Source of the DNA: an uncultured delta proteobacterium
GTDB taxonomy: Bacteria; Desulfobacterota; BSN033; UBA1163
DNA: 64,000 nucleotides
Direction: 5' to 3'
Assembly (NCBI GenBank): GCA_963708295.1
Contig: CAVPSJ010000004.1
Location: 832,001-896,000 of the forward strand
Part shown: positions 1-64,000 of the stretch, piece after piece
Layout: each line of letters opens with the position of its first letter
Numbering within the stretch: the first letter of the stretch is position 1
Translations under genes and position numbers: made by a program
The notes under the pieces: model-generated
The model's input: the letters and a program-made list of their open reading frames with translations, nothing else
What the model was told of the DNA's origin: nothing
The model's database searches: none

Positions 1-385
1 CAATCCCTTTTTTGACCGGCATCCCTTTTTCATTATAGACTCTGACCCGCTCCATGCCGCTGCTTGGAGAATCACTTTTAAAAATGAATCCACAAAGATC
101 CTCCTCCTCAATTTCAACAACACGTTTCTCGGCCCAGCGAACCATGCGATCCGTCATATCCTGCTTTGTCCTTGAAGTGACTAACCTGGGAGACCCCGGA
201 TCTCCCTCCAAACGCATAGACTCTCTTGGAACAGGGAGACCGCATTCCACTTCAGGACAGATAGGGACGTATTGAACATATTGTCCAAGGGTATCGGTGA
301 GAAACCGGTCCAGCTTATGGCCGCCGTCATAACGGACAGTTTCACCCATTAAGCAGGTGCTGATGCCCAATTTAATCCTTTCCAT
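1..385 (-). CDS. DUF523 (2-thiouracil desulfurase-like)/YbgA-type protein, 5' part; runs off the window
   Basis: Manual translation MERIKLGISTCLMGETVRYDGGHKLD...ICPEVECGLPVPRESMRL...GFIFKSDSPSSG matches the DUF523 pattern; absent from the ORF track because it is truncated. Confidence 0.85.
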   Translation of the reverse strand, partial: MERIKLGISTCLMGETVRYDGGHKLDRFLTDTLGQYVQYVPICPEVECGLPVPRESMRLEGDPGSPRLVTSRTKQDMTDRMVRWAEKRVVEIEEEDLCGFIFKSDSPSSGMERVRVYNEKGMPVKKGI

Positions 386-392
386 TGAAGTC

Positions 393-842
393 TTAGAGTT
401 TTGGAAACAAGATTGAGAAAGTCTCTACAGCTTTCTTCCGATCGAACTGAAAAGTAAGGTCAATTCGATCGTTTCTCAAGCCGAAGGATACGGGTTCTTT
501 TCCTTTTGCTTCGTCAATATGGGTGATGGATCGAGCAATGGAGATGATACGATCGGCCACCTGGACACTGGGCGGAGGAAGCTGATATTTTCCTCTGGAT
601 TCCACTGAGAATAATACCTTTCCCTCGTTTGACCGCTCAAAGGAAATATTGTTGGCTTTCTCAGTAGCTCCGTAAAAAATTCCAAGTCCAAGAAATTTAA
701 GGGCTAATTCGTCCAAATCTCCGCTTGGATCACCCGAAATCCCTTGGGCGGCCTTCTCCAGCTCTTTTTTGGGGTCGGTCTCCAAATAACACTCACAAAA
801 CTCCTGCAGTCTCTGGTGGTAGTTCCTTTCGTCTTTGATCAT
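393..842 (-). CDS. Hypothetical protein, 149 aa; resembles an isolated N2 domain of GspE/PilB ATPases
   Basis: Clean ORF with RBS (AGGGAGG); the fold resemblance is by eye only. Confidence 0.7.
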   Translation of the reverse strand: MIKDERNYHQRLQEFCECYLETDPKKELEKAAQGISGDPSGDLDELALKFLGLGIFYGATEKANNISFERSNEGKVLFSVESRGKYQLPPPSVQVADRIISIARSITHIDEAKGKEPVSFGLRNDRIDLTFQFDRKKAVETFSILFPKL

Positions 843-1097
843 GTTTTGCGCCCTCCCTGATATTTGAACTAAAGGTAATGATCCGGCGTTTCAAATTCAA
901 GGGGGTTTATGAACAAATTGCACAGGTCTCATATTTCTGAAGGTTAAAAAAAGCCGGATCGTTCAAGGCCTATCCCAAAGTAAAACTTCGGGTATTCGGC
1001 TTCTTCATCGAGAGGGCAAGAATTCCCGATAGGCTGGGATGATGTTTCTTGGCAGGCCTCTCGACCAAAGGATCATTTGGAGGGAGTGAAGAAAGGC

Positions 1098-1127
1098 TTG
1101 ACCGGGTAGTCTACGCTGCCGTATGAT
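1098..1127 (+). promoter_or_regulatory. Putative sigma-70 promoter of the glycosyltransferase operon
   Basis: TTGACC-N18-TATGAT. Confidence 0.4.
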
Positions 1128-1219
1128 AAAATGGAGACCCTCGCTATGGGGAATTTGCTTCTTTTTGATTAAAGCCTCCTTCGGTTTTTCTTGTGAATCT
1201 CAAGAAAGGAGATGGATCT

Positions 1220-2428
1220 ATGAGCGATTTCTTTCAGCCCGGGGTGATCACCACGCTTCATCGATTTAAGAAAGGAAATTTGGAACGGATGGAAATGGAG
1301 TTGGAGTTCCATGCAAAACACAATCCAATTGCGTTGGTTCTTCCTTCCCTCTATTCCGAGCTGAAGGAGAAAGCCCTTCAGACTCATTGTTTCCGAGATT
1401 CAAAAAGTTAAATACATCAACCAGGTTGTTGTCACTCTGGGAAGAGCGAAGGAGAAGGATTTTGAACATGCGAAGAAGTTCTTCTCCGTTCTTCCACAGC
1501 AAACGACCATCGTCTGGAATGACGGCAAAAGGGTTCAATCTCTCTATGACATCCTGAAGAAGAATGATATCTCCGCCGGTGAGGACGGGAAGGGACGTTC
1601 TACCTGGATGGCTTTTGGCTATGTCTTGGCAAGCGAAAAGAGCAATGTCATCGTTCTTCACGATTGTGACATCCTCAGTTACGACCGGGAGTTCTTGGCC
1701 CGCTTATGCTACCCTGTGGTCAATCCCAATTTGGGATATGAGTTCTGCAAAGGGTATTACGCTCGGGTGACGAATAAGATGCATGGGAGGGTCACCCGGC
1801 TCTTTGTCACCCCTCTGCTTCGTTCCCTGGAACGACTTTTGGGATACCTTCCTTTTTTGGTCTATCTTGACAGTTTTCGATATCCCTTGGCCGGAGAATT
1901 TTCGATGATTACGGACCTGGCCGAATCAACCGGATTCCGTGGGATTGGGGTCTGGAGGTTGGGGTTTTGTCAGAAGTCTTTCGCAACTGTTCTTTGAGAC
2001 GGATCTGCCAGGTCGATTTGACAGAAAACTATGAGCATAAACACCAGGAGCTTTCTCCGGACGATCCCAACAAAGGGCTTTTAAGAATGTCGATTGATAT
2101 TGCAAAGAATCTCTTCCGAAACCTGGCCAGCGAGGGAATCGATCTTTCAGAGAGCCTTTTGAAGACATTGAAAGCCACCTATTTGAGAACGGCCCAGGAG
2201 GCGATCACAAAATATGACGACGATGCGGCCATCAATGGACTCGATTTTGACCGCCATGAGGAAGGGGTGGCGGTGGAGACCTTTACCAAGGGGATTGAAC
2301 TGGCCAGCAAAGCCTTTGTGGAAGATCCGCTCAGCATTCCACTCATTCCGAATTGGAGTCGGGTCACCTCTGCTATCCCTGACTTTTTGGAAAGGTTGAA
2401 GAATGCCGTCGATGACGACAACACCTAA
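1220..2428 (+). CDS. gpgS: Glucosyl-3-phosphoglycerate synthase-type glycosyltransferase (frameshifts near 1375 and 1925)
   Basis: MSDFFQPGVITTLH, LHDCDI, FCKGYYAR, GRVTRLFVTPL, RYPLAGEF and YEHKHQ motifs across ORFs 1193-1411, 1608-1997 and 1967-2428; adjacent to an MPG-phosphatase. Confidence 0.8.
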
Positions 2429-3275
2429 GCTCGTGATCTTCACCGATCTCGATGGAACCTTGCTCGATCGAGATACCTATTCCTTTGAACCAGCCCTACC
2501 TGCCCTTCGTCTGATTAGACAGAAGGACATCCCCCTTGTTCTGTCAAGCAGTAAGACCAGGGCGGAGATCGAGTTTTATCGAGAAAGAATTGGAAAATGA
2601 TCACCCGTTTATTTCCGAAAATGGAGGTGCCGTGTTTATCCCAAAGGATTATTTTTCATTTCCTTTTCTTACGACAGAGAGACAGATCGGTTTTTCATCC
2701 TGGAATTGGGCATTTTTTATCCCCGGATTATTGAAGTCTTGAATTCCGTTAAAAAAGAGACGGGGATTCCAATCAAGGGATTCTCCGATCTGACTGAGGA
2801 AGAAATTTCCTCCCTTTGCGGCCTGAGATATAAAAGAGGCCGAATTGGCCAAAAAGAGAGAATACGATGAGCCTTTTCTCATTGAAGGTGGAGAGAAAGA
2901 AATCGAGATCGTGAGAAGAAAGATCGAAGAGAAAGGGAATGAACTATGCCTGGGGTGGGAGGTTTCACCATATCCTGGGCAAGAACGATAAGGGCAAGGC
3001 CGTTGAAATTTTGAAGGAGCTCTATGAGAAACAATTTTCCTCCATCTTTACCGTCGGGATCGGGGATAGCCTGAACGATCTTCCCATGTTATCCGTCGTG
3101 GACCATCCATTTTTTCTCAAAGGAGAAGGTCGCGTTTCACCGGAGGCCTTATCACCGATTCAAAATTGTACGATCATTCGATGGAACTGGCCCTCAGGCC
3201 TGGAACGAAGTGATCCTAAACATCGTCATATACGCTTCTCTTGGACCGGGAGGAAATAAAGCTAAAGAATCATGA
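2412..3275 (+). CDS. Mannosyl/glucosyl-3-phosphoglycerate phosphatase, HAD family (several frameshifts)
   Basis: FTDLDGTLL, SSKTRAEI, PFISENGG, REYDEPF, GGRFHH, GDSLNDLPML; the stop overlaps the next start (ATGA). Confidence 0.85.
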
Positions 3276-4437
3276 AAAAAGCGATCATCATCCCGATCTA
3301 TCTCAAATTCAAGCAACCGGAGGAATTACCCCATTTAGAGGGGCTGAGGTTGGCCAAGAGAGCGATCGAAAGCCTGAAGAGATTGGAGGACCAGGATTTC
3401 ACGCTCATCCTTCCTGTTTGTTTTGACTTGACGGGTGAAATCAAAGAGGACCCCTTCCCTGAAATGACAAAGTTCGTCATCGATGAGGTGAAACGTCTGA
3501 GGAGCGAGGAAACATGGGTCTTCTCCAACCACCCTCTAAGAATTTTGAGAGATTATTTAGACCGATTGAATTTTAAGTATTTCTCTTCCCACATCGATTT
3601 GAAGGGATTTTCAAGAATTCGCAACACCGGTCTTCTTCTCGCCCAAGGGCTCTCCATTGATGTCGCTATCTTTATCGACTAACTGACGAGGTCATAGAGA
3701 ACCCGCAATACCTAAAAATCGCCTGTGAATATCTGAACGAGAAATGGAAGGGCAAGGTCGTGCACGGAAAAGGCGGCTTTTATGTCAACCCGGATGGGAC
3801 GATCCTTCTTCCTCCCCAGCAGCTCTGGTGGAGGTTTCTTTGGAATAAGACGAAATGGATGAATCAGGTCTGGGAAAATATCCTCTCAGCCGAAGACAGA
3901 CTTGTTCCTTCTCCCATGCTTTTGGGCGGAAATCTCGTTCTTCATCGATCTCTTTTCCGGCATGTTCCCTTTGACCCTTACATCCCGAGAGGAGAAGATA
4001 CGGACTATCTCATTAACGCGAGCCAGGAGGGGTTCTGCCTCCTCTTCGACAGGGAGATGAAGATCAAACACCTCCATCCGGAAAGAACCGGAGTATTCTT
4101 CCAGGAAGAGCTGAGAGGGGATATTGAACGATTTCTCTACGAGCGAGGGAAAACAAAAGCAGGATCTCACATCAATCTTGACCCCTATCCGGGATATTTC
4201 TTAAAATCGACTGTTTTCCCGAAGGCAGGGCTCACCTCCTTCTTTCTCGGGCTCGATTATCTGGCGAAGGGAGAGTGGAACAAGGCAGGAGAATGCCTAG
4301 CCGATATCGGCCTTCTCTTTCGGGACGAACAGGACGATTGGTTAAAATATCTAAGATTCAAAGAGGATTGGGAAAAGGTGACGGACATCCTCGATAAAGA
4401 CGGGCTGGACGGAGTTCTGGAAAGTTGCCGGGTTTGA
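3272..4437 (+). CDS. Family 2 glycosyltransferase (frameshift near 3680)
   Basis: IIIPIY start, RIRNTGL, FID(N)DE DxD-like motif at the break, GGNLV, FDPYIPRGEDTDY. Confidence 0.75.
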
Positions 4438-5697
4438 ATGTTGGGATGGCCTATGGAGAAAACACTGGAGACTCAGCTGAAAGAGATTAAAGAGGCCGAC
4501 ATCCTGATCGGAATCCCGAGTTACAATAATGCCCGAACGATCGGCCATGTGGTACGCGCCGTGATCGCCGGTCTTGCCAAATACTTTCCAAACGCCAGAG
4601 CAGTGATGGTCAACTCGGATGGTGGTTCAACCGATGGGACTCAAGATGAGGTCAGGAGGGTCCAGATCGAAGATTTCAAAACAATCCTTACCTCCCACCC
4701 GGTCAATCCCATTCAAAAGATTGTAACTCCCTACCATGGAATCCCGGGGAAGGGAAGCGCCTTCCGCACCATCTTTGAGGCCGCCAGGACTCTCAGGGCC
4801 AAAGCCTGCGCCGTGGTCGATTCGGATTTGAGGTCGATCACCCCGGAATGGATGGAGCTTCTCCTCAGGCCTGTTTACGAAGAAGGGTTTGACTACGTCG
4901 CCCCTCTTTATACCCGGCATAAATTCGACGGAACCATCACCAATAGTATCGTTTATCCCCTCACGCGCTCTCTCTACGGGAAAAGAATTCGCCAGCCCAT
5001 CGGAGGGGATTTTGGTTTTTCTGGAAAGCTGGCAGAATTCTATTTGACTAAAGATGTTTGGGAAACCGATGTCGCCCGGTTCGGCATTGATGTCTGGATG
5101 ACCACACTCACCGTTGCTGAAGGATTTAAGGTATGTCAATCCTATCTCGGCGCTAAGATCCATGATGCGAAAGACCCTGGAAGCGATCTCGGACCCATGT
5201 TCACTCAAGTCGTCTCTTCGGTCTACCGTCTGATGGAGGAATACCAAAGCCTTTGGAAAGAGGTTAGAGAATCCCACCCCGTCCCGATTTTTGGCTTTCA
5301 TTATGAGGTAGGACTGGAACCCGTCTCCGTCAATGTGGAGCGGATGATCGGAAACTTCAGGCTGGGGGTTCGGGATCTGACGGAGATTTGGAGAAAGGTG
5401 TTGCTTCCCGAAACAGTCGACTGGCTCGAGTCCATTGCGCGGCTATCGGAGGAAGCATTCTTCTTTCCACAGGACTTATGGGTTCGTTTAGTCTATGACT
5501 TCGCTCTCGCCTATTCGAAAGGATCGGTCCACCGAGAACATTTGTTGAAATCGATGATTCCCCTTTATTTGGGCCGGGTGGCGTCATTCGTTAAAGAAAA
5601 TCAGAAAAGTTCTGCGGACGAGGTCGAAAAAGAGATCGAATCCCTTTGCCGGGCCTTTGAGGAGATGAAGCCTTATCTCATCGAACGGTGGGCCTGA
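4438..5697 (+). CDS. GT2 glycosyltransferase, glucosylglycerate-synthase (Ggs)-like
   Basis: ADILIGIPSYNNARTIGHV, SDGGSTDGT, PGKGSA, VDSDLRSITPEW, RQPIGGDFG, FGIDVWMT. Confidence 0.8.
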   Translation: MLGWPMEKTLETQLKEIKEADILIGIPSYNNARTIGHVVRAVIAGLAKYFPNARAVMVNSDGGSTDGTQDEVRRVQIEDFKTILTSHPVNPIQKIVTPYHGIPGKGSAFRTIFEAARTLRAKACAVVDSDLRSITPEWMELLLRPVYEEGFDYVAPLYTRHKFDGTITNSIVYPLTRSLYGKRIRQPIGGDFGFSGKLAEFYLTKDVWETDVARFGIDVWMTTLTVAEGFKVCQSYLGAKIHDAKDPGSDLGPMFTQVVSSVYRLMEEYQSLWKEVRESHPVPIFGFHYEVGLEPVSVNVERMIGNFRLGVRDLTEIWRKVLLPETVDWLESIARLSEEAFFFPQDLWVRLVYDFALAYSKGSVHREHLLKSMIPLYLGRVASFVKENQKSSADEVEKEIESLCRAFEEMKPYLIERWA

Positions 5698-5718
5698 AAA
5701 AAAGAGGAGGTGAAGAAT

Positions 5719-6429
5719 ATGGGAGAGGTGTGGAAAGTGACCATCACAGATTCTTTGAATCGATTCCTGGAGAAAGTGCTCATATTCTTGCCCAATCTCC
5801 TGGCGATGATCACCATCCTCGTCGTCGGGTTCCTGATTGCCTGGATCTTCAAAAAGCTTCTATTTCGTTTCCTGAAGGCGATCCAGTTCGACAGGGTGAG
5901 CAGACAATGGGGCTTGGCCGATGTTTTGTCCAAAGGAGGGATGACCTATTCCCCCGCCAATCTCTTAAGTCGGTTCTTCTATTGGGTGATCGTCTTCGTA
6001 ACGCTTATCATGGGGATCAATGCTCTTGAGGTCGCAGCCACTCAAAACTTGATCGCCCAGTTCTTTAATTACCTCCCCCACCTTTTTGCTGCGGTGCTCA
6101 TTCTGGTGATCGGCTATTTGATCGCCATCTTTTTGGGCCAGGCCACCCTCATTGCGGCCGTGAATGCCCAAATGGAATCAGCCAAACTGCTGAGTCGCCT
6201 GGTCCGATGGTTCCTCATCGTTTTTTCGGTGACCGTGGCCCTCTATCAATTGGGCATTGCAGAAAAGGTGATCACTGCCGCCTTCTCCGTTATCTTTGGC
6301 GGAATGGTTCTTGCCCTCGCCATCGCCTTTGGATGGGGCGGGAGGGAATTGGCCAAGGAGTTTCTTGAGAGAGTTTATAAAAAAAGCGAGAAAAGCGATA
6401 ATAAGGAAAACCACATTTCCCACATCTGA
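5719..6429 (+). CDS. Membrane protein with conserved TM-helix repeats (CmpX / MscS N-terminal-like)
   Basis: Two FLPNLLA/YLPHLFAA helix repeats, ALAIAFGWGGRELA; RBS GAGGAGG. Confidence 0.75.
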   Translation: MGEVWKVTITDSLNRFLEKVLIFLPNLLAMITILVVGFLIAWIFKKLLFRFLKAIQFDRVSRQWGLADVLSKGGMTYSPANLLSRFFYWVIVFVTLIMGINALEVAATQNLIAQFFNYLPHLFAAVLILVIGYLIAIFLGQATLIAAVNAQMESAKLLSRLVRWFLIVFSVTVALYQLGIAEKVITAAFSVIFGGMVLALAIAFGWGGRELAKEFLERVYKKSEKSDNKENHISHI

Positions 6430-6540
6430 GAAATGAAAAGAGACTTCCACGGCAGGGATGAAAAAGTGACATAGGCGTGAAAAGCAAGCGGAGCGATCAC
6501 GCCTCTTTTATTGCAGGATCACGAAAGATGATCAACAGAG

Positions 6541-7422
6541 TCAATGATGTTTTATTTTCTGGGCTAACTGAAGGATGGTTTCTCCATAGGGTTTGCTATG
6601 GTTGTAGTACCAGAGGGCCTGCTTCTTCTTTTCCATCGGCATCCCCCTTCTCCAGCCATGGCATTTCAAGTAGTTCCCGATACTGAAGATTGCAGCCTCT
6701 TGGCTCAGAAGCCAATTCTCAAAACTTTCTGGGTGGAGGGCGTAAGAAAGGTAGCTCGAAGGCATGAATTGGGCCATGCCCAGGGCGCCCGCATAAGAAC
6801 CATAGACTTCCAAAGGATCGATCTTCTCATGTCGAATGATGGTTAAGAAACATTTCAGTTCACGATAAGCCCAATTCGCTTTTCTCTTCGCTGCCCTTTC
6901 CATCCATTCATAAGAAAGATCCGGGTCCATTTCCCGAAGGATCAGGAAATTCTTCTGGAGAGAGTCCGGCGAATCCATCAGGGCGATGCTTGCGAGGGTT
7001 GGGATGAGTCGGTATTTCCCGATATTCTCGCCAAATCTCGACTCTACCAGGAGAATGGCAACAATCACTTCCTTCTCCACGGAGAACCTCTTTTCCGCTT
7101 TCCGGAGGATCTCGAGGTTTCGACGAAGAAATTTCTTGGAAAGAAGGATGGTTTCCTGAGTTAGAAATCGCGCATAAAGATCCGACGATTCCCGTGATTC
7201 CAAAGAGAGAATCATTAAAGAAGGGTTTAGCTCTGTCCGGCCATCCAGGAGCAGATTCGACAAGAATTCGGAGTCAATCCCGTCCTCTGAGAGTCGGCGG
7301 GTCAGGGACTGAAAAGGAGAAGACCCTTCCTGAGATCCGTCGGCCGAGATCACGGATAAGCAGGAGACGAGCAGGGTAAGGATCAGGAATCGGATCTCGC
7401 GATGTGGTATTCGTTTCTTCAT
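6541..7422 (-). CDS. Lytic murein transglycosylase, MltB family
   Basis: IVAILLVESRFG, GSYAGALGMAQFMPSSY, SIGNYL, YNHSKPY; signal peptide. Confidence 0.9.
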   Translation of the reverse strand: MKKRIPHREIRFLILTLLVSCLSVISADGSQEGSSPFQSLTRRLSEDGIDSEFLSNLLLDGRTELNPSLMILSLESRESSDLYARFLTQETILLSKKFLRRNLEILRKAEKRFSVEKEVIVAILLVESRFGENIGKYRLIPTLASIALMDSPDSLQKNFLILREMDPDLSYEWMERAAKRKANWAYRELKCFLTIIRHEKIDPLEVYGSYAGALGMAQFMPSSYLSYALHPESFENWLLSQEAAIFSIGNYLKCHGWRRGMPMEKKKQALWYYNHSKPYGETILQLAQKIKHH

Positions 7423-7514
7423 GGGGTTAAGCTTACCAGCATCTCCATCATTTTTCAATACATCCTTCAAAATGTGATGTATAATGAATCGAGGACGGAG
7501 ATCTCTTCGAAGAA

Positions 7515-8177
7515 ATGAAGCAATTCTTGATTCCCCTCGGTTTGGCTCTCATTCTTGTCCAACTTCCCTTTGGAGACTTCAAGTCAAAGGCACCTGAGGA
7601 AAAAAAGACACCGGTCAAGGGCTGGTGGATGGTCTCCTCCTTTGCTGTCCCTCCGACGCGATATTCCAGGGCTGGGGACAGGATCATCAAGGCCGAGAGC
7701 CTGGGGAGTCGATCCTCTCTTTACCGGGAGGTAGGAGAAAAAGAGAAGGATCTTCCTGTCCTCTCCTGGAGGTGGAAGATTTCGAGTGTGGTCCGCTCTG
7801 CCATTGAGACAAGAAAGGATAGGTTTGATGCAGCCGCTCGGGTGATCACGGTCTTCGGGAGTCAGAAGGGCTTGAAGGTGATGGAAGGAACGGAACCTTC
7901 AGGGTTTAGAATCGAATATATCTGGGCGAGCCATCTACCCAAAGGACATGTCTTTGATCATCCGGGGGAGAAATACTGCAAAGTTTTTGTTTTGGAATCC
8001 GGCGAAAGAAAAATCGGAGAGTGGGTTCTTGAAAAAAGGAACCTCTATGAGGATTACAAGAAAGCCTTTGGGACAGAACCGAGCGGAGTGTTAGCGATCG
8101 GGATTCAAACGGATACGGATCATAGTAATGAGATGGTGACTGCCTATTATTCGGATCCCATCCTGAAGAAAAAATAG
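7515..8177 (+). CDS. DUF3047-family secreted protein
   Basis: PVLSWRWK, D..AARV.., EYIWAS, GEWVLEKRNLYEDYKKAFG, IGIQTDTD. Confidence 0.75.
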   Translation: MKQFLIPLGLALILVQLPFGDFKSKAPEEKKTPVKGWWMVSSFAVPPTRYSRAGDRIIKAESLGSRSSLYREVGEKEKDLPVLSWRWKISSVVRSAIETRKDRFDAAARVITVFGSQKGLKVMEGTEPSGFRIEYIWASHLPKGHVFDHPGEKYCKVFVLESGERKIGEWVLEKRNLYEDYKKAFGTEPSGVLAIGIQTDTDHSNEMVTAYYSDPILKKK

Positions 8178-8581
8178 GGCTGAGCCTCTGATCCCCTCTG
8201 TTTGCCTCTATTCCCCCTCATGATCAAGACACAGCCTCTTGGGTAAAGCACTTGTTTAAGATGGAAACGGGCAGGGTCTCGCTCAAGATGATTCCTTTTG
8301 ACATTCGTTGTTTTCACCCTGATCCCTTCCATCGCCCCGGGACAGGACGATAATTGCTGTCTAGATGACAATTGGCGGCATCTTCATTGAGACGAACCCC
8401 GACAGATAGCCTTGTTCTCAAAGATAATTTCTTGTCATTTTAACAAGTTATCCTCATCCCCTCAGCGCTGGCCCAATTGGCAAGGGAATTGCTGTTACTT
8501 TTTTTCAAGAATGGAAATGGTTGGGAGCGCAAAAAGGAGTTGTAAGAATATAAGAGGGTAGGGAGGATCGAGAAAAACCAG

Positions 8582-8998
8582 ATGGCGAAGAGAAAGGTTC
8601 TCGTGGTCGATGATGAGGAAGATTTTGCTAAGGCTCTTAAAGTTCGGCTGAAAGCCAACGGGTATGATGTTGTCCTAGCCCATGACAGTATCCAGGCTAT
8701 TATGATGGCTGACCAGGAGAAGCCAGACCTGATTATTCTGGATATTCTGATACCGGGAGAAGATGGGTTCAGCATCTCGGAACGATTGAAACAGGCCGAG
8801 GCAACGCACCCTATTCCCATCATCTTCCTTACAGGGGTTCCGGGGGGCGAGAGAAGAGCTTATAAATCAGGAGCCTCTGGTTATATCATGAAACCCTATC
8901 AACCGGAAATGTTGCTGGAGACCATTCACAAGGTGCTGGAAACAAAGGGGGCGCAGACCCGGCAAAAACCAGAGGGGACAATGGGCGCGGCCTTCTAG
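8582..8998 (+). CDS. Single-domain response regulator (receiver)
   Basis: VLVVDDE, PDLIILD, PIIFLTG, YIMKPY. Confidence 0.9.
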   Translation: MAKRKVLVVDDEEDFAKALKVRLKANGYDVVLAHDSIQAIMMADQEKPDLIILDILIPGEDGFSISERLKQAEATHPIPIIFLTGVPGGERRAYKSGASGYIMKPYQPEMLLETIHKVLETKGAQTRQKPEGTMGAAF

Positions 8999-9189
8999 AA
9001 CCTCCGCTTCTTGCCATTGAAGTTAGATATCATCCAAACGTTCCTATTCCACCTTTCTTACCCACATTCGATTTTTGCAGAGAATCAAACTTTACGGTAT
9101 ACTAAAGTCATGCCGCAGAAATCCTTATCGAATAGAATATTGAGAGCGGGAAACCTTCCTTCTGAAGATTCAGGGAAAGATAAGCATTG

Positions 9190-9696
9190 ATGAAGATGGC
9201 CATCCATCGCAGGATTCGACAATTTTTCTTTCCGTCTTTCACATGCGCGTTCTTGATCAGGGTCTGCCTGGTCTCGCTCTTCGCTTATCTTTCTTTCAGT
9301 TATCTCTGTATTCCCTTCACGATTCAGGGGATCAGTATGGAACCAACCTATCCCAACGGAGGAGTCAACTTTTGTTGGAGGTTGCGATATCTCCTTTCGG
9401 AACCCAAGAGGCATGATGTGGTCGCCGTACGTTTTGCCGGGAGCCAGGTCATGCTTCTAAAGCGTGTGGTGGCTTCCGAAGGCGAGCAGGTTGAGTTCCG
9501 TGACGGGAGACTTTTTGTTGACGGCCTGGAGATCGTGGAATCTTATGTTCGATTTGCGTGCAACTGGAATCTTCCCTCTAGGACAGTTGAAAAGGATTGT
9601 GTCTATGTGGTAGGAGATAATCGGAGCATGCCGATCGAAAATCATTATTTCGGACAAACTTCAAAGATTCGGGTGATGGGGGGGCCCTTATGGTAA
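9190..9696 (+). CDS. lepB: Signal peptidase I
   Basis: GISMEPT (Ser), LLKRVVA (Lys), VVGDNR, one TM helix. Confidence 0.85.
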   Translation: MKMAIHRRIRQFFFPSFTCAFLIRVCLVSLFAYLSFSYLCIPFTIQGISMEPTYPNGGVNFCWRLRYLLSEPKRHDVVAVRFAGSQVMLLKRVVASEGEQVEFRDGRLFVDGLEIVESYVRFACNWNLPSRTVEKDCVYVVGDNRSMPIENHYFGQTSKIRVMGGPLW

Positions 9697-10190
9697 AAGG
9701 GAGATATTTCTTCGCGGGGGGCCTCATGGTAATCATCGGGATCGTCCTTGCCGTCACCGTTTTTCCGAGTGAGGAGAAGAGAGTAAGAAAACGGTTTCGT
9801 CTTCTTTCGGAATGGGTTTCGAAGTCTCCGGAAGAAAACTCGTTTACGATGCTACAGAAAATGAAGAATATCGGCACGCTATTTCTTGAACCCTGTGAGC
9901 TAAAAGCCCCTCACGAATCCTTCTCCGGGAGCTATACCCGGCAAGAGATGTCCGCTTATGCCGGCAGCGCCCGTTCCCATTTTTCTCAGCTCGATCTCAA
10001 ACTCTATGACCTCAAAGTTGCCTTCCCCGAAAAGGAGGTAGCTCAGGTTACTTTAACCGCCAGACTGATTGGAAAAGCGACGAGTGGAGAGCAGGTGGAT
10101 GAAATACGCGAACTTGAATGTCACTTGAAGAAAATGGATAGGAAATGGTTTTTCAGTCAAGTCGAAGTGGTCGAAGTCCTAAAAAAATAA
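9690..10190 (+). CDS. Membrane-anchored hypothetical protein, possible NTF2-like fold
   Basis: N-terminal TM; C-terminal LKKMDRKWFF strand pattern; overlaps lepB. Confidence 0.6.
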   Translation: MVKGRYFFAGGLMVIIGIVLAVTVFPSEEKRVRKRFRLLSEWVSKSPEENSFTMLQKMKNIGTLFLEPCELKAPHESFSGSYTRQEMSAYAGSARSHFSQLDLKLYDLKVAFPEKEVAQVTLTARLIGKATSGEQVDEIRELECHLKKMDRKWFFSQVEVVEVLKK

Positions 10191-10325
10191 CGGTCTCGCG
10201 GAAAATCAGGCCACGATCAATGTCCTTGTAAGATTTTCTTAGATATAGCCAGGGTCTTCGGAGAATGGCCCTGGCTCGGGTGATAAGAGTAAGATTGAAG
10301 ACCGAAGAAAGGAAAGCTTAACCCT

Positions 10326-11165
10326 ATGAGAGTGGCCTCTTCATTTCTTTCAATCTCCAGTATCCTGATTTGTCTGGCACTCGTTTCCTCCAATGCGATA
10401 TCCGAGGAGGGTCCTTGGAGAAAGATGGGAAATGGGCTCTTTCTTGGACAATTTGATCCCCTGGATGAACATCCTGTCAAGGATTCAAAGATCTTTGTCT
10501 TAAAGATCCATCCAAGGTATTACTCTTTCAAGCTGCTTTGCGCTTCAGAACTTGGAAAGATGAGATTAACAGCCAAAGAATGGTGTAAAAAATACAATCT
10601 CGTTGCTGCCATTAATGCGGGAATGTATCAGCAGGACGGGCTAACGAACGTGGGCTACATGAAGAATTATTCCCATCTCAACAATCCCAGGCTGAATTCC
10701 GCTTATAAGGCCGTTCTAGCGTTTAACCGGGTGGAGGTCGGTGTTCCGGAGATTCAGATTATTGATTTGACGTGTCAGGACTTTGAGGCGTTGAGGCCGA
10801 AGTACCAGACGTTCGTACAGGGTATTCGGATGATCAGTTGTCGTCAAGAGAATGTTTGGTCTAAACAAGACAGGAGATGGAGCTTGGCCGTTTTGGGTGT
10901 GGATAAGGAGGGACACGTCCTCTTTATTCTTTCGGAGGCTCCCTATTCCGGATATGATTTCAACAGGGTTTTGTTGTCCCTTCCACTCTCGATTTTCAAT
11001 GCCACCTATCTGGAGGGGGGACCTGAGGCTAGCCTTTATTTTTCCGCAGCGGGGATGGAGCTGGAAAAGGTCGGGATTTATGGAGCGGATCTGAAAGGGA
11101 GCGCCGTTAGATCCAGCGCCGGTCCGATTCCAAATGTCATTGGGATATCCAGAAAGCCGAATTGA
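10326..11165 (+). CDS. Phosphodiester glycosidase (NAGPA/DUF2233) family protein
   Basis: AAINAGMY, AVLGVDKEG, ATYLEGGPEASL, IPNVIGI; signal peptide. Confidence 0.75.
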   Translation: MRVASSFLSISSILICLALVSSNAISEEGPWRKMGNGLFLGQFDPLDEHPVKDSKIFVLKIHPRYYSFKLLCASELGKMRLTAKEWCKKYNLVAAINAGMYQQDGLTNVGYMKNYSHLNNPRLNSAYKAVLAFNRVEVGVPEIQIIDLTCQDFEALRPKYQTFVQGIRMISCRQENVWSKQDRRWSLAVLGVDKEGHVLFILSEAPYSGYDFNRVLLSLPLSIFNATYLEGGPEASLYFSAAGMELEKVGIYGADLKGSAVRSSAGPIPNVIGISRKPN

Positions 11166-11480
11166 CACCGGGACACTTACGAATCGGTCCGTAAGGGTAT
11201 AAACATTTGGATGAAGATTCTCCCTTCTGCTCTCCAAAAGAATGAAACACCGTTCACCCTGAGCCTGTCGAAGGGTTCCTATGATTTCGATTTTGAGGGT
11301 TCCTCCCTTCAAACGACATGTTCATTTGCAAAATAGCTTTGTGCCTGAACATCCCGTCCTGTACCCCCCTGCCACCCGGGCGGGGTTCTTTAATCCCGGC
11401 CCCGTGTGCCTCTTTTTTGCATAAAGGACTTTACATGATTTGTCGCTTTATATACTAATATGTGAAAGCGAGGAGGATTC

Positions 11481-13097
11481 TTGAATCAAGTCACAGGAAA
11501 GGATGAGTCTCACCCGGATCATCGGGTCGCCATAGGCCACCACGCAGCGGTGGTGGCGGCAGGTATTCTCCTCAGTCGTATCGCGGGCTTGGTGAGGGAT
11601 CGTGTTTTTGCCTACTACTTTGGAAGTTCCGATGCGGCAGACGCCTTCCGGGCCGCTTTCCGTATCCCAAATTTCTTACAAAACCTGTTTGGCGAGGGGG
11701 TGCTGTCAGCTTCGTTCATTCCTGTATACGCGAATCTCCTTGCCCGTGGGGAGAAAGATGAAGCCGACCGGGTGGCCGCTGCCGTGTTCTGTTTGTTGTC
11801 ACTGGTGCTTTCGTGCCTGGTCATTGTCGGTGTTTTTGCCACCCCCCTCTTGATTGATGCCATTGCGCCCGGATTCGAAGGGGCCAAGCGGGAATTGACG
11901 ATTTCTCTTGTCCGGATCCTATTTCCTGGCGCTGCGCTCCTTGCCCTGTCGGCATGGTGCCTTGGCATTCTAAACAGCCACCGTCGATTTTTCATCTCGT
12001 ACACGGCCCCGGTGGCCTGGAATCTCGTGATGATTGCTTCCCTGGTCGGATTTGGAAGTCGTTTTGAACAGTTTCCGCTCACGAAGGCGCTCGCATGGGG
12101 GTCCGTGGTCGGCAGTGCTGTCCAGTTTGGAGTCCAACTACCTCAGGTGGCTCGTCTGATGCGTCAGTTCCGCGTATCGATGGGACTGGGGATGGAAAGC
12201 GTTCAAACGGTGATCCGCAATTTTGTGCCGGTTTTTATCAGCCGCGGTGTCGTGCAGATCAGCGCTTACATCGACGCTTTGTTGGCAAGTTTTCTGCCCA
12301 CAGGCTCTCTCGCGTCGCTCGTCTATGCCCAAACCTTATATACCTTGCCGGTCAGCCTTTTCGGCATGTCGGTTTCCGCGGCAGAATTGCCTGCTCTCTC
12401 CAGCGCCATAGGCGAAGCCAGTGAAGTCACTGTCTATTTGCGAAACCGGCTGAATGCCGGTCTTCGTCAGATCGCCTTTTTTGTTGTTCCTTCTGCCATC
12501 GCCTTTCTCACCCTCGGTGATGTCATTGCCGGAGCCATCTACCAGACGGGTCAATTTACCCGGCGCGATTCGGTCTACGTGTGGGCCATCCTGGCAGGCT
12601 ACGCTGTAGGCTTACTGGCGACCACGCTTGGAAGACTGTATTCATCGATGTATTACTCCCTGAAGGATACGCGCACTCCCCTGCGTTATGCGGTCGTGCG
12701 CATCCTTCTATCGGCTGTTCTGGGATATCTATGCGCTCTGCCTTTGCCACCCCTCCTGGGACTCGACCCACGTTGGGGAGTGGTGGGACTTACCGCATCG
12801 GCTGGGTTGTGTGGATGGCTGGAGCTTGCCCTGCTTCGGAATTCATTGAAAGAAAGGATCGGAAAGACTGGCCTCCCACCTTCACTCGTCCTCACTTTAT
12901 GCCTTGCTGCTGGAGCGGGTGCAGCTGCAGGCTGGGCTGGCAAGTGGATGATGGGTCTGAGCCATCCGATTCCCTTGGCCATCGTATCTTTGGGATTGTA
13001 CGGTGCGGTCTATTTCGGAATCGCCGCAGTGTTTCGTGTGCCAGAGGCGAGAGGATTATTTAACAAGGTGGGTCGTTTGGCTGGATTCCACCGCTGA
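11481..13097 (+). CDS. murJ: Lipid II flippase MurJ (MviN)
   Basis: LSRIAGLVRD, ADAFRAAFRIPN, FGEGVLSASFIP, multiple TM helices. Confidence 0.95.
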   Translation: MNQVTGKDESHPDHRVAIGHHAAVVAAGILLSRIAGLVRDRVFAYYFGSSDAADAFRAAFRIPNFLQNLFGEGVLSASFIPVYANLLARGEKDEADRVAAAVFCLLSLVLSCLVIVGVFATPLLIDAIAPGFEGAKRELTISLVRILFPGAALLALSAWCLGILNSHRRFFISYTAPVAWNLVMIASLVGFGSRFEQFPLTKALAWGSVVGSAVQFGVQLPQVARLMRQFRVSMGLGMESVQTVIRNFVPVFISRGVVQISAYIDALLASFLPTGSLASLVYAQTLYTLPVSLFGMSVSAAELPALSSAIGEASEVTVYLRNRLNAGLRQIAFFVVPSAIAFLTLGDVIAGAIYQTGQFTRRDSVYVWAILAGYAVGLLATTLGRLYSSMYYSLKDTRTPLRYAVVRILLSAVLGYLCALPLPPLLGLDPRWGVVGLTASAGLCGWLELALLRNSLKERIGKTGLPPSLVLTLCLAAGAGAAAGWAGKWMMGLSHPIPLAIVSLGLYGAVYFGIAAVFRVPEARGLFNKVGRLAGFHR

Positions 13098-13195
13098 CGC
13101 GAATTCTTTTAATCGCTCATCTTCAAATTCCCAGCCCATATCGAATTAGATCGTCGCTATCCTCTTCTTTCGAGGCGCCCTCTAAATAGGCTTCA

Positions 13196-13371
13196 ATTAC
13201 TAATGAGGCCATAATTGAGAAGACATATACTGCTCCGGCAAATCCCCATCCCCTTCCTAACCTCCCCCTCGAAGGGGGAGGAACATAAAGATTTCCCTCC
13301 CCCTCAGGGGGAGGGGAAGGGTGGGGATGGGGTTAATCAGGCGTCTATTCAATTATGGACTCATTAGTAAT
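13196..13371. mobile_element. MITE-like element: ~29-bp terminal inverted repeats enclosing a GC-rich REP-like double hairpin
   Basis: ATTACTAATGAGGCCATAATTGAGAAGAC versus GTCTATTCAATTATGGACTCATTAGTAAT; the core is shared (inverted) with 40690-40793. Confidence 0.65.
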
Positions 13372-13414
13372 CCAGAGGCTGCAAGAAAAGCGAGTCATTT
13401 CTGCCGCTGGCCGG

Positions 13415-15240
13415 CTAATCCCCGGCCGGCCGCCATATTTTGAATTCGGGCAGGGGATTGTAGCGTTGGCTCATGTGGTTCAAGAACCACCGGGGAAGAG
13501 CTTTCTCTGAAGTCTTCACCAGACACACGGGGCGAGACGGAATCTTTTGACCATCCGGCAACAGAATGGGAAGGGATTCCCTTGGGTCAGGCCATTTCCA
13601 GAGAAGCCCCTGATGGCGACCGATGATGAGAAAGCGTCGGTAGGGCGTATGAGATACCGTATAATCCCGGTCCAGGAAATGTTGTGGCTGTTCCCGGACG
13701 AACTGCCAGCAGGGGTTCAGTTCTTCAGGGAAGACATCAGGGGGTACTTCAATGGAGAGCAAAGTAAAAGGATTCTCTTCCAAGTATTCGCGTAAGCATG
13801 GAAGCCATCTTGTAGGCTCTCTCAGGACCTCTCTGGACAGATGAAGGGTCAGAGCATAGGCAAGGGTTTGGTTGAACCGGGAAAGAGGGTGCACTTGATC
13901 AAGAGTTTGCCAGTGGATCTCCGTACGCAATTCCAGGGCCAGGGAATCCATTTTTGAAACAGAGTCTAAGGCCGGAGGAACCTCGACCGGAGAGATCTCT
14001 TCCTCGATCCGGTTTTCGTAATGAAGAAAGGCCTGACAAATTTCCGGAGCGGCTATTTCATCATTTCGCGTCACGAGATAGGGAGGGCAGGGCATGGCCT
14101 TAATTTTAAACTCATTGGAACGCTGGTGAAGCTCCGTTCCTGAAATAAGGCTCAGCGGATAAAGCATCAAGAGGTCGTAGACTTCATGCTCGAGCACCCA
14201 GTCGAGACTCCGGCAGATATCAGAGAGGCGATCCCCGGGGAGTCCTGCAATCAGATCGACCATCACTTCGATGCCATTGTCCTGCAGGAGATGAACCCCC
14301 CTCTGAAAGCCTTCACCTTCGAAATCTCGACGAATGCGCCTCAGCGTATCCCTCTTGATACTTTGGAGGCCGACTTCCAGTTCGGGTGAAGCCGGCCCGT
14401 CCCATCTTCTCAGCCATCCATGGATCAATCGCTTCGGCATTGGCTTCAGCATGAATTTTTATGAAGCGGTCATGATTGATTTTTTCTATTTCTTTCAGGA
14501 GCGCCTCAAGTTGAGGATGTTTGGTAAAACAGGGATCGAGAAAGACAATCTCCTCAAAGCCTTTCTCCCGTGCGCGGCGCACTTCCATCACAATGCGTTC
14601 GAGGGAAAAAGCCCTGAGGCCTGCCGATTGCTTATGATAATAGCAGTAGGCGCACCGGTGAACACAACCGCGCACGGCCTCCAGCCACAAGACATTCTTG
14701 AGATGGCCATCCAGTCTTCCGGAGAGAAAAGGAGACGTCCAATGATCGAGGGTAGTGAGAAAACTTCGTTCCGCTGAAATGCCATTCCCCATCTTCTTCT
14801 TTCGCGAGTACCCCGGGAATACGAGGAACCTCAGGATGAGATTGCAGTAAGACTTTCCATGCCTCTTCGCCTTCGCCCACGACGCCGATATCGAAATCCT
14901 TGTGCCGCAGGAGGAATTCGTTATCAGGGTTGATCTCCGGCCCGCCCAGCACGATCTTACAGGAGGGTAAATGGTGCTTGAGTTGTCGGGCAAGAAATAG
15001 GCTTCGTTCCACATTCCACAAATAACAACTCATCCCTACCAGGTCCGGTTGGGAATCCACCAAAACCCGGAGGATGGCCTGATCGTTGCCGTAAGACATC
15101 AAGGGGTTTGGCAACAGTTCCGCGTTCATTCCTTCTGCTTCTGCAATCCGTTGGAGGTAGGAAGCGGCGAGAGGAATATTCTCTCTGCTGTAGAAGAAAT
15201 CGTGTCCCTGAATGGGAAGTTGTAATAAGAACAGCTTCAT
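13415..15240 (-). CDS. B12-binding radical SAM protein (frameshifts near 14760 and 14400)
   Basis: PLAASYL...PDLVGMSCYLWN...LGGPE...GEGE (B12 domain); RGCVHRCAYC (CxxxCxxC); EVGLQS, DLIAGLPGD. Confidence 0.85.
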
Positions 15241-15407
15241 AAGCTTTCTATTTACCCCCCGTCGAAAGCAGAAGATTTTCTAACGGGGTTAACTTATAAT
15301 GCCCTCTTCCATCCGTCAAGCATTGGATCATTTTTTGATCAGCCGTCCTTGAAATTCAGAGGGCCAATGCATAAATTAGTATAGATTATGAAAAGGAGGT
15401 GAGCTGG

Positions 15408-15551
15408 ATGAAATGTGACCGCTGCGGAGGTTCGATGGCTTTCGAGAAATTCTATGGCCAGACCGAGGATTTTTTCGGATGGAGATGCATTTTTTGCGGG
15501 GAGATCGTTGACCGTATCATCCTGGAGAACCGACTTCAAAAGAGACGTTAA
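15408..15551 (+). CDS. Small zinc-ribbon protein, 47 aa
   Basis: MKCDRCGGSM...GWRCIFCGEIVD..ILENR; strong RBS AAGGAGGTGA; too short for the ORF track. Confidence 0.75.
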   Translation: MKCDRCGGSMAFEKFYGQTEDFFGWRCIFCGEIVDRIILENRLQKRR

Positions 15552-16117
15552 CCGGTCACGCTTTTTCTTCCCAGATCGTAAGCTTGTTTCTTGATTGCCT
15601 CATTCTTGGAAATTTCTCCTTTTGCGGAAGCCGAGGCCTGAACCACTCCAAAGAAGTTGAGTCCGCTGAATTGGCAAGTGCTTTTGAAACTGTGAACAAT
15701 GGGGTCAGCGGTCGAGACGTTTGGGTCTCCGCAGAGCGTAATCAGGCCGATCTTTTTCCCCTTCATCTTCGGACGGTAGGCCTTCTGCCATTGCCACTCC
15801 GCATCAAAAAAAACGCACCAGCGGTCCAGGTAGGCTTTCATCTGTGAAGTCATGGCCCAGAAATAGACAGGCACACTGTGGATGATGGCTTCTGCCTCGA
15901 GGATCTTCTTGTGAATCTCCAGCATGTCATCCTTGATGACGCAGATCCCTGTTTCATTGCACTTTCCACAATCCAGGCACCCGGAAATCTTTTTCTTGGA
16001 CAGGACGATCTTCTCCACTTCTGCCCCTGCATTCTTAGCCCCGGCCAGCGCTTGTTCTAGCAAGATGTCACTGTTCCCTCCGACCCGAGGGCTTCCCAGG
16101 ATTCCTAAGACTTTCAT
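15548..16117 (-). CDS. Iron-sulfur flavoprotein / NADPH-dependent FMN reductase family
   Basis: GSPRVGGNS, CLDCGKC..GIC, SVPVYF, KAYLDR. Confidence 0.9.
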   Translation of the reverse strand: MKVLGILGSPRVGGNSDILLEQALAGAKNAGAEVEKIVLSKKKISGCLDCGKCNETGICVIKDDMLEIHKKILEAEAIIHSVPVYFWAMTSQMKAYLDRWCVFFDAEWQWQKAYRPKMKGKKIGLITLCGDPNVSTADPIVHSFKSTCQFSGLNFFGVVQASASAKGEISKNEAIKKQAYDLGRKSVTG

Positions 16118-16225
16118 TTTTCCTCCTCCTTCATGAATCAAGCCTTTTCAAACTTTAAGCCTTTTTAAAAGATTTGGCAATAAAGGGATTCGACCTAGGG
16201 GGTCCTGAGCAAGTGATTTTGAAGA

Positions 16226-16254
16226 TTGACACTCTCCTATCGTCACTTTATAGT
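16226..16254 (+). promoter_or_regulatory. Sigma-70 promoter upstream of rubrerythrin
   Basis: TTGACA-N17-TATAGT. Confidence 0.6.
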
Positions 16255-16266
16255 ATCCTATCAAAG

Positions 16267-16384
16267 TAAACCCGTTAGAAAGTCTTGACACAAGGCTTAC
16301 CCGTTTAGAAATAAATCTCTAAGGGGGTTCGCTGAAAAGAAATAGTTCTCATCCCCGTTGCACCGCTTTCTAACGGGGTAAACG
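16267..16384. repeat. Nested REP-like palindromes (ACCCGTTAGAAA ... TTTCTAACGGGGT); related copy near 15252-15293
   Basis: Inverted half-sites read directly from the sequence. Confidence 0.6.
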
Positions 16385-16416
16385 TCTATCATTGAATCAA
16401 GTGAGGAGGGAAAGTG

Positions 16417-16989
16417 ATGGAATTGAAAGGAAGCAAGACGGAAAAGAATCTTTTGGCCGCTTTTGCCGGCGAATCCCAGGCCCGGAATCGTTATACCTAT
16501 TTTGCCAGTGCTGCCAAAAAAGAGGGGTATGAGCAGATATCTGCCATCTTTCTGGAAACAGCCGAAAACGAGAAAGAACATGCCAAGCTCTTTTTCAGTT
16601 TGCTCAAGGGAGGAGACGAAGAGATCATGGCTGCTTACCCTGCTGGAGTCGTTGGGAATACCATCGACAATTTGAAAGCAGCAGCTGCCGGAGAAAATCT
16701 TGAATGGACAAAGCTCTACCAGGATTTCGCCGCGGTAGCCAAGACGGAAGGATTGGGTGAAGCTTACGAAGCCTTCACCCAGGTTGCCAAGGTGGAAAAG
16801 TTCCACGAGGCCAGGTACCTGGATCTATTAAAAAATGTAAAGGAAGGGAAGGCATTTAAAAAGGACACTTCTGTGAAATGGCACTGCCGGAATTGTGGTT
16901 ATGTCTTTGAAGGGAAGGAAGTCCCGGAGAAATGTCCGGTCTGCAAACATCCCCGAGCTTACTTCGAAGTTCTGGCGGAGAATTATTGA
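16417..16989 (+). CDS. rbr: Rubrerythrin
   Basis: AFAGESQARNRY, EKEHA, EKFHE, WHCRNCGY...CPVCKHP. Confidence 0.95.
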   Translation: MELKGSKTEKNLLAAFAGESQARNRYTYFASAAKKEGYEQISAIFLETAENEKEHAKLFFSLLKGGDEEIMAAYPAGVVGNTIDNLKAAAAGENLEWTKLYQDFAAVAKTEGLGEAYEAFTQVAKVEKFHEARYLDLLKNVKEGKAFKKDTSVKWHCRNCGYVFEGKEVPEKCPVCKHPRAYFEVLAENY

Positions 16990-17249
16990 TGATCCATGCT
17001 TGCCGAGGGGGAGGTTCCTCTAAAGGAATCTCCCCCATCCTTCAAAATTTCCCTATCATCCCCTCCCATCGGTCCGTACAATTCTATTTATTTAGCACTA
17101 TAATTTCTAGAAACAGAACGGTTCATCATACGGATGGATAAAGGGAAGCCTGTGTGGTAAGATGGGGCGTACGTTTCTATTCTTCTAAGAAATATTTTCG
17201 CAGCAATAAATCACGGTTGTGTGGCATAATAAAACATGAAGGGAAGAAG

Positions 17250-17927
17250 ATGAGTCAAACCTCCATAAGAGTTCTGATCACCTGTATGAGCCTATCGATC
17301 TTATTGGTTGGCACTGTCCTTTCGGTCTTTGCCCAAAAAACCGGGACCTCCAAAGAACTGGATGCGACGGTGGAAAAATTTCTGAATGAAAACCGGAGGA
17401 ACTGGCATGACTTGAATGTGCCCTACAAGGACGGCAAACATTATTCAATTTGATCGTCAAAAACAATTACAGAAGGGCGTTGGAAATCGGCACTTCCACA
17501 GGCCATTCCTCTATATGGATGGCCTGGGCATTGAGCAAAACAGGCGGCAAACTGATCACCATTGAGATCGATGAGGGCCGGTACAAAACAGCGTTGAAGA
17601 ATTTCAAGAAGGCCGGAGTGGAAGAATTTATCGATGCCCGGTTGGCCGATGCCCATCAACTGGTGAAAGAGTTGAAAGGGCCCTTTGATTTTGTCTTTTC
17701 CGATGCCGACAAGGAATGGTATACGCAGTATTTCAAAGAGGTGGACCCCAAACTGGTCAGTGGGCGGCTGCTTTACGGCCCACAATGTGACCGATGGTTT
17801 TGGAGATGTAAAAACATTTCTTAACTATGTCCGGAGCCTTCCCAACTACGAGACCACGATCGATCGTTCCAGCAGTTCAGGCATTTCCATCAGCTACAAG
17901 AAGTCAAACGCACCTTCCTCACGTTGA
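17250..17927 (+). CDS. Class I SAM-dependent O-methyltransferase with an N-terminal signal-like segment (frameshifts near 17440 and 17765)
   Basis: LEIGTSTGHS, ITIEID, PFDFVFSDADK, GGCFTAHN. Confidence 0.8.
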
Positions 17928-17993
17928 TTTCGGTCCCAATTTTTCTTATTCTGTTTTTTCGGAATCCTTTTTTCCTTCTCCGTTTCCTTTCTC

Positions 17994-19688
17994 TCACCCC
18001 ATCGCATCATCTTTCTCTACTTCCTCGCTTTTTTCTCCGGTGTCGGAGGGCGATTCCCTGCATTCGGACGCGGTCCACTCCTCGCTGAGTCTTCGCAGGT
18101 CCTGCTGCTGCTGCTGAATCGAGAAGTCGGCATATTCAGGGTCTTTCTTCCGATACGTCTTCTCGATGAAGGCAATGGAGTTGTTGGTGGCGAGGATCTG
18201 TGCCTGGATCATCTCACACCTCTTCGATCCTCGACGGACCTCGATCGAGTCCATCCGGGGAGGAGAAGGCCGAGCTTTCTTCACGGCTGTCGGAGACGGT
18301 TCTCTGCATTCGGACCTCGTCCACTCCTCATTGAGTTTTACCAGGAGATGCTGCTGCTGGAGAATCGAGAAATCCGCGTATTTAGGATCCTTCTTTCGGT
18401 AAGCCTTCTCAATGAAAGCAATAGAGCTTTTGGTGGTAAGGGTCTGTGCATGGATCATTTCACATTTGCTCAACCCCCAACGGGCCTCGATCGAATGCTT
18501 CGGATGAGGGGAAAGCCAGAAACGGTTCTGATAGGCATGATAGAGGGTGATGGAGCGGTTCTGTGAGATATCGATCGAAATGCTCTCCATCAACCGCTTC
18601 ACCATCCCCCGGTCGAGATCGTTCGATTCGATGATCTTTGAAAGATGATCCATCAGGGAGATGATTATTCCATCACGGCCCGGGGTACTGTGAATCTCCC
18701 ATCCTTCCGAGCCATCCGGGCAGTCCCCGTTGTGACACTGCTCGTATCCTGTCAGAACTACGGGAACCCTCTCCCTGAGATAGCGAGCGATCGTTCCCAT
18801 AACCTTCATCATCTTCTCCGTGGGGGGATAGTTTGTTGGATCGATCCTTCGGGCCACGGCTTCGACAAAATCGGCAGAGTCCTTACAGAAATCAGAGGTA
18901 TATTGCTCTTGGGAATAAAAGGGGTGTTCTTGAACAGGGAGATACTTCCATTCCCCGTTTTCAGAAACGGGCCATCGGAACTTCATAAGACCTGAACGGG
19001 AATCGGATTCCGGTCTCACCGAAAAAAAATATCCCGCACTTAGTTTTCGAACCCTCACCGGAAGCCCCGACTCCCAGGTCTGAAGAGGATGGGCCTGGCT
19101 CCCGTCGAGAAAGACATGGCCGATCATCCCCGTATGGGATTCTGTCACCAAGAATAGCGTCCCGGGGGTGACCGAATCGGAAGAAATCCGGATGGGATAG
19201 GTGTCGAGGGGGAGGGTGCCTGTCCAGGTCATCGGAAGGAGGTAACGAAGCGCAGCGCGGAAACGTTCGTCCATGTGCCATTCCGGGTGGGTTGGAAAAT
19301 GTTTCCAATCCGTGGACCAGTGGCCGATCCATCTGCCTTCCCGTGTCGTAGCAGCAGCGGGAAGATGGTTGATCCGGGCATAAATCCATCGGATCGCATA
19401 AACAGCATCCGCGCAATCCGTGGGGATCTGGTAGCGGATGAAGAAATCCTCGGTAATCGTTTCATCCACCCATTTTTCATACCGGCGCTCTTCTTCAACC
19501 GTCCAGCGACGATCGCCGACCTCCCAGACTTGATCCATGGATTCCCGAACTTGATCTGTAGATTTCCAAACTTGATTCGTAGACTCTTCCAGCACCTGGC
19601 CGAGGCCTTGATCCGTAGATTCATCCAGCATCTGACCGAGGCATGGAGTGGAGACAAGGACGACCAGCAGGAGAACAAGAAATGGCAT
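17994..19688 (-). CDS. Secreted hypothetical protein; possible papain-like (NlpC/P60-type) domain plus a duplicated C-terminal module
   Basis: 564-aa ORF, signal peptide, TDCADA and PGTLFL..SHTGMI motifs, internal repeat. Confidence 0.7.
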   Translation of the reverse strand: MPFLVLLLVVLVSTPCLGQMLDESTDQGLGQVLEESTNQVWKSTDQVRESMDQVWEVGDRRWTVEEERRYEKWVDETITEDFFIRYQIPTDCADAVYAIRWIYARINHLPAAATTREGRWIGHWSTDWKHFPTHPEWHMDERFRAALRYLLPMTWTGTLPLDTYPIRISSDSVTPGTLFLVTESHTGMIGHVFLDGSQAHPLQTWESGLPVRVRKLSAGYFFSVRPESDSRSGLMKFRWPVSENGEWKYLPVQEHPFYSQEQYTSDFCKDSADFVEAVARRIDPTNYPPTEKMMKVMGTIARYLRERVPVVLTGYEQCHNGDCPDGSEGWEIHSTPGRDGIIISLMDHLSKIIESNDLDRGMVKRLMESISIDISQNRSITLYHAYQNRFWLSPHPKHSIEARWGLSKCEMIHAQTLTTKSSIAFIEKAYRKKDPKYADFSILQQQHLLVKLNEEWTRSECREPSPTAVKKARPSPPRMDSIEVRRGSKRCEMIQAQILATNNSIAFIEKTYRKKDPEYADFSIQQQQQDLRRLSEEWTASECRESPSDTGEKSEEVEKDDAMG

Positions 19689-19700
19689 AGCTCCATATTA

Positions 19701-19723
19701 AGAAGATTGTCAGAAGATTGTCA
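19701..19723 (-). promoter_or_regulatory. 11-bp direct repeat overlapping the -35 box (OmpR/PhoB-type site)
   Basis: AGAAGATTGTC x2; the minus strand reads TTGACA-N18-TAATAT just upstream of the 564-aa gene. Confidence 0.5.
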
Positions 19724-20239
19724 ACCCTTCGACTCCCCAGTGAGAGGCCTGCGCTTGCTTTCACCCCGATCCCAGGGGCTCAGGGTTGACCCTGAGCGAA
19801 GCTTTGCGCCGCCGAATGGGTCAACAGAGGGTGTTGTAATTAACGAAAAATCGCTTCTGCTGCAAGCCGGGATAGGTACTCAGGTGATGAAGCTTTAGGC
19901 CTGCCTGCGCGAAGCCGCTTCGGCGAGGCAGGGCGGAAACCTTTTAACGATCAGCACCTGAGCTGCAAGCCCATGAAGAGATTGCATTTGCAAGAGCCTC
20001 GATTACCCATAACTCTAAAAGACCGCATTCCAAAGCTGGGGAGCCTGAGTGCCTGTTCCGGTGGTATCTCCCCTTCATCCTTCATTATGATTGCGCAGGG
20101 GGAGAGGGGAGGAGATCATTTTGTGGTTCTCAGTGAAAAAGAGATGCTTGCGGCTTGCCGGAGAGCTTGATTTATGAAAGGGTCGCGCTATAATACCTAA
20201 GACAATTCAAATATCCTTAGATTCCAGGGGAGGCATGCA

Positions 20240-20977
20240 ATGAGAACTTTATTACTGTTTATCAATTTCCTTTCCGCGGTCATGGTTGTCGCTGCCCTTG
20301 CTCAAGAGAAGTTTGAGACAGATATCATTAAGACATCGGCAGGCGACTTAAAGATCACCTTCCTCGGGCATGGCACATTGATGTTCAACTTTGGAGGAAA
20401 GGTGATCCATGTGGATCCTTACAGTGATGTCGCTGATTATAACTCCCTCCCGAAAGCCCAAATCATACTCCTCACCCACGAGCACAGGGACCACCTCGAC
20501 CTGAAGGCCTTGAATGCGATCCGGACGGAAAAGACGGTGGTGGTGTTAACCGAGGCCTGTGCAAAGCAGGTGCAGGGAGGGGTTGTGATGAAAAACGGCG
20601 ATATGGAAACTGTGGAAGGATTAAAAATCGAGGCCGTGCCCGCCTACAATATTGTCCATAAACGAGACACCGGACAACCTTTCCATCCGAAGGGGGCAGG
20701 CAACGGGTACATCATCACCTTCGGGGATAAGCGGGTCTACATGGCTGGCGATTCGGAGAACACCCCTGAAATGAAGGTCCTGAAAAACATTGACATCGCC
20801 TTCCTCCCCATGAACCTTCCTTACACGATGACTCCCGAGATGGTGTCGGATGCGGCAAAGGCGTTCAAACCCAAGATCCTTTATCCCTATCACTTTGGTG
20901 AAACGGATACCTCAGAGGTAGTGAGCCTGCTGAAGGGAACTCCGGGGGTTGAGGTCCGCATCCGAAAAATGAAATAG
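20240..20977 (+). CDS. MBL-fold metallo-hydrolase, secreted
   Basis: FLGHGT, IHVDPY, THEHRDHLD, YMAGDS, PYHFG. Confidence 0.9.
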   Translation: MRTLLLFINFLSAVMVVAALAQEKFETDIIKTSAGDLKITFLGHGTLMFNFGGKVIHVDPYSDVADYNSLPKAQIILLTHEHRDHLDLKALNAIRTEKTVVVLTEACAKQVQGGVVMKNGDMETVEGLKIEAVPAYNIVHKRDTGQPFHPKGAGNGYIITFGDKRVYMAGDSENTPEMKVLKNIDIAFLPMNLPYTMTPEMVSDAAKAFKPKILYPYHFGETDTSEVVSLLKGTPGVEVRIRKMK

Positions 20978-21004
20978 GACGATTCTTGTTTTGTGCCTCG
21001 GGAG

Positions 21005-21262
21005 CTAAATCCTTCTTTGTTTTTGCCTTCCGTGGGGTATCCCGAGCTTCCTCATACGGTGCCGGAGCGTACTGGGATTTATGCCCAGCAGTTGCGCGGC
21101 CCCGGAGGGTCCATGAACCCTTCCCTTTGGTCGTGTCTAAGGCATGTTTGATGTGATTTGAAATAACGTGATCGAGGTTTAAGAAATCATCTCTTCGGGT
21201 CGTCGATTCTTCATGTTCTTCACAGTCATCCGGTCAAACGATGTTATCCAAAACCAGGGGGC
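21005..21262 (-). pseudogene. Remnant 3' end (Fis-type HTH) of a paralog of the sigma-54 activator at 31462-33003
   Basis: PLVLDNIV*PDD...HGPSGAAQLLGINPSTLRHRMRKLGIPHGRQKQRRI, with a nonsense codon where the paralog has Trp. Confidence 0.85.
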
Positions 21263-21491
21263 CCCGGTTTCCTCGAAGCCGATACCGTTGTCCCTTAAGG
21301 CCAATCTCTATCTGGAATGTTCGCCCATCTCCTTGACTGCGTTGATATTGCCACCCGTTGGTCTGAGGGTGCTCATAGAAGAAGAAAATATTTCGAAGAA
21401 ACATGACCAGCAGTAATTCTTATTGACTTTTCCTCACAAAATGAATAGGGTTTCATTGCCTACCTTAGCTTTTGAAAGGAGCCCCAAATGG

Positions 21492-22279
21492 ATGAGAATT
21501 AAGAAAGTGGCAATTGTGACAGGAGGAAGCTATGGCATTGGTAAGGCATGTGCCGCCGTTTTTGCGGAGTCGGGAATGGATATTGCCATCCTTAGCAGAA
21601 AGCGTAAGGAGGGTTTGGAAACTAGAGAGGAAATATGCAAATTTGGGACGAAAGTTATTCATATCGAAACAGATGTTTCCGATAAAGAACAGGTAAGAAG
21701 ATCCGTCGCCCAGGTTTCTGATGAATTTCGCCGCATCGATATCTTGGTAAACAATGCCGGAATCGTAACTCCCGTTAAGTTCTTTTTGAACAGACGGATG
21801 AAGATTGGGACTGCGTAATCAAAGTGAATCTTTACGGCACTTTTTATATGATGAAGGAAGTCGTCCCTATGATGATAAAACAAAGATATGGCAGAATTGT
21901 GAACGTATCCTCCGTGTTAGCTCGTTCCGGGTCTTGCGGCAGGGCCAACTACGTCGTGTCTAAAGGCGGGATAGAGTTGTTGACGATGACGGCGGCGATG
22001 GAACTTGGGGAGTATGGGATTACCGTCAATGTTGTGCGTCCCGGTTTAACGCTTACTCCGCTATCCATAGCACGCGGATATGATTTTAGTGGCGTTGCGA
22101 GGGGAATTCCACGGCAGAGGATAGGGACTCCCAAGGATGTCGCTCGGATAGTTCATTTCCTTGTTCAAGAAGAAGCAGATTATATTACGGGGCAGACCTT
22201 CTCGGGAGATGGGGGCATCGGTTTATGCGGAACGGGGCTCATGCATGCACTGGCCCCTCTAAAACCCAAAGGAGCTTGA
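21492..22279 (+). CDS. SDR family oxidoreductase (frameshift near 21790)
   Basis: TGGSYGIG, ILVNNAG, YVVSK, ITVNVVRPG, YITGQ. Confidence 0.9.
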
Positions 22280-22362
22280 GCCGCCTCTTATATCTTAGGG
22301 AAATCAACCTCATTTTTCCTTCCCTGGAGCCGCGGATAAGCGTTTCAATAGGTGCCTTCAAC

Positions 22363-22842
22363 TTAACGGGGAGCGGGTTGCTCTTCCGAGAGACACAATC
22401 GTTGGATTCGCTCTGCAATCGAATCAAACATTTTCTGAGCAAAGTTTCGCTGAAACGGTTTGAGAACCTGCCCCATGAGAGTTCGCCTCCCTTCTTCCAC
22501 TGCCGCACAGGAAACCTCCGTCCGGCCATTATCAACGACTCTCAATTTCATCGTGACCTTCACACCTACCCGGATGGGTCCTCTCCTGACCGAGATGACA
22601 CAGCCATAGGATTCAGGGCGAAGAGTATTCTCCAGTTTTCCCTCTACATAAAAAGGGAAATGGATGAACCCTGCCTTCCATCTCAACACGGCTCGAAAGC
22701 GGTCTAAGCTGACAATATCCACCTGCTCGAAGGGCAGTTCCTGATACGTAACCATGGCCAGTAAGTCCCAAACTTTGATTTGCGAAGCTCCGACGAAAAA
22801 GCTCTTTTGCACAATGGTTTGCCTTGAAGAGACTACGTCCAC
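22363..22842 (-). CDS. SRPBCC/CoxG-like hypothetical protein
   Basis: ASQIKVWDLL start, strand-rich core, C-terminal amphipathic helix; overlaps the upstream flavoprotein gene. Confidence 0.55.
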   Translation of the reverse strand: MDVVSSRQTIVQKSFFVGASQIKVWDLLAMVTYQELPFEQVDIVSLDRFRAVLRWKAGFIHFPFYVEGKLENTLRPESYGCVISVRRGPIRVGVKVTMKLRVVDNGRTEVSCAAVEEGRRTLMGQVLKPFQRNFAQKMFDSIAERIQRLCLSEEQPAPR

Positions 22843-24278
22843 GGGTTTTCTCCTGCTGCATTTTCGCCTGCAATCCGCCCGAATACAATGGCATCCGTAA
22901 GACCCCCGCCCGACAGCGTCAAGAAACCCCAGATTGAACCTAAGCCACCCGCCGCATATAGCCTCGGAATTGGTTTTCTCTGGCTATTGACCACCCTTGC
23001 TTGCCTATCCCGCCGGGGCCCTCCCGCAGCGGTCCCCAGACCGGGCGATATCTCAATGGCGCAATACGGGGGCGTTTGAATAGGCGTCAGCGTTTCCCTG
23101 GTTCTGCCAAATTCAGCCTCTTTGCCTAGTTTGCAGGATTCATTATATCGGGCAACCGTGTTTGTCAGGGTCGCCTCGTCAACCGATATCAGCTTCGCCA
23201 GATCGCCGATCGTTTTGCCCTGCTTGATCCATCCCCTCGTAATCTCTTTCGAATTGTCTAAACTCCATTTATAGTTGTTGGCTCCTGATACAATCCCGCT
23301 TAGAGGGCCCTTTCGCCGGGTGAGATCGTCAAAGATCGCGTAAGCAGGTGGATGGGGATAATTGGGGCGATGAGGAACGTAGGACATAATTAATTTCGAT
23401 ACCTCGTGAATCTCCGAGCCTGTTTCATTTGCAAACCGCCTTCCATCTTTGTCCACGTAAATAAAGCCTGGGGTGTGGAATCTGATCGTAAACGCCGCTT
23501 TGTACTCGGGGGTCTTAAATACGAACCACCCATGGAAGACATTCATATGCCACAATGCAGCTCCAACCTTCTGGGCCATCAGAACGCCATCACCGGTGTT
23601 CCCCGGGTTCCCAATGGCATAAAGAGGTGTCACAGGTAAGAATGTCTCTTTCATCTCTTCGTTATATTCAAAACTACCACATGCCAGAATGACAGCCTTT
23701 TTAGCCTGAATTGAAACTTCGTTGCCTTCCCTTTCGGCGTTAACTGCCACGACCTCTCCTTTCGGGTTTGTCACCAACTCTTTGACCGGAGTGTTGGTTA
23801 TCACCTTTATCCCCCGGCGTTCGACATTATCGGTAAGCAGTCTCCATAGGGGCATGGCGGGGAGTTCGTCAGTCGTCCCTCCAGCAACCCTGCGGAGTTC
23901 CGTATGTTCCCAGCCGGGGACATTTGGCCAGCACGGAAACCCCGATGTAGGATAAGTAACCACCGGGTTCTGGTAAATTACCGTCTCACCGCCCAGGGCT
24001 TTAATCCAGTCATTTATCTTCGTACAGCCTTCGACATAGGCCTCAATCACCCCTCTGTCGGTTTTCCCGAAGCAAAGGGCTTCGACGTGCTGAATCGCTC
24101 CCGGGCCTATCGCAGTAATCAACATGGCTGCAGACAAACGGCTGTTTCCGCCGCCAGCCGGCATTTTTTCCAAGATCACTACTCTAGCACCGTTATCGTG
24201 GGCAGTGATCGCCGCTGCAGCACCCGCACTCCCAAACCCCACAACAACGACATCGGTTTCAACTACCTGATCGATCAT
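22833..24278 (-). CDS. FAD-binding oxidoreductase (fumarate reductase / 3-ketosteroid dehydrogenase superfamily)
   Basis: DVVVVGFGSAGAAAA, ILACGSF, NTGDG, GRRFANE, IPRLYAAG, FGRIAG. Confidence 0.9.
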   Translation of the reverse strand: MIDQVVETDVVVVGFGSAGAAAAITAHDNGARVVILEKMPAGGGNSRLSAAMLITAIGPGAIQHVEALCFGKTDRGVIEAYVEGCTKINDWIKALGGETVIYQNPVVTYPTSGFPCWPNVPGWEHTELRRVAGGTTDELPAMPLWRLLTDNVERRGIKVITNTPVKELVTNPKGEVVAVNAEREGNEVSIQAKKAVILACGSFEYNEEMKETFLPVTPLYAIGNPGNTGDGVLMAQKVGAALWHMNVFHGWFVFKTPEYKAAFTIRFHTPGFIYVDKDGRRFANETGSEIHEVSKLIMSYVPHRPNYPHPPAYAIFDDLTRRKGPLSGIVSGANNYKWSLDNSKEITRGWIKQGKTIGDLAKLISVDEATLTNTVARYNESCKLGKEAEFGRTRETLTPIQTPPYCAIEISPGLGTAAGGPRRDRQARVVNSQRKPIPRLYAAGGLGSIWGFLTLSGGGLTDAIVFGRIAGENAAGENPWT

Positions 24279-24356
24279 GGGAACCTCCGTCCTTGACCAA
24301 AGTGAGCTCCCGTGGAGTTCCACAGGCAGAACCGCCATTTCCCCCTTCAGGAATTT

Positions 24357-24617
24357 CTATCCATTGTTCTGAACGTCGTCATTCTCGAACCGGCGCGGCT
24401 TGCCAAAACCAAAAAATATATAGCGAAGATTGGAGGGATTGAGTAAAAATAGCTTTACGAGTGTCATTATATCCTTATGAGTCAGAGCTGCGCTGGCTTG
24501 CCATCCTACCGGTTTGGTGAGTCGGATGGTCATCATGAGGCAGCCATCCCTTTCGCAGAATCCTGCTATATCACCCACTAACTCCACATTTTGGAGTCCG
24601 CTCACTTTCATTTTCAT
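24357..24617 (-). CDS. Small hypothetical protein, 86 aa
   Basis: Clean ORF between co-oriented flavoenzyme genes. Confidence 0.6.
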   Translation of the reverse strand: MKMKVSGLQNVELVGDIAGFCERDGCLMMTIRLTKPVGWQASAALTHKDIMTLVKLFLLNPSNLRYIFFGFGKPRRFENDDVQNNG

Positions 24618-24698
24618 AATTAAGAATCCCTTCTATTCTGACATTTCGATTATCCGTTCCAATCGCTTTGCGTCCGACATGTAAGAATCCAGTATCAT

Positions 24699-26633
24699 TT
24701 AAATCTGCCGTGCTATACGCGCACCGTCATCAACGGCATCAGCAACGCTTCGGGGCCTTTCACAATCCCCGATCGCATAGATCTCTATATTTCCCCCCTC
24801 AGGGCTTCGTAAAGATTCATATTCGAACGATATCCCAAAGCGATCACGACTGTATCGCCCTTGATCTTCTGTTTCTTACCCGCTCGGTCGACCACCACCA
24901 CCTCTTTGTCCGTAATCTCTTCAATCCGCATCCCTGTTAGTCCTTGAACCCCATACTTGGGCAAGAGGACAAACAACATGTACGTTCTGCAAAGAACGGA
25001 CATATCATAAGCCAGTACAGGGACAGGGAAATGGCTCAACGATCGTGACGTGTTCAGCAAGCCCTTTTGCTGCAATCGTATAAGCCGTGTCCACACCTGC
25101 CCGGTTTCCTCCAATCACGACGACATTCTTCCCGACACGCATCCTTCCGGTGAGAACATCAACAGCCGTAACCACGTGCGATTTCTGGATCCCCGGGATG
25201 GGTGGAATCACTGGTGCGGGAGCACCCGTGGCTACAATGACCACGTCCGGTTTGACCTGCTTGATCACCTCCGGACTGACCTCTCTGCCAAGTTCAACTC
25301 TTACACCGGCGCGGGCGCATTGCCTCACGAGCCAGTCACGAAAATTCAACAAAAGGTCATTCCCTTTGCAAAGACCGATGATTCTCAGATTGCCACCTAA
25401 CTCTGATTCCTTTTCCATAACAGTAACCTGATGTCCCCTGAGTGCGGCCACCCGCGCTGCCTCCAAGCCTCCCGGCCCTCCTCCCGCCACCAATACTCTT
25501 TTAGGATTGCTTGCCCGCCTTATTGCATACTCTTTCTCTCTGCCCACCTCCGGATTGAGACTGCAACCCCTAGCTCCATACCCCAGGCATTCGATGCACT
25601 GGATGCATTGGCGAATATCTTCCAGTCGCCCTTCCTGTACTTTCTTCGGCATATCCGGATCGCAGATCAGCGGCTTGGCCAGTGAGACCACATCGGCCTT
25701 TCCTTTCACAAGAGCTTCTTCCCACAGGACCGGGTCATAACATCCCGAAGCGGAGCAAAAAACCGGTATTTTCAAAACCTTCTTCAATGGCTCCGAATAT
25801 TCCCATATCCCAGTTCTCGGCTGGTGATTGCTATGTCCCCTTCCCTTCTCCGTCACTGCAAACGACTCATGAGTCCCGGCTCTGACATCAATATAATTAA
25901 CCCCTTCCTTTTCCAGAGCGACGGCGAAACGGATACTGTCTTCCAATACAATTCCCCCGGGGGCAAGCTCATCTACAACCATGGCGTAGCCGATCAGGAA
26001 ATCGGGGCCGCATCTTTCACGTATGTCCCGCACGATTTCCAAAGGTAACCTCATTCGGTTCTCGAGACTGCCTCCATAAAGATCCGTTCTTACATTCATT
26101 CTCGGGGAGAAAAATTGCTGCAGCAGGTAGGTGGCGGCCCCATGAGGTGCAACCCCGTCACAACCTGCCCGCTTCACCCTCATTGCCGCTTCAACAAAGA
26201 GTCTCTTGATCTCTTCAATCTCTTCCAGGGTCATCGCCCTTGATTGAAGAATCTCTTGACCGGCCGTCAGGCAGGGAACTCCGGATGGAGAAACAGGATC
26301 GCCCGCAGAGGACCCGCCATGATGCAACTGGACCACAACAGGAACACCCTCTCCGTGAATCGCTTCCGCCAGCGTTCGCAGTCCTGGCACATATCTATCA
26401 TCGTCGATCCGCGGGTATCTCTCTATATTTCTACCCAGCACTTCAAGGAGTCCGGTTGAAATTAATGCCGCCCCCCCCCTTGCGCGGGCACGGTAGTAGT
26501 TGATCACTGACTCCGTTAATTCGCCGTTCTCCGCCCCGAATATTTTCATCATCGGAGCCATGATCATTCGATGCTTCAGCACGAGGCTCCCTACTGCTAT
26601 GGGTTTAAGGATCATTTCAAACTTTTTATCCAT
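24699..26633 (-). CDS. NADH:flavin oxidoreductase (Old Yellow Enzyme + FAD/NAD domain; 2,4-dienoyl-CoA reductase/BaiCD-like), frameshifts near 25030 and 24790
   Basis: RMIMAPM, YYRARARGG, QFFSP..N.RTD.YGGSLENR, CIQCIEC..CSLNP, VAGGGPGG, IYAIGDC. Confidence 0.9.
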
Positions 26634-26701
26634 TTTTTACCCCTTTCGGCATATTCCAGTGCTACCCTTTCCCTCAAACGTTCAGCACAATCGTCAGCAC
26701 G

Positions 26702-27040
26702 TTATATATGTTGAAGTAGATTTTTTTGATCCTGGTTGTTTAGGGTTTCTTTCCACAGGCTCTCCACTTCAGAGGGAGACTCTGGCCGGCCTTTTATGAG
26801 GTGAGTGACGGATAAATTGTCCAAAAGATACTTCATCATATGGACCAGTCCTCCGGGGTAACGGTTACGAAATGCAAATGCACCCCCCGCGTCGAATGGG
26901 AAGATCGCCTTCAGATGGGATGGGTGCATCAAAGCGGCTTGCCACTGAGCGCCGGCAAAAGCGGAAATTCAGCGATACATGAAGTAACAAGAACAACTGA
27001 CCGGGACCGCTTATCCTACTTTACCCGACTTCCTTGGTGA
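26702..27040 (-). pseudogene. CocE/NonD hydrolase fragment
   Basis: GKVG*...ISAFAGAQWQAALMHPSHLKAIFPFD (nucleophile-elbow region) with stops. Confidence 0.6.
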
Positions 27041-27269
27041 AAGAGAACGCTATTCGCTGTTGACTCAAGACGGCTGGATGTTTCGAATGCGCTCCCTTGT
27101 CACCCACTATGTGACCGGCATATGCTCCCTAGGCGCGCAATATTGAATGAAGTTCCCTTGCCGGGAGGCTACGCAATGTTTACAAGGAGCTTTGCTAACA
27201 AAGACTATCTAGAAACTTTTCAGACCTATCTCTTGTAAATCACCGAGATGAACTTTCTGCGACTCGGTT

Positions 27270-28277
27270 TCAAATACCCGGACCTTCAAATGCCTGGGCT
27301 TCCCTAACAACTTTGAAACCTGACTTGATTAGTGCATCCCGGAGCCATTCAACTTCCTCTTTGGGAATGGGTAGCAATGGAGCTCTCATGTAGGTTGCAG
27401 GTATCTTTCCTGTTAGCCAAGCACATACTTTAAACCGATACGGGAAATGAGTATAAGTCCTCGTCGCACTGCTGAACACCCCCCTTACCGCATCGGCAGA
27501 CGGTGTTAAGCGAGCCTGAATGGAAAATGCTTCATTCAGATCACCGCGATTGATGGCATTGTATACGGCAAGATCTTCTCGAACCCGATAGACCCCTCCG
27601 GAGTTGACGTTACCTTCAAAGCCCGCTAACGTCGCCTCGGCTAATCCGTGGTCTCCGGCGAGAAGTGCGCACACATGTCTGCCTGTTTCTTTCTCCGCCT
27701 CTCTCAGAGCGCCTACGCAGGCGTGCATGATTCGCACGCTGTACATGCACTCCAACTTGAAGGCAACCAGGTTTTTTGTGACCATTGCTAGTGTTTTAAG
27801 GGTTTTCGGGGGGATATAGCCCATCGTTCCGGCAGCCGGGTTAGGCACGGCAAGAGCGATATAGGGAGCTCCTATTTCCTTGTCAAGACCCCTGTAATAG
27901 TCAACCATGGCTTTATCATCGATATCCGGATTCAGCCCATAGATGATAGGGGGCATCACATAGATAAAGTCGGCTCCTGCATCTTTAATTGCTTTACCCT
28001 GCTCAATGGCCATCCACGTCCATCCGCTCTCAGGGATACTGAGCCCCAGTTGAGCCCTACCTTTGACCTCATCCGCCGCAACTTTGAAAAACTTCAGCCT
28101 TTCTTCCATTGAAAGGCCCTCATGGGCGGTTCCGAAAAACATCCGTTTGGCGCCAGCGTCAAGAAAGTCTCTGATCTGCATCCGAATCGCTTCTTCGTCA
28201 AGCACTCTACAGTTCTTGTCTTTCCACACCACGTTTGTGGCGGGACATATACCGGACCAATCCCCTACTTTCTTCAT
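27270..28277 (-). CDS. Dihydrodipicolinate synthase-family (class I aldolase fold) protein
   Basis: LSMEER, AGADFIYVMPP.I, NLVAFKLE (Schiff-base Lys), RAPL. Confidence 0.8.
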   Translation of the reverse strand: MKKVGDWSGICPATNVVWKDKNCRVLDEEAIRMQIRDFLDAGAKRMFFGTAHEGLSMEERLKFFKVAADEVKGRAQLGLSIPESGWTWMAIEQGKAIKDAGADFIYVMPPIIYGLNPDIDDKAMVDYYRGLDKEIGAPYIALAVPNPAAGTMGYIPPKTLKTLAMVTKNLVAFKLECMYSVRIMHACVGALREAEKETGRHVCALLAGDHGLAEATLAGFEGNVNSGGVYRVREDLAVYNAINRGDLNEAFSIQARLTPSADAVRGVFSSATRTYTHFPYRFKVCAWLTGKIPATYMRAPLLPIPKEEVEWLRDALIKSGFKVVREAQAFEGPGI

Positions 28278-28367
28278 GACGAACTCCTTTCTTTTGATCT
28301 TGCTTGGTTTGCACTCAATTTAGCCTGTTCTTACGCGTCTGCAGACAGTTTTATCGTTTAAGTTCCT

Positions 28368-29609
28368 CTATTTGCATCTCTGATTTCCAGTTTCTGAGGG
28401 TGGAACAGTCGTCGCCTCCTCCGGGATAACGACCGGTTTCCCCGTATACGGGAACGGGAAAAAATCGTTTTCTCGCACCATCACGGCCGCTCTCACCGGT
28501 GTAACGACCTGATGATCGCAAGGCCTCATGGTCACTTTTCCCCAGGGCATATTAAAGGTGGCCCCCTCCCATGCCTTGATAATCTTTTCTGAATCCGTGC
28601 TTCCGGCTTTCTTCACCGCATCGAAGAGCCATTGGGCTCCCCAGTAGATGTCGTTGACTCCGAAAACCGGACTATAGACCACGGGATCCAAATCTTTGTT
28701 CTTTTCCTTAAAGTCCTGAATAAATTTCCTCTGAACCGGGTTGCTCATATCGATCAAAGTGTGTTCAACCACCACGTGGCCTAAAGCCGCCTCTTTGACG
28801 TCCTGCATGATGTACGGATCGAACAGATATCCCCCTCCCGTGATCGCTTTCCAGCCCAGGTCGGCCCCTGTTTTGATTAAGTTGCTAAGATCAGGTCCGT
28901 AGTTACCAGTAAGAACGACCTCGGCGCCGGAGGCGATCACCTTGCTGACATAGGGGGCAAAGTCTTTCATTCCCACTGGATGGTAGTCTTCTCCCACGAT
29001 TTGTCCGCCGGCAATCTTCTTCAAGTTTTTCTTATATCCATCAGCCACCTCGTGTCCGGCTGAAACATCCGTACAGAGAATGTAGAATTTCTTATATTTC
29101 GCATACGTGGCAAAATATGACATTAAGGCATTGGCTCGCTGAGTGGTACAGATCGTCGTTCTGAAGCTGTAAGGGCTGAACTCCGACCCTGTAATGCTGT
29201 CTGTGGTCGCGTTGTAGATGAGGTGTATCTTCTTGTATTTCTCAGCCACCTTCATCAAGGCCATGGCTGTTGGACTTCCGATGCTGCCCAGTAGGAGGTC
29301 GGCCTTATCTTCAAGGACCAGTTTTGTTGCCTTCCGGGATGTCACATCGGGTTTAAAGGCGCCATCCTCCACAACCAGTACTACCTGCTTCCCCAAAAGT
29401 CCCCCTTTTGCGTTAATTTCGTCAACGGCATATTTTGCACCGATAACGAAACGCTCTCCGGAGCTCTTGAATGGCCCCGAAGTAGCCTCGACCAGCCCCA
29501 TCACAATCTTTCCGTCGGCCCCCTCCGCCGAATTCACCGAACAAATGAGTAGAGTGGATACAAACGAAACCAATAATACTCTCAGCACCAAAAGTCTCAT
29601 CCGTTTCAT
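28368..29609 (-). CDS. ABC transporter substrate-binding protein (Leu/Ile/Val family)
   Basis: AVDEINAKGGLLG, KDFAPYVSK, MRPCDHQ; signal peptide. Confidence 0.9.
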   Translation of the reverse strand: MKRMRLLVLRVLLVSFVSTLLICSVNSAEGADGKIVMGLVEATSGPFKSSGERFVIGAKYAVDEINAKGGLLGKQVVLVVEDGAFKPDVTSRKATKLVLEDKADLLLGSIGSPTAMALMKVAEKYKKIHLIYNATTDSITGSEFSPYSFRTTICTTQRANALMSYFATYAKYKKFYILCTDVSAGHEVADGYKKNLKKIAGGQIVGEDYHPVGMKDFAPYVSKVIASGAEVVLTGNYGPDLSNLIKTGADLGWKAITGGGYLFDPYIMQDVKEAALGHVVVEHTLIDMSNPVQRKFIQDFKEKNKDLDPVVYSPVFGVNDIYWGAQWLFDAVKKAGSTDSEKIIKAWEGATFNMPWGKVTMRPCDHQVVTPVRAAVMVRENDFFPFPYTGKPVVIPEEATTVPPSETGNQRCK

Positions 29610-29765
29610 CTTGACCTCCTCTCCGTTTTTGTCGCTAAACCGTTATCAATGGCTCCGCCAGCCGTATTAAGGCTTTTTTTTCACCTCTTCGATCGGACCG
29701 TGATCCATTCCACAAATCGATGCCCCAGTTTCTCGACAGGAATACCCCAAGCCAGCGCTCACGAC

Positions 29766-30491
29766 TTACTTCCTTTTTGCCACCGTGAAATACTTGCGGT
29801 TAAGGTTTAAAATATGCTTCTCCATTTCCTCTCTGGCTCCCATTAGATTCTTTTCTTTTATGGCCTCATAAATTATCTTGTGGGACTTCAAGACCCTCTT
29901 CGCGTAGTTGGTATCCGGATTGAGCGATTGGATAAATCTTGCTGCCTCATTCATGATCGACTCGATGATCACTTCAAATAGGTAATTTTTTGACGCTTTG
30001 GCTATAAAGACGTGGAAATCCAGACTGGTTCTGTCGGTCGACACCCCATCCGAGAGTTGACGCTCCATTTCTTCGATGTTCTTCCTGAGCAAAACCAGGT
30101 CACTCTTGGTAATCCTCGGTATCGCAAGGTCCAGTACGTCCAACTCGATCGCAAGTCTCGTCTCCGTTAGCCCCCGGTGCGTCAAATTCCCGCATTTGAC
30201 CAAATCCGATATGGACCTTGAAATGGCGGTGGCATCAAGGGCCTTGATGAAAGATCCTCCCCTGTTCCCCTGCTTAATATAGACTAGTCCGGATTGTTCC
30301 AGAATTCGCAATGCTTCTCGCACGACTAACCTTGCTGTGTTGAATTGTTTCGATAATTCCTTTTCAGGCGGTAATTTGTCTCCGGGCTTCAACATTCCCG
30401 AAAAGATCAGCTCCCTGATCTGATCGGATATTTGCTCGAAAATTTTCTTTTTCACTTTGAGAGGTTTAAATAGAGGTTGTTTGGGCATCAT
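29766..30491 (-). CDS. GntR/FadR family transcriptional regulator
   Basis: LKPGDKLPPEKEL..F...VREAL.ILE..GLV; FCD-type C-terminus. Confidence 0.92.
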   Translation of the reverse strand: MMPKQPLFKPLKVKKKIFEQISDQIRELIFSGMLKPGDKLPPEKELSKQFNTARLVVREALRILEQSGLVYIKQGNRGGSFIKALDATAISRSISDLVKCGNLTHRGLTETRLAIELDVLDLAIPRITKSDLVLLRKNIEEMERQLSDGVSTDRTSLDFHVFIAKASKNYLFEVIIESIMNEAARFIQSLNPDTNYAKRVLKSHKIIYEAIKEKNLMGAREEMEKHILNLNRKYFTVAKRK

Positions 30492-30527
30492 GTAATGTCT
30501 TATATTAGACATTACTTAATTTGTCAA
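30492..30527 (-). promoter_or_regulatory. Sigma-70 promoter with overlapping palindromic operator for the GntR gene
   Basis: TTGACA-N17-TATAAG-7 nt-ATG; palindrome GTAATGTCT-N6-AGACATTAC at 30492-30515. Confidence 0.7.
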
Positions 30528-30722
30528 GGAATTTTTTCAACCCTTCCTGTGAAGCGGTTTATCTCTGCCGACGGATTGGAATTGCTCCTAAAGGGCGAAA
30601 GGGTTCCCCGTTGGTATGCAGAGGCAACGGCTCACGGACAAGAACAAACTCAAACCGCTTGCCAACCGGCCTGATATGGGTACAATAAGCGAGGGGATCA
30701 ACGTAAAGAAAGGAGGCGACGT

Positions 30723-31328
30723 ATGAAGATTTTGGGGCTTTGCTGCAGTCCACGAAGACAAGGGAACACGGAGACTTTGCTGGAGGTGGCACTCCAAGGG
30801 GCTGTAGAAGAGGGGGCAGAAGTGGAACTCTACGCCGTAGCAGGCAAAAACATAAAACCCTGTGCTGGTTGCCGAGCCTGTGGTGAGACGGGGGAGTGTG
30901 CCGTCAAGGACGATATGCAGGATCTCTATAACAAACTACTGTCCTCAGATGGCATTATTTTCGGTACCCCGATCTATTTTTACTCCATGACGGCTCAGGC
31001 TAAAACGGTCATCGACCGTACGATTGCGTTGACCCATCCGCATAGAAGCCTGGCCAACAAAGTAGGAGGTGTAGTGGTTGTAGCTGGCAGCCTGGGAATC
31101 ATAGATGCATTAAAGGATTTGTATTTCTATATGATCACACGCCAGATGCTCCCAGCTAACTTTGTAGCGGCTTATCCTGGCGCCAAGGATGAGCTCAGAA
31201 AAATGGAGCAGTGTATGGATGCAAGCCGCCGCCTCGGACGACAGATGGTTCAGATCGCTGCAAAGAAGTTCGAGTATCCCAGCGAGTTTCCGAGAGCTCA
31301 CTTCGCCTTTGGAACAAACAAACGTTAA
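30723..31328 (+). CDS. Iron-sulfur flavoprotein / FMN reductase family
   Basis: CSPRRQGNT, CAGCRAC..GEC, GTPIYF. Confidence 0.9.
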   Translation: MKILGLCCSPRRQGNTETLLEVALQGAVEEGAEVELYAVAGKNIKPCAGCRACGETGECAVKDDMQDLYNKLLSSDGIIFGTPIYFYSMTAQAKTVIDRTIALTHPHRSLANKVGGVVVVAGSLGIIDALKDLYFYMITRQMLPANFVAAYPGAKDELRKMEQCMDASRRLGRQMVQIAAKKFEYPSEFPRAHFAFGTNKR

Positions 31329-31461
31329 CCCCGAGCACATCGCGGGGAGATTTTTCTAATCTATGTGTAATCATTTGCCGGAGGCTTGATTTATGAAGGG
31401 ATGGGGGTAAGACGTTTCATTGCGACACAGTCTCTTCGGGGAAGGGTGAGGGACTTGAGGG

Positions 31462-33003
31462 CTAAATCCTTCTTTGCTTCTGCCTTCCGTGGGGTATCCT
31501 GAGCTTCCTCATACGGTGCCGGAGGGTACTGGGATTTATGCCCAGCAGTTTGGCGGCCCCGGCCGATCCATGAATTTTCCCTTTGGTCATCTCCAGGGCT
31601 TGCTGAATGTGTTTTGACACGGCGTCATCAAGGTTGGAAAAATCATCCTTTCGTGTTGTCAATTTTCCGTGATCCTCATTGTCATCCGGCCAGACGATGT
31701 TATCGAAAGTTAGGGGCCGGCCTTTGCTCAGAATCAAGGCCCGCTCGATGACATTCTCCAGTTCCCTTACGTTGCCCGGCCAAGCATAACCCATCAGGGG
31801 CGCCATGGCTCCTGGAGCAAGTCTTGGGAGGAGATGCATCTGCAGTTCCTTTGACTTTTTTTCAACAAAATGATCGACTAAAGCAGGGATATCTTCCTTT
31901 CGATCTCTTAATGGCGGGATGGCGATCGGAAAGACATTCAGCCTGAACCACAGATCATCTCGAAATAGTCTTCTCTTGACCATTTCACGGAGGTTTTGGT
32001 GGGTTGCAGCGATGATGCGGATGTCTACCTTGATTTGGCCGGTGCCCCCCACACGATGGATATTCTTATCCTGTAAAACCCGCAACATTCTGACCTGAGC
32101 CTGGAGCGGCAGTTCGCCCACCTCATCCAAAAAGATTGTTCCCCCATCGGCGCGCTCAAAGCAGCCTCGCTTTTGAGAAATGGCGCCGGTAAAAGCACCC
32201 TTTTCATGGCCGAAGAGTTCGCTGTCGATGAGGGTTTCAGGAATGGCCCCGCAATTCACCTGGATGAAGGCGCCGTTCTTGCGACGGGACAAACTGTGGA
32301 TCGCATTCGCGATAATTTCCTTCCCTACCCCTGTCTCTCCCTGCAACAGGACCGGACTGTCCAGAGGAGCGACTTCCCTGACCATTTCCATGACTTCTTT
32401 TAGACCAAAGTCCTCGCCGATCACATCCCCGGAAAAATGCTGAAGTCTGCCCTGGAGATAACGAAGGTCATCCGCCATGATCTCTTTGAGTTGATTCAGC
32501 TCATCATACCGTAGGGAATTCGAGAGGGCGATCGCAAAAGGTTCATACAGGATTGAGTATAATCGCAAATGCTCCTCCGAGTACCGGTCGAGTCCCTCTG
32601 CGAACAGGACCAAGTTCCCAAGTTTTGTTTCTTTGACGGCCAGGTGCATCACCATAATGGAATCGTTCCATCGTCCGGTCCTTTGCACGATCGGTCTTGC
32701 AACCGGATCCATGATCACGCGATTCCGTATCATGACGGGTGGAAGGCCAGGGCCATCGAGGAACCTCTTTCCCTCGTCGTCGAGCGGCAGAACTGTATTG
32801 ACCCTACTGGCCTCTGTGGGGGTGGCTATCGCAATCGTCCTTAATGCACTCAATCCCCGATCATAAAGGCTGAGTTGGAATCTATCCGCTGGCATAAAGG
32901 ATCTCAGGAAGATGAGACAATCCTTCATGGCCAACTCAAAATCGAGATTTCCACAGATGCGCAGCGTAGCCTGGCGGAAGAATTCATTTTCGTCGATCAT
33001 CAT
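31462..33003 (-). CDS. Sigma-54-dependent transcriptional activator (GAF-like, AAA+, Fis HTH)
   Basis: GETGVGKE, ELFGHEKGAFTGA, FLDEVGE, WPGNVREL. Confidence 0.95.
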   Translation of the reverse strand: MMIDENEFFRQATLRICGNLDFELAMKDCLIFLRSFMPADRFQLSLYDRGLSALRTIAIATPTEASRVNTVLPLDDEGKRFLDGPGLPPVMIRNRVIMDPVARPIVQRTGRWNDSIMVMHLAVKETKLGNLVLFAEGLDRYSEEHLRLYSILYEPFAIALSNSLRYDELNQLKEIMADDLRYLQGRLQHFSGDVIGEDFGLKEVMEMVREVAPLDSPVLLQGETGVGKEIIANAIHSLSRRKNGAFIQVNCGAIPETLIDSELFGHEKGAFTGAISQKRGCFERADGGTIFLDEVGELPLQAQVRMLRVLQDKNIHRVGGTGQIKVDIRIIAATHQNLREMVKRRLFRDDLWFRLNVFPIAIPPLRDRKEDIPALVDHFVEKKSKELQMHLLPRLAPGAMAPLMGYAWPGNVRELENVIERALILSKGRPLTFDNIVWPDDNEDHGKLTTRKDDFSNLDDAVSKHIQQALEMTKGKIHGSAGAAKLLGINPSTLRHRMRKLRIPHGRQKQRRI

Positions 33004-33052
33004 ATTTCTAATTCCACCCGAGTCAGAAAAAATTAGGAGATGTTAATTATTT

Positions 33053-33114
33053 ATCATATTTGACAATTTAACGCAAAATCGTCTAATATGACAGGGGATT
33101 GGTCATATTTGACA
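33053..33114. promoter_or_regulatory. Three imperfect palindromes, probable upstream activator sites
   Basis: ATCATATTTGAC, GTCTAATATGAC and GTCATATTTGAC, upstream of an AT-rich tract and the sigma-54 promoter. Confidence 0.6.
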
Positions 33115-33165
33115 AATTCGAAACAACAATATTTTTATGTACTTGATATTACAATATAAAATTAA

Positions 33166-33181
33166 TGGCACATTTTTCGCA
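33166..33181 (+). promoter_or_regulatory. Sigma-54 (-24/-12) promoter
   Basis: TGGCACATTTTTCGCA = GG-N10-GC, divergent from the activator gene. Confidence 0.75.
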
Positions 33182-33384
33182 ATGATCTTTATAGACGTCT
33201 TCATCGCTGTCAATTCATGATCCCGGGCATCACATCTCTTCATGTCCAATCAAAGTTCTGAATCCTGATTTCTATGAGAAGCACTATGCCCAGGGTATGA
33301 TCACCGAAGAATAGAAGGATCACATCAAGGTGTGGCGTCAGGAAAGGTGATGGCGGGAAAACAGCAGGACTGGGAAGGGCTGTT

Positions 33385-34513
33385 GTGAAAGAGGAGACAA
33401 GTTCAAGAAGACGGGAATTCGCGAGCAAAACCCACAGCCTCACGAATAGCGGTCGTCATGTTGTTCTAAGGGGATCACAAGGCAGCAAGGGCAGCCGGAG
33501 AACTTCGAACGGTTCTGCAGATATCCTCCAAAGAACGAAGAAGATCGCTGTTGAGGAACACTGGGCGAATCAGGAGCTGAACGACCTACGGACCGAGTGG
33601 GGGAAGAGAACGAGATACCCCATTACTGTCGATCCAAAGGCCATCGGATACTCCTTCCCCAGGGCGCCGGACTTCGAGAAATTCCGTCTTCCTTTCATGG
33701 ACGAATTCGGCATCTGCCCTGCAGGTCATTTCAACAGGCTCCCCCGGCATTCAGGGGTACGCCGACGCGCAGACCGCCGTCACCAAGGCAAAGCAGATCA
33801 ACGATACACAGGCAGAAATCATTCGGAAGTACCCCGGACGCTTTGCGGGTTTTGCGGGCTTGCCCACCCAGGACCCGAAGGCCGCCGCCGATGAGCTCGA
33901 GCGGGCGGTGAAACAGTTGGGATTCAAGGGCGCCATGATACAGGGCAGCACCAACTGGGAGTATCTCGACGACGCGAAGTACTGGGTGATCTGGGAGACG
34001 GGCAGAAGCCCTGGAAGTGCCCATCTATCTGCATGTGCAGGAGCCTTCTTTTGATTCGGCAAAGTATACGCGGGACACCCCGAACTGACCGGTGCTACCT
34101 GGGCCTGGGGGGTCGAGACGGGCACTCATGCGCTCCGTATCATCAACGCCGGGGTCTTCGACGCATTCCCCAAGGCCACACTGATTCTGGGACACCTCGG
34201 TGAATCTCTTCCATATCTCCTTGGCCGTCTGGATGAGGGGTACGTCATGGCTGCCAAGAGCGGCAGAAAGCTCCAGAAGCGGCTTTCCGAATACATCAGG
34301 AGTAACATTCTCGTCACGACGAGCGGCCTCTACAGACCGGAGGCGCTGTTGTGCGCGATAAGCGCCATGGGCGAGGACCGCGTCCTCTATTCCATGGACT
34401 ATCCCTTTGTGCATCCCAAGGCCTCCATCGACTGTTTTGAGAGCACTCCAATGAGCGATGAAGTGCGAGAGAAGATAGCACACCTGAATGCTGAACGATG
34501 GTTGAAGCTTTAG
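33385..34513 (+). CDS. Amidohydrolase-2 family protein, aromatic acid decarboxylase (LigW / gamma-resorcylate type)-like; frameshifts near 33715 and 34000-34080; start uncertain
   Basis: KIAVEEHW, PGRFAGFAGLPTQDP.AAADELER, PIYLH, GHLGESLP, VTTSG, RVLYSMDYPF. Confidence 0.85.
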
Positions 34514-34769
34514 GGAGGCATGCCTGCCGGACGGCGAAATCCTGTGACCGGACAGTGAGAAGGAGGCTGGTAGCCTTTTTGAGAGGAGGAACCACTATAA
34601 TCTACCGATCCAGTTCCAACCCAGAACGATGACGGGCGGAACCCGGTTTTTTGGAGATAGAAAAGTTGCGGAGAAAGGGGGTGTTCATTCTTCTCAAGAA
34701 CAAGAAAATCAAATCTCGGACGGAGTGGCTGTAATCATTAATTAAGCAATATTACAAAGGAGGCATGTC

Positions 34770-35969
34770 ATGAGGAAAAAGCAATGGATCGGAATTACGC
34801 TGTGTATTTGTCTGATGCTATGGGTGGCTTTAGCGCCCGCGTATGCTCAGCCGGCAGCACCCAAGGCCATAAAGATTGGGATTATGATTTCCATGACCGG
34901 TCCCGATGCCGCGATCGGAAGGCCGGCCAAAGACGGTTACGAAATGGCAGCGGCAAAAATCAATAAGGACGGCGGTGTTTTCGTCAAGGAATACGGCAAA
35001 AAAATACCTCTTGAAATTTCAATCCTGGATATGGAGACCAACCCGGAGAAGGCGATCGCCCGAGCGGAGGCATTCAATCAACAAGGCGCTTCTATTGTCT
35101 GCGGCACGACCATGATGAGTGGGTCTTCCGATGTCTTTGAAAAGAATAAGTTACCTGCCATCACCTCATTGGTGACCAATGTCGCGCTTTGGGAGAGGGG
35201 CTTTAAGTACTATTTTGGTCTCAGTAAGCTCAACGATGGGATCGTCAATGCAGTCTTCGGTGCCTTCGGAAAAATCCCCAAGGATCAAAGGCCAACCAAG
35301 TGGGCCATGTGGCAAGAGCAAACCGATTGGATCGCTGAGATGTTCAATCTCGCGAAAGAGAAAGCGGCGGCAGCAGGGATTACCTTCGTATCCCATAACA
35401 ATTATCAGGTGCTAACTCCGGATATGAGCAAGCTCATCCTTGAGGCAAAAAAGGCCGGTGCAGAGGTGGTCTTTTCCGGGCCCGTCCCTCCGGATTGCAT
35501 TACGATGCTTAAGCAGATGAAGGAGCTTGATTATAATCCAAAAGCCATCATTATGATCAGGGGGTCCGACGATCCCGTCTGGGTGAAGATGACAGGCGCC
35601 ATGGGTGATTATGTCATCGGATGTCCTGACTGGCATCCTGCGCTAAACTACCCCGGCGTGAAGGAATTGAATGCCGAATACAAGGCCAAGTTTGGAACGG
35701 AAACTCACATTGTTGTCGGGAATGCCTATGCCTCGATTCAGGTCGCAGCCGCGGCGATCGAGAAAGCCGGCACGCTGGACAGAACGAAAATCAGGGATGC
35801 GATTGCCAGCATCGATGTACCGACCGTTTTTGGACAGATCAAGTTTAATGAGAAATGCCGGCGAATCAATGCTCCCCTTGTCGTTACGCAATGGCAGAAG
35901 GGAAAAATGGAGATGGTCTGGCCGGATGACATGAAGTCAAAGGCAATGATTTATCCCCGACCCAAGTAG
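34770..35969 (+). CDS. ABC transporter substrate-binding protein (Leu/Ile/Val family)
   Basis: Signal peptide, AIEKAGTLD, TVFGQIKF, QWQKGK. Confidence 0.92.
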   Translation: MRKKQWIGITLCICLMLWVALAPAYAQPAAPKAIKIGIMISMTGPDAAIGRPAKDGYEMAAAKINKDGGVFVKEYGKKIPLEISILDMETNPEKAIARAEAFNQQGASIVCGTTMMSGSSDVFEKNKLPAITSLVTNVALWERGFKYYFGLSKLNDGIVNAVFGAFGKIPKDQRPTKWAMWQEQTDWIAEMFNLAKEKAAAAGITFVSHNNYQVLTPDMSKLILEAKKAGAEVVFSGPVPPDCITMLKQMKELDYNPKAIIMIRGSDDPVWVKMTGAMGDYVIGCPDWHPALNYPGVKELNAEYKAKFGTETHIVVGNAYASIQVAAAAIEKAGTLDRTKIRDAIASIDVPTVFGQIKFNEKCRRINAPLVVTQWQKGKMEMVWPDDMKSKAMIYPRPK

Positions 35970-35986
35970 CATGTCATAAATTTCGT

Positions 35987-36026
35987 GCATTCCAACCGCT
36001 GAGTTTCGCGGTTGGAATGCTTTCTT
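35987..36026 (+). terminator. Stem-loop after the binding-protein gene (terminator or mRNA stabiliser)
   Basis: 13-bp stem GCATTCCAACCGC/GCGGTTGGAATGC followed by TTTCTT. Confidence 0.65.
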
Positions 36027-36052
36027 ATTGAGCTGTAAAGATCGAACGGATT

Positions 36053-36378
36053 CTAAATCCGAAGCACGGAATACGAAATTCGAAACAAAAAAGATGTCGA
36101 ATCCTAAACTCGAAACCCCTGCCTTCGCCGGAGCGGCTTCGCACAGGCAGGCTAAACTCTAAACAAACCCATTCGACAGGGCCCATGGCCCTGAGTCTTA
36201 TCGAAGGGTCAAATGTCCCTGCCTACCGGCAGGCAGGCAAAGCACAAACTCAAAACCATATGACTTAGAAAATATTCGGTTTAATTTTTGAGCAGTCAAA
36301 ATTACTTTTTGAGTTTTATATTTAGGATTTAGAGTTTAATGTTTAGAGTTTGAACAAATTCGGATTTCGGATTTTTTG
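36053..36378. repeat. Composite intergenic element: ~7-nt periodic A-rich and T-rich arms with embedded REP-like hairpins
   Basis: AAATCCGAAGCACGGAATACGAAATTCGAAAC ... TTCGGATTTCGGATTT; related to 45652-45800. Confidence 0.6.
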
Positions 36379-36449
36379 AGGTCCTATTGCTTCCGGCCGG
36401 GACGGGTCAGGTCAAAAGACGCCCATCGGCCACAACACGCAAGTAAGAC

Positions 36450-37181
36450 ATGAAATTGCTTGAAGTAGACAACGTTTCGAAAGCGTTTGGCGGTGTGCTT
36501 GCTGTCAATCGGGTGAGCTTTCATCTCGACCAGGGAGAGGTGCTGGGACTGATTGGTCCTAACGGAGCGGGCAAAAGCACGCTGTTCAACATCATATCGG
36601 GGATTTTCAAGCCGAACACAGGTACGGTGAGGTTCAATAATAAAGATATCACCGGGATGGCTCCTTATAAGATATGCGAGAGCGGGATAGCCCGGACCTT
36701 CCAGTTGGTTAAACCTTTCAGCCGGTTAACTTCACTGGAAAACGTGATGGTAGGAAGAGCTTACGGCAGCCATCCGGCTCGGGATACAAGAGAGGCCCGC
36801 ATCGAATCGGAGCAGATATTGGCTTTTACCCGCTTGGCAAACAAACAGACAAGGACGGCGGGCATGCTTAGCCTGGTGGACCGGAAGCGGTTGGAAATTG
36901 CCCGAGCCCTGGCCACGAAACCTAAGTTGCTCTTACTGGATGAGATGATGGCAGGTTTGAACCCGGCAGAGCTGGATGATGCGATTGCGCTGGTGAAGTC
37001 AATCAGAGATTCGGGCATCAGCCTCATCGTTGTTGAACATGTCATGAAAGTGATCATGGGGATTTCGGACAGGGTCATTGTGCTGAAGACCGGCGAGAAA
37101 ATAGCGGATGGCACCCCTCAGGAGATTGTCTCCAATCGCGAGGTTGTGAAGGCCTATTTAGGAGGAGAAGTCTCGTGTTAA
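36450..37181 (+). CDS. ABC transporter ATP-binding protein (LivG-like)
   Basis: GPNGAGKST, GIARTFQ, LLLLDE. Confidence 0.93.
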   Translation: MKLLEVDNVSKAFGGVLAVNRVSFHLDQGEVLGLIGPNGAGKSTLFNIISGIFKPNTGTVRFNNKDITGMAPYKICESGIARTFQLVKPFSRLTSLENVMVGRAYGSHPARDTREARIESEQILAFTRLANKQTRTAGMLSLVDRKRLEIARALATKPKLLLLDEMMAGLNPAELDDAIALVKSIRDSGISLIVVEHVMKVIMGISDRVIVLKTGEKIADGTPQEIVSNREVVKAYLGGEVSC

Positions 37182-37885
37182 AGATTACCCATATCGATGT
37201 CTATTATGGTGACCTTCAGGCATTATGGGATGTCTCGCTGACGATCGGAGAAGGGGAAATCGTGACGCTGGTTGGTTCCAATGGCGCGGGCAAGAGCACC
37301 CTCATGAATACCATCTCAGGGTTACTCAAAATTCGAGCCGGATCCATTGAATTTCGTGGCATTCGCCTCGACAGCTTGCCTGCACACTCAATTGTAGAAC
37401 ATGGCATTTCCATGGTTCCTGAGGGAAGAAGAATATTCCCGCAGATGAGTGTCCTGGAGAACCTGGAGATGGGTGCTTCGATTCACGCAGCGCGCAAGGT
37501 AAGGCAAAAAACGCTCAAAGAGATCTATGAGGTCTTTCCGATTTTGGGAGAGAGAGCCAAACAAAGGGCGGGGACGCTGAGCGGGGGAGAGCAACAGATG
37601 TTAGCCATCGGCAGGGCCCTGATGTCACAACCGAAGGGTCTCTTAATCGATGAAATGTCCCTGGGTTTGAGCCCTCTTGTGGTGCAAGAACTCTCCCGTG
37701 TTATTCAGAGCATCAATAAGGCAAACCATTTGACCATTTTCGTTGTCGAGCAGGATGTGCCACTGGCTTTATCGATGGCTCACCGTGGTTATGTGATAGA
37801 AAATGGGCGTATTATAGACCAGGGTGACGCGAAGTCTCTGTTATGCAGTGCACGTATTAAAGAGGCCTATTTGGGGGCGGCGTAG
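37175..37885 (+). CDS. ABC transporter ATP-binding protein (LivF-like)
   Basis: GSNGAGKST, VPEGRRIF, LSGGEQQML. Confidence 0.93.
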   Translation: MLKITHIDVYYGDLQALWDVSLTIGEGEIVTLVGSNGAGKSTLMNTISGLLKIRAGSIEFRGIRLDSLPAHSIVEHGISMVPEGRRIFPQMSVLENLEMGASIHAARKVRQKTLKEIYEVFPILGERAKQRAGTLSGGEQQMLAIGRALMSQPKGLLIDEMSLGLSPLVVQELSRVIQSINKANHLTIFVVEQDVPLALSMAHRGYVIENGRIIDQGDAKSLLCSARIKEAYLGAA

Positions 37886-37904
37886 AGAAGAGGGAAGTGG
37901 GTCT

Positions 37905-38792
37905 ATGGAAATCGTATTCCAGACGATGGCCAATGGTTTGTTGGTCGGGGCTCTCTACGGGCTGGTCGCGCTTGGGTTTGCTCTGCTGATGGGCGTCATG
38001 AAATTCCTCAATACGGCTCATGGGACATTCATCATCCTGGGTGGCTATCTGAGCTACTGGCTCCTGGAGCTTTGGGGGATTGACCCATTCCTTTCGCTAC
38101 CCTTGGTCGTCATGGCCATGTTCCTCATCGGGATCGTCTTCTATAAGCTGGCTCTTTCGCCCTTGCTGAAATTACCGAACATCGGAATGCGAATTAACAC
38201 TTCCATGCTGATTACCTTTGGCTCGATCTGGGTCCTGGATAACACGATGACCTTGCTCTGGACCCCTGATGTCCGAAGTATCATGACCTCCTACACCGGA
38301 CAGACCTTAAAGCTTCTCGGCGTTAGATTCAGCCTCACCGGTCTCGGCGGAGTGGGCGTTGCTGTTCTGGTGGCATTGGCGCTCTATTTTATTCTCAGCG
38401 GGACTTATTTTGGCAAACATATCCGGGCGGCGACGCAGGATGCTGTCGCAGCCAGCCTCTGTGGAATCAACGTTCAACGTACCTATTTATTTTCATGTGG
38501 CATAGCGATCGCGCTGGCAGGCGTGGCCGGGATGGTGGTCGTTTCAAGTTATTCCATCAGCTCGACCGCCGGCATCGGTTGGCTATCCTCAGCGTTTGTG
38601 GTCATGGTTCTTGCGGGTGAAGGAAACATCAATGCCATTATTCCTGCCGGTATGCTCCTGGGGCTGATTGAGTCGGCAGGTCTTCTGGTGGTGGGGGTTT
38701 CGTACCGCCAGGCGATCGCGCTGATCGTCTTTATCATCGTCCTCATGATCAAACCCCAGGGATTGTTCGCCAAAAAGGAGTATGGATCCTGA
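37905..38792 (+). CDS. ABC transporter permease (LivH-like)
   Basis: GALYGLVALG, NTAHG, FGKHIRA..QD, KPQGLF. Confidence 0.92.
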   Translation: MEIVFQTMANGLLVGALYGLVALGFALLMGVMKFLNTAHGTFIILGGYLSYWLLELWGIDPFLSLPLVVMAMFLIGIVFYKLALSPLLKLPNIGMRINTSMLITFGSIWVLDNTMTLLWTPDVRSIMTSYTGQTLKLLGVRFSLTGLGGVGVAVLVALALYFILSGTYFGKHIRAATQDAVAASLCGINVQRTYLFSCGIAIALAGVAGMVVVSSYSISSTAGIGWLSSAFVVMVLAGEGNINAIIPAGMLLGLIESAGLLVVGVSYRQAIALIVFIIVLMIKPQGLFAKKEYGS

Positions 38793-39727
38793 TGAATTGG
38801 AAGAAACTGTCCATCCTCGGGGTTTTGGTCATGGTGTTTCTGATTCCTCCTTTGATTTGGGATATCGGAACCAGTGTCCTGAATCTGCTGATCATGCTGT
38901 TTATCTATATCATCCTCGCTCAGAGCTGGAACCTGATGGGAGGCTATACAGGACAGATTAATCTGGGTCTGGCTGCTTTCTTTGGTTGCGGGACGCTGGT
39001 GACGCATTTCATCTGGAAGGCTGGGGTCCCCTTTTATCTGGCGATGACAGCGGGTGGAGTCGCTGCCATGTTGTTGGCCGTGGTGATTGGTTTGCCTACC
39101 CTCAGGTTGAAAGGGATGTATTTTGGCATAGGGACGTTCGCATTGGCAGAGGTGTGCCGAATCGTGGTGGGGAGCACTTTCCATCGGATGCTTAAGATGC
39201 CCAGTTCCTATGTTGCTTCCTATAGCCTTGTTTCCCGTTATTACGTTGCCTTTGTTGTAGCCGTCCTGGCAATCGTCATCGTTTACCTGGTGACCCATTC
39301 AAAGCTGGGACTGGGAATGGTTGCGGTTCGGGACGACGAAACAGCAGCCCAGGTGACCGGTGTCAACACGTTCAAATGTAAGGTGTTGGCATTATTCATC
39401 AGCGCACTGTTGGCCGGACTGGCCGGGGGCGTCTTCGCTTACTTGCGGCTTTCCTTCCATTACATCTTCATGATGTTCAGTCCTGTCTGGACGTTTGAAC
39501 CCCTCATGGCAGCGATCATCGGCGGTGCCGGCACATTAGCGGGACCGATTATAGGCAGCATTTTCCTGGTCATCCTTTCAGAGATCTTTGCGCTTAAATT
39601 GGGAGAAACACATCTCATCATATTCGGGTTTCTGTTCATTCTGGTCGTGATGTACTTCCCCTCCGGACTGGTCGGGTCTATAGACCAAATTCGGCAGAAG
39701 ATAAGTGGTGTTGGCCGGAAGAGCTAA
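38792..39727 (+). CDS. ABC transporter permease (LivM-like)
   Basis: SWNLMGGYTGQINLG, LRLKGMYF, AVRDDE, IIGGAGT..GP. Confidence 0.92.
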   Translation: MNWKKLSILGVLVMVFLIPPLIWDIGTSVLNLLIMLFIYIILAQSWNLMGGYTGQINLGLAAFFGCGTLVTHFIWKAGVPFYLAMTAGGVAAMLLAVVIGLPTLRLKGMYFGIGTFALAEVCRIVVGSTFHRMLKMPSSYVASYSLVSRYYVAFVVAVLAIVIVYLVTHSKLGLGMVAVRDDETAAQVTGVNTFKCKVLALFISALLAGLAGGVFAYLRLSFHYIFMMFSPVWTFEPLMAAIIGGAGTLAGPIIGSIFLVILSEIFALKLGETHLIIFGFLFILVVMYFPSGLVGSIDQIRQKISGVGRKS

Positions 39728-39777
39728 TCTGAAAGGAAAACGGATTGTTTTCTTACGACAACTCAAGGAGGGTTGAA

Positions 39778-40692
39778 GTGATTCCAAAGAAAAAGATTAT
39801 TGGCTTATCCTGTGGAAGAGTGAACGGCAACAGTGAAATTCTTTTAAAGGAAGCTGTGATGGGAGCGGAGGAGATCGGAGTCCAATCAGAAATCATCCGC
39901 GCCATGGAGCTGAGAGTCAAACACTGCACGGGTTGTGAAGCCTGCTCCATGGCCATGGCCCGGGGAAAGGAATCAAGATGCGCGATCAAAGACGATGATG
40001 TCGAGTGGATTCTGGAAAAGGTCCTGGTGGAGGATTGCGGTCTCATCGTCAGTACCCCGGTCTATCATTTAAGGTCCAACGGATGTTTTGAGATTATTAA
40101 TGAGCGAATGCTTCCAACGATGTTCAGGAATCCGGGGATTCTGAAAAAGACAAGAGTAGGAGCGATCATTTCTGTCGGCGGGGGGGAGCCCGAATGGACC
40201 CCCTTAGGGCTCACATCGGCCAATATCTTTGTCCAACATACCCGAAAACTGGTCGATCAAATCCAGGTGAATTTCGTGGGACGCCCGGGCGCTGTTTTGG
40301 CGAGACCGGAGGTCCTCCAGCGGGCCAGGGAATTGGGACGAAGAGTTGCCAGGGCAATGAAGGTGCCGATTGAAGAAGTGAAATACTTGGGCGAAGACAA
40401 AGACGTTTCTTGCCCGGTCTGCCACTGCAACGTCGTGCAGGTGTTTGAGAAATTGCCGGATGTCTACTGCCCGGTATGCTGGGTCCATGGTGTCCTATCT
40501 GCCGAGGGAGGCAAAATGAAGGTGAAGTGGAACGAAGAGGATGCAAAGCATCCCCGGTTTTCCGAAAAAGGGGTTTTCACGCATTTGGAATTGATCAAAA
40601 ACCTTCAGAAAAAATTCTTTACAGAAGATCAGGACAAAGTCAAAGCACTGATGCCAAAATATACAGCGTACGGCAACATTGTAAAACCCTAA
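39778..40692 (+). CDS. Extended iron-sulfur flavoprotein with a C-terminal CxxC..CxxC domain
   Basis: GLSCGR..GNSE, CTGCEAC...C, CPVCHC...CPVCW. Confidence 0.85.
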   Translation: MIPKKKIIGLSCGRVNGNSEILLKEAVMGAEEIGVQSEIIRAMELRVKHCTGCEACSMAMARGKESRCAIKDDDVEWILEKVLVEDCGLIVSTPVYHLRSNGCFEIINERMLPTMFRNPGILKKTRVGAIISVGGGEPEWTPLGLTSANIFVQHTRKLVDQIQVNFVGRPGAVLARPEVLQRARELGRRVARAMKVPIEEVKYLGEDKDVSCPVCHCNVVQVFEKLPDVYCPVCWVHGVLSAEGGKMKVKWNEEDAKHPRFSEKGVFTHLELIKNLQKKFFTEDQDKVKALMPKYTAYGNIVKP

Positions 40693-40793
40693 CCCCACTC
40701 CCACCCCACCCTTCCCCTCCCCCTGAAGGGGAGGGAAATCGCTATCTTCCTCCCCCTTCAAGGGGGAGGTTAGGAGGGGGATGGGATTTGTCG
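40690..40793. repeat. GC-rich REP-like double hairpin; inverted copy of the core of 13248-13336
   Basis: CCCCACCCTTCCCCTCCCCCTGAAGGGGAGGG ... CCTCCCCCTTCAAGGGGGAGGTTAGG. Confidence 0.75.
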
Positions 40794-40843
40794 AAGTAGT
40801 ATAATTATGTCTTCTCAAAGATGGACTTATTTGTAGCTGTTAA

Positions 40844-42151
40844 ATGATATCGAAAGGTCCTCCCCAGGTCAGAATAGCCCTTCGCAATTGTGGTGAGATC
40901 GACCCCGGAAATATCGATCACTATATCGGCCGCGGCGGGTACAGCGGACTGGTCAGGGCTCTGAAGATGGTTCCTGAAGAGGTGATCGAAGAGGTGGGTA
41001 GGTCCGGGCTCCGGGAGCGAGGCGGGGACGGATTTCCCGCGGGAAAGAAGTGGCGCCTCAGTTTCAATGCACCAGGCAGTGAGAAGATTGTGATCTGCAA
41101 TGCCGCAGAAGGCGACCCGAATTCTCTCACGGCCCGGGCCCTGCTGGAAGGAGACCCCCATTCCGTCTTAGAGGGAATGGGCATTGGTGCCTATGCCATT
41201 GGAGCCGGCCTGGGGTGGATCTATATTAATGCTGAATACGGATTGGCGATTAACAGACTCAGGACTGCTTTGAAGCAAGCGGAGGATCATAGGTTTCTAG
41301 GGGATCATCTTCTGGATTCCAACATCCCTTTCCGCATCGAGGTTAAAGAAGGGACGGGCAAACTCGCCTGCGGCGACGAGACTTTCCTGATCAACGCCAT
41401 AGAAGGTAAGCAAACCATGCCTTTCGTTTGTTCTTCTCACCCTCCCGTATCCGGGCTGGGGGGTAAGCCAACCCTCATCCATCAGGCAGAGACCTGGGCC
41501 CATGTCTCTGCTGTCATGGAGAAGGGTGCAGAATGGTACGCTGGCTTCGGCACTGAGCAAAGCAGGGGGACGAAAGTTTGGAGTTTATCGGGAAAGGTGA
41601 TGCATTCCGGGTTGATCGAGGTCCCCATGGGCATACCTCTCCGTGAAATTGTTTATGACATCGGAGGAGGCCTCCCGGATGGCAAGTCTCTAAAAGCAAT
41701 CCGGGTCGGCGGTTCCACAGGCGGTTATCTACCGCCAAGTTCCCTGGACCTGCCCATTGACGAGGAGCATCTGTCCGCTGCCGGGACCCTCATGGGGTCC
41801 GGAAACATTCTGGTGATCGATAGCGATGCCTGCATCGTTGATCAAGCGAAGTGCTCTCTCTCCTTCATCCGGAGTGAATCGTGCGGCAAGTGCGTTTTTT
41901 GCCGTGAAGGTACGATGCAAATGGCAGAAATTCTGGCGGACATTACCGAAGGCAGGGGAAAAGCTCATGATATCGACCTGCTGTTAGAGTTGGGGGAAGG
42001 TCTTAAGTTGGGGGCTCAATGCGATCTGGGCAGGACGGCAGCTTATCCGGCCCTCACCGCGATCCGGTATTTTCGCGAGGAACTTGAAGCGCATATCAAG
42101 GATAGAAAGTGTCAGGCGCGCGTCTGCAAAACCCTTGAGCCGTCGACGTAG
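40844..42151 (+). CDS. NuoF/HydB-like FMN, [4Fe-4S] subunit
   Basis: SGLRERGGDGFP.GKKW, CNAAEGDP, LEGDPH, ESCGKCVFCREG...CDLG. Confidence 0.9.
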   Translation: MISKGPPQVRIALRNCGEIDPGNIDHYIGRGGYSGLVRALKMVPEEVIEEVGRSGLRERGGDGFPAGKKWRLSFNAPGSEKIVICNAAEGDPNSLTARALLEGDPHSVLEGMGIGAYAIGAGLGWIYINAEYGLAINRLRTALKQAEDHRFLGDHLLDSNIPFRIEVKEGTGKLACGDETFLINAIEGKQTMPFVCSSHPPVSGLGGKPTLIHQAETWAHVSAVMEKGAEWYAGFGTEQSRGTKVWSLSGKVMHSGLIEVPMGIPLREIVYDIGGGLPDGKSLKAIRVGGSTGGYLPPSSLDLPIDEEHLSAAGTLMGSGNILVIDSDACIVDQAKCSLSFIRSESCGKCVFCREGTMQMAEILADITEGRGKAHDIDLLLELGEGLKLGAQCDLGRTAAYPALTAIRYFREELEAHIKDRKCQARVCKTLEPST

Positions 42152-42236
42152 GCCCAGGGAGGGTGATGCAGCACCCTCCCAAATCCCACGGATCAGTGAG
42201 GTATTACGGGGATAGTCCCCGAAAGGAGAAAGTAGA

Positions 42237-44032
42237 TTGCAGGATGTGAAGGACGGTCGAGATGAGCGGATCGAGGTCCTCTTTCGTAAAGCGGCACCCA
42301 TCGACGTCCCGGAAGCCCGTTATCCGGGCTTCAAACCTGGTACGACCGTTCTCCCTAAAGGGTTTGTCCAAAAGAAAGGAGCACTCCCGCTCCCCTGCGA
42401 CATTATCTTTGAACGAGACGTTGCTGTGGCGCTCCGCGATGGCACGATCATCTATACGGATATCTTTCGTCCCGTCGGTGGTACCCACCTCCCGGCCATC
42501 GTCGCCTGGAGTCCCTACGGAAAGGAGGGAGGCTTGACGCTCCTCGACGACTTTCCTTTTCGGGCCGGTGTGGCCAAGAATGCAGTCTCGGAACTGCAGA
42601 AGTGGGAAGGTCCTGATCCCGCCTACTGGTGTTCCCATGGTTACGCGGTCGTGAATCCCGATGCTCGCGGTGCCTTTAGTTCGAACGGAGACATCCACTT
42701 CTGGGGGAGCCAAGAGGGCCGGGACGGCACCGATATGATTGAGTGGGTGGCATCTCAGGAGTGGAGCAACGGCAAGGTTGGGCTGTCGGGCAACTCGTGG
42801 TTGGCCATTGCCCAGTGGTTTATCGCAGCAGAGAGACCTCCCCATCTGGCCGCCATTGCTCCCTGGGAGGGGTGGTCCGATGCCTACCGAGAAGATGTGG
42901 GTCGTGGCGGTGTGCAGGATTTCGGATTTTGTGAACGCATTGTCTCGAAGATGCGCGGGAAGAATCGTGTCGAGGACGTCCCCACCATGATCCAGAAATA
43001 TCCCCTCATGAACGCCTGCTGGGAGGACAAAATCGCCAAGTTAGAGAATATTGGCATTCCTGCCTACGTTGTCGCAAGCTGGACCGGCATGATGCACGTA
43101 CACGGGACCCTCGACAGTTTCCAGCGGATTCCCTCCAAAGAAAAATGGCTTCGCGTCCATAACACTCAGGAATGGCCCGACTATTACGACCCTAAGTACA
43201 CGGAAGATCTACGTCGATTCTTCGACCGGTACCTGAAGGGTATCAAGAACGGCTGGGAGAATACCTCGCGGGTGCGACTGTCGGTTCTCGACCCCGGCGG
43301 CGCTGATGAAATCAATCGTCCTGAGAACGAATTTCCCCTGGCTCGGACACAGTACAAGAGTCTCTACCTCGACGGACGCTCGGGGACGCTCTCTTCCAAT
43401 CCGGTGACAGATGAGACTTTGGTGCGCTATGCGGCTGACGATGGCAAAGGAAAAGCTGCCTTCACTATCAGGTTCGATGAGGATACGGAACTGACCGGAT
43501 ACATGAAGTTGCGCCTCTGGGTGGAGGCAATCGGGTCAAACGACATGGACCTATTCGTCAAGGTCCAGAAGCTCAGCAAAGGAGGCAAGGTCCTTTCCAG
43601 CCCGGTCATTGTCCCGCCAATCCCGTTGCCCGGACGATGGTCAATCTCCTGTGGTCGTTCGGAGTCCGGAAGCTGTCCTTTCTCTTCTTTACCGGTCCTT
43701 CCGGGAGATTGCGGGTCTCCCACCGTGCACTCGATGAGGCACGGTCGACCCCATCAGAACCTTATCTGACACACCGCGCTGAAGAGTTTTTGAGTCCCGG
43801 GCAGATTGTTCCGGTGGAGATTGGAATATGGCCTGTGGGCATGCGCTGGCATGCCGGCGAGCAATTGCGGCTTATGATCGCAGGATACAACCTGACGCCG
43901 ATGCCAATGGCCGGGATCAAGCCGCCTAAGCTGCGCAACAAGGGTGAGCACATCATCCATGCGGGTGGTAAGTACGATTCACACCTTCTGGTGCCGGTGA
44001 TTTCGAAGGGCCAGTCTTTGGGAGGAGGTTGA
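42237..44032 (+). CDS. CocE/NonD family hydrolase (frameshift near 43635)
   Basis: LRDG..IYTDIFRP, WSPYGK, WSNGKVGLSGNSW, PPHLAAIAPWEG, GRLRVSHR, YDSHLLVP. Confidence 0.9.
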
Positions 44033-44412
44033 TTGGCAATAGGCCTGGGCGTAGACATCATCACCCTCAGCAGAATGAAAGACGTATTGGACACCGGCGG
44101 CAAGGTGTTTCTGGACAAGGTATTTCACGCCGTGGGAGCAGGAGCGGGCTGAAGCCCACTCCCGACCGCGTGGCCTATCTGGCAATGATCTTTGCTGCCA
44201 AAGAAGCCATCTTTAAAACGTTTGGAATTGGCTGGGAGACAGGCGTCCAGTTCAAGGAAATAGAGGTCCGGGACGGGGAACATGGAGAGCCGATCCCCGT
44301 TCTCACGGGAAGATTTGCTGAGCTTGCATCCGAACGTGATGTCTCCCGTGTGCTTTTGAGCCTCTCGTATGATGGCGACTATGCCGTGGCAGTAGCAACC
44401 TTATCAAAATGA
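44033..44412 (+). CDS. acpS: Holo-ACP synthase (4'-phosphopantetheinyl transferase; frameshift near 44130)
   Basis: IGLGVDIITLSRM in one frame; FAAKEAIFK, GEP.P, LSLSYD..YAVA in the next. Confidence 0.88.
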
Positions 44413-44477
44413 GAGATTTCTGAAAAGGCCAGAAATCTCTGGTTACAGCGATTATGAAACGATTACAACGAAGCAAC

Positions 44478-44578
44478 CCCTCCCTTCCTCGTAACTCCCC
44501 CCGCCCCCTCTCTTATTCTAAGAGGGGATCATTTGATTCCCCCCTTAGATTAAGGGGGGATTTAGGGGGGTTATATTG
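44478..44578. repeat. REP-like double hairpin (CCCCTCT...AGAGGGG / CCCCCTT...AAGGGGG)
   Basis: Nested inverted repeats read directly. Confidence 0.55.
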
Positions 44579-44644
44579 GGAGGTGAGGTGGGATTAATCA
44601 TCTTAGAGAAACTGTGAGTATCCCTTCAACCAGGAGAACTTGAA

Positions 44645-45646
44645 ATGCCTACGGATGTCATGGAGCAATTGCAGGTTAAGGCCAAGGCGAATCCTCAAAG
44701 GGTTGTATTTTCTGAAGCTGATGAGGAGAAGATCCTTCGTGCGGCGCGTCAGATAAAAGATATGGGGATCGCGTATCCTATACTCGTCGGGGAACCCGAG
44801 GCCGTATCCCTCTTGGCCGGAAACATCGGGGTGTCGCTTGATGGGATCACGGTGATTGACCACACTGATGCAGGAAAGGTCGAGCAGTTCGCCAGCGGGT
44901 ATGCGAAGATCAATCCGGACTTTCCGGCCTCCGCTATCAAGCGCATGCTAAGGGACCCGCTTTATTTCGCGGCCATGATGGTGAAATTAGGCGAGGCGGA
45001 CTGCATGGTGGCAGGACTGAGCCATACGACGGGAGAGGTGATCATGGCCAGTGAGATGATCATCGGATTGCAGGAAGGCATCTCCACGGTCTCAAGTACG
45101 GGCATTCTTTCCATCCCGGGATATGAGGGGCTGGAAGGGAACCTGCTGGGGATTGCTGACTGCGCTGTCTGTCCGGCGCCCGATTCTAAGGAGCTGGCCG
45201 ACATCGCCATCTCGACGGCCGACACCTTGCAGAGACTGCTGGGCTGGGAGCCGCGCGTGGCCCTGTTGTCCTTTTCAACAAAGGGCAGCGCAAGCCACGA
45301 GCGCGTTGACACAGTACTGCAGGCCCTGGACATGGTGCGCGAGCGGAGGCCGGAGCTGCTCATTGACGGCGAGCTTCAACTGGATTCCGCGATCGTCCCG
45401 GAGGTGGCAGCCAGGAAGGTGAAGGGAGGAAGCCCGGTGGCCGGCAAGGCCAACATCCTGATCTTCCCGGATCTCAACGCAGGCAACATCGGGGTGAAAC
45501 TTGTCCAGCGGTTTGCCAAGGCGGTGGCTTATGGGCCGCTTCTGCAGGGCTTCGCCAAGCCGGTAAGCGACCTGTCCCGTGGCGCGCCTGTGGAGGAGAT
45601 TGTAGGGGCGACCACGATGGTGGCAGTACGAGCACAAAATAAATAG
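44645..45646 (+). CDS. pta: Phosphate acetyl/butyryltransferase family protein
   Basis: ADCAVCPAP, VALLSFSTKGSA, DGELQLDSA, FPDLNAGNIGVK, GPLLQG..KPVSDLSRG. Confidence 0.9.
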   Translation: MPTDVMEQLQVKAKANPQRVVFSEADEEKILRAARQIKDMGIAYPILVGEPEAVSLLAGNIGVSLDGITVIDHTDAGKVEQFASGYAKINPDFPASAIKRMLRDPLYFAAMMVKLGEADCMVAGLSHTTGEVIMASEMIIGLQEGISTVSSTGILSIPGYEGLEGNLLGIADCAVCPAPDSKELADIAISTADTLQRLLGWEPRVALLSFSTKGSASHERVDTVLQALDMVRERRPELLIDGELQLDSAIVPEVAARKVKGGSPVAGKANILIFPDLNAGNIGVKLVQRFAKAVAYGPLLQGFAKPVSDLSRGAPVEEIVGATTMVAVRAQNK

Positions 45647-45651
45647 GGCTC

Positions 45652-45800
45652 GAATATCGAAGCACGAAATTCGAAACAAATCCGAATTTCGAATGTTTCA
45701 AATTCTAAACATCGTAGTACCTGAAAAAACTGATTTCGGTCAGTTAGAATTCGAATTTTGGTCATTGTTTCGGATTTCGATATTCGAGTTTCGGATTTTA
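45652..45800. repeat. Heptamer-periodic long hairpin element
   Basis: ATCGAAGCACGAAATTCGAAACAAATCCGAA ... GTTTCGGATTTCGATATTCGAGTTTCGGATTT. Confidence 0.65.
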
Positions 45801-45902
45801 ATTCAATGGTCGCTCGCTTACCCGATGTTACATCTTTGCGCCTGGCGCAACCCTGCCTGATGGTTAAGGACCAGGTTGGTCATGGAGGGAAAGGTAACTC
45901 TT

Positions 45903-47012
45903 GTGGATAAGAAATACAGACTTCTTGCGATCAACCCGGGCTCCACCTCAACCAAGATCGCGCTCTTTGAAAACGATACGGAAATTTTCTCTGCCAACGT
46001 CGCTCATGACGCAGCCAGGCTCAAAGAGTTTCGCGAGATCAGCGACCAGTTTCCGTATCGTAAGGAGACCATACTGAGTGAGCTGGCTAAAAAGAACATC
46101 TCCTTGAAAGGAATAGACGCCTTTGTCGGACGGGGAGGCGGGCTCGTCGGCCTGGAAGGAGGAACCTATACGATCAATGAGACCTTGCTGCATCATGCCA
46201 GAATTGGCTTTACCGTGAAACACCCGGCCACGCTCGGCAGTCAGCTGGCCCATGACTTTGCGTTGACCTATGGCGGAAAAGCCTTCGTCGTCAATCCGCC
46301 CGACGTCGATGAATTTCAACTTGTGGCACGAGTCAGCGGGCTCCACGATGTCCCCCGCGAGAGCAGGGGCCACCCTCTCAACCAGAAAGAAGTCGGAATC
46401 CGCTACGCCGCAGAGATCGGCAAGCGTTACGAGGATCTCAACCTGATCATATCCCACATCGGCGGCGGCGTAACGGTGACGGCTCACCAGAAGGGTCGTA
46501 TGGTCGATTCGACCGATGTGATCAATGGCGATGGTCCCATGGCTGCCACGCGCGCAGGCGCGATCCCGGCTGTGGCCATCATCAGGATGTGTTATTCGGG
46601 AAAATATACGGAAAAAGAGATGTATGACCGCATCACCAAGAATGGCGGTCTGGTCGATCATCTCGGCACCGCCGACGTCCGCGAGATACAGGAACGCATC
46701 AAAAACGGCGATGCCTATGCAAAACTCATCTACGACGCCATGATCTATCAGATTGGAAAGAGCATCGGCGCTTATGCAACGGTCTTAAGAGGTGAAGTGG
46801 ATGCCATTCTACTGACCGGCGGCATCGCTCACGATGCCTATCTGGTCGAGAGGATCACCGATATGGTCAAGTACATCGCTCCGGTCAAGGTCTACGCAGG
46901 TGAGTTCGAGATGGAAGCCCTGGCTGCAGGCGCTCTCAGGGTGCTGACCGGTCAGGAACAGCCCAAGACCTATACCGGAGTACCGGTATGGAATGGTTTT
47001 GACGAGAGATGA
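45903..47012 (+). CDS. buk: Butyrate kinase (start may be 45876-45903)
   Basis: AINPGSTSTKIA, GRGG, HPLNQK, HIGGG, ILLTGGIA, GEFEMEALA. Confidence 0.93.
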   Translation: MDKKYRLLAINPGSTSTKIALFENDTEIFSANVAHDAARLKEFREISDQFPYRKETILSELAKKNISLKGIDAFVGRGGGLVGLEGGTYTINETLLHHARIGFTVKHPATLGSQLAHDFALTYGGKAFVVNPPDVDEFQLVARVSGLHDVPRESRGHPLNQKEVGIRYAAEIGKRYEDLNLIISHIGGGVTVTAHQKGRMVDSTDVINGDGPMAATRAGAIPAVAIIRMCYSGKYTEKEMYDRITKNGGLVDHLGTADVREIQERIKNGDAYAKLIYDAMIYQIGKSIGAYATVLRGEVDAILLTGGIAHDAYLVERITDMVKYIAPVKVYAGEFEMEALAAGALRVLTGQEQPKTYTGVPVWNGFDER

Positions 47013-47013
47013 A

Positions 47014-47138
47014 CAGGTTGCTGAAAAATGGCCATCTACTGCGTTTCCCTCATCCTTCGTCGTTGCAGCGTACAGGCAAGTACGCCTCGCTCCTCAGGAT
47101 TTCGGGAGCCTTGCATCTGGCCCTTTTTGAGCAACCTG
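47014..47138. mobile_element. MITE-like element, 125 bp
   Basis: Terminal inverted repeats CAGGTTGCTGAAAAA / TTTTTGAGCAACCTG. Confidence 0.65.
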
Positions 47139-47278
47139 GAGGAGATTCCCTTTTCAGGAGCCTGGACGAAATACGCGAATGATGATGAATTTCACGAATA
47201 GAACCGGTTCGTGTTATTCGTTGTCATTCGTGCCATTTGAGCCTATTTTCTAAATCATAGAAAAGGAGTAAAAAAACA

Positions 47279-47527
47279 ATGGGATTAAGAGAAGAGGTAT
47301 TGGAGAAAATCATTCAACGAGCTGCGGTACTCTTCAAGAAAGACCCCGGCGAATTAAGTCCAGACACGAAATGGGTGGAGGACCTCAAGGCCAAATCGGT
47401 CAATTACGTTCAGGTCATCGCCATATTAGAGGATGCATTTGACGTCCAGATTAATTTCATGGAGTTCAGAAGGAAAAAGACTTTGGGCGAGGCCGCTGAA
47501 TTCGTCGCCCAACTCTGCGGGGGCTGA
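47279..47527 (+). CDS. Acyl carrier protein with an atypical attachment motif
   Basis: 82 aa, acidic; WVEDLKAKSVNYVQVIAILEDAFDVQI..TLGEA aligns with the ACP pattern DLGADSLD. Confidence 0.85.
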   Translation: MGLREEVLEKIIQRAAVLFKKDPGELSPDTKWVEDLKAKSVNYVQVIAILEDAFDVQINFMEFRRKKTLGEAAEFVAQLCGG

Positions 47528-47599
47528 TCAGAACAAGAATCAGAAATTTAATTGAGATAAGAAAATAATCGATACAAGAGATAAAATGGGAGGATGGCC

Positions 47600-49369
47600 A
47601 TGGCTGAAACGAAAAGAAAAAAAGTAATGTTCGGCAATGAGGAAATCGATGCAGTCTACAGGGAAACAAGAAGACCAGTTCCGCCCCAGAAGAAAGAATC
47701 GAAGGCCAAACAGGAGGAGAACTGGGACGGACTCGAAGAAAAATCTCTAGAGGGATCCGGGTTTGGAGTCTGTCCTGATCTCAACCGCCGCACCTATCTT
47801 GCTGAAGACGGCATTATCTGCGAGCAGGACGTCCCCGTGACCCTGCGGGACGGCGTGGTGATCTACACCGACATTTACCGTCCCGTGGAACAGACAAATA
47901 TTCCTGCCATCGTCTCATGGAGTTATTTCGGCAAACGTCCGGGCGATGGCTTCGACGAATGGCAGATCATCGGGGTTCCGCCGGGGACTGTTTCCCGGAT
48001 GGCCAAGTTCGAATCTCCCGATCCCGCCTACTGGTGTCGCCATGGCTATGCGATCGCCAACGCGGACCCCCGCGGCATTGGCCATTCAGAGGGTGATGTA
48101 TGCTTTTTCGGCACGCAAGACGGACGTGACTGCTATGACTTCATCGAATGGCTTGCAACCCAGTACTGGTGCAACGGCAAGATCGGGATGGGCGGCAACT
48201 CGGGTGTGGCCATGACCCACTGGCGAGTGGCTGCAGAGCAGCCCCCTCACCTTGCCTGCATCGCCCCTTGGGAAGGCACGGGAGACCTGTATCGCGAGTC
48301 CCTTTATGAAGGAGGTATCCCGGCGCTTGGTTTCTGCGACTTTATTGTGGGTTCCCTGGTGGGCAACGGATATGTGGACGACGCCGCTGCTATGGCCCTG
48401 GAGCACCCTTTTCTGGACGCCTATTGGGAAGACAAAATCCCGAGGTGGGAAAAGATCAGGATTCCAACCTATACCACAGTCTGCTGGAACCATTTTCACC
48501 TGCGCGGTTCTATGGAAGGTTTCAGGAGGATCCGTTCCACGAAGAAGTGGCTCCGGGCACACAGGGAGTTTGAGTGGCCGGATACCTATTCCACCTTCGG
48601 CCTCGAAGATCTGAAAGGGTTCTACGATCGCTATCTGAAAGACATCCGAAACGGCTGGGAGCTTACGCCGAGGGTCCGCCTTGAGATCATGGATGCCTAT
48701 GATTTTAATTATCAGGTCAACCGTCCCGAAAAGGAGTTCCCCCTTGCCCGAACCCAGTACAAGAAGCTCTACCTCGACGCCGCCAAGGGCGCTCTCTCCT
48801 TTGATCCCGTTGCCAAGGAATCAAAGGTCAGCTACGAGGCCGAGACCGGGTCAACGACCTTCGCCATCAAATTGACCGAAGACACGGAGATTACCGGCTA
48901 CATGAAGCTCCGCCTCTGGGTTGAGGCCGAGGGCAATGATGATATGGACCTCTTTATTGCAATCCGGAAGCTCGATGAAAAAGGCAACTGGCTGCCGACA
49001 AACGTGTTGGGAGAACCCCATCCGGGAGCATGGGGAAAGATGAGGGTATCGCGGCGCGAGCTCGATCAGAAGCTGTCCACGGATTTTCAGCCGATCCAGG
49101 CCCATCGCAAGGATGAAAAGCTGAAACCCGGTGAAATCGTTCCCGTGGATATTGAGATATGGCCCCACAGCAGGATTTGGCACAAAGGCCAGCAGTTGCA
49201 AGTCCTTGTATCAGGGCATTACGTTCGCGAAGGCTGGTTTGAGCCTTTCTCATGGGAGCTTAACAATAAAGGTAAGCATGTGATCCACTCAGGGGGGAAA
49301 TATGATTCGTATCTCCAGATACCTGTCATCCCTCCGAGATATCAGGCCGGCGATTATGTTTACAGGTAA
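47600..49369 (+). CDS. CocE/NonD family hydrolase
   Basis: LRDG..IYTDIYRP, DPRGIGHSEG, WCNGKIGMGGNSG, PPHLACIAPWEG, YDSYLQIP. Confidence 0.92.
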   Translation: MAETKRKKVMFGNEEIDAVYRETRRPVPPQKKESKAKQEENWDGLEEKSLEGSGFGVCPDLNRRTYLAEDGIICEQDVPVTLRDGVVIYTDIYRPVEQTNIPAIVSWSYFGKRPGDGFDEWQIIGVPPGTVSRMAKFESPDPAYWCRHGYAIANADPRGIGHSEGDVCFFGTQDGRDCYDFIEWLATQYWCNGKIGMGGNSGVAMTHWRVAAEQPPHLACIAPWEGTGDLYRESLYEGGIPALGFCDFIVGSLVGNGYVDDAAAMALEHPFLDAYWEDKIPRWEKIRIPTYTTVCWNHFHLRGSMEGFRRIRSTKKWLRAHREFEWPDTYSTFGLEDLKGFYDRYLKDIRNGWELTPRVRLEIMDAYDFNYQVNRPEKEFPLARTQYKKLYLDAAKGALSFDPVAKESKVSYEAETGSTTFAIKLTEDTEITGYMKLRLWVEAEGNDDMDLFIAIRKLDEKGNWLPTNVLGEPHPGAWGKMRVSRRELDQKLSTDFQPIQAHRKDEKLKPGEIVPVDIEIWPHSRIWHKGQQLQVLVSGHYVREGWFEPFSWELNNKGKHVIHSGGKYDSYLQIPVIPPRYQAGDYVYR

Positions 49370-49481
49370 GGGCGAGACAGGCTGAAATGGAGGTGTAAGA
49401 GTAAGCACAGCCGCGAGAACGGAGCGGCATACGCAAAAGAGGGATGAACGAGTTAGATTCAATACAAAAGGAGGTATCTAC

Positions 49482-50455
49482 ATGAAAGTTCTCGGACTGA
49501 CCTGCGGCAGGAAGATGAGCAACACGGAGATACTCGTCAAAGAAGCGCTTATGGGCGCGGAAGAGGCGGGTGCAAAGGTGGAGATCGTGCGTCTGATGGA
49601 CCTGAATATCAGGCCGTGCACGGGGTGCAACTCCTGCGTGATCGATCTTTTCGAAAAAGCCGGCTCAGGGGAATGCGTCATCAAGAATGACGATTTCAAG
49701 TTCATCGACGACAAAATCCATGACTGCGACGGGCTGATCCTGGGTTCCCCGGTTTATGAGAAGGCCCCGCAGGGTTTGCTGAAGGTCCTGAACGACAGGA
49801 TGGGGCCGTCCCATGATCTGGCATTCAGAATCATTGCGAAGAAGATCAGGGAGGAGAAAGGCATTACCAAAGGCAAAGGACCGGACGAGAGGTCGTTCAA
49901 ACCGAGAGTGGCATCGCTCTTTGCCGTCGGAGGCAGCGACTGGACGACTCTGGCGCTTCCCATGCTGCAGATATTCGCTCTTCCGATGAACATGCTGGTT
50001 GTGGATCAGCATGTATTCAACTGGACGGCTTTACCCGCTATCGTGGCATTGAGGCCTGAAATGCTCGAGAGGGCGAGAAGGTCAGGGCGTCATGTGGCCG
50101 AGACCTTGAAGAAACCGATTGAAGAGGCAAAGTATATTGGCGATCCCGGTAGGTGTCCCGTATGCCATTCAAGTGTACTGGAGGTCGGAAAGACAACGGA
50201 ACCGGTGATTTGCGCCGTCTGCGGTGTAAAGGGCAACTTTGAAAACGAAAGGTGACGATTATGTAGCTGGAGGTCACCGACGAGGCAAGGGCCCTTTCGA
50301 ACGTTCTCCTTTCGGGTAAATTCCACCATGGCGATGATATGAAGGCTGTTTCGCTGAAGCCTGACCCACGGATGGCCGAGATCCCTGCGTTGATCGAGAA
50401 ATACAAATCGTATTTAACGTACTCCAGGCCGGATCGAACGGCGACGGAAAAGTAA
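49482..50455 (+). CDS. Extended iron-sulfur flavoprotein (frameshifts near 50235-50270)
   Basis: GLTCGRKMSNTE, CTGCNSC...C, GSPVY, CPVCH...CAVCG; paralog-like tail in the shifted frame. Confidence 0.85.
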
Positions 50456-50529
50456 CGGAGCGGCGAAATCGAGCAAGCACCGGTCTTATGCCTTTATCAG
50501 GAATCTCAAAATGAAGGAGGGGTAAAGTC

Positions 50530-52872
50530 ATGAAGAAAAATTTGCTTATCCTGGTGATGGGCCTTTGCCTGATCCTCATGTCCGCCATGTTGGCTCCTGT
50601 GCCCGCTTTCGCCGAGAAAACCAAGGCCGGACAAGCAAAAGAGGCAATTAAGGGGAAAAGGTTATTAGAGGGGGTCTTCGGCGGTCCCGTGCAAGGGCTT
50701 GATTACAAAACACCGACTATTTCCGGCATAACCAACGAAAAGGGTGAGTTCAAATACCGCCTGGGGGAAACAGTCACCTTCTCTATCGGCGGACTGGTGC
50801 TCGGGGCTTCACCCGCTCGCAATTTGATTACCCCGGCCCACTTGGCGATTGAGGTCGCCGGGGATGCCATGAAATTACGTAATCAGAAGGTAACCAACAT
50901 TGCCAGACTGATTCAAAGTCTGGACTCGGATAGCAATCTGGAAAACGGCATCACCCTGACGGATGATGCAAAGAATACCGTTCAGAAATACCGTTATCGG
51001 ATAAACTTCGACCAGCCTGAACAGGTATTTGCGCAAAACCCCGATGTGTCTGCGCTTTTTGCTGAACTGAAACTTCCGTTGCGAAACCCGGCCGAAGCGA
51101 GAAACCACCTGCGCCGTACGCTCATGGGCATTATGAAGTTGACCGATGTGAGAATCCCCACCCGTGACGGCTCTTACCTTCTGGCCGACGTTTACCGCCC
51201 GATTAAAGATGGCAAATACCCGGTGCTGATGACGCTGGGCGCCTACGGGAAGGCTTTCACTTTCGGATGTATCTGCAATCCGGCTGACTTGTTGAAGTTC
51301 GAACAAATCGAGGACAACTATTTTAACGGAATTGCGCCCGCTCCCTCCACCTTCACCGACCCCAAAGTAAAGGGACATCCCGTGGTTCCTCACGTGGCTG
51401 AGCACTTCGAACGCGCCAACAGTGTGGACTGGGTCCCCAATGGCTATGTCGTCGTGCATGTTGATGAGAGGGGTACCTGTAACAGCCCGGGAACATTCGA
51501 GCAGTTCAGCCTCCAGGAAGCTAATGACTACTATGACGCTATAGAATGGGCGGGAACGCAGAAATGGAGCAACGGTAATGTGGGCTTATGGGGGGCGTCC
51601 TACTATGCCATGACGCAATACACTGTTGCCCAGCTTCAGCCGCCGCATCTGAAGGCCATGGTGCCGATTGGCGGCGACCTCAATTCATACCGGGACTACA
51701 TTTATTCGGGCGGCGGCCTTTATAATCCGTTCAACTTCGTCGCCCGAAACTCCTGTGGCGAATGGAAGGGCGTGGACTGGGTCCCTATCGCCCTGGCCAA
51801 TCCCTTTGATGACCCTGCAATATACGGCGCGTCAGGCACACTTTGCGTGAGCGCCAACCCGGACAGGATTACTGTGCCGTTCTGGAGTGCCATGGGCACG
51901 GAAGGAACCATCCACACCCGAGGCAGCAGCGATGCATTCGTCCAGGCTGCCTCCAAGCATAAGAAATTGCTCATACTCTCCGAACCGGGCATTCATTTCT
52001 GGTCCTATGCCAAGGAGTTTTTCGAAAGCTACAAGGCATTCTTCGACTACTGGCTCAAGGGTGTAAAGAATGACATTATGAAAGAGCCGCCGGTACGGAT
52101 GATGGTTCGCACGGGTTGGACCGGTTACTACTGGCAATACGAGAACGAATGGCCTGTTGCCCGGACCAGGTATACTAAGTACTATCTTGAGGCCATTCCG
52201 TCGAGTTTCCCCGGCAATGATAAGAGGAAAGAATTCTTGCGCCTCGGACCCGGCGTACCGGCTTCGGAGGCCAAAACCACCTATTCCGCGGATGTGAAAT
52301 TCGGGGTTGACTCTCCCTGGTCTTACGGTGTTTCTTTCGTCACAGAACCTCTGAAAGAAGATACGCTGATAGCGGGCTATATCAAGGCGGTGCTTTGGGT
52401 ATCTTCCAGCTCTCATGACATGCAGATTCACGCTTACGTCAGGGTCATGGACGAGAACAACCAGGAAGTCTCCTTCGCAACGGGCAACCCTGGGATGAAT
52501 AGACTCTACCCGGTAGGACAGGGCGCTCTTAAAGTCTCCCATCGGAAACTGGACCCGGCCAGGTCCACGGTCTACCGACCCTATCATACTCACCAGAAGG
52601 CGGACTACCAGCCCTTGATTCCGGGGGAAATTGTTGAGGCCCAGGTTGAGCTCTGGCCGACGACTGCCCTGATAAGAAAAGGCTGGCGCATCAGACTTGA
52701 CGTGCAACCAGCTACCGGTGAGGGTTTCATGGCACCGCTCATCGACCCGCAGGATAGTAAGTACCAGGCAGGCGCGTCCAATACCATTTATACGGGTCCG
52801 GAGCATCCCTCTTACGTGCAACTTCCTTTAGTGCCGGCAAATCTTGGAAAGCAAACAAGGGCCCGCGATTGA
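50530..52872 (+). CDS. Secreted CocE/NonD hydrolase with an extra N-terminal domain
   Basis: Signal peptide; TRDG..LADVYRP, GAYGK, WSNGNVGLWGASYY, PPHLKAMVP. Confidence 0.9.
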   Translation: MKKNLLILVMGLCLILMSAMLAPVPAFAEKTKAGQAKEAIKGKRLLEGVFGGPVQGLDYKTPTISGITNEKGEFKYRLGETVTFSIGGLVLGASPARNLITPAHLAIEVAGDAMKLRNQKVTNIARLIQSLDSDSNLENGITLTDDAKNTVQKYRYRINFDQPEQVFAQNPDVSALFAELKLPLRNPAEARNHLRRTLMGIMKLTDVRIPTRDGSYLLADVYRPIKDGKYPVLMTLGAYGKAFTFGCICNPADLLKFEQIEDNYFNGIAPAPSTFTDPKVKGHPVVPHVAEHFERANSVDWVPNGYVVVHVDERGTCNSPGTFEQFSLQEANDYYDAIEWAGTQKWSNGNVGLWGASYYAMTQYTVAQLQPPHLKAMVPIGGDLNSYRDYIYSGGGLYNPFNFVARNSCGEWKGVDWVPIALANPFDDPAIYGASGTLCVSANPDRITVPFWSAMGTEGTIHTRGSSDAFVQAASKHKKLLILSEPGIHFWSYAKEFFESYKAFFDYWLKGVKNDIMKEPPVRMMVRTGWTGYYWQYENEWPVARTRYTKYYLEAIPSSFPGNDKRKEFLRLGPGVPASEAKTTYSADVKFGVDSPWSYGVSFVTEPLKEDTLIAGYIKAVLWVSSSSHDMQIHAYVRVMDENNQEVSFATGNPGMNRLYPVGQGALKVSHRKLDPARSTVYRPYHTHQKADYQPLIPGEIVEAQVELWPTTALIRKGWRIRLDVQPATGEGFMAPLIDPQDSKYQAGASNTIYTGPEHPSYVQLPLVPANLGKQTRARD

Positions 52873-52917
52873 ACAGCGAAAACCGCGGGAGGGAGATGAC
52901 TATGACCTGATGAAAGT

Positions 52918-53060
52918 ACGGTTTGGGCCCTTCTTCTCGGATATCGACAACAAGGGCAGGGATGTGAACCACTCGGGGGGAAATATGACTCGTACCCAGA
53001 TACCTTCTATTCCTCCGAAATATCAGGCCGGCGATTAAGTTTACTGTTAAACGGCGACAA
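52918..53060 (+). pseudogene. Decayed copy of the 3' end of the CocE gene at 47600-49369
   Basis: DNA similarity to 49232-49380, including CCTCCGA.ATATCAGGCCGGCGATTA. Confidence 0.75.
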
Positions 53061-53149
53061 TCCTATTTCTGTCGCCGAAGCAATCAAATAGTTGGATAAA
53101 CTGTATTTGGATCATTACGACATTGGTTGGACAGAGGAGGATATCTCCA

Positions 53150-54109
53150 ATGAAAAGTTTGGTCGTCTATTACTCTCAAACGGGAAACACCAAAAAGGTC
53201 GCTCGTGCAATTCACAAAGGGATGAGCCCACTGCTGGAGCAATGCGATATCGCCACGGTCAAGGAGATCAAGCCTCAGGATGTGAGCAAGTATGATTTGA
53301 TCGGCCTGGGCAGTCCGGTATGGGATGGCGCAGAGGCCCCCAATGTCAGACGCTTCACAGAAAACATGCTGAATCAGCAGGGAAGGCACATCTTCTCCTT
53401 TAATACCCACGGCGTCATGCCGGAACACTATTTCCCCACCGTGGTCAGGAGGTTGAAGGGGAAGGGTTTCACGGTCATTGGGATGCGGGACTGGTACGGG
53501 GACGGCATTTTTCAGCTTGCCCCCAGTCCCTATTTTACCCACGGACATCCGGACGAGATTGACCTGAAAGAGGCGGAGGATTTTGGGAGAGAAATGGTGG
53601 AGGTCAGTCGTAGGATATCGGCCGGGGAGGTCGTTCTCATTCCTCCTGTGCCCGCGCGTGTGTTTACGGAACAATTGCATGTCCTGACGGAGTTCTACCG
53701 GTCCGGCCATAACCCGCACGGCCTCATTAAATATGATTCCGAAAAGTGTGCCTATCCGAAATGCCGCCTCTGTATGGATCACTGCCTGATGGATTACATC
53801 GACCTGTCGGCTTCGCCAAGGGTCTTCGGGTCTAACAAAACAGAGTGTGACATGTGGCTTGGTTGCACCTTTTGCGAAATGATCTGCCCCACCGGCGCCA
53901 TATCCTGCGACTGGGAGGGATTCCAACGGGATTTCGGGGGAAAGATCGGTGTGGTTCTTGGCGGCAATCCACTTGCGAATGCTGCAGAAGAAGCCATTGC
54001 TTCAGGTCGATTGAGGATGCTGGTGCCCAAGGAAGAGGTGAGGTGGGATAGGCCCTATTTCAAGGTTCACAATAAACACCCTCGCTTCAAGATACCTAAG
54101 GAAAAGTGA
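53150..54109 (+). CDS. Flavodoxin + 4Fe-4S ferredoxin fusion protein
   Basis: YYSQTGNTKKVA, GHPDE.DL..A..FG, C..PKCRLC..HC and C..GCTFCE.ICP. Confidence 0.85.
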   Translation: MKSLVVYYSQTGNTKKVARAIHKGMSPLLEQCDIATVKEIKPQDVSKYDLIGLGSPVWDGAEAPNVRRFTENMLNQQGRHIFSFNTHGVMPEHYFPTVVRRLKGKGFTVIGMRDWYGDGIFQLAPSPYFTHGHPDEIDLKEAEDFGREMVEVSRRISAGEVVLIPPVPARVFTEQLHVLTEFYRSGHNPHGLIKYDSEKCAYPKCRLCMDHCLMDYIDLSASPRVFGSNKTECDMWLGCTFCEMICPTGAISCDWEGFQRDFGGKIGVVLGGNPLANAAEEAIASGRLRMLVPKEEVRWDRPYFKVHNKHPRFKIPKEK

Positions 54110-54143
54110 CATTGCGGGGTGAACTTTCAGAGAGGAGGTGTCT

Positions 54144-55742
54144 ATGGATTACCAAAAAAGATTCGTTGTTATTGGACTCATTGCTCTTGTGGCCCTGCTG
54201 TCGCTGACAAGGCCCGGCCTAGCTGCTCAGAGCACCCCGGTCATGGCCTGTCCGGGCCTGATGGACATGACGAAGTTCTTCCAACCGGGGGCCACGATCA
54301 CCTCGGCCAAGATGGTTCCCGCAGGTGACGGGCTGCCCGAACACTGCAAAGTAGAGGGGTGGCGGTGGCCTGACGACGGGTTCGTCGTCAAGCTGCCGTC
54401 TCAATGGAATGGCCGCCTCTTCCAGGTCGGGAACGGCGGTGCAGGCGGTTCGATCGATGAAGCGGCGATGGTAATGGGTCTTCAAAAGGGTTTTGCAGCG
54501 GCTGGAGGAAGCGGTGGCCACAGAACCCCTGCCACCCTGTTCCAGTTCGGCTATTTTGCTAATGACCCCGTAGCCTACCGGAAGATGGTCGATTACTGCT
54601 CGGAATCGGTTCACTCCAGCAACGAACTGGTGCGCAAGATGATCAAGACATACTATGGTGTCGCTCCTATATATGCCTACTACGTGGGTTATTCTACCGG
54701 CGGAAGGCAAGGTCTTATGGAGGCCCAGCGGTATCCCGATGACTTCGACGGAATCCTGGGAGGCGGGGACCCCGCACCCTTTACAGTGAGAACCATGGAG
54801 GACACCTGGGTCTCTACCCAACTGCTCGGCCCGGCCCATATCCCGCACGCCAAGCTCCCTCTTCTCGCCGAGGCAGTTATGGCCAAGTGCGACGAGATCG
54901 ATGGATTAAAAGATGGTGTGATCGAAGATCCTCGCAAGTGCGCCTTCAATGCATTGACCGATCTACCCGCCTGTCCAGGGAATAGCGATGGGGTGAACTG
55001 CTTTACTGAGGTCCAGCGGCAGGTTGCCTACAACATATACCGGGGTCCGCAGACCTCGTCGGGCAAGCTCCTTGCAATGGGTGTCAGTTTCGGCAGTGAG
55101 GCCATCATGGCAGACGGCAAAAGCGGCTGGACCATGTTTGTTCCCGAGAAGCCAGGGGGCGGCACATATTCCTTGGGACTGGGTTCCAGCTTTGTGAAGT
55201 GGGTCGGCCTGCCTCCCACGAGCGGTGGGCCGAACTGGGACTGGAAGACATTCAACGTCGATACGGACTGGGATGTGGTGAGGGGTAACTGGGGAGAGAT
55301 GTGTGATACCAACGATCCGGACCTACGGGCCTTTAAAGCGAAAGGAAAGAAGTTCATCGACTATCATGGCTGGGCTGATGCGCTTTGCTGGCCCTTCCGG
55401 GCGATCGACTACTATGACGAGGTGATGAAGAAGATAGGAAGCCTTGAGGAGACAAGGAAGTTCTACAGGCTCTACATGATCCCGGGCATGACCCATTTTC
55501 CAGGAGGACGCGGGGTGCTCGACAGAAATACGTTGCGAGAGCCCATGTTCCAGGCCTTGCAGGACTGGGTTGAAAAGGGCATCGAGCCTATCAAACCTTT
55601 TGTGGGGTCGCGACCGGTGGTACCCGGCAAGTGGGATGCCATCACGCGGCCTGTCTGCGCCTATCCCGAAGTGGCTCGGTACCGCGGTTCGGGCAGCACG
55701 GACGCGGCAGAGAACTTCACCTGCGTGAATCCGTCTCCGTGA
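54144..55742 (+). CDS. Tannase/feruloyl esterase family hydrolase, secreted
   Basis: LPSQWNGR..VGNGG, GYSTGGRQG..AQRYP.DFDG, YHGWAD, YMIPGMTH, TRPVCAYP. Confidence 0.92.
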   Translation: MDYQKRFVVIGLIALVALLSLTRPGLAAQSTPVMACPGLMDMTKFFQPGATITSAKMVPAGDGLPEHCKVEGWRWPDDGFVVKLPSQWNGRLFQVGNGGAGGSIDEAAMVMGLQKGFAAAGGSGGHRTPATLFQFGYFANDPVAYRKMVDYCSESVHSSNELVRKMIKTYYGVAPIYAYYVGYSTGGRQGLMEAQRYPDDFDGILGGGDPAPFTVRTMEDTWVSTQLLGPAHIPHAKLPLLAEAVMAKCDEIDGLKDGVIEDPRKCAFNALTDLPACPGNSDGVNCFTEVQRQVAYNIYRGPQTSSGKLLAMGVSFGSEAIMADGKSGWTMFVPEKPGGGTYSLGLGSSFVKWVGLPPTSGGPNWDWKTFNVDTDWDVVRGNWGEMCDTNDPDLRAFKAKGKKFIDYHGWADALCWPFRAIDYYDEVMKKIGSLEETRKFYRLYMIPGMTHFPGGRGVLDRNTLREPMFQALQDWVEKGIEPIKPFVGSRPVVPGKWDAITRPVCAYPEVARYRGSGSTDAAENFTCVNPSP

Positions 55743-55782
55743 TGTTGGATGATTAGCTTTCAAAATCATTGAGGAGGTCAAG

Positions 55783-56745
55783 ATGAAACTGCTGGGACTC
55801 TCCTGTGGAAGGAAGATGCAAAACACCGAGGTCCTCGTCAAAGAAGCGATGATGGCGGCAGAGGAGCTGGGTGCTGAAGCCAGGATGATACGCCTGTTGG
55901 ACCTCGATATTAAGCCTTGCACGGGCTGCACGAAATGCGTGCAAAGTCTGATGCAGGGGGGACCGGGGAAGTGTGTCATCAAAGACGATTTGCACCTTGT
56001 GGATGAACAACTGATGGAATGCGATGGACTTATTCTCGGTTCGCCGGTCTTTGTCCTGACGCCTCATGGATTGCTAAAAGTGATAAGCGACAGGTTCGGT
56101 CCCTCCCATGATTATGCTTTTCGGATGGAAGCTCAGAAGATAAGGGACGCCAAGGGTACCGGTAAAGGTCCTGATGAGAGATCCTTCAAAAAGAGGGTTG
56201 CAGGCTTTATATCCGTCGGTGGTGCAGTTACTCCGCACTGGCTGTCTCTGGGGCTCCCGCTGATGAACCTTTTTACCTTTCCGTCCCATATCCAGGTTGT
56301 TGACCAGATGCAAGTGCTCGGGGTGAGCAGGTGGGGCCATGTTGTGTTGAATGACGAAGCCATGGCACGGGCCAGGAAGTTGGGGCACAATGTCGCTCAG
56401 GCCATGGGCAAATCTGAGAAGGAAGTGAGGTGGATGGGAGATGAACCGGGAACTTGTCCTGTCTGCCATTCGAACCTTATGACCGTGCCAAGTAAGAATC
56501 CCGTCGAGTGTGCCATATGCGGTATCAAGGGAGAGATCAAGGTCGAGGGCGACGAGATCTCCGTGACCTTCAGTGAGGAGGAGCAGAAGAAAGCCCGGTT
56601 GACGGTTGCGGGGAAATTAGAGCACTATCTCGAGATACGGGACAATTTTAAAATAGCTGCGGCAAGAAAGGATCTCGATCAGATTCCTGAAAGATTAAAG
56701 AAATACGAAGGGTATAGAGAAATAGAGAAGAAAAGTCGTCAATGA
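55783..56745 (+). CDS. Extended iron-sulfur flavoprotein
   Basis: GLSCGRKMQNTE, CTGCTKC...C, CPVCH...CAICG. Confidence 0.88.
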   Translation: MKLLGLSCGRKMQNTEVLVKEAMMAAEELGAEARMIRLLDLDIKPCTGCTKCVQSLMQGGPGKCVIKDDLHLVDEQLMECDGLILGSPVFVLTPHGLLKVISDRFGPSHDYAFRMEAQKIRDAKGTGKGPDERSFKKRVAGFISVGGAVTPHWLSLGLPLMNLFTFPSHIQVVDQMQVLGVSRWGHVVLNDEAMARARKLGHNVAQAMGKSEKEVRWMGDEPGTCPVCHSNLMTVPSKNPVECAICGIKGEIKVEGDEISVTFSEEEQKKARLTVAGKLEHYLEIRDNFKIAAARKDLDQIPERLKKYEGYREIEKKSRQ

Positions 56746-56825
56746 ACAATTAGCAATGATCAATTAGCATTTTAATCATTCTTGCTCAAATTGGATTTTA
56801 GCTTGGTGATGTTACGCAAGCTTAA

Positions 56826-56920
56826 ATTCGAGATTGCCGCGTCACTATCGCTCCTCGCAATGACACTAACGGTTTGTCTTGACTAATGTTGTCATTGCGA
56901 GCAAAGCGAAGCAATCTCGT
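56826..56920. repeat. REP-like pair (GAGATTGC...CTCGCAATGAC / GTCATTGCGAG...GCAATCTC) inside heptamer-periodic flanks
   Basis: Inverted repeat read directly. Confidence 0.65.
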
Positions 56921-57006
56921 ATTTTGGACAATAATACATGTTTATACAATGCTAAGTTTGCAGTGCTAATTTTACAATTTGCATTTATCTTTTGTGAGAG
57001 GGTGAT

Positions 57007-59116
57007 TTGACCGCGATCTCATTGAATATTGACGGACGGGACATTGAGACGAAAAAGGGGAGGACAGTGCTCGAAGCCGCACTGGAGGCAGGGGTCTATA
57101 TTCCCCATCTCTGTCACCACCCTGATCTCACGCCTGTCGGAGGTTGCGGGTTGTGTCTTGTAGAGATCGAAGGGATGCAAGGGCTGCCCACTTCTTGCAC
57201 GACACCCGCGGAAGAGGGAATGAGGGTGAAGACAAAGACGCCCCAGGTGGACCGGATGCGCCGTCTCGCCATGGAACTGATGCTGTCCGGTCATCCTCCC
57301 GAGTGCACGGTATGCTCCCAGTATCTCAACTGTGAGCTGCAATCCGTGAAGCAATACATCGGGACGAGCGAAGAACTGCGCGTGAGAAGGCGATCAAAAC
57401 CCTTTGCCGCTAATACCGCCAACCCTCTGTTCGTTCACGACCCGGCCAGGTGTATCCTGTGCGGCCGGTGCGTGAGGGCTTGCCATGACCTGCGGGGAGT
57501 CGACGTTCTCTCGTTTATGAAGAAGGGCAAAGAAGCCTATATCGGGACGGGCTCCGATTCTCCCCTCGCCGATGCCGGGTGCAGGTTCTGTGGCGCTTGT
57601 GCGGAGGTTTGCCCCACCGGCGCCCTGAGGGATAAAGAAGAACTGACGAGGGGAAGGAGCCGCAGAGCAGCTCGCGTTCCCTGCAGATACACCTGTCCGG
57701 CGGAAATCGATATCCCCCGGTATATCCGTCTCATCCGTGAAAAAAAATATTCGGAAGCGACAGCGGTCATTCGTGAAAAGGTGCCTTTCCCAAAGGTCCT
57801 TGGGTATGTTTGCAACCACCCCTGTGAAGCGGTCTGTCGTCGCGGCGAGGTGAACGAGTCAATTTCTATAAAGGAACTGAAGCGTTTTGCCGCCGAGCGG
57901 GACCATAACAAGTTATGGGCAAAGAACTCCCGATAAAGCGGAACCAACAGACAAGCGGGTGGCGATTGTCGGGTCAGGGCCGGCGGGACTGACTGCGGCG
58001 TACTACCTTTCAAAACTGGGTCATGCGGTGACCGTCTTCGAAGCCTTACCTTTTCCAGGCGGGATGACGCGCATCGGCATCCCCGAATATCGGCTGCCTC
58101 GAGATGTACTGGAGGAAGAGATTCGGGAGATCGAAAGCAGGGGTGTGGAAATAAGGACCAGCTCGCGGGTGGATTCACTGGATCCTCTCTTTGAAGAGGG
58201 ATACCACGCCATCCTTGTTGCCGTTGGCACCCATGAGGGTCAGAAACTGCCCATTCCCGGAGCCGACCAGGACGGAGTGCTGCTGAGCATGGATTTGCTC
58301 GGGAATGTGAATCTCGGGAAAAAAGTGAAAATCGGCAAAAAGGTGTTGGTGCTGGGCGGGGGAAATGTGGCCTTTGATTGTGCCCGTGTTGCCCGACGGC
58401 TCGGTGCGGACGAAGTCCATTTGGCTTGTCTGGAGTCGAGGGATAAGATGGTGGCCACGCCTGGCGAGATTTCAGAAAGCGAGGAAGAAGGTATCGTGAT
58501 TCACCCTTCCCGGACATTCACGAGGATTTTGGGGGAACATGGGCATATGATCGGCGTCGAATGCCTGAATGTGGACTCCTTCGAATTCGATGAGGAAGGC
58601 AAAGCCCAGATTAACGTTGTTGAAGGTTCAGAGCACCTCCTGTCAGCCGATACGGTCATCTTCGCGATCGGCCAGCGTCCGCAGATCCCCGAGCGGTTTG
58701 AGTTGATGACCGGGAGGGGAAACCGAATTGAAGTTGACCCCGGCACCTTTCAAACCAGCAGGGAAGGTGTCTATGCTGCCGGGGATGCGGTCACGGGAAC
58801 CACATCCGTGATCGAGGCGATCACTTCAGGCCGGAACGGGGCCGTCATTGTGGACAAATACCTCGGCGGCAGCGGTGAGATCGATGAAGTGTTGGTGCCC
58901 GTTGAAAAGCCCGAACCTGGGTTGGGCCGAAGAGATGGGTTTGCCCGCGAGAACCGGTTTGAAAATTCCCGTTTGGCACCAGATAAGCGGGTGATCAGCT
59001 TTTGCCGGATTGTCCATGATCTTGACGAGAAGGCAGCGGTTGCCGAGTCGCACCGGTGCCTGCAGTGCGATCTCAGGCTCAAGATGACACCGGTGAAGTT
59101 TTGGGGAGACTATTAG
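57007..59116 (+). CDS. NuoG-like Fe-S N-terminus fused to a GltD/NfnB-like FAD/NAD(P)H oxidoreductase (frameshift near 57930)
   Basis: IPHLC..GCGLC, HPPECTVC..NCELQ, CILCGRCVRAC, CRFCGACAEVCP, TCPA..VCNHPCE, VGSGPAG, GGGNVAFD, RCLQCD. Confidence 0.9.
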
Positions 59117-59299
59117 CCAGAAAGCAGAAAGCGGTAAGCAGTAAAAGAACAGTGATCAGTCATCAGTTGCCAGTTAACAGAACGGTCGAGGCAGATAGAA
59201 AGCGGACACGGAACACGGACACGCTTGAGTGCCGAAGCACATCAGCGCGCAGGCACGGTCACGTCATTTTTATAGCATTTCGCAAAGGAGGAGGAGACC

Positions 59300-60754
59300 A
59301 TGAACCAACTTGAAGCTGACATCATCGTTGTTGCAGCAGGGGCTTCCGGGTTGCCGGCGGCCATCACCGCAGCCCAGGGCGGCGCCAAGGTCATCGTGTT
59401 TGAGAAAGGATCGACGACCGGCGGGACGGGCAATATGGGGATGGGGCCCTTTGGCGTGGAAAGCAGACTGCAGCGCTTGAAGCAGGTAAAACTGACAAGA
59501 GACGAAGCCTTTAGGATATTCATGGACTACACCCACTGGCGTGTCGATGCCCAGTTGGTGAGGGCCTACATCGACAAAGCAGCCACCGGCATCGAATGGC
59601 TGGAGAAACTGGGAGTTGAATTTGTGGAGCCGGCTACTTATTTCCCCGGAGGAAATTACACCTGGCATCTGGTGAAGCCGGCAACGGGTCAGCCCGGACC
59701 GATGGCTTCGGGCACCATGATGAAGATTTTGACGGACAGGGCAAAAGAACTAGGGGTTAAAATTCTTCTGCAGACGCCGGTCAATAAGATTCTTAAACAA
59801 GGGGACCGCGTTACAGGGGTGGCGGCGGAAGACAAATCCGGGGAGCCTATCCAAGCCAAGGCCAAGGCCGTGGTCATCGGAACCGGCGGATTCGGCGACA
59901 ATCCGGACATGATCAAAAAATATACTGGATTTGAATGGGGCAAGGATCTCTTCTCCTTCAGGATCCCCGGCATGGTGGGCGACGGGATCCGAATGGCCTG
60001 GGAAGTGGGAGCTGCGCCGACTGAAATGACCATGGAAATGATCTACGGGATGCCCGGCGAATTGGATCCGAGACTCCATGAAACCTTTCGTCAGCCCCAC
60101 CTCATGGTCAACCTGTTGGGGGAGCGCTTCTTCAATGAAGAGATCATGCCCAATACCACATTCACGGGCAACGCAATCGCCAGGCAAAAAAATAGAGCGG
60201 CCTTCCTCATCTTCGATGAAAACATAAAGAAGCATATGGAGACCGTCGGATACGATTTCGTGAGCGTTGTTTTCCCTTTCACGAAAGTTGACAATCTCGA
60301 TGCCCTGATCAAAGAGGCCTTTGATAAAGGATACAAGGATGTATTCGTCGCGGATTCTTTGGAAGAATTGGCCGGTAAGACAGGAATCGACCCGGATGGG
60401 TTGAAAGGAACTGTGGAACAGTACAATAAATTCTGCGAGAAAGGCTGGGATGATATCTTTAACAAAAGTCATAAATATCTCAGGCCGGTGAGAACCCCAA
60501 AATTTTACGCCGCAAGACATTTACCCGGTGCGTATGGCACTCTCGGGGGAATTAAGATCAACCACAAGACAGAGGTTCTGAACAAGGATTGGAAGAAAAT
60601 TCCAGGGCTTTATGCGGTAGGAACGGACGCCTGCACAATATACGGCGACAGTTATGTCTTCGTTCTCCCGGGCAACACCATGGGCTTTGCCATTAATACC
60701 GGTCGCATTGCCGGGGAAAACGCGTTGGAATACATCAAGTCCGTCAGTCTGTAA
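59300..60754 (+). CDS. FAD-dependent oxidoreductase (fumarate reductase flavoprotein-like superfamily)
   Basis: AAGASG, IGTGGFG, GDGI.MA, GERFFNE, GTLGGIKIN, IPGLYAVG, GRIAG. Confidence 0.9.
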   Translation: MNQLEADIIVVAAGASGLPAAITAAQGGAKVIVFEKGSTTGGTGNMGMGPFGVESRLQRLKQVKLTRDEAFRIFMDYTHWRVDAQLVRAYIDKAATGIEWLEKLGVEFVEPATYFPGGNYTWHLVKPATGQPGPMASGTMMKILTDRAKELGVKILLQTPVNKILKQGDRVTGVAAEDKSGEPIQAKAKAVVIGTGGFGDNPDMIKKYTGFEWGKDLFSFRIPGMVGDGIRMAWEVGAAPTEMTMEMIYGMPGELDPRLHETFRQPHLMVNLLGERFFNEEIMPNTTFTGNAIARQKNRAAFLIFDENIKKHMETVGYDFVSVVFPFTKVDNLDALIKEAFDKGYKDVFVADSLEELAGKTGIDPDGLKGTVEQYNKFCEKGWDDIFNKSHKYLRPVRTPKFYAARHLPGAYGTLGGIKINHKTEVLNKDWKKIPGLYAVGTDACTIYGDSYVFVLPGNTMGFAINTGRIAGENALEYIKSVSL

Positions 60755-60759
60755 GCTTT

Positions 60760-60986
60760 TGACGGAATCACCAAATGAAGAAAGGGATGCGTGCTTTCGA
60801 ATCAAGGGTTTTGACGGTACACAGCCATTAATGAGCAAGAACGTGTCCACAGCTTTTAGCGTGGGACGGAAGGAACCGGAGTCGATCTCCTAGGCGGGAT
60901 TTTATCTTCCGGAGCGTCACCCCCTGCTCGAAAGTAGGGTGACACCCTCCGCAGTACTTCATTCCGATTCTCTTCTTGATTCCCAT
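60760..60986 (-). pseudogene. Small Cys-motif protein (KYCGGC.P ... LINGC), broken
   Basis: IGMKYCGGCHP in one frame, FLLINGC in the next; the end is undefined. Confidence 0.45.
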
Positions 60987-61012
60987 TCGGCTTTTGAAAT
61001 GTTCCCCTCGAT

Positions 61013-61783
61013 CTAAAAAGCCAGCCACCCTCCGTCCACGAAAAGGGTTTGGCCCGTGACGAAGCTCGATGCTTCCGAGGCGAGATAGATGGCTGCTCCG
61101 ATAATCTCTTCGGGCTTACCAAATCTTCCCATTGGAGTCCTTCGGAGCAAGTTTTCTGAGATGATCTTCGATTCTCTCATCCCTTTCGTCAATTCCGTTT
61201 CGAGATAGGCCGGGCCAATGGCATTAACCTGGATGTTATGCTTCGCCCATTCGATGGCGAGGACTTTGGTCAATTGGAGAATCCCCCCTTTTGTGACACA
61301 ATAGGCAACTTGTCGGGGAAAACCCACCACAGCTCCCACAGAGGCCATATTAATAATCTTTCCTCGTCCCTGTTGAATCATTACCTTCCCTACAGCCTGG
61401 GAGAGGAGGAAGGTCCCAGTGAGATTGACTTTCAGAACGTCCTCCCATTCGTCGAGGGTCATCTCCTCCGCCTTTTTCAAGACTGGACTGATTCCGGCGT
61501 TGTTCAGGAGGATATCGATTTCCGGGAAGACATCCAGAGTAGCTTCTATGATCCTTTGGATTTCTTCAGGGTTCCCAATGTCAGCAGAGACGGGTAGTAC
61601 TTTTCCCCCAAAGGCTTCTATCTCTCTTGCCACCCTTTCAAGGGCGGACAGATTTCTGCTCACAATAACAAGGTCAGCTCCAGCCTGGGCAAAACCCCTA
61701 GCAATGGCCTCGCCAATGCCCCGGCTCGCTCCCGTTACAATCGCTGTCTTTCTCTCCAGATTGAAGACCTTCAATCTATCCAT
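61013..61783 (-). CDS. SDR family oxidoreductase (KduD / gluconate 5-dehydrogenase-like)
   Basis: TGASRGIG, NNAG, YCVTKGG, VNAIGP, TPMGR, VDGG. Confidence 0.92.
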   Translation of the reverse strand: MDRLKVFNLERKTAIVTGASRGIGEAIARGFAQAGADLVIVSRNLSALERVAREIEAFGGKVLPVSADIGNPEEIQRIIEATLDVFPEIDILLNNAGISPVLKKAEEMTLDEWEDVLKVNLTGTFLLSQAVGKVMIQQGRGKIINMASVGAVVGFPRQVAYCVTKGGILQLTKVLAIEWAKHNIQVNAIGPAYLETELTKGMRESKIISENLLRRTPMGRFGKPEEIIGAAIYLASEASSFVTGQTLFVDGGWLAF

Positions 61784-63154
61784 ATTTCGAAACTCCGCAA
61801 TGAAGTCGCTATCCTCCAATCGAACCCCGCTTTCCTCTCCCTTCTATCAAAAATTCTTTTTGCTTTGAAAGTGGTTCGTTCGAGGGTATTGAACGGAACA
61901 AATTTAATCTCAGGTGTCACCTGACACTCCTCCCTTAATCCCTTCTTCAACGAAGGTTCAATCCTGGGGATGTCCTCTTCCCTCTTGCACTCCACAACAA
62001 CGGTGCATACTATCGATATTTAGCTGTGGATCTGTGGTCAGTTCGATGCAAAATTCGTCGGAAAGCTCACAAAAACTTCGGACAACCTTCTCCACCTGAA
62101 CAGGATAGAATTTTGCCCCTTTGTAAATAACCATGTCGTCTGCTCTTCCAAGGATGCCTCCCACTGAACGGGCATGGGTTCGGCCGCACTTGCACTTCCT
62201 CTTGTCGAGCGAGCCGAGATCATTCGACCAGTAGCGGATCATCGGGGTGGCTTCTTTCGTCAGGTGGGTGATCACAAGGACTCCGACTTCGCCGGGAGCA
62301 CAGGTCTTCTTCGTTTCCGGATGAATGACCTCAATCAGGAGATGATCCTCTACCCAATGAATCCCTGCCTTCTCAGAACATTCTGAAGCAACCGTTGGAC
62401 CGATCTCGGCAAGGCCGAAGTAATCGAACGCTTCAATGCCCAGTCCCTTTTCGATCTTCTCCCGCGTTGCCGAGACTTCGGCACCCCCTTCTCCACCAAA
62501 GCATCCTATCCTTAAAGGGATGTCCTCAGGTGAAATCCCTCTCTGCTTCAGGCGTTCAGCAATATGAAGGGCGTAGGAAGGGGTGGAGAGGAGGACCGTA
62601 GAGCCTGGGTTAAGGAGGTAATCGATCTGACGTTCGGTCATGGAGGCTCCAATAGGAATGACGAAGCAACCCAGTTCTCGAGCTGCGTAATGAGTGGACA
62701 TTCCAGCTACCCAGAGGCCATAGCTGAATCCGTTCTGGATAATGTCCCCTGGCCGAACGCCAAAGGTCCACATGGTTCTAGCGGTCCAGCGGGAGATATT
62801 TCTTACATCTCTAAAGGACCAGAGGTTATTGACCGGGGCACCCGTCGTTCCAGAGGAGGGGTGGAGCTCCGCCCAGGTTTCCGGGGGGGTCACCGTATGC
62901 CGGCCGAAAGGAGGAAAAGCGAGTTGTTCGTCACGAAGTTCTGTCTTTGTAACAAAAGGACAATAAATGATATCGCTTATAGTTCGCACATCGTCAGGCT
63001 TGACGCCAGCTTCTTGAAATTTTTGTCTGTAGAATTCCGAATCTCGATAGCATCTCTTCAACTGTGCTTTGAGCCGGCGGAGTTGAAGGGCCTCCAGCTT
63101 ATCCCTATCCATCGTCTCGATCTCTGCATCAAAATATTTTCGGGTTTTGTTCAT
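61771..63154 (-). CDS. Phenylacetate-CoA ligase family protein (frameshift near 62010)
   Basis: HPSSGTTG, FSYGLW, YFGLAE, LTKEA.PMIRY, GRADDM..KG. Confidence 0.88.
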
Positions 63155-63428
63155 TTCGCTCCTCATGTCGCAGATTCACGGATAAAAAACGTTTTCCGCT
63201 TTAAACTCTCCACCTTTCGAAAACACGATTTCGTCCACTATTGGGAAGGTCGGAGAATTGAGACAGACGATCTATCTCGCCAAGCTTTTCGTGTTAGCTT
63301 CACAATTCATGGAGGGATAATGCAAAGAAAGCATCTCAGGCAATTTATAGAAACACAGCTATTTTCTTGTATTCCTCGGCTCGTTGCTCCAGTATCAGCA
63401 ATTTCATCTTCGATTTCCTCCTTGGATG

Positions 63429-64000
63429 TTAAACAACGATGATCTCTTTCGGCGTCTTGTGCAGGCAAGGGCCAACGCCTTGCTCCGTCACAAGGTAGTT
63501 GTCAGTCAGAGAACCCCATACCGTCGCGTTGGTGGCCGCAGGGTGAACCGTGATACTCATCCCCGCTTTGATCTTCATCGGTTCATCTTGCCGAATCAGA
63601 GGCCGCTCGACGAGATCATACCCCTGTCCGTGGGCATAAAGCCTTCTCTCGGGAAAGTATCCCTTCTTTTGGAGGAACTCGTTGTTGGCTTCAATGATAT
63701 CTCTTCGGATTCGCCCCGGGCTTCAACAGGCTCAGGGTCAGCTGCTGGGCCTCGATAGAAACGCCGAAAGCATCCTGTAGTTCCTGCGGAGGTGTTCCGA
63801 TCGAGAAGATTCTCCCAAGCTCCGTGTAAAATCCTCCCGGACCGTTCACTTCGACCAACACGGAGACCTGGTCTCCTTCCTGGATCACCCGGTTCTGGAA
63901 GTGCCTGTGCTGAAAGGGAACCGGCGTCCCCGGCCGTCCGGATCCGACAATGACTAACCCCCGCTCGCTCCCGTTCATCGTCGTTGAATAATGGACCTCT
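63429..64000 (-). CDS. M24 (Xaa-Pro peptidase/creatinase-like) family protein, 3' part; frameshift near 63700
   Basis: EVNGPGGFYTELGR, LLKPGA, AHGQGYDLVERP, ITVHP, NYLVTE. Confidence 0.8.

Follow-up and report, generated by a model that had tools for sequence, protein, structure and literature searches.

BphD-like serine C-C hydrolases of the alpha/beta fold act via acyl-enzymes, PlsX transfers acyl groups from an acyl carrier protein (ACP) to phosphate, and PhlACB interconverts acyl-phloroglucinols via an enzyme thioester. For flavone reductase FLR (structures 7D38-7D3B), PMC7862272 places His271 and Ile275 among the substrate contacts. PMC10470551 reports phloroglucinol clusters with phosphate acetyltransferase and acetate kinase (Fig. 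8 legend) and gives SDR, cyclase, cupin and 3HCDH as the families of PGR, DPGC and TfD.

An earlier note on the 64,000-nt window (the whole stretch analysed here) had listed co-oriented genes opposite a GAFTGA activator, a combination that it did not recognise as a described pathway. ORF and Pfam/NCBIfam profile searches recovered every listed gene, all on the forward strand within 33385-60754 (Table 1), and a search of the published literature likewise found no description of the module. The note's interpretation as a whole is partly supported.

Transcription signals and reading frames

The activator diverges from the cluster and its GAFTGA motif was read in translation, while its N-terminal sensor region of ~190 aa matched no Pfam family. 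Activators 41-46% identical adjoin the module in L020, L022, L025, L026, L037, L040 and L047 of the related loci, and rpoN is present in the host genome. For the promoter-like element that the note had placed upstream of the co-oriented genes, match count is no guide, since the -24/-12 pattern at up to two mismatches has 21 matches in the window against 25.6 expected; its position is what favours it. Two D8 direct repeats, spaced 49 nt and located 48-117 nt upstream of this element, are candidate activator binding sites. Terminator-like hairpins lie 3' of the binding-protein gene (35987-36020) and of AcpS (44540-44570), and repeats occupy four intergenic gaps of ~150-480 nt. None of the RNA sequencing runs searched was found to hold the stretch.

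In the present assembly, 1-nt indels interrupt the amidohydrolase, CocE1, the AcpS N-terminus and NuoG/GltD. Contigs from four independent wetland/sediment runs carry compensating indels in the amidohydrolase (33714/33716, 33998/33999 and 34060), in CocE1 (one additional base at 43616 in all four) and in AcpS (44123 and 44160). This comparison covered these three genes. The NuoG/GltD break at ~57934 is read as a probable assembly fault because the orthologues are fused in L014, L027 and L030; alignment with the fused L014 orthologue puts the frame shift between 57933 and 57935, and the fused gene in L030, L027 and L036 encodes 703-716 aa. The apparent frameshifts of the cluster are probably assembly errors.

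Table 1. Features of the cluster and its upstream region
Feature	Positions	Strand	Evidence
Sigma-54-dependent activator, 513 aa, GAFTGA	31462-33003	-	Pfam Sigma54_activat 233 bits, AAA_lid_14, HTH_8
Two direct repeats, candidate activator binding sites	33049-33069 and 33098-33118	+	Repeat family D8, 86% identical
-24/-12 sigma-54-type promoter-like element, TGGCAC-N5-TCGCA	33166-33181	+	1 mismatch vs TGGCAC-N5-TTGCW
Amidohydro_2 decarboxylase-type gene, three frames in assembly	33535-34513	+	Orthologue; indels in other runs
Liv-type ABC importer	34770-39727	+	Pfam
Importer binding protein	34770-35969	+	Pfam Peripla_BP_6
Importer ATPases	36450-37181 and 37175-37885	+	Pfam ABC_tran x2
Importer permeases	37824-38792 and 38792-39727	+	Pfam BPD_transp_2 x2
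FLR-like flavoprotein 1 (Isf1), 315 aa	39745-40692	+	PDB 7D38 128.7 bits, sole PDB match
NuoF-like NADH/FMN/4Fe-4S subunit, 435 aa	40844-42151	+	Pfam Complex1_51K, NADH_4Fe-4S; NCBIfam nuoF_fam 372 bits, below cut-off 558
CocE1, CocE/NonD hydrolase, ACP-less clade, split ~43616	42237-44032	+	Peptidase_S15 + PepX_C over two ORFs
AcpS-type phosphopantetheinyl transferase, N-terminus garbled by two indels	44029-44412	+	Pfam ACPS 36 bits, cut-off 25
Pta-type phosphate acyltransferase, 333 aa	44645-45646	+	Pfam PTA_PTB 351 bits; NCBIfam NF007233 331.6 bits (cut-off 310), TIGR00651 306.8 bits (cut-off 311.2)
Buk, butyrate-kinase family kinase, 378 aa	45876-47012	+	NCBIfam TIGR02707 435.9 bits (cut-off 289.1), NF002834 461.5 bits (cut-off 222)
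Atypical ACP, 82 aa, directly upstream of CocE2	47279-47527	+	Pfam PP-binding 28.5 bits; below every NCBIfam AcpP cut-off (45.4 vs 66)
CocE2, ACP-linked CocE/NonD serine hydrolase, 591 aa	47594-49369	+	Homologues, PDB (best match 3IB3, 336 bits), tree
FLR-like flavoprotein 2, 257 aa	49482-50255	+	Pfam FMN_red 60.8 bits, alignment A3
CocE3, divergent CocE/NonD hydrolase, 780 aa, N-terminal extension	50530-52872	+	Pfam
Duplicated 3' end of CocE2 (source 49292-49369), insertion scar	52975-53050	+	Families D6, D12, 85-95% identity
Flavodoxin-ferredoxin fusion, 328 aa	53123-54109	+	Pfam Flavodoxin_3/5/1, Fer4_6; NCBIfam EFR1-family ferredoxin 63 bits, below cut-off 75
Tannase/feruloyl-esterase family protein, 534 aa	54138-55742	+	Pfam Tannase 311 bits
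FLR-like flavoprotein 3 (Isf3), 320 aa	55783-56745	+	PDB 7D38 180.7 bits, residues 1-303
NuoG-like (2Fe-2S, 4Fe-4S) + GltD-like FAD/NAD(P) fusion, one gene, broken ~57934	57007-59116	+	Pfam
FAD_binding_2 reductase, 484 aa, soluble fumarate-reductase/KstD type	59300-60754	+	NCBIfam (best match vinyl phenol reductase VprA, 336 bits, below cut-off 600), PDB

The carrier-protein core and its distribution

As the note had stated, the cluster has neither a ketosynthase nor an adenylation enzyme or CoA ligase among the ORFs scanned with Pfam profiles; a PaaK-like ligase lies just beyond its end on the opposite strand (61958-63166). The order AcpS-Pta-Buk-ACP-CocE2 is conserved: of 43 related loci, 10 carry the complete set (L013-L017, L019, L022 and L027-L029) and another five carry four of its genes (L018, L026, L037, L040 and L047). 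ACP-bearing loci span six phyla, and the titles of core-bearing records include Thermodesulfobacteriota, Chloroflexota and Acidobacteriota. The proposed co-occurrence of AcpS, ACP, Pta, Buk and CocE therefore recurs in other genomes, again without a ketosynthase, which supports a role for ACP and PPTase outside FAS/PKS/NRPS; since the core keeps its order in other phyla, this co-occurrence is far above chance. In L032, L033 (Thalassolituus) and L034 (Actinomycetota), ACP and CocE accompany Pta but Buk is missing, making ACP, CocE and Pta the smallest recurring set. The module of L030 (Clostridiaceae) has ACP and CocE with Buk and lacks Pta, a point against the pathway proposed below.

ACP lies immediately 5' of CocE in 19 loci, the window not counted. 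In the CocE tree, all 18 ACP-adjacent CocE proteins fall into one clade of 29 rows (SH-aLRT 99), and the remaining 23 rows all lack an ACP; the CocE1 clade comprises 16 rows, none with ACP, and CocE3 is a long branch among the ACP-less paralogues. CocE2 homologues from several phyla are 68-95% identical among at least 120 matches listed. CocE2 keeps the Ser that corresponds to the CocE nucleophile, and N202-S203-G204 does not vary across 25 sequences, so that an acyl-enzyme is expected. The ACP retains Ser40, which is invariant across 20 orthologues together with D35, A38, K39, M61, R64, R65 and T68. AcpS is one of four ACPS-family genes in the host genome. Pta (the single PTA_PTB match in a whole-genome profile search) and Buk (no second copy) have no other family member there.

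Buk has no orthologue in any of 40 close relatives, 14 of them of the same genus, and nothing in these 40 is closer than 29% identity. Of 300 other genomes of the phylum, four have a CocE2-type gene, 72-86% identical, and a fifth genome has a more distant CocE. Both distributions argue that the core was gained horizontally, and on comparative grounds the module moves as one unit.

Redox genes and the polyphenol context

The three proteins that the note had called extended iron-sulfur flavoproteins are instead FMN_red homologues of FLR with Cys motifs, and the former label is not supported. FLR is the sole PDB match of both Isf3 and Isf1. Isf3 is the nearest of the three and shares both Cys motifs; Isf1 has CxxCxxC...C and CPxC...CxxC and a His/Ile tail aligned to FLR. 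Residues of both proteins align with FLR His271 and Ile275, while FLR-like 2 is without the C-terminal tail as read in the present assembly. This homology indicates flavonoid-type substrates. PDB matches of the FAD reductase are flavocytochrome c fumarate reductase, urocanate reductase and ketosteroid dehydrogenases; its gene occurs in 11-12 of 30 loci, the NuoF-like gene in 8 of 30, and the flavodoxin-ferredoxin also in L014, L015 and L019.

The note's reading of the pathway is supported as far as its anaerobic, catabolic and phenolic nature is concerned. In 14 of 43 loci CocE has an FLR-like gene at a distance of no more than 10 kb, and genes of the FLR-like, FAD-reductase and CocE types repeatedly occur together, often adjoining phloroglucinol-pathway genes. 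SDR, cyclase, cupin and 3HCDH genes adjoin the module in L017, L028, L029 and L030, and CocE1-type genes in L044. The note's idea of reduction on the carrier is not supported, for the trio of FLR-like, FAD-reductase and CocE genes occurs without any ACP in L042, L044 and L045; the reductions are therefore probably carried out on free substrates. Nor is there support for esters or lactones in the role of key substrate: tannase (one copy in the host genome) and CocE3 were found in none of the 43 related loci, and both have N-termini that by eye resemble signal peptides. The two look like accessory exported esterases. In L014, CocE, the FLR-like gene and flavodoxin-ferredoxin follow one another without CocE3.

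A trio of FLR-like, Chalcone_N (chalcone-isomerase) and DAPG_hydrolase-like (phloretin-hydrolase-like) genes lies 4.5-7 kb beyond the window end; no CHI-like or PHY-like gene was found within 10 kb of CocE in the 43 related loci. Chalcone_N was found in none of five module-bearing genomes and in none of the control genomes either, so that this search has no discriminating power. The phloretin-hydrolase family was found in one of the five, whereas BKACE (TAL) was found in all five; the rarity of the former would leave room for a substitute enzyme. In the host genome itself, however, the DAPG_hydrolase family is matched twice (56.8 and 23.8 bits), and CocE2 is therefore not a simple replacement there.

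Proposed pathway and alternatives

We give an even chance to an anaerobic pathway for flavonoid-type polyphenols in which CocE2 cleaves a reduced intermediate, its acyl group passes to the cluster's own holo-ACP, Pta forms the acyl-phosphate and Buk yields ATP. Flavonoid-type compounds whose ring is of the phloroglucinol or resorcinol type are the most likely substrates. Outside the cell, tannase and CocE3 would remove acyl groups; the Liv-type system, orthologue sets of which adjoin the module in L016, L019 and L022, would then bring in the aromatic product. The FLR-like flavoproteins and the FAD reductase, whose families are clear, may reduce C=C bonds in the heterocycle or the chalcone, with NADH or ferredoxin as electron source and NuoF, NuoG-GltD and flavodoxin-ferredoxin as the transfer route. 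The CocE2 serine would then attack the carbonyl of the reduced intermediate, most likely splitting a C-C bond of the dihydrochalcone or acyl-phloroglucinol type in a retro-Claisen reaction. Whereas phloretin hydrolase of the known pathway cleaves with water, here the dedicated ACP, converted to the holo form by the cluster's AcpS, is proposed to resolve the acyl-enzyme with its phosphopantetheine thiol. Transfer from ACP to phosphate by Pta, followed by Buk, is the simplest reading of the ATP-yielding exit that the note had suggested, given the conserved gene order and what both families do. The phenolic product (phloroglucinol) would be degraded by PGR, DPGC, TfD and TAL-type genes, which adjoin the module in other organisms and lie elsewhere in the host genome.

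Against this scheme, structurally known CocE/NonD enzymes are ester or amide hydrolases and not C-C hydrolases. Moreover, the NCBIfam scores of Pta and Buk are those of ordinary acetyl- and butyryl-type enzymes, while the acyl group released from a flavonoid would be aryl-propionyl or aryl-acetyl. That Pta and Buk are neighbours could instead reflect the phosphate acetyltransferase and acetate kinase already reported for phloroglucinol clusters. The amidohydrolase indicates resorcylate rather than flavonoids, the best matches of its intact orthologue (L015:13072-14208) being gamma-resorcylate decarboxylases (3S4T/4QRO, 243 bits; 2DVT, 222 bits). A route by way of resorcinol is the less likely alternative to the flavonoid pathway.

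On this reading, the host is a wetland bacterium with a horizontally gained island for the anaerobic degradation of plant polyphenols, which are probably flavonoids. At the centre of this island is the undescribed five-gene set AcpS-Pta-Buk-ACP-CocE2, which is common to six bacterial phyla and, as its gene families suggest, probably couples bond cleavage to ATP formation via a small carrier protein.

Gene content, promoter and reading frames

Pfam and NCBIfam searches recovered every gene that the earlier note had named, all within 33385–60754, where all long ORFs lie on the + strand of an assembly of 4.95 Mb in 20 contigs (91% complete, 5.6% contaminated). The divergent activator was likewise borne out, its AAA+ sigma-54 interaction domain being matched by Pfam and its GAFTGA motif read directly. 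Together with this domain and motif, a -24/-12 type element (TGGCAC-N5-TCGCA), preceded by two direct repeats 48–117 nt upstream, and an rpoN gene encoded in the genome complete the features of a sigma-54 operon at the sequence level. The window contains 21 matches to the -24/-12 pattern against a chance mean of 25.6, which is below chance, and the promoter element is supported by its placement alone, not by match count.

Terminator-like hairpins occur inside the cluster after the binding-protein gene and after AcpS. The former, directly 3' of the binding-protein gene, has 13 pairs (8 G-C) and a T-rich tail, and may give a surplus of binding-protein transcript over the downstream genes. Four intergenic gaps contain short repeats rich in TTCGAAA/TTCGGAT-type words, among them an inverted repeat. 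In four wetland/sediment runs the bins holding these repeats reached 10–100x the depth of the flanking genes, and the contig joints of the runs fall between 36088 and 45765. The repeats are a multicopy intergenic element; an Rfam scan of 30000–64000 with E up to 0.1 matched no RNA family.

Features of the cluster and of the stretch past the window end (C4, the contig of the window; L062, its stretch beyond the window)
Feature	Coordinates	Strand	Basis or remark
Sigma-54 activator	31462-33003		divergent; Pfam, motif read
-24/-12 type element	33166-33181		
Amidohydro_2 gene	33535-34513	+	Pfam/NCBIfam
Liv-type ABC importer	34770-39727	+	Pfam/NCBIfam
Hairpin	35987-36020		3' of binding-protein gene
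Intergenic repeats	36055-36350, 40704-40785, 45649-45798, 47013-47257		
FMN_red protein 1 (Isf1)	39745-40692	+	Pfam/NCBIfam
NuoF-like	40844-42151	+	Pfam/NCBIfam
CocE1	42237-44032	+	Pfam/NCBIfam
AcpS	44029-44412	+	Pfam/NCBIfam
Pta	44645-45646	+	Pfam/NCBIfam
Inverted repeat	45649-45669 / 45768-45788		among the intergenic repeats
Buk	45876-47012	+	Pfam/NCBIfam
ACP	47279-47527	+	Pfam/NCBIfam
CocE2	47594-49369	+	Pfam/NCBIfam
FMN_red protein 2 (Isf2)	49482-50255	+	Pfam/NCBIfam
CocE3	50530-52872	+	Pfam/NCBIfam
Flavodoxin-ferredoxin	53123-54109	+	Pfam/NCBIfam
Tannase	54138-55742	+	Pfam/NCBIfam
FMN_red protein 3 (Isf3)	55783-56745	+	Pfam/NCBIfam
NuoG/GltD-like	57007-59116	+	Pfam/NCBIfam
FAD_binding_2 reductase	59300-60754	+	Pfam/NCBIfam
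FLR-like + Chalcone_N + partial DAPG_hydrolase genes	L062:4562-6977 = C4:900565-902977	-	4.5-7 kb past window end

Several of these genes are broken in the window. The amidohydrolase is spread over three frames, the PepX_C domain of CocE1 is split, the AcpS family match begins only at residue 44, and NuoG and GltD overlap out of frame. Relative to the window, contigs of the four independent runs, aligned to 33001–53000, show single-base indels at 33714/33716, 33998/33999, 34060, 43616 and 44123 plus 44160. These positions coincide exactly with the break points, and the frames are restored at the covered sites. The NuoG/GltD break at about 57934 lies beyond the aligned stretch; in four related loci (L014, L027, L030 and L036) the orthologue is one fused protein, about 690–716 aa long. 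Because the run contigs differ exactly at the breaks, the frame breaks are probably errors of the assembly consensus rather than decay, at a rate here of probably about one indel per 8 kb. A decaying cluster with pseudogenes was rejected as the simplest reading in view of the 1-nt indels in the four runs and of other window genes that are split too, namely an SDR gene at 21423–22279 (break 21818–21824) and a radical-SAM/B12 gene at 13415–15240.

The core genes and their distribution

A scan of species-representative genomes yielded 43 related loci. Synteny was read by tblastn for all 43, including the 14 loci (L041–L046 and L048–L055) left out of ORF clustering, which covered 29 loci (L013–L040, L047) plus the window. 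In these 30, CocE was present in 30/30, Buk, Pta and ACP in 20/30 each, AcpS in 14/30, a fused NuoG-GltD in 12/30, the FAD reductase in 11–12/30, FLR-like genes in 10/30, SDR in 9/30, NuoF in 8/30, 3HCDH in 7/30 and the cyclase in 6/30; these counts are lower bounds, and many loci end at contig ends. The earlier note had treated AcpS, Pta, Buk, ACP and CocE as one combination, and the grouping recurs: all five core genes stand together in L013–L017, L019, L022 and L027–L029, and the ACP is always immediately upstream of CocE. By record titles, the ACP-bearing loci come from Thermodesulfobacteriota ("delta proteobacteria"), Chloroflexota, Acidobacteriota, Bacillota, Pseudomonadota (Thalassolituus) and Actinomycetota. 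Three loci (L032, L033 and L034) hold ACP, CocE and Pta without Buk, and L030 has the module without Pta.

All three hydrolases belong to the CocE/NonD family (TIGR00976, cut-off 66.3; CocE1 203.2, CocE2 203.9 and CocE3 215.1 bits) and have its two-domain architecture of Peptidase_S15 and PepX_C. CocE2 shares this fold family with S. aureus SACOL2612 (PDB 3IB3/3III) and the cocaine esterase CocE, and its Ser203 aligns with the nucleophile serine of the G-x-S motif in CocE and 3IB3. N202-S203-G204 is invariant in 25 sequences; since the serine nucleophile is kept, an acyl-enzyme should form. Unlike CocE2, neither relative has a link to an ACP; the cocaine esterase uses water to hydrolyse its ester, and no function is known for 3IB3. 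A quick maximum-likelihood tree of 52 CocE proteins placed every one of the 18 ACP-adjacent members in a single 29-row clade (SH-aLRT 99), whereas an ACP is missing from all 23 rows outside that clade. CocE1 sits in the sister clade of 16 rows, all without ACP, and CocE3 on a long branch. Searches with CocE2 gave 2667 relatives at E <= 0.001 among 7999 candidates scored; the 120 matches listed are 68–95% identical and include Desulfobacteraceae, Deferrisomatales, Syntrophorhabdales, Dehalococcoidia and Anaerobacterium among their sources. The CocE2-type gene of Anaerobacterium chartisolvens, a species available as an isolate, shows 69% identity.

The core module here is not vertically inherited. 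Among 40 relatives, 14 of them of the same genus, no Buk is closer than 29% identity, and a CocE match at E <= 1e-100 exists in 5/300 other genomes of the phylum (four 72–86% identical, one 44%). Pta and Buk are the sole members of their families in the genome, and AcpS is its fourth ACPS-family gene. Three tandem phage-integrase genes stand at L045:9896-13200, beside the FLR-like/FAD reductase/CocE1 trio of an Acidobacteriota MAG, and a PIN-domain gene with a pRiA4b ORF-3-like gene lies 3' of the cluster in the close relative L014 (13628–15601). Such neighbours hint at how the genes move.

The cluster ACP is a carrier protein but not AcpP. It falls under the NCBIfam AcpP cut-offs (45.4 vs 66; 36.8 vs 70.45), and a separate ACP, 32% identical to it, is encoded on another contig (C11). 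Its attachment serine is retained, and A-K-S at this site is invariant in the family alignment. The family also has a basic stretch, F-M-E-F-R-R-K-K-T in the ACP of the window, in which M61, R64, R65 and T68 do not vary and F60 and K67 hardly vary; the corresponding region of ordinary ACPs is acidic, and the stretch may mark a docking face for CocE2 or Pta. A CocE2–ACP complex prediction, run without controls, scored 0.00 against a mark of 0.32 and is evidence neither way.

Pta scored 331.6 with NF007233 (cut-off 310) and 306.8 with the equivalog TIGR00651 (cut-off 311.2), and Buk scored 435.9 with the equivalog TIGR02707 (cut-off 289.1); by these scores both resemble ordinary short-chain enzymes. 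A scan of 27 + 51 + 39 ORFs revealed no ketosynthase, thiolase or ligase beside the core. In the loci examined, only Buk with Pta could load the ACP from a free acid, and only Pta or CocE could unload it.

Flavone reductase homologues and polyphenol surroundings

What the earlier note had described as extended iron-sulfur flavoproteins do carry the CxxCxxC...C motif and a second four-Cys motif, but they proved to be homologues of the flavone reductase FLR. Their sole solved relative is PDB 7D38–7D3B (Isf3 180.7 bits, Isf1 128.7 bits), which the data-availability statement of PMC7862272 identifies as FLR. Residues 1–303 of Isf3 align with FLR 1–293 of 310 and residues 17–309 of Isf1 with FLR 2–301, the C-terminal extension included, while Isf2 stops after the second Cys motif and lacks the C-terminal tail; FLR shares both Cys motifs of the window proteins. 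His271 and Ile275 of FLR contact the flavone A/C rings according to the available text of the same paper (PMC7862272). A His and an Ile align at these positions in Isf3 and Isf1 (positions counted by hand), and the Lys282 position of FLR is not conserved in the window proteins.

In 14/43 loci an FLR-like gene is found no more than 10 kb from CocE. L042, L044 and L045 have FLR-like, FAD reductase and CocE1-type genes without an ACP; thus the reductases do not require the carrier. The NuoF/NuoG-GltD/FAD-reductase set may couple ene-reduction to ferredoxin.

The whole region is a polyphenol island. In the trio past the window end, Chalcone_N (the bacterial chalcone isomerase family) scored 30.7 bits against a cut-off of 25 and the partial, phloretin-hydrolase-like DAPG_hydrolase 24.6 against 22.7. 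Behind the trio come a further Liv-type ABC set, a pair of DHDPS-family genes, a regulator of the IclR family and an amidohydrolase paralogue that is intact and 61% identical to the orthologue in L015, and a second pair, an FLR-like fragment with a DAPG_hydrolase gene, is at C4:293188–295690. Upstream of the cluster, 21423–26633 holds the split SDR gene, a FAD_binding_2 protein (501 aa) and a truncated OYE plus Pyr_redox_2 reductase (542 aa; 25005–26633), adjoined by a GntR regulator, a binding protein and a DHDPS-family gene. The three reductase families of this stretch are presumably those of the isoflavone-to-equol enzymes.

The gut flavone/flavonol pathway of Flavonifractor plautii and Eubacterium ramulus comprises FLR, chalcone isomerase (CHI), an enoate reductase (EnoR) and phloretin hydrolase (PHY), as described in the available part of PMC7862272. 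Like it, the cluster has three FLR-family flavoproteins, a second ene-reductase step and a candidate final cleavage enzyme, and the FLR-like/Chalcone_N/DAPG_hydrolase-like trio lies nearby. The cluster departs from the gut pathway in several respects: the place of the second reductase is taken by a FAD_binding_2 protein, partnered by NuoF and NuoG-GltD, instead of an OYE-type enzyme; cleavage would fall to a serine hydrolase of the CocE/NonD family that goes with ACP, AcpS, Pta and Buk; the cluster itself contains no CHI; and its hosts are environmental anaerobes of wetlands and sediments. The canonical FLR/CHI/EnoR/PHY set was not found together; inside 33166–60754 it is represented by FLR-like genes only. 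None of the 43 related loci has a CHI-like or PHY-like gene less than 10 kb from CocE. A Chalcone_N search matched 0/5 module-bearing genomes but also no control genome, and so carries no weight. The phloretin-hydrolase family (PF18089) was present in 1/5 of these genomes, whose completeness is unrecorded, vs 5/5 for BKACE.

SDR, cyclase (PF04199), cupin and 3HCDH genes adjoin the module in L017, L028, L029 and L030, and the same four adjoin a CocE1-type gene in L044. In the available text of PMC10470551, the phloroglucinol-pathway enzymes phloroglucinol reductase (PGR), dihydrophloroglucinol cyclohydrolase (DPGC) and the triacetate-forming dehydrogenase (TfD) belong to precisely these families and TAL is a BKACE. 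With the pathway of Clostridium scatologenes as this text presents it (PMC10470551), the module shares these SDR, cyclase, 3HCDH and BKACE neighbours (L017, L028–L030, L044) and its proposed end in acyl-phosphate and ATP; that pathway, however, uses CoA and no carrier protein, whereas the cluster has an ACP. A PGR/DPGC/TfD/TAL cluster is absent from the window. The genome encodes two cyclases and two BKACEs on other contigs or far off on C4, as well as 3HCDH genes, and L029 has a co-located phloroglucinol-pathway set in which BKACE adjoins the cyclase. That CocE2 plus ACP replaces TAL was considered and rejected, BKACE being present in 5/5 module-bearing genomes and beside the cyclase in L029. 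Four loci have an OYE plus Pyr_redox_2 reductase. In the actinomycetotal locus L034 (4427–7117), ACP, CocE and Pta are joined by a pyrogallol-hydroxytransferase-like molybdoenzyme (AhtL-like first domain, 88.7 bits), with an OYE-type reductase, an SDR and a TetR regulator also present, which suggests a link to trihydroxybenzene metabolism.

A proposed acyl-ACP relay, its alternatives and its meaning

The most economical reading of the core is a flow from CocE2 through ACP and Pta to Buk. CocE2 would cleave the substrate, with holo-ACP rather than water taking the acyl group; Pta would act as an acyl-ACP:phosphate transacylase that yields acyl-phosphate, and Buk would gain one ATP per molecule cleaved. 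This direction is favoured because the kinase-less L032, L033 and L034 could not activate an acid. From the pathway fit we infer that the bond cut would be a C-C bond of a reduced flavonoid, through retro-Claisen or retro-Friedel-Crafts cleavage of an acyl-phloroglucinol. The flavone route consists of two C=C reductions followed by dihydrochalcone cleavage to phloroglucinol and an aryl-propionate, and the recurring genes provide reductases of two types, a candidate for the cleavage and the phloroglucinol pathway. We propose, tentatively and as a possibility more doubtful than probable, a new substrate-level phosphorylation made up of C-C cleavage by a CocE/NonD enzyme, a dedicated ACP, a Pta acting on acyl-ACP and ATP formation by Buk, in a module that spread by gene transfer among anaerobes of wetlands, sediments and guts. 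Against a flavonoid relay speak the lack of Pta in L030, the genome's own DAPG_hydrolase-like genes and the absence of CHI-like and PHY-like genes near CocE in the 43 loci; Pta and Buk might also merely serve acetyl-CoA and butyryl-CoA from phloroglucinol.

The substrate might instead be an activated (phenolic) ester, a depside or a lactone (e.g. of dihydrocoumarin type, made via an ene-reductase), as the earlier note had it, whose acyl group would pass from CocE2 to ACP and on to Pta/Buk. The CocE/NonD relatives of known structure hydrolyse esters, acyl transfer is carried out by the alpha-amino-acid ester hydrolases of the family, and a reductase followed by a hydrolase also suits coumarin-type substrates. 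The window cluster moreover holds a tannase and a third CocE; these two, however, were found in 0/43 related loci and look exported, with signal-peptide-like N-termini (judged by eye). The last 78 nt of CocE2 (49292–49369) are duplicated just after CocE3 at 52975–53050 with 85–95% identity, a copy suggestive of a scar left when an insertion delivered the second FLR-like gene together with CocE3, and L014 has CocE, FLR-like and flavodoxin-ferredoxin genes without CocE3. Because of their absence from the 43 loci and the copy of the CocE2 end after CocE3, tannase and CocE3 are local additions. Two ene-reductase types recur with CocE and fit the two reductions of the flavone route better, and the linkage to phloroglucinol genes would go unexplained; we regard an ester or lactone substrate as unlikely.

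Resorcinol degradation, once the first choice, was demoted to a rival after the FLR homology test. The amidohydrolase would decarboxylate imported resorcylate to resorcinol, flavin reductases supplied by ferredoxin would turn this into cyclohexane-1,3-dione, thiolysis by CocE2/ACP would give 5-oxohexanoyl-ACP, and Pta/Buk would make ATP. The amidohydrolase orthologue is indeed closest to gamma-resorcylate decarboxylases (243 and 222 bits vs 195 for LigW), and a flavodoxin-ferredoxin as well as Fe-S flavin modules are present in the cluster. A butyrate kinase would be in keeping with the acetate and butyrate reportedly formed by the fermenting Clostridium, a result ascribed to Tschech and Schink in 1985 and Kluge et al. 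in 1990. [quoted passage not shown] In the literature searched, the reductive resorcinol route had no genes assigned to it. Among the related loci, however, only L015 and L030 pair the amidohydrolase with the module, the flavoproteins are homologous to FLR and align with it at substrate-contact residues, phloroglucinol-pathway genes are the neighbours that recur, and if 5-oxohexanoate left as the free acid, the thioester required to oxidise it further would be lost; we regard the resorcinol route as quite improbable.

There may also be no relay, with Pta and Buk as fermentation enzymes for phloroglucinol-derived acetyl-CoA/butyryl-CoA, CocE2 a plain hydrolase, and ACP and AcpS unrelated or regulatory. 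Pta and Buk score as canonical enzymes and are the only such enzymes of the genome, and phloroglucinol clusters list phosphate acetyltransferase and acetate kinase (PMC10470551, Fig. 8 legend). Yet Pta and Buk lie between AcpS and ACP in 10 loci of three phyla, Thalassolituus has ACP-CocE-AcpS-Pta alone with no fermentation or phloroglucinol genes in 21.7 kb, ACP adjacency is limited to one CocE clade, and no other gene of the loci could load or unload the ACP; we hold this account very unlikely.

Just as improbable is a reverse flow, a carrier-based version of caffeate respiration in which Buk/Pta would activate a free acid (e.g. a hydroxycinnamate) for one ATP, the FAD reductase complex would reduce the enoyl-ACP, and CocE2 would release or exchange the product. 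CoA-based caffeate respiration follows the same logic, the cluster has no ligase, the best NCBIfam family match of the FAD reductase is vinyl phenol reductase, and NuoF with NuoG-GltD resembles NADH/ferredoxin-linked modules; but L032 and L033, with ACP, CocE and Pta and with neither Buk nor FAD reductase, cannot activate an acid in this way, and the FAD reductase accompanies CocE in the ACP-less L042, L044 and L045.

The proposed flow from CocE2 to Buk has partial parallels. In citrate lyase and malonate decarboxylase, too, a dedicated small carrier holds an acyl thioester in a degradative system; their ACPs bear a phosphoribosyl-dephospho-CoA group installed by CitG/CitX-type enzymes, whereas the AcpS-type transferase here implies phosphopantetheine. 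No CitG/CitX (MdcB/MdcG) type enzyme and no lyase or decarboxylase subunit was among the Pfam hits of 27 ORFs, and exit would be via Pta and Buk rather than a lyase/decarboxylase partner. PlsX catalyses the reaction proposed for the cluster Pta (acyl-ACP plus phosphate to acyl-phosphate plus ACP), but it belongs to another Pfam family, FA_synthesis, and serves lipid synthesis, while the cluster Pta matches PTA_PTB with 351 bits. No account of a CocE/ACP/Pta/Buk module was found in the literature, a search that did not cover the supplementary gene neighbourhoods of PMC10470551. The pathway context is already known; the proposed carrier-protein relay is new.

Anaerobic polyphenol breakdown bears on the carbon locked in peat and wetlands and on the "enzyme latch" debate, as set out in the available text of PMC10470551, and also on the flavonoid metabolites that reach animals from gut microbes. 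The relay is directly testable with five small soluble proteins. If it works, it would explain the 68–95% identity of CocE2 across phyla (120 matches listed) and the mobility of the module. It would constitute a third kind of catabolic carrier-protein system, with an ACP-using Pta and a C-C-cleaving member of the CocE/NonD family, and energy-starved anaerobes would gain ATP at a step that is wasted as hydrolysis in the known pathway.

Follow-up and report, generated by a model that had tools for sequence, protein, structure and literature searches.

The genes acpS, pta, buk, acp and cocE constitute a conserved, horizontally mobile module that, judged from gene content and order, is exchanged as one unit among anaerobes that are only remotely related. 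The module was studied in a stretch of 64,000 nucleotides from an uncultured delta proteobacterium (hereafter the window), where the order acpS-pta-buk-acp, already named in the original prediction, is borne out by open reading frames and profile matches (Table 1). Our leading explanation, to which we give a little less than an even chance, is that the five genes may encode a self-contained, CoA-free relay for substrate-level phosphorylation, placed in an anaerobic catabolic island for polyphenols of the flavonoid type. A literature search returned no description of an acpS-pta-buk-acp-cocE module.

Table 1. Features of the module and its neighbourhood, in window coordinates
Feature	Coordinates	Strand	Remarks
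LivK/G/F/H/M-type ABC uptake system, Peripla_BP_6 binding protein	34770..39727	+	
FLR-like flavoprotein, paralogue 1	39745..40692	+	best PDB match 7D38, 128.7 bits
NuoF-like NADH-binding FMN/Fe-S subunit	40844..42151	+	in 9/30 related loci
CocE1, paralogous CocE/NonD hydrolase	42237..44032	+	53% identity to CocE2
acpS, group I (AcpS-type) PPTase	44033..44412	+	as assembled, two 1-base insertions break the frame
pta, Pta-like phosphate acyltransferase	44645..45646	+	PF01515, 351 bits
buk, butyrate-kinase-family acyl kinase	45876..47012	+	NF002834, TIGR02707
acp, non-canonical acyl carrier protein	47279..47527	+	82 aa, net charge -2
DLKAKSVN motif (acp residues 35-42)	47381..47404	+	
CocE2, CocE/NonD-family alpha/beta hydrolase	47594..49369	+	TIGR00976, 203.9 bits (cut-off 66.3)
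FLR-like flavoprotein, paralogue 2	49482..50437	+	two frame changes near 50230-50267
CocE3, more distant CocE/NonD hydrolase	50530..52872	+	34% identity to CocE2
EFR1-type flavodoxin + 4Fe-4S protein	53123..54109	+	in 6/30 loci
Tannase/feruloyl-esterase family protein	54138..55742	+	PF07519, 311 bits
FLR-like flavoprotein, paralogue 3	55783..56745	+	best PDB match 7D38, 180.7 bits, full length
NuoG-N-terminal + GltD-like oxidoreductase	57007..59116	+	in 14/30 loci
Soluble fumarate-reductase-type flavoprotein, VprA-like	59300..60754	+	in 16/30 loci

The unity of the module is apparent from 30 loci collected from species-representative genomes with the carrier as the sole query. Buk is present in 27 of these loci, Pta in 25 with one further partial copy, CocE2 likewise in 25 with one partial copy, and AcpS in 21; where a member is missing, the locus mostly ends close to acp. 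Record titles assign the loci to five phyla (Thermodesulfobacteriota/'delta', Chloroflexota, Acidobacteriota, Pseudomonadota and Bacillus), across which the order pta-buk-acp-cocE is kept. Among 40 relatives of the host genome, 14 of them from the same genus, neither a Pta homologue (0/40 at E ≤ 1e-10) nor the carrier (0/40) was found.

The carrier protein was originally singled out for its non-canonical attachment motif, and DLKAKSVN is indeed read at 47381-47404, with the presumed phosphopantetheine site, Ser40, encoded at 47396-47398. The protein scores above the cut-off of Pfam PP-binding (PF00550; 28.5 bits against 20.8) and below that of every NCBIfam ACP family, its top score there being 45.4 bits against a cut-off of 66. 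In an AlphaFold model (pLDDT 93.6), helices are predicted at residues 3-19, 40-54, 60-64 and 69-79, so placed that Ser40 would open helix II, and ranks 1-48 of the Foldseek list against the PDB are all taken by ACPs or ACP-containing complexes (TM about 0.7-0.84). The predicted structure is that of a four-helix ACP fold with the attachment serine at the N-terminus of helix II.

Conservation of the motif was counted in the best 120 of 285 database relatives, more precisely in the 118 of them that are 82 aa long. In this set, D35 occurs in 115 sequences, L36 in 118, K37 in 100, A38 in 114, K39 in 117, S40 in 118, V41 in 115 and N42 in 117, and AKSVN is kept in all 30 loci from species-representative genomes. 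Because K39, S40 and N42 are retained in 117-118 of the 118 relatives and AKSVN in every locus, DLKAKSVN is neither chance nor a sequencing error, and the latter concern, raised together with the motif, is ruled out. The housekeeping ACP of the same genome carries DLGADSLD and a net charge of about -16, compared with -2 for the module carrier. Lys39, Asn42 and Gln45 of the carrier occupy the canonical acidic positions of helix II, which we take to be Asp35, Asp38 and Glu41 in E. coli/B. subtilis numbering. With K-S-V-N for D-S-L-D, Q45 for Glu and NCBIfam scores under the cut-offs, the protein falls outside the housekeeping AcpP type. PMC3447402 describes a contact of AcpS Arg14 with ACP Asp35/Asp38 that orients Ser36.

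The idea that this carrier forms an orthogonal pair with its own PPTase stands in part. In 21/30 loci the module is adjoined by an additional AcpS-type gene, usually immediately 5' of pta or acp, housekeeping versions of both AcpS and ACP are encoded elsewhere in the host genome, and the acidic positions of the carrier are replaced, all of which favours a dedicated enzyme. Other observations speak against strict orthogonality: Arg14 is kept in 20/20 module AcpS copies having an N-terminus, no AcpS was seen in 9/30 loci, including untruncated acidobacterial loci whose host genomes have PPTases only elsewhere, and in one genome the module AcpS is the only PPTase shown. Moreover, the acpS frame of the window is broken as assembled, a point absent from the original prediction.

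The two acpS insertions are located near 44123 and 44159/44160, and the assembled gene spans three frames. The listed ORF matches Pfam ACPS with 36 bits over profile positions 40-111 only, and a whole-domain match in one open frame is lacking in the window as assembled. DNA alignment reveals intact 125-aa orthologues in three loci (L030, L028 and L037), all without both insertions; in short-read contigs at least 90% alike, none of the four wetland runs has the 44159/44160 base, and the site near 44123, covered by contigs of two runs, is free of the extra base in both. Their absence from the orthologues and from related short-read contigs makes it probable that the insertions are assembly errors.

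This bears on the question of whether the module is decaying in its own genome, with real frameshifts in acpS, CocE1, FLR2 and the NuoG-GltD gene and a carrier that is never armed. Such decay would fit the count of at least six frame breaks within about 17 kb, as well as the small repeat elements inserted in each of the module's three long intergenic spacers. CocE1 is split into two frames near 43616-43700, and the NuoG-GltD gene, a single gene of about 702 aa in relatives, is split near 57920-57933. Nevertheless, each break involves a single inserted or deleted base, which in one case falls within a run of T and in another adjoins a run of C, the frames of pta, buk, acp and cocE2 are intact, and the closest relative, L030, is broken as well but in other genes, the pattern expected of random consensus errors. 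In CocE1, contigs of 2/4 short-read runs have an additional C behind 43616. Together with the three acpS orthologues free of either insertion and the related contigs without the extra bases at the covered sites, these points make decay very improbable.

The Pta-like enzyme scores above the cut-off of NF007233 (331.6 bits against 310) and below that of TIGR00651 (306.8 against 311.2). PTA_PTB is the only family reported for it at E ≤ 0.01, with no match to PlsX/FA_synthesis, and its likeness to PlsX is one of functional logic, not of family membership. The catalytic DLSRG (Ser309/Arg310) is present in the window Pta and in 21/22 module copies. According to PMC6461089, MtPta (Methanosarcina) has Arg87 and Arg133 at CoA site 2, where mutation mainly changes Km, and acetyl-CoA occupies CoA site 2 in the P. 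gingivalis Pta structure. When the window Pta was aligned to 1qzt and three other solved Ptas, Asn was found at the Arg87 position and Met at the Arg133 position (MtPta numbering). Both arginines are absent in 22/22 module copies, the Arg133 position being Met in 14, Leu in 7, Ile in one and Arg in none, whereas each of the four solved Ptas carries Arg at the Arg133 position, and an Arg also stands at the Arg87 position or, in 1vmi, one residue away. A Bacillus genome with a module copy also keeps a canonical Pta, 37% identical to its module Pta, and this canonical enzyme has both arginines. The loss of Arg133 is wider than the module clade, as 78 of the best 150 library representatives lack Arg there; the residue is found in 3/25 of the top 25 and in 16/25 of ranks 126-150.

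We propose that the module Pta may be an acyl-ACP:phosphate transacylase, as was first suspected. This assignment is consistent with its travelling with the carrier, the loss of the CoA-site-2 arginines and the retention of DLSRG, and it is weakened by the score above the NF007233 cut-off. The same enzyme could instead belong with Buk to an ordinary pair that forms ATP from acyl-CoA and merely lies next to a distinct carrier/hydrolase pair, whose function would be unrelated or accessory; we regard this as improbable. Substrates in that case might include acetyl-, acetoacetyl- or butyryl-CoA arising when phloroglucinol or flavonoids are fermented. An ordinary pair would account for a Pta above one curated cut-off with all catalytic residues kept, for the absence of any other Pta from most of the host genomes that were checked (no second PTA_PTB gene was found in its own genome, nor a second Pta in 3/5 others) and for the CoA ligases and CoA-type dehydrogenases nearby. 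It would also agree with the induction of acetate and butyrate kinases during phloroglucinol fermentation in Clostridium scatologenes, as described in PMC10470551. It would leave unexplained that both arginines are gone from every module copy, that the gene order is kept across phyla with acpS usually directly upstream of pta or acp, that the entire unit is absent from 40/40 relatives, and that the Bacillus genome retains a canonical Pta besides its module copy.

The kinase scores 461.5 bits against NF002834 (cut-off 222) and 435.9 bits against the TIGR02707 equivalog (cut-off 289.1), which places it among the butyrate kinases. It is the sole acetate/butyrate-kinase-family gene found in its own genome. 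Kinases of the Buk family are known for acting on short aliphatic acids, and an aromatic acyl phosphate would be an unusual substrate.

The gene most tightly linked to acp is cocE2, which lies directly downstream of it in most loci. The encoded protein is assigned to CocE/NonD by the family profile and by a nucleophile Ser in G-x-S-x-x; Ser203 (in G-N-S-G-V) and His323 are invariant in 23/23 sequences, among which no invariant Asp was found between these two residues. Its S15 profile match is limited to positions 1-145 of 262, and its closest solved relative is 3ib3/3iii (336 bits, residues 73-579). CocE2 matches only Peptidase_S15 and PepX_C and is not in the phloretin/DAPG hydrolase family (PF18089). 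It is proposed as the putative acyl-transferring enzyme. The more distant CocE3 has a hydrophobic N-terminus, which suggests export.

Polyphenol and flavonoid breakdown is the likely setting, to judge from the genes nearby, which include the tannase besides the FLR-like and VprA-like flavoproteins. Three to four FLR homologues occur in the module neighbourhood, and the two FLR-like flavoproteins with 180.7 and 128.7 bits to 7D38 are homologous over full length to a solved FLR. The 7D38 series represents the flavone reductase FLR of Flavonifractor plautii (PMC7862272). The flavoprotein at 59300..60754 has VprA (NF053717) as its best family, at 336.4 bits over full length but below the cut-off of 600, and Fcc3 and urocanate reductase as PDB matches. 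LivM is found in 7/30 loci, and TRAP DctM takes its place in some others. Related loci contain a BaiCD/enoate-reductase-type Fe-S flavoenzyme, a SnoaL-like protein and a set of phloroglucinol-pathway families (SDR, cyclase, 3-hydroxyacyl dehydrogenase and BKACE), the pathway enzymes being those given in PMC10470551. CoA-type enzymes around the module comprise acyl-CoA ligases, a 3-hydroxyacyl-CoA dehydrogenase and a PaaK-like ligase. In one locus (L039), an ADP-forming acyl-CoA-synthetase-like gene, judged by eye, lies between pta and buk. The host genome has two DAPG-hydrolase (Phy-family) matches, one of them 6.6 kb past the window end; therefore, the module is no simple Phy replacement there.

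This setting would also accommodate the reverse direction, in which ATP drives CoA-free activation: Buk would phosphorylate an imported carboxylic acid and the Pta-like enzyme would load it onto the carrier in the manner of FakAB/PlsX, a possibility that we consider rather unlikely. The carrier-bound acyl group would then be reduced or otherwise modified by the flavoproteins, and CocE2 would either release it as a thioesterase or transfer it to an acceptor. Caffeate respiration and the bile-acid Bai pathway activate the substrate as a thioester before reducing a C=C bond, and both may serve as precedents. The evidence for Pta-carrier coupling is identical to that for the ATP relay, the uptake systems belong to types that import carboxylates or amino acids, and ene-reductase-type flavoproteins (VprA-like, FLR-like and BaiCD-like) recur beside the module. 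On the other hand, a hydrolase would be superfluous if Pta and Buk ran backwards after the reduction, yet CocE2 is the member most tightly linked to acp, and hydrolytic release would cost energy-limited anaerobes one ATP per turnover. Enzymes of the VprA, FLR and urocanate-reductase types are known to use free substrates rather than thioesters, which also argues against reversal.

In the ATP-forming relay that we prefer, the dedicated AcpS would turn the unusual apo-carrier into its holo form, and the CocE-type serine hydrolase would form an acyl-enzyme from a polyphenol-derived substrate. This substrate might be an acyl-phloroglucinol or dihydrochalcone, cleaved at the C-C bond where phloretin hydrolase would use water, or alternatively an energy-rich aryl or anomeric ester. 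The hydrolase would hand the acyl group to the phosphopantetheine thiol of the carrier instead of water, the Pta-like enzyme would phosphorolyse the acyl-S-carrier to acyl phosphate, and the Buk-type kinase would convert the latter into ATP and the free acid. The scheme needs all five genes and nothing more. Module unity, the change at the CoA site of Pta, the atypical but conserved ACP with its own PPTase and the polyphenol context lead us to favour it, though tentatively. Against it, Pta could simply serve acetyl- or acyl-CoA, because it scores above the NF007233 cut-off and is the sole Pta in 3/5 other module genomes checked; the loss of Arg133 not being module-specific, the CoA-type enzymes nearby, the DAPG-hydrolase matches in the host genome, the short aliphatic acids typical of Buk-family kinases and the lack of an invariant Asp for the CocE triad also weigh against the relay.

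Several known systems resemble the module in part. PlsX and FakAB interconvert acyl-ACP and acyl phosphate, and Ptb-Buk leads from a thioester to ATP. As in PlsX with FakA/FakB, the module would have a kinase that makes or uses acyl phosphate and a transacylase that exchanges it with a carrier thioester, without CoA. PlsX, however, is of another family and serves lipid synthesis with the acidic housekeeping ACP, whereas the module has a Pta-type enzyme, a Buk-type kinase, a near-neutral K-S-V-N carrier and a catabolic context. With Pta-Ack and Ptb-Buk it shares the families, the catalytic Ser-Arg and ATP from a thioester as the expected product; these pairs use CoA thioesters, while the module Pta lacks the Arg87/Arg133 contacts and is co-inherited with a carrier and a PPTase.

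The gut FLR-CHI-EnoR-PHY pathway of Flavonifractor plautii and Eubacterium ramulus is paralleled by the FLR homologues in the window, by the EnoR-type and phloroglucinol-pathway families in related loci and by the proposed role of the module at the acyl-phloroglucinol cleavage step. The phloretin hydrolase step of that pathway is hydrolytic and yields no ATP, and CocE2 is of the S15/CocE family rather than a DAPG-hydrolase. Housekeeping AcpP/AcpS and the module share a four-helix carrier whose Ser opens helix II, and in both the AcpS belongs to group I and measures about 125 aa; the module differs in K-S-V-N for D-S-L-D, Gln for Glu41 and a charge of -2 versus -16, and its PPTase, a second copy, is linked to the module. 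Among solved structures, the one nearest to CocE2 is a Staphylococcus aureus CocE/NonD hydrolase (3ib3/3iii, presumably SACOL2612), a structural-genomics entry. Finally, glycine reductase converts a protein-bound thioester to acetyl phosphate and then ATP, and PhaZ, an alpha/beta hydrolase, cleaves PHB thiolytically with a thiol instead of water. Although their proteins are unrelated to those of the module and neither is known to use a phosphopantetheinyl carrier, the two are precedents for a thioester that conserves bond energy and for a thiol that replaces water.

The carrier encoded by acp belongs to a conserved mobile module, acpS-pta-buk-acp-cocE, which lies within a single long co-directional gene array on the plus strand (34770-60754). 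Its motif, D35-L-K-A-K-S40-V-N42, was reread in the window sequence as first noted, and its scope is considerably larger than was first reported. Two carrier peptides served to search for related loci, with each species represented by a single genome; in the 30 loci obtained, gene presence was scored by tblastn with the window proteins and an intact AcpS.

Genes in and beside the array, with their occurrence among the 30 related loci
Feature	Position	Strand	Remarks	Loci (of 30)
LivKGFHM-type ABC importer	within 34770-60754	+		7 (LivM)
FMN_red-family protein	39745-40692	+		
NuoF-like protein	between the preceding FMN_red gene and CocE1	+		9
CocE1	42237-44032	+	CocE/NonD hydrolase	
acpS	44033-44412	+		21
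pta	44645-45646	+		25 (+1 partial)
buk	45876-47012	+		27
acp	47279-47527	+		
CocE2	47594-49369	+	second CocE/NonD hydrolase	25 (+1 partial)
Further FMN_red proteins	downstream of CocE2, including FLR-like 49482-50437	+		16 (FLR-like)
CocE3	50530-52872	+	probably exported (hydrophobic N-terminus); residues 25-159 weakly match the SslE/AcfD lipoprotein metalloprotease N-terminal region (27 bits, far under cut-off)	
CocE C-terminus relic	52922-53044		short; matches residues 561-602 of module-type CocE at 64% identity	
EFR1-type flavodoxin	after CocE3	+		6
Tannase	after EFR1-type flavodoxin	+		
NuoG-GltD-like oxidoreductase	57007-59116	+		14
Fumarate-reductase-type flavoprotein	59300-60754	+		16 (VprA-like)
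SDR	61013-61819	-	just downstream of array	
PaaK-like phenylacetate-CoA ligase	61958-63166	-	313 bits, under cut-off	

The role proposed for this module is an energy-conserving relay. AcpS would arm the carrier, and CocE2, the hydrolase directly downstream of acp, would move an acyl group from the substrate to the carrier thiol by thiolytic cleavage of either a polyphenol-derived C-C bond or an energy-rich ester. Pta, having given up CoA, would phosphorolyse the acyl-carrier, and the Buk-type kinase would then form ATP. Under this scheme, each of the five module genes is required, and together they suffice to close a single cycle. Such a chain, from thiolytic hydrolase through a charge-altered dedicated carrier and a CoA-free Pta to ATP formation by Buk, would be an undescribed form of energy conservation, spread horizontally among wetland, sediment and gut anaerobes; this reading is put forward tentatively. 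Reversal of the same steps, with ATP-dependent loading of the carrier via Buk and Pta, explains these two enzymes and the carrier just as well, yet it assigns no necessary role to the tightly linked hydrolase and is regarded as unlikely.

The carrier scores 28.5 bits against Pfam. Its structure model (pLDDT 93.6), in which helix II opens at Ser40, is a genuine ACP fold, and the PDB structural matches listed for it are ACPs or complexes containing one. Among 285 database relatives, 118 of the best 120 are 82 aa long; within these 118, K39 is kept in 117, S40 in 118 and N42 in 117, and AKSVN is present in 30/30 genomic loci. At the sequence level, the motif defines a carrier family, and this conservation led to rejection of a sequencing error as its source. 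A plain duplication of the ACP/AcpS pair of fatty acid synthesis was also dropped, since the locus lacks Fab genes and its context is catabolic. The housekeeping ACP of the same genome has the canonical DLGADSLD and a net charge of about -16, compared with -2 for the module carrier, which has an RRKK patch at residues 64-67. The three changed positions of the carrier (Lys39, Asn42 and Gln45) are those of Asp35, Asp38 and Glu41 in canonical ACP. According to a published study, contact of AcpS Arg14 with ACP Asp35/Asp38 orients Ser36 for transfer (PMC3447402).

The view of carrier and PPTase as an orthogonal pair stood only in part. AcpS accompanies the carrier in most loci, but a search for a matching charge swap gave a weak result. 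Arg14 is kept in 20/20 module copies; position 21, basic in 3/3 housekeeping enzymes, is non-basic in 18/20 module copies, and position 16 is basic in 19/20. Moreover, some loci lack a module AcpS, as in the genome G043 (locus L052), where none lies near the module and two PPTase matches occur elsewhere, and in another genome (G045, locus L033) the module AcpS is the sole PPTase found. Both circumstances also count against the relay.

The window acpS is not one open frame. Its N-terminus starts from TTG 44033 and is followed by 14 codons in a second frame, with the remainder in the frame of ORF 44029-44412. When aligned with three orthologues, it carries two additional bases: one is a T within a T run near 44123, the other lies near 44159/44160. 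The latter is absent from contigs in 4/4 wetland-metagenome runs and the former in 2 runs, as judged from relatives' contigs at least 90% alike in four runs from two studies; no run contained over 0.28 of the words sampled from the stretch. Other genes of the array are also split: CocE1 once, the FLR-like gene twice and NuoG-GltD once. In the closest related locus (L030), frames are broken in different genes, which suggests that the breaks are indel errors in the consensus of a long-read assembly; the assembly is taken as long-read because it has 20 contigs in 4.95 Mb.

By its sequence, the module Pta clearly belongs to the Pta family, and it keeps D-L-S-R-G. In alignment to Methanosarcina thermophila Pta (1qzt), the residue opposite Arg87 is Asn, within a loop that is shortened, and Met takes the place of Arg133. 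A published account places both arginines at CoA site 2, where their mutation chiefly raises Km, and describes a Porphyromonas Pta structure with acetyl-CoA at this site (PMC6461089). None of the 22 module copies that reach 300 aa has Arg at the Arg133 position, where Met stands in 14, Leu in 7 and Ile in 1, and no conserved basic residue occupies the Arg87 position. A Bacillus genome (locus L057) carries, besides the module copy, a canonical Pta with both arginines, the pair being 37% identical. In a profile search over 1.84 billion representatives, the catalytic Ser-Arg is kept in all of the best 150, and Arg stands at the Arg133 position in 72 of them (3, 11, 13, 14, 15 and 16 per successive 25-rank bin). 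Arg is rarest in the top bin, and its loss is therefore concentrated in, yet not unique to, module-like sequences.

The suggestion that this Pta acts on acyl-ACP is thus favoured by the missing CoA-site arginines, but the protein passes one curated Pta cut-off. Complex prediction for Pta with the carrier scored 0.01 against a mark of 0.32, gave no answer and counts neither way. An ordinary role with CoA for Pta and Buk fits that cut-off, the finding that most hosts checked have no other Pta and the abundance of CoA enzymes nearby, all of which speak against the relay; set against the arginine losses, this role is judged less probable than the relay. Overall, the original interpretation is plausible and partly supported by the sequences, the function being predicted.

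The module occurs in two gene orders, acpS-pta-buk-acp-cocE and pta-buk-acpS-acp-cocE. By record title, its hosts are Thermodesulfobacteriota/'delta', Dehalococcoidia/Chloroflexia, Acidobacteriota, one Pseudomonadota and one Bacillus. Some of the gaps fall in particular loci: L042 is without Pta, CocE2 is absent within reach in L044 and L048, and the locus sequence stops near acp in L040, L041 and L054. Forty relatives of the window's genome, of which 14 share its genus, yielded only housekeeping ACPs (25-33% identity to the carrier) and no Pta homologue; two of these genomes have CocE2-like genes with 50-53% identity. In the window's genome, the only PTA_PTB gene and the only acetate/butyrate-kinase gene are those of the module, and the unit is therefore acquired and lost as a whole. 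The literature searched, flavonoid-pathway papers included, contained no account of the module; supplementary gene-cluster tables could mention it.

In the Syntrophobacterales locus L039, a gene resembling ADP-forming acyl-CoA synthetases, identified by eye from a sequence that includes a masked stretch, is inserted between pta and buk (6677-8774), and the pta-buk gap of L046 is also about 2 kb. In acidobacterial L053 (9613-9969) and L047 (9092-9628), a conserved ORF (about 118 aa) that matches nothing in NCBIfam separates buk from acp, and these loci have no module AcpS at this position. In the window, the buk-acp spacer holds a dispersed repeat of about 120 nt (47020-47140; 53 matches in the genome). 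Summed contig depth over 46906-47267 reaches thousands in four wetland metagenomes, some relatives' contigs skip 221-243 nt of the spacer, and Rfam gave no match over 44380-47320, the repeat included. Between pta and buk, a small element at 45649-45788 resembles a MITE or REP-type insertion: its inverted terminal arms are 21 nt long, 86% complementary and separated by 98 nt. At 45677-45772, where depth is again in the thousands, 76-92 nt are missing from related contigs. The spacer between acpS and pta contains a palindromic element with many runs of C and G (CCCCCTTAGATTAAGGGGGG...; 44490-44600), and ORF translations suggest a similar one at about 40700-40800.

The context of the module points to anaerobic polyphenol catabolism. 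The flavoprotein at 59300 scores best against vinyl phenol reductase VprA, under the family cut-off; VprA and HcrB are reportedly the subject of a review (PMC10295242). The FMN_red paralogues of the window are homologous over their full length to flavone reductase FLR, whose solved structures form the 7D38 series; a data-availability statement ties these codes to FLR (PMC7862272). Related loci add a BaiCD/enoate-reductase-type Fe-S flavoenzyme (six loci), a SnoaL-like protein, an acyl-CoA ligase and TRAP transporters. They also contain SDR, cyclase, 3-hydroxyacyl dehydrogenase and BKACE, the family set that a published study gives for the Clostridium scatologenes phloroglucinol pathway (PMC10470551). 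The window's genome has its own BKACE and cyclase genes at distant positions, and the phloroglucinol link therefore rests on the other loci. The SDR and PaaK-like genes beside the array are further aromatic-acid genes.

The idea that the module replaces phloretin hydrolase had a mixed outcome. The window's genome holds two DAPG-hydrolase (phloretin-hydrolase family) matches, a stronger one at C4:295235-295690 (56.8 bits; C4 is a contig of this genome) and a weak one at C4:902627-902848 (23.8 bits), 6.6 kb past the window end. Such matches were found in 0/5 other module genomes and also in 0/14 control genomes, which makes the blank weak. The presence of Phy-family genes in the window's own genome argues against the relay.

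The relay claim can be tested directly, since it involves five small soluble proteins. If true, the anaerobic breakdown of flavonoids and tannins would gain a step that yields ATP, with a bearing on the mobilisation of polyphenol-locked carbon in peat and wetland soils that lack oxygen, as well as on gut flavonoid turnover. The relay would also provide a carrier/PPTase pair that is insulated by nature and might serve pathway engineering, and its Pta would be the first enzyme of the family to use a carrier protein in place of CoA.
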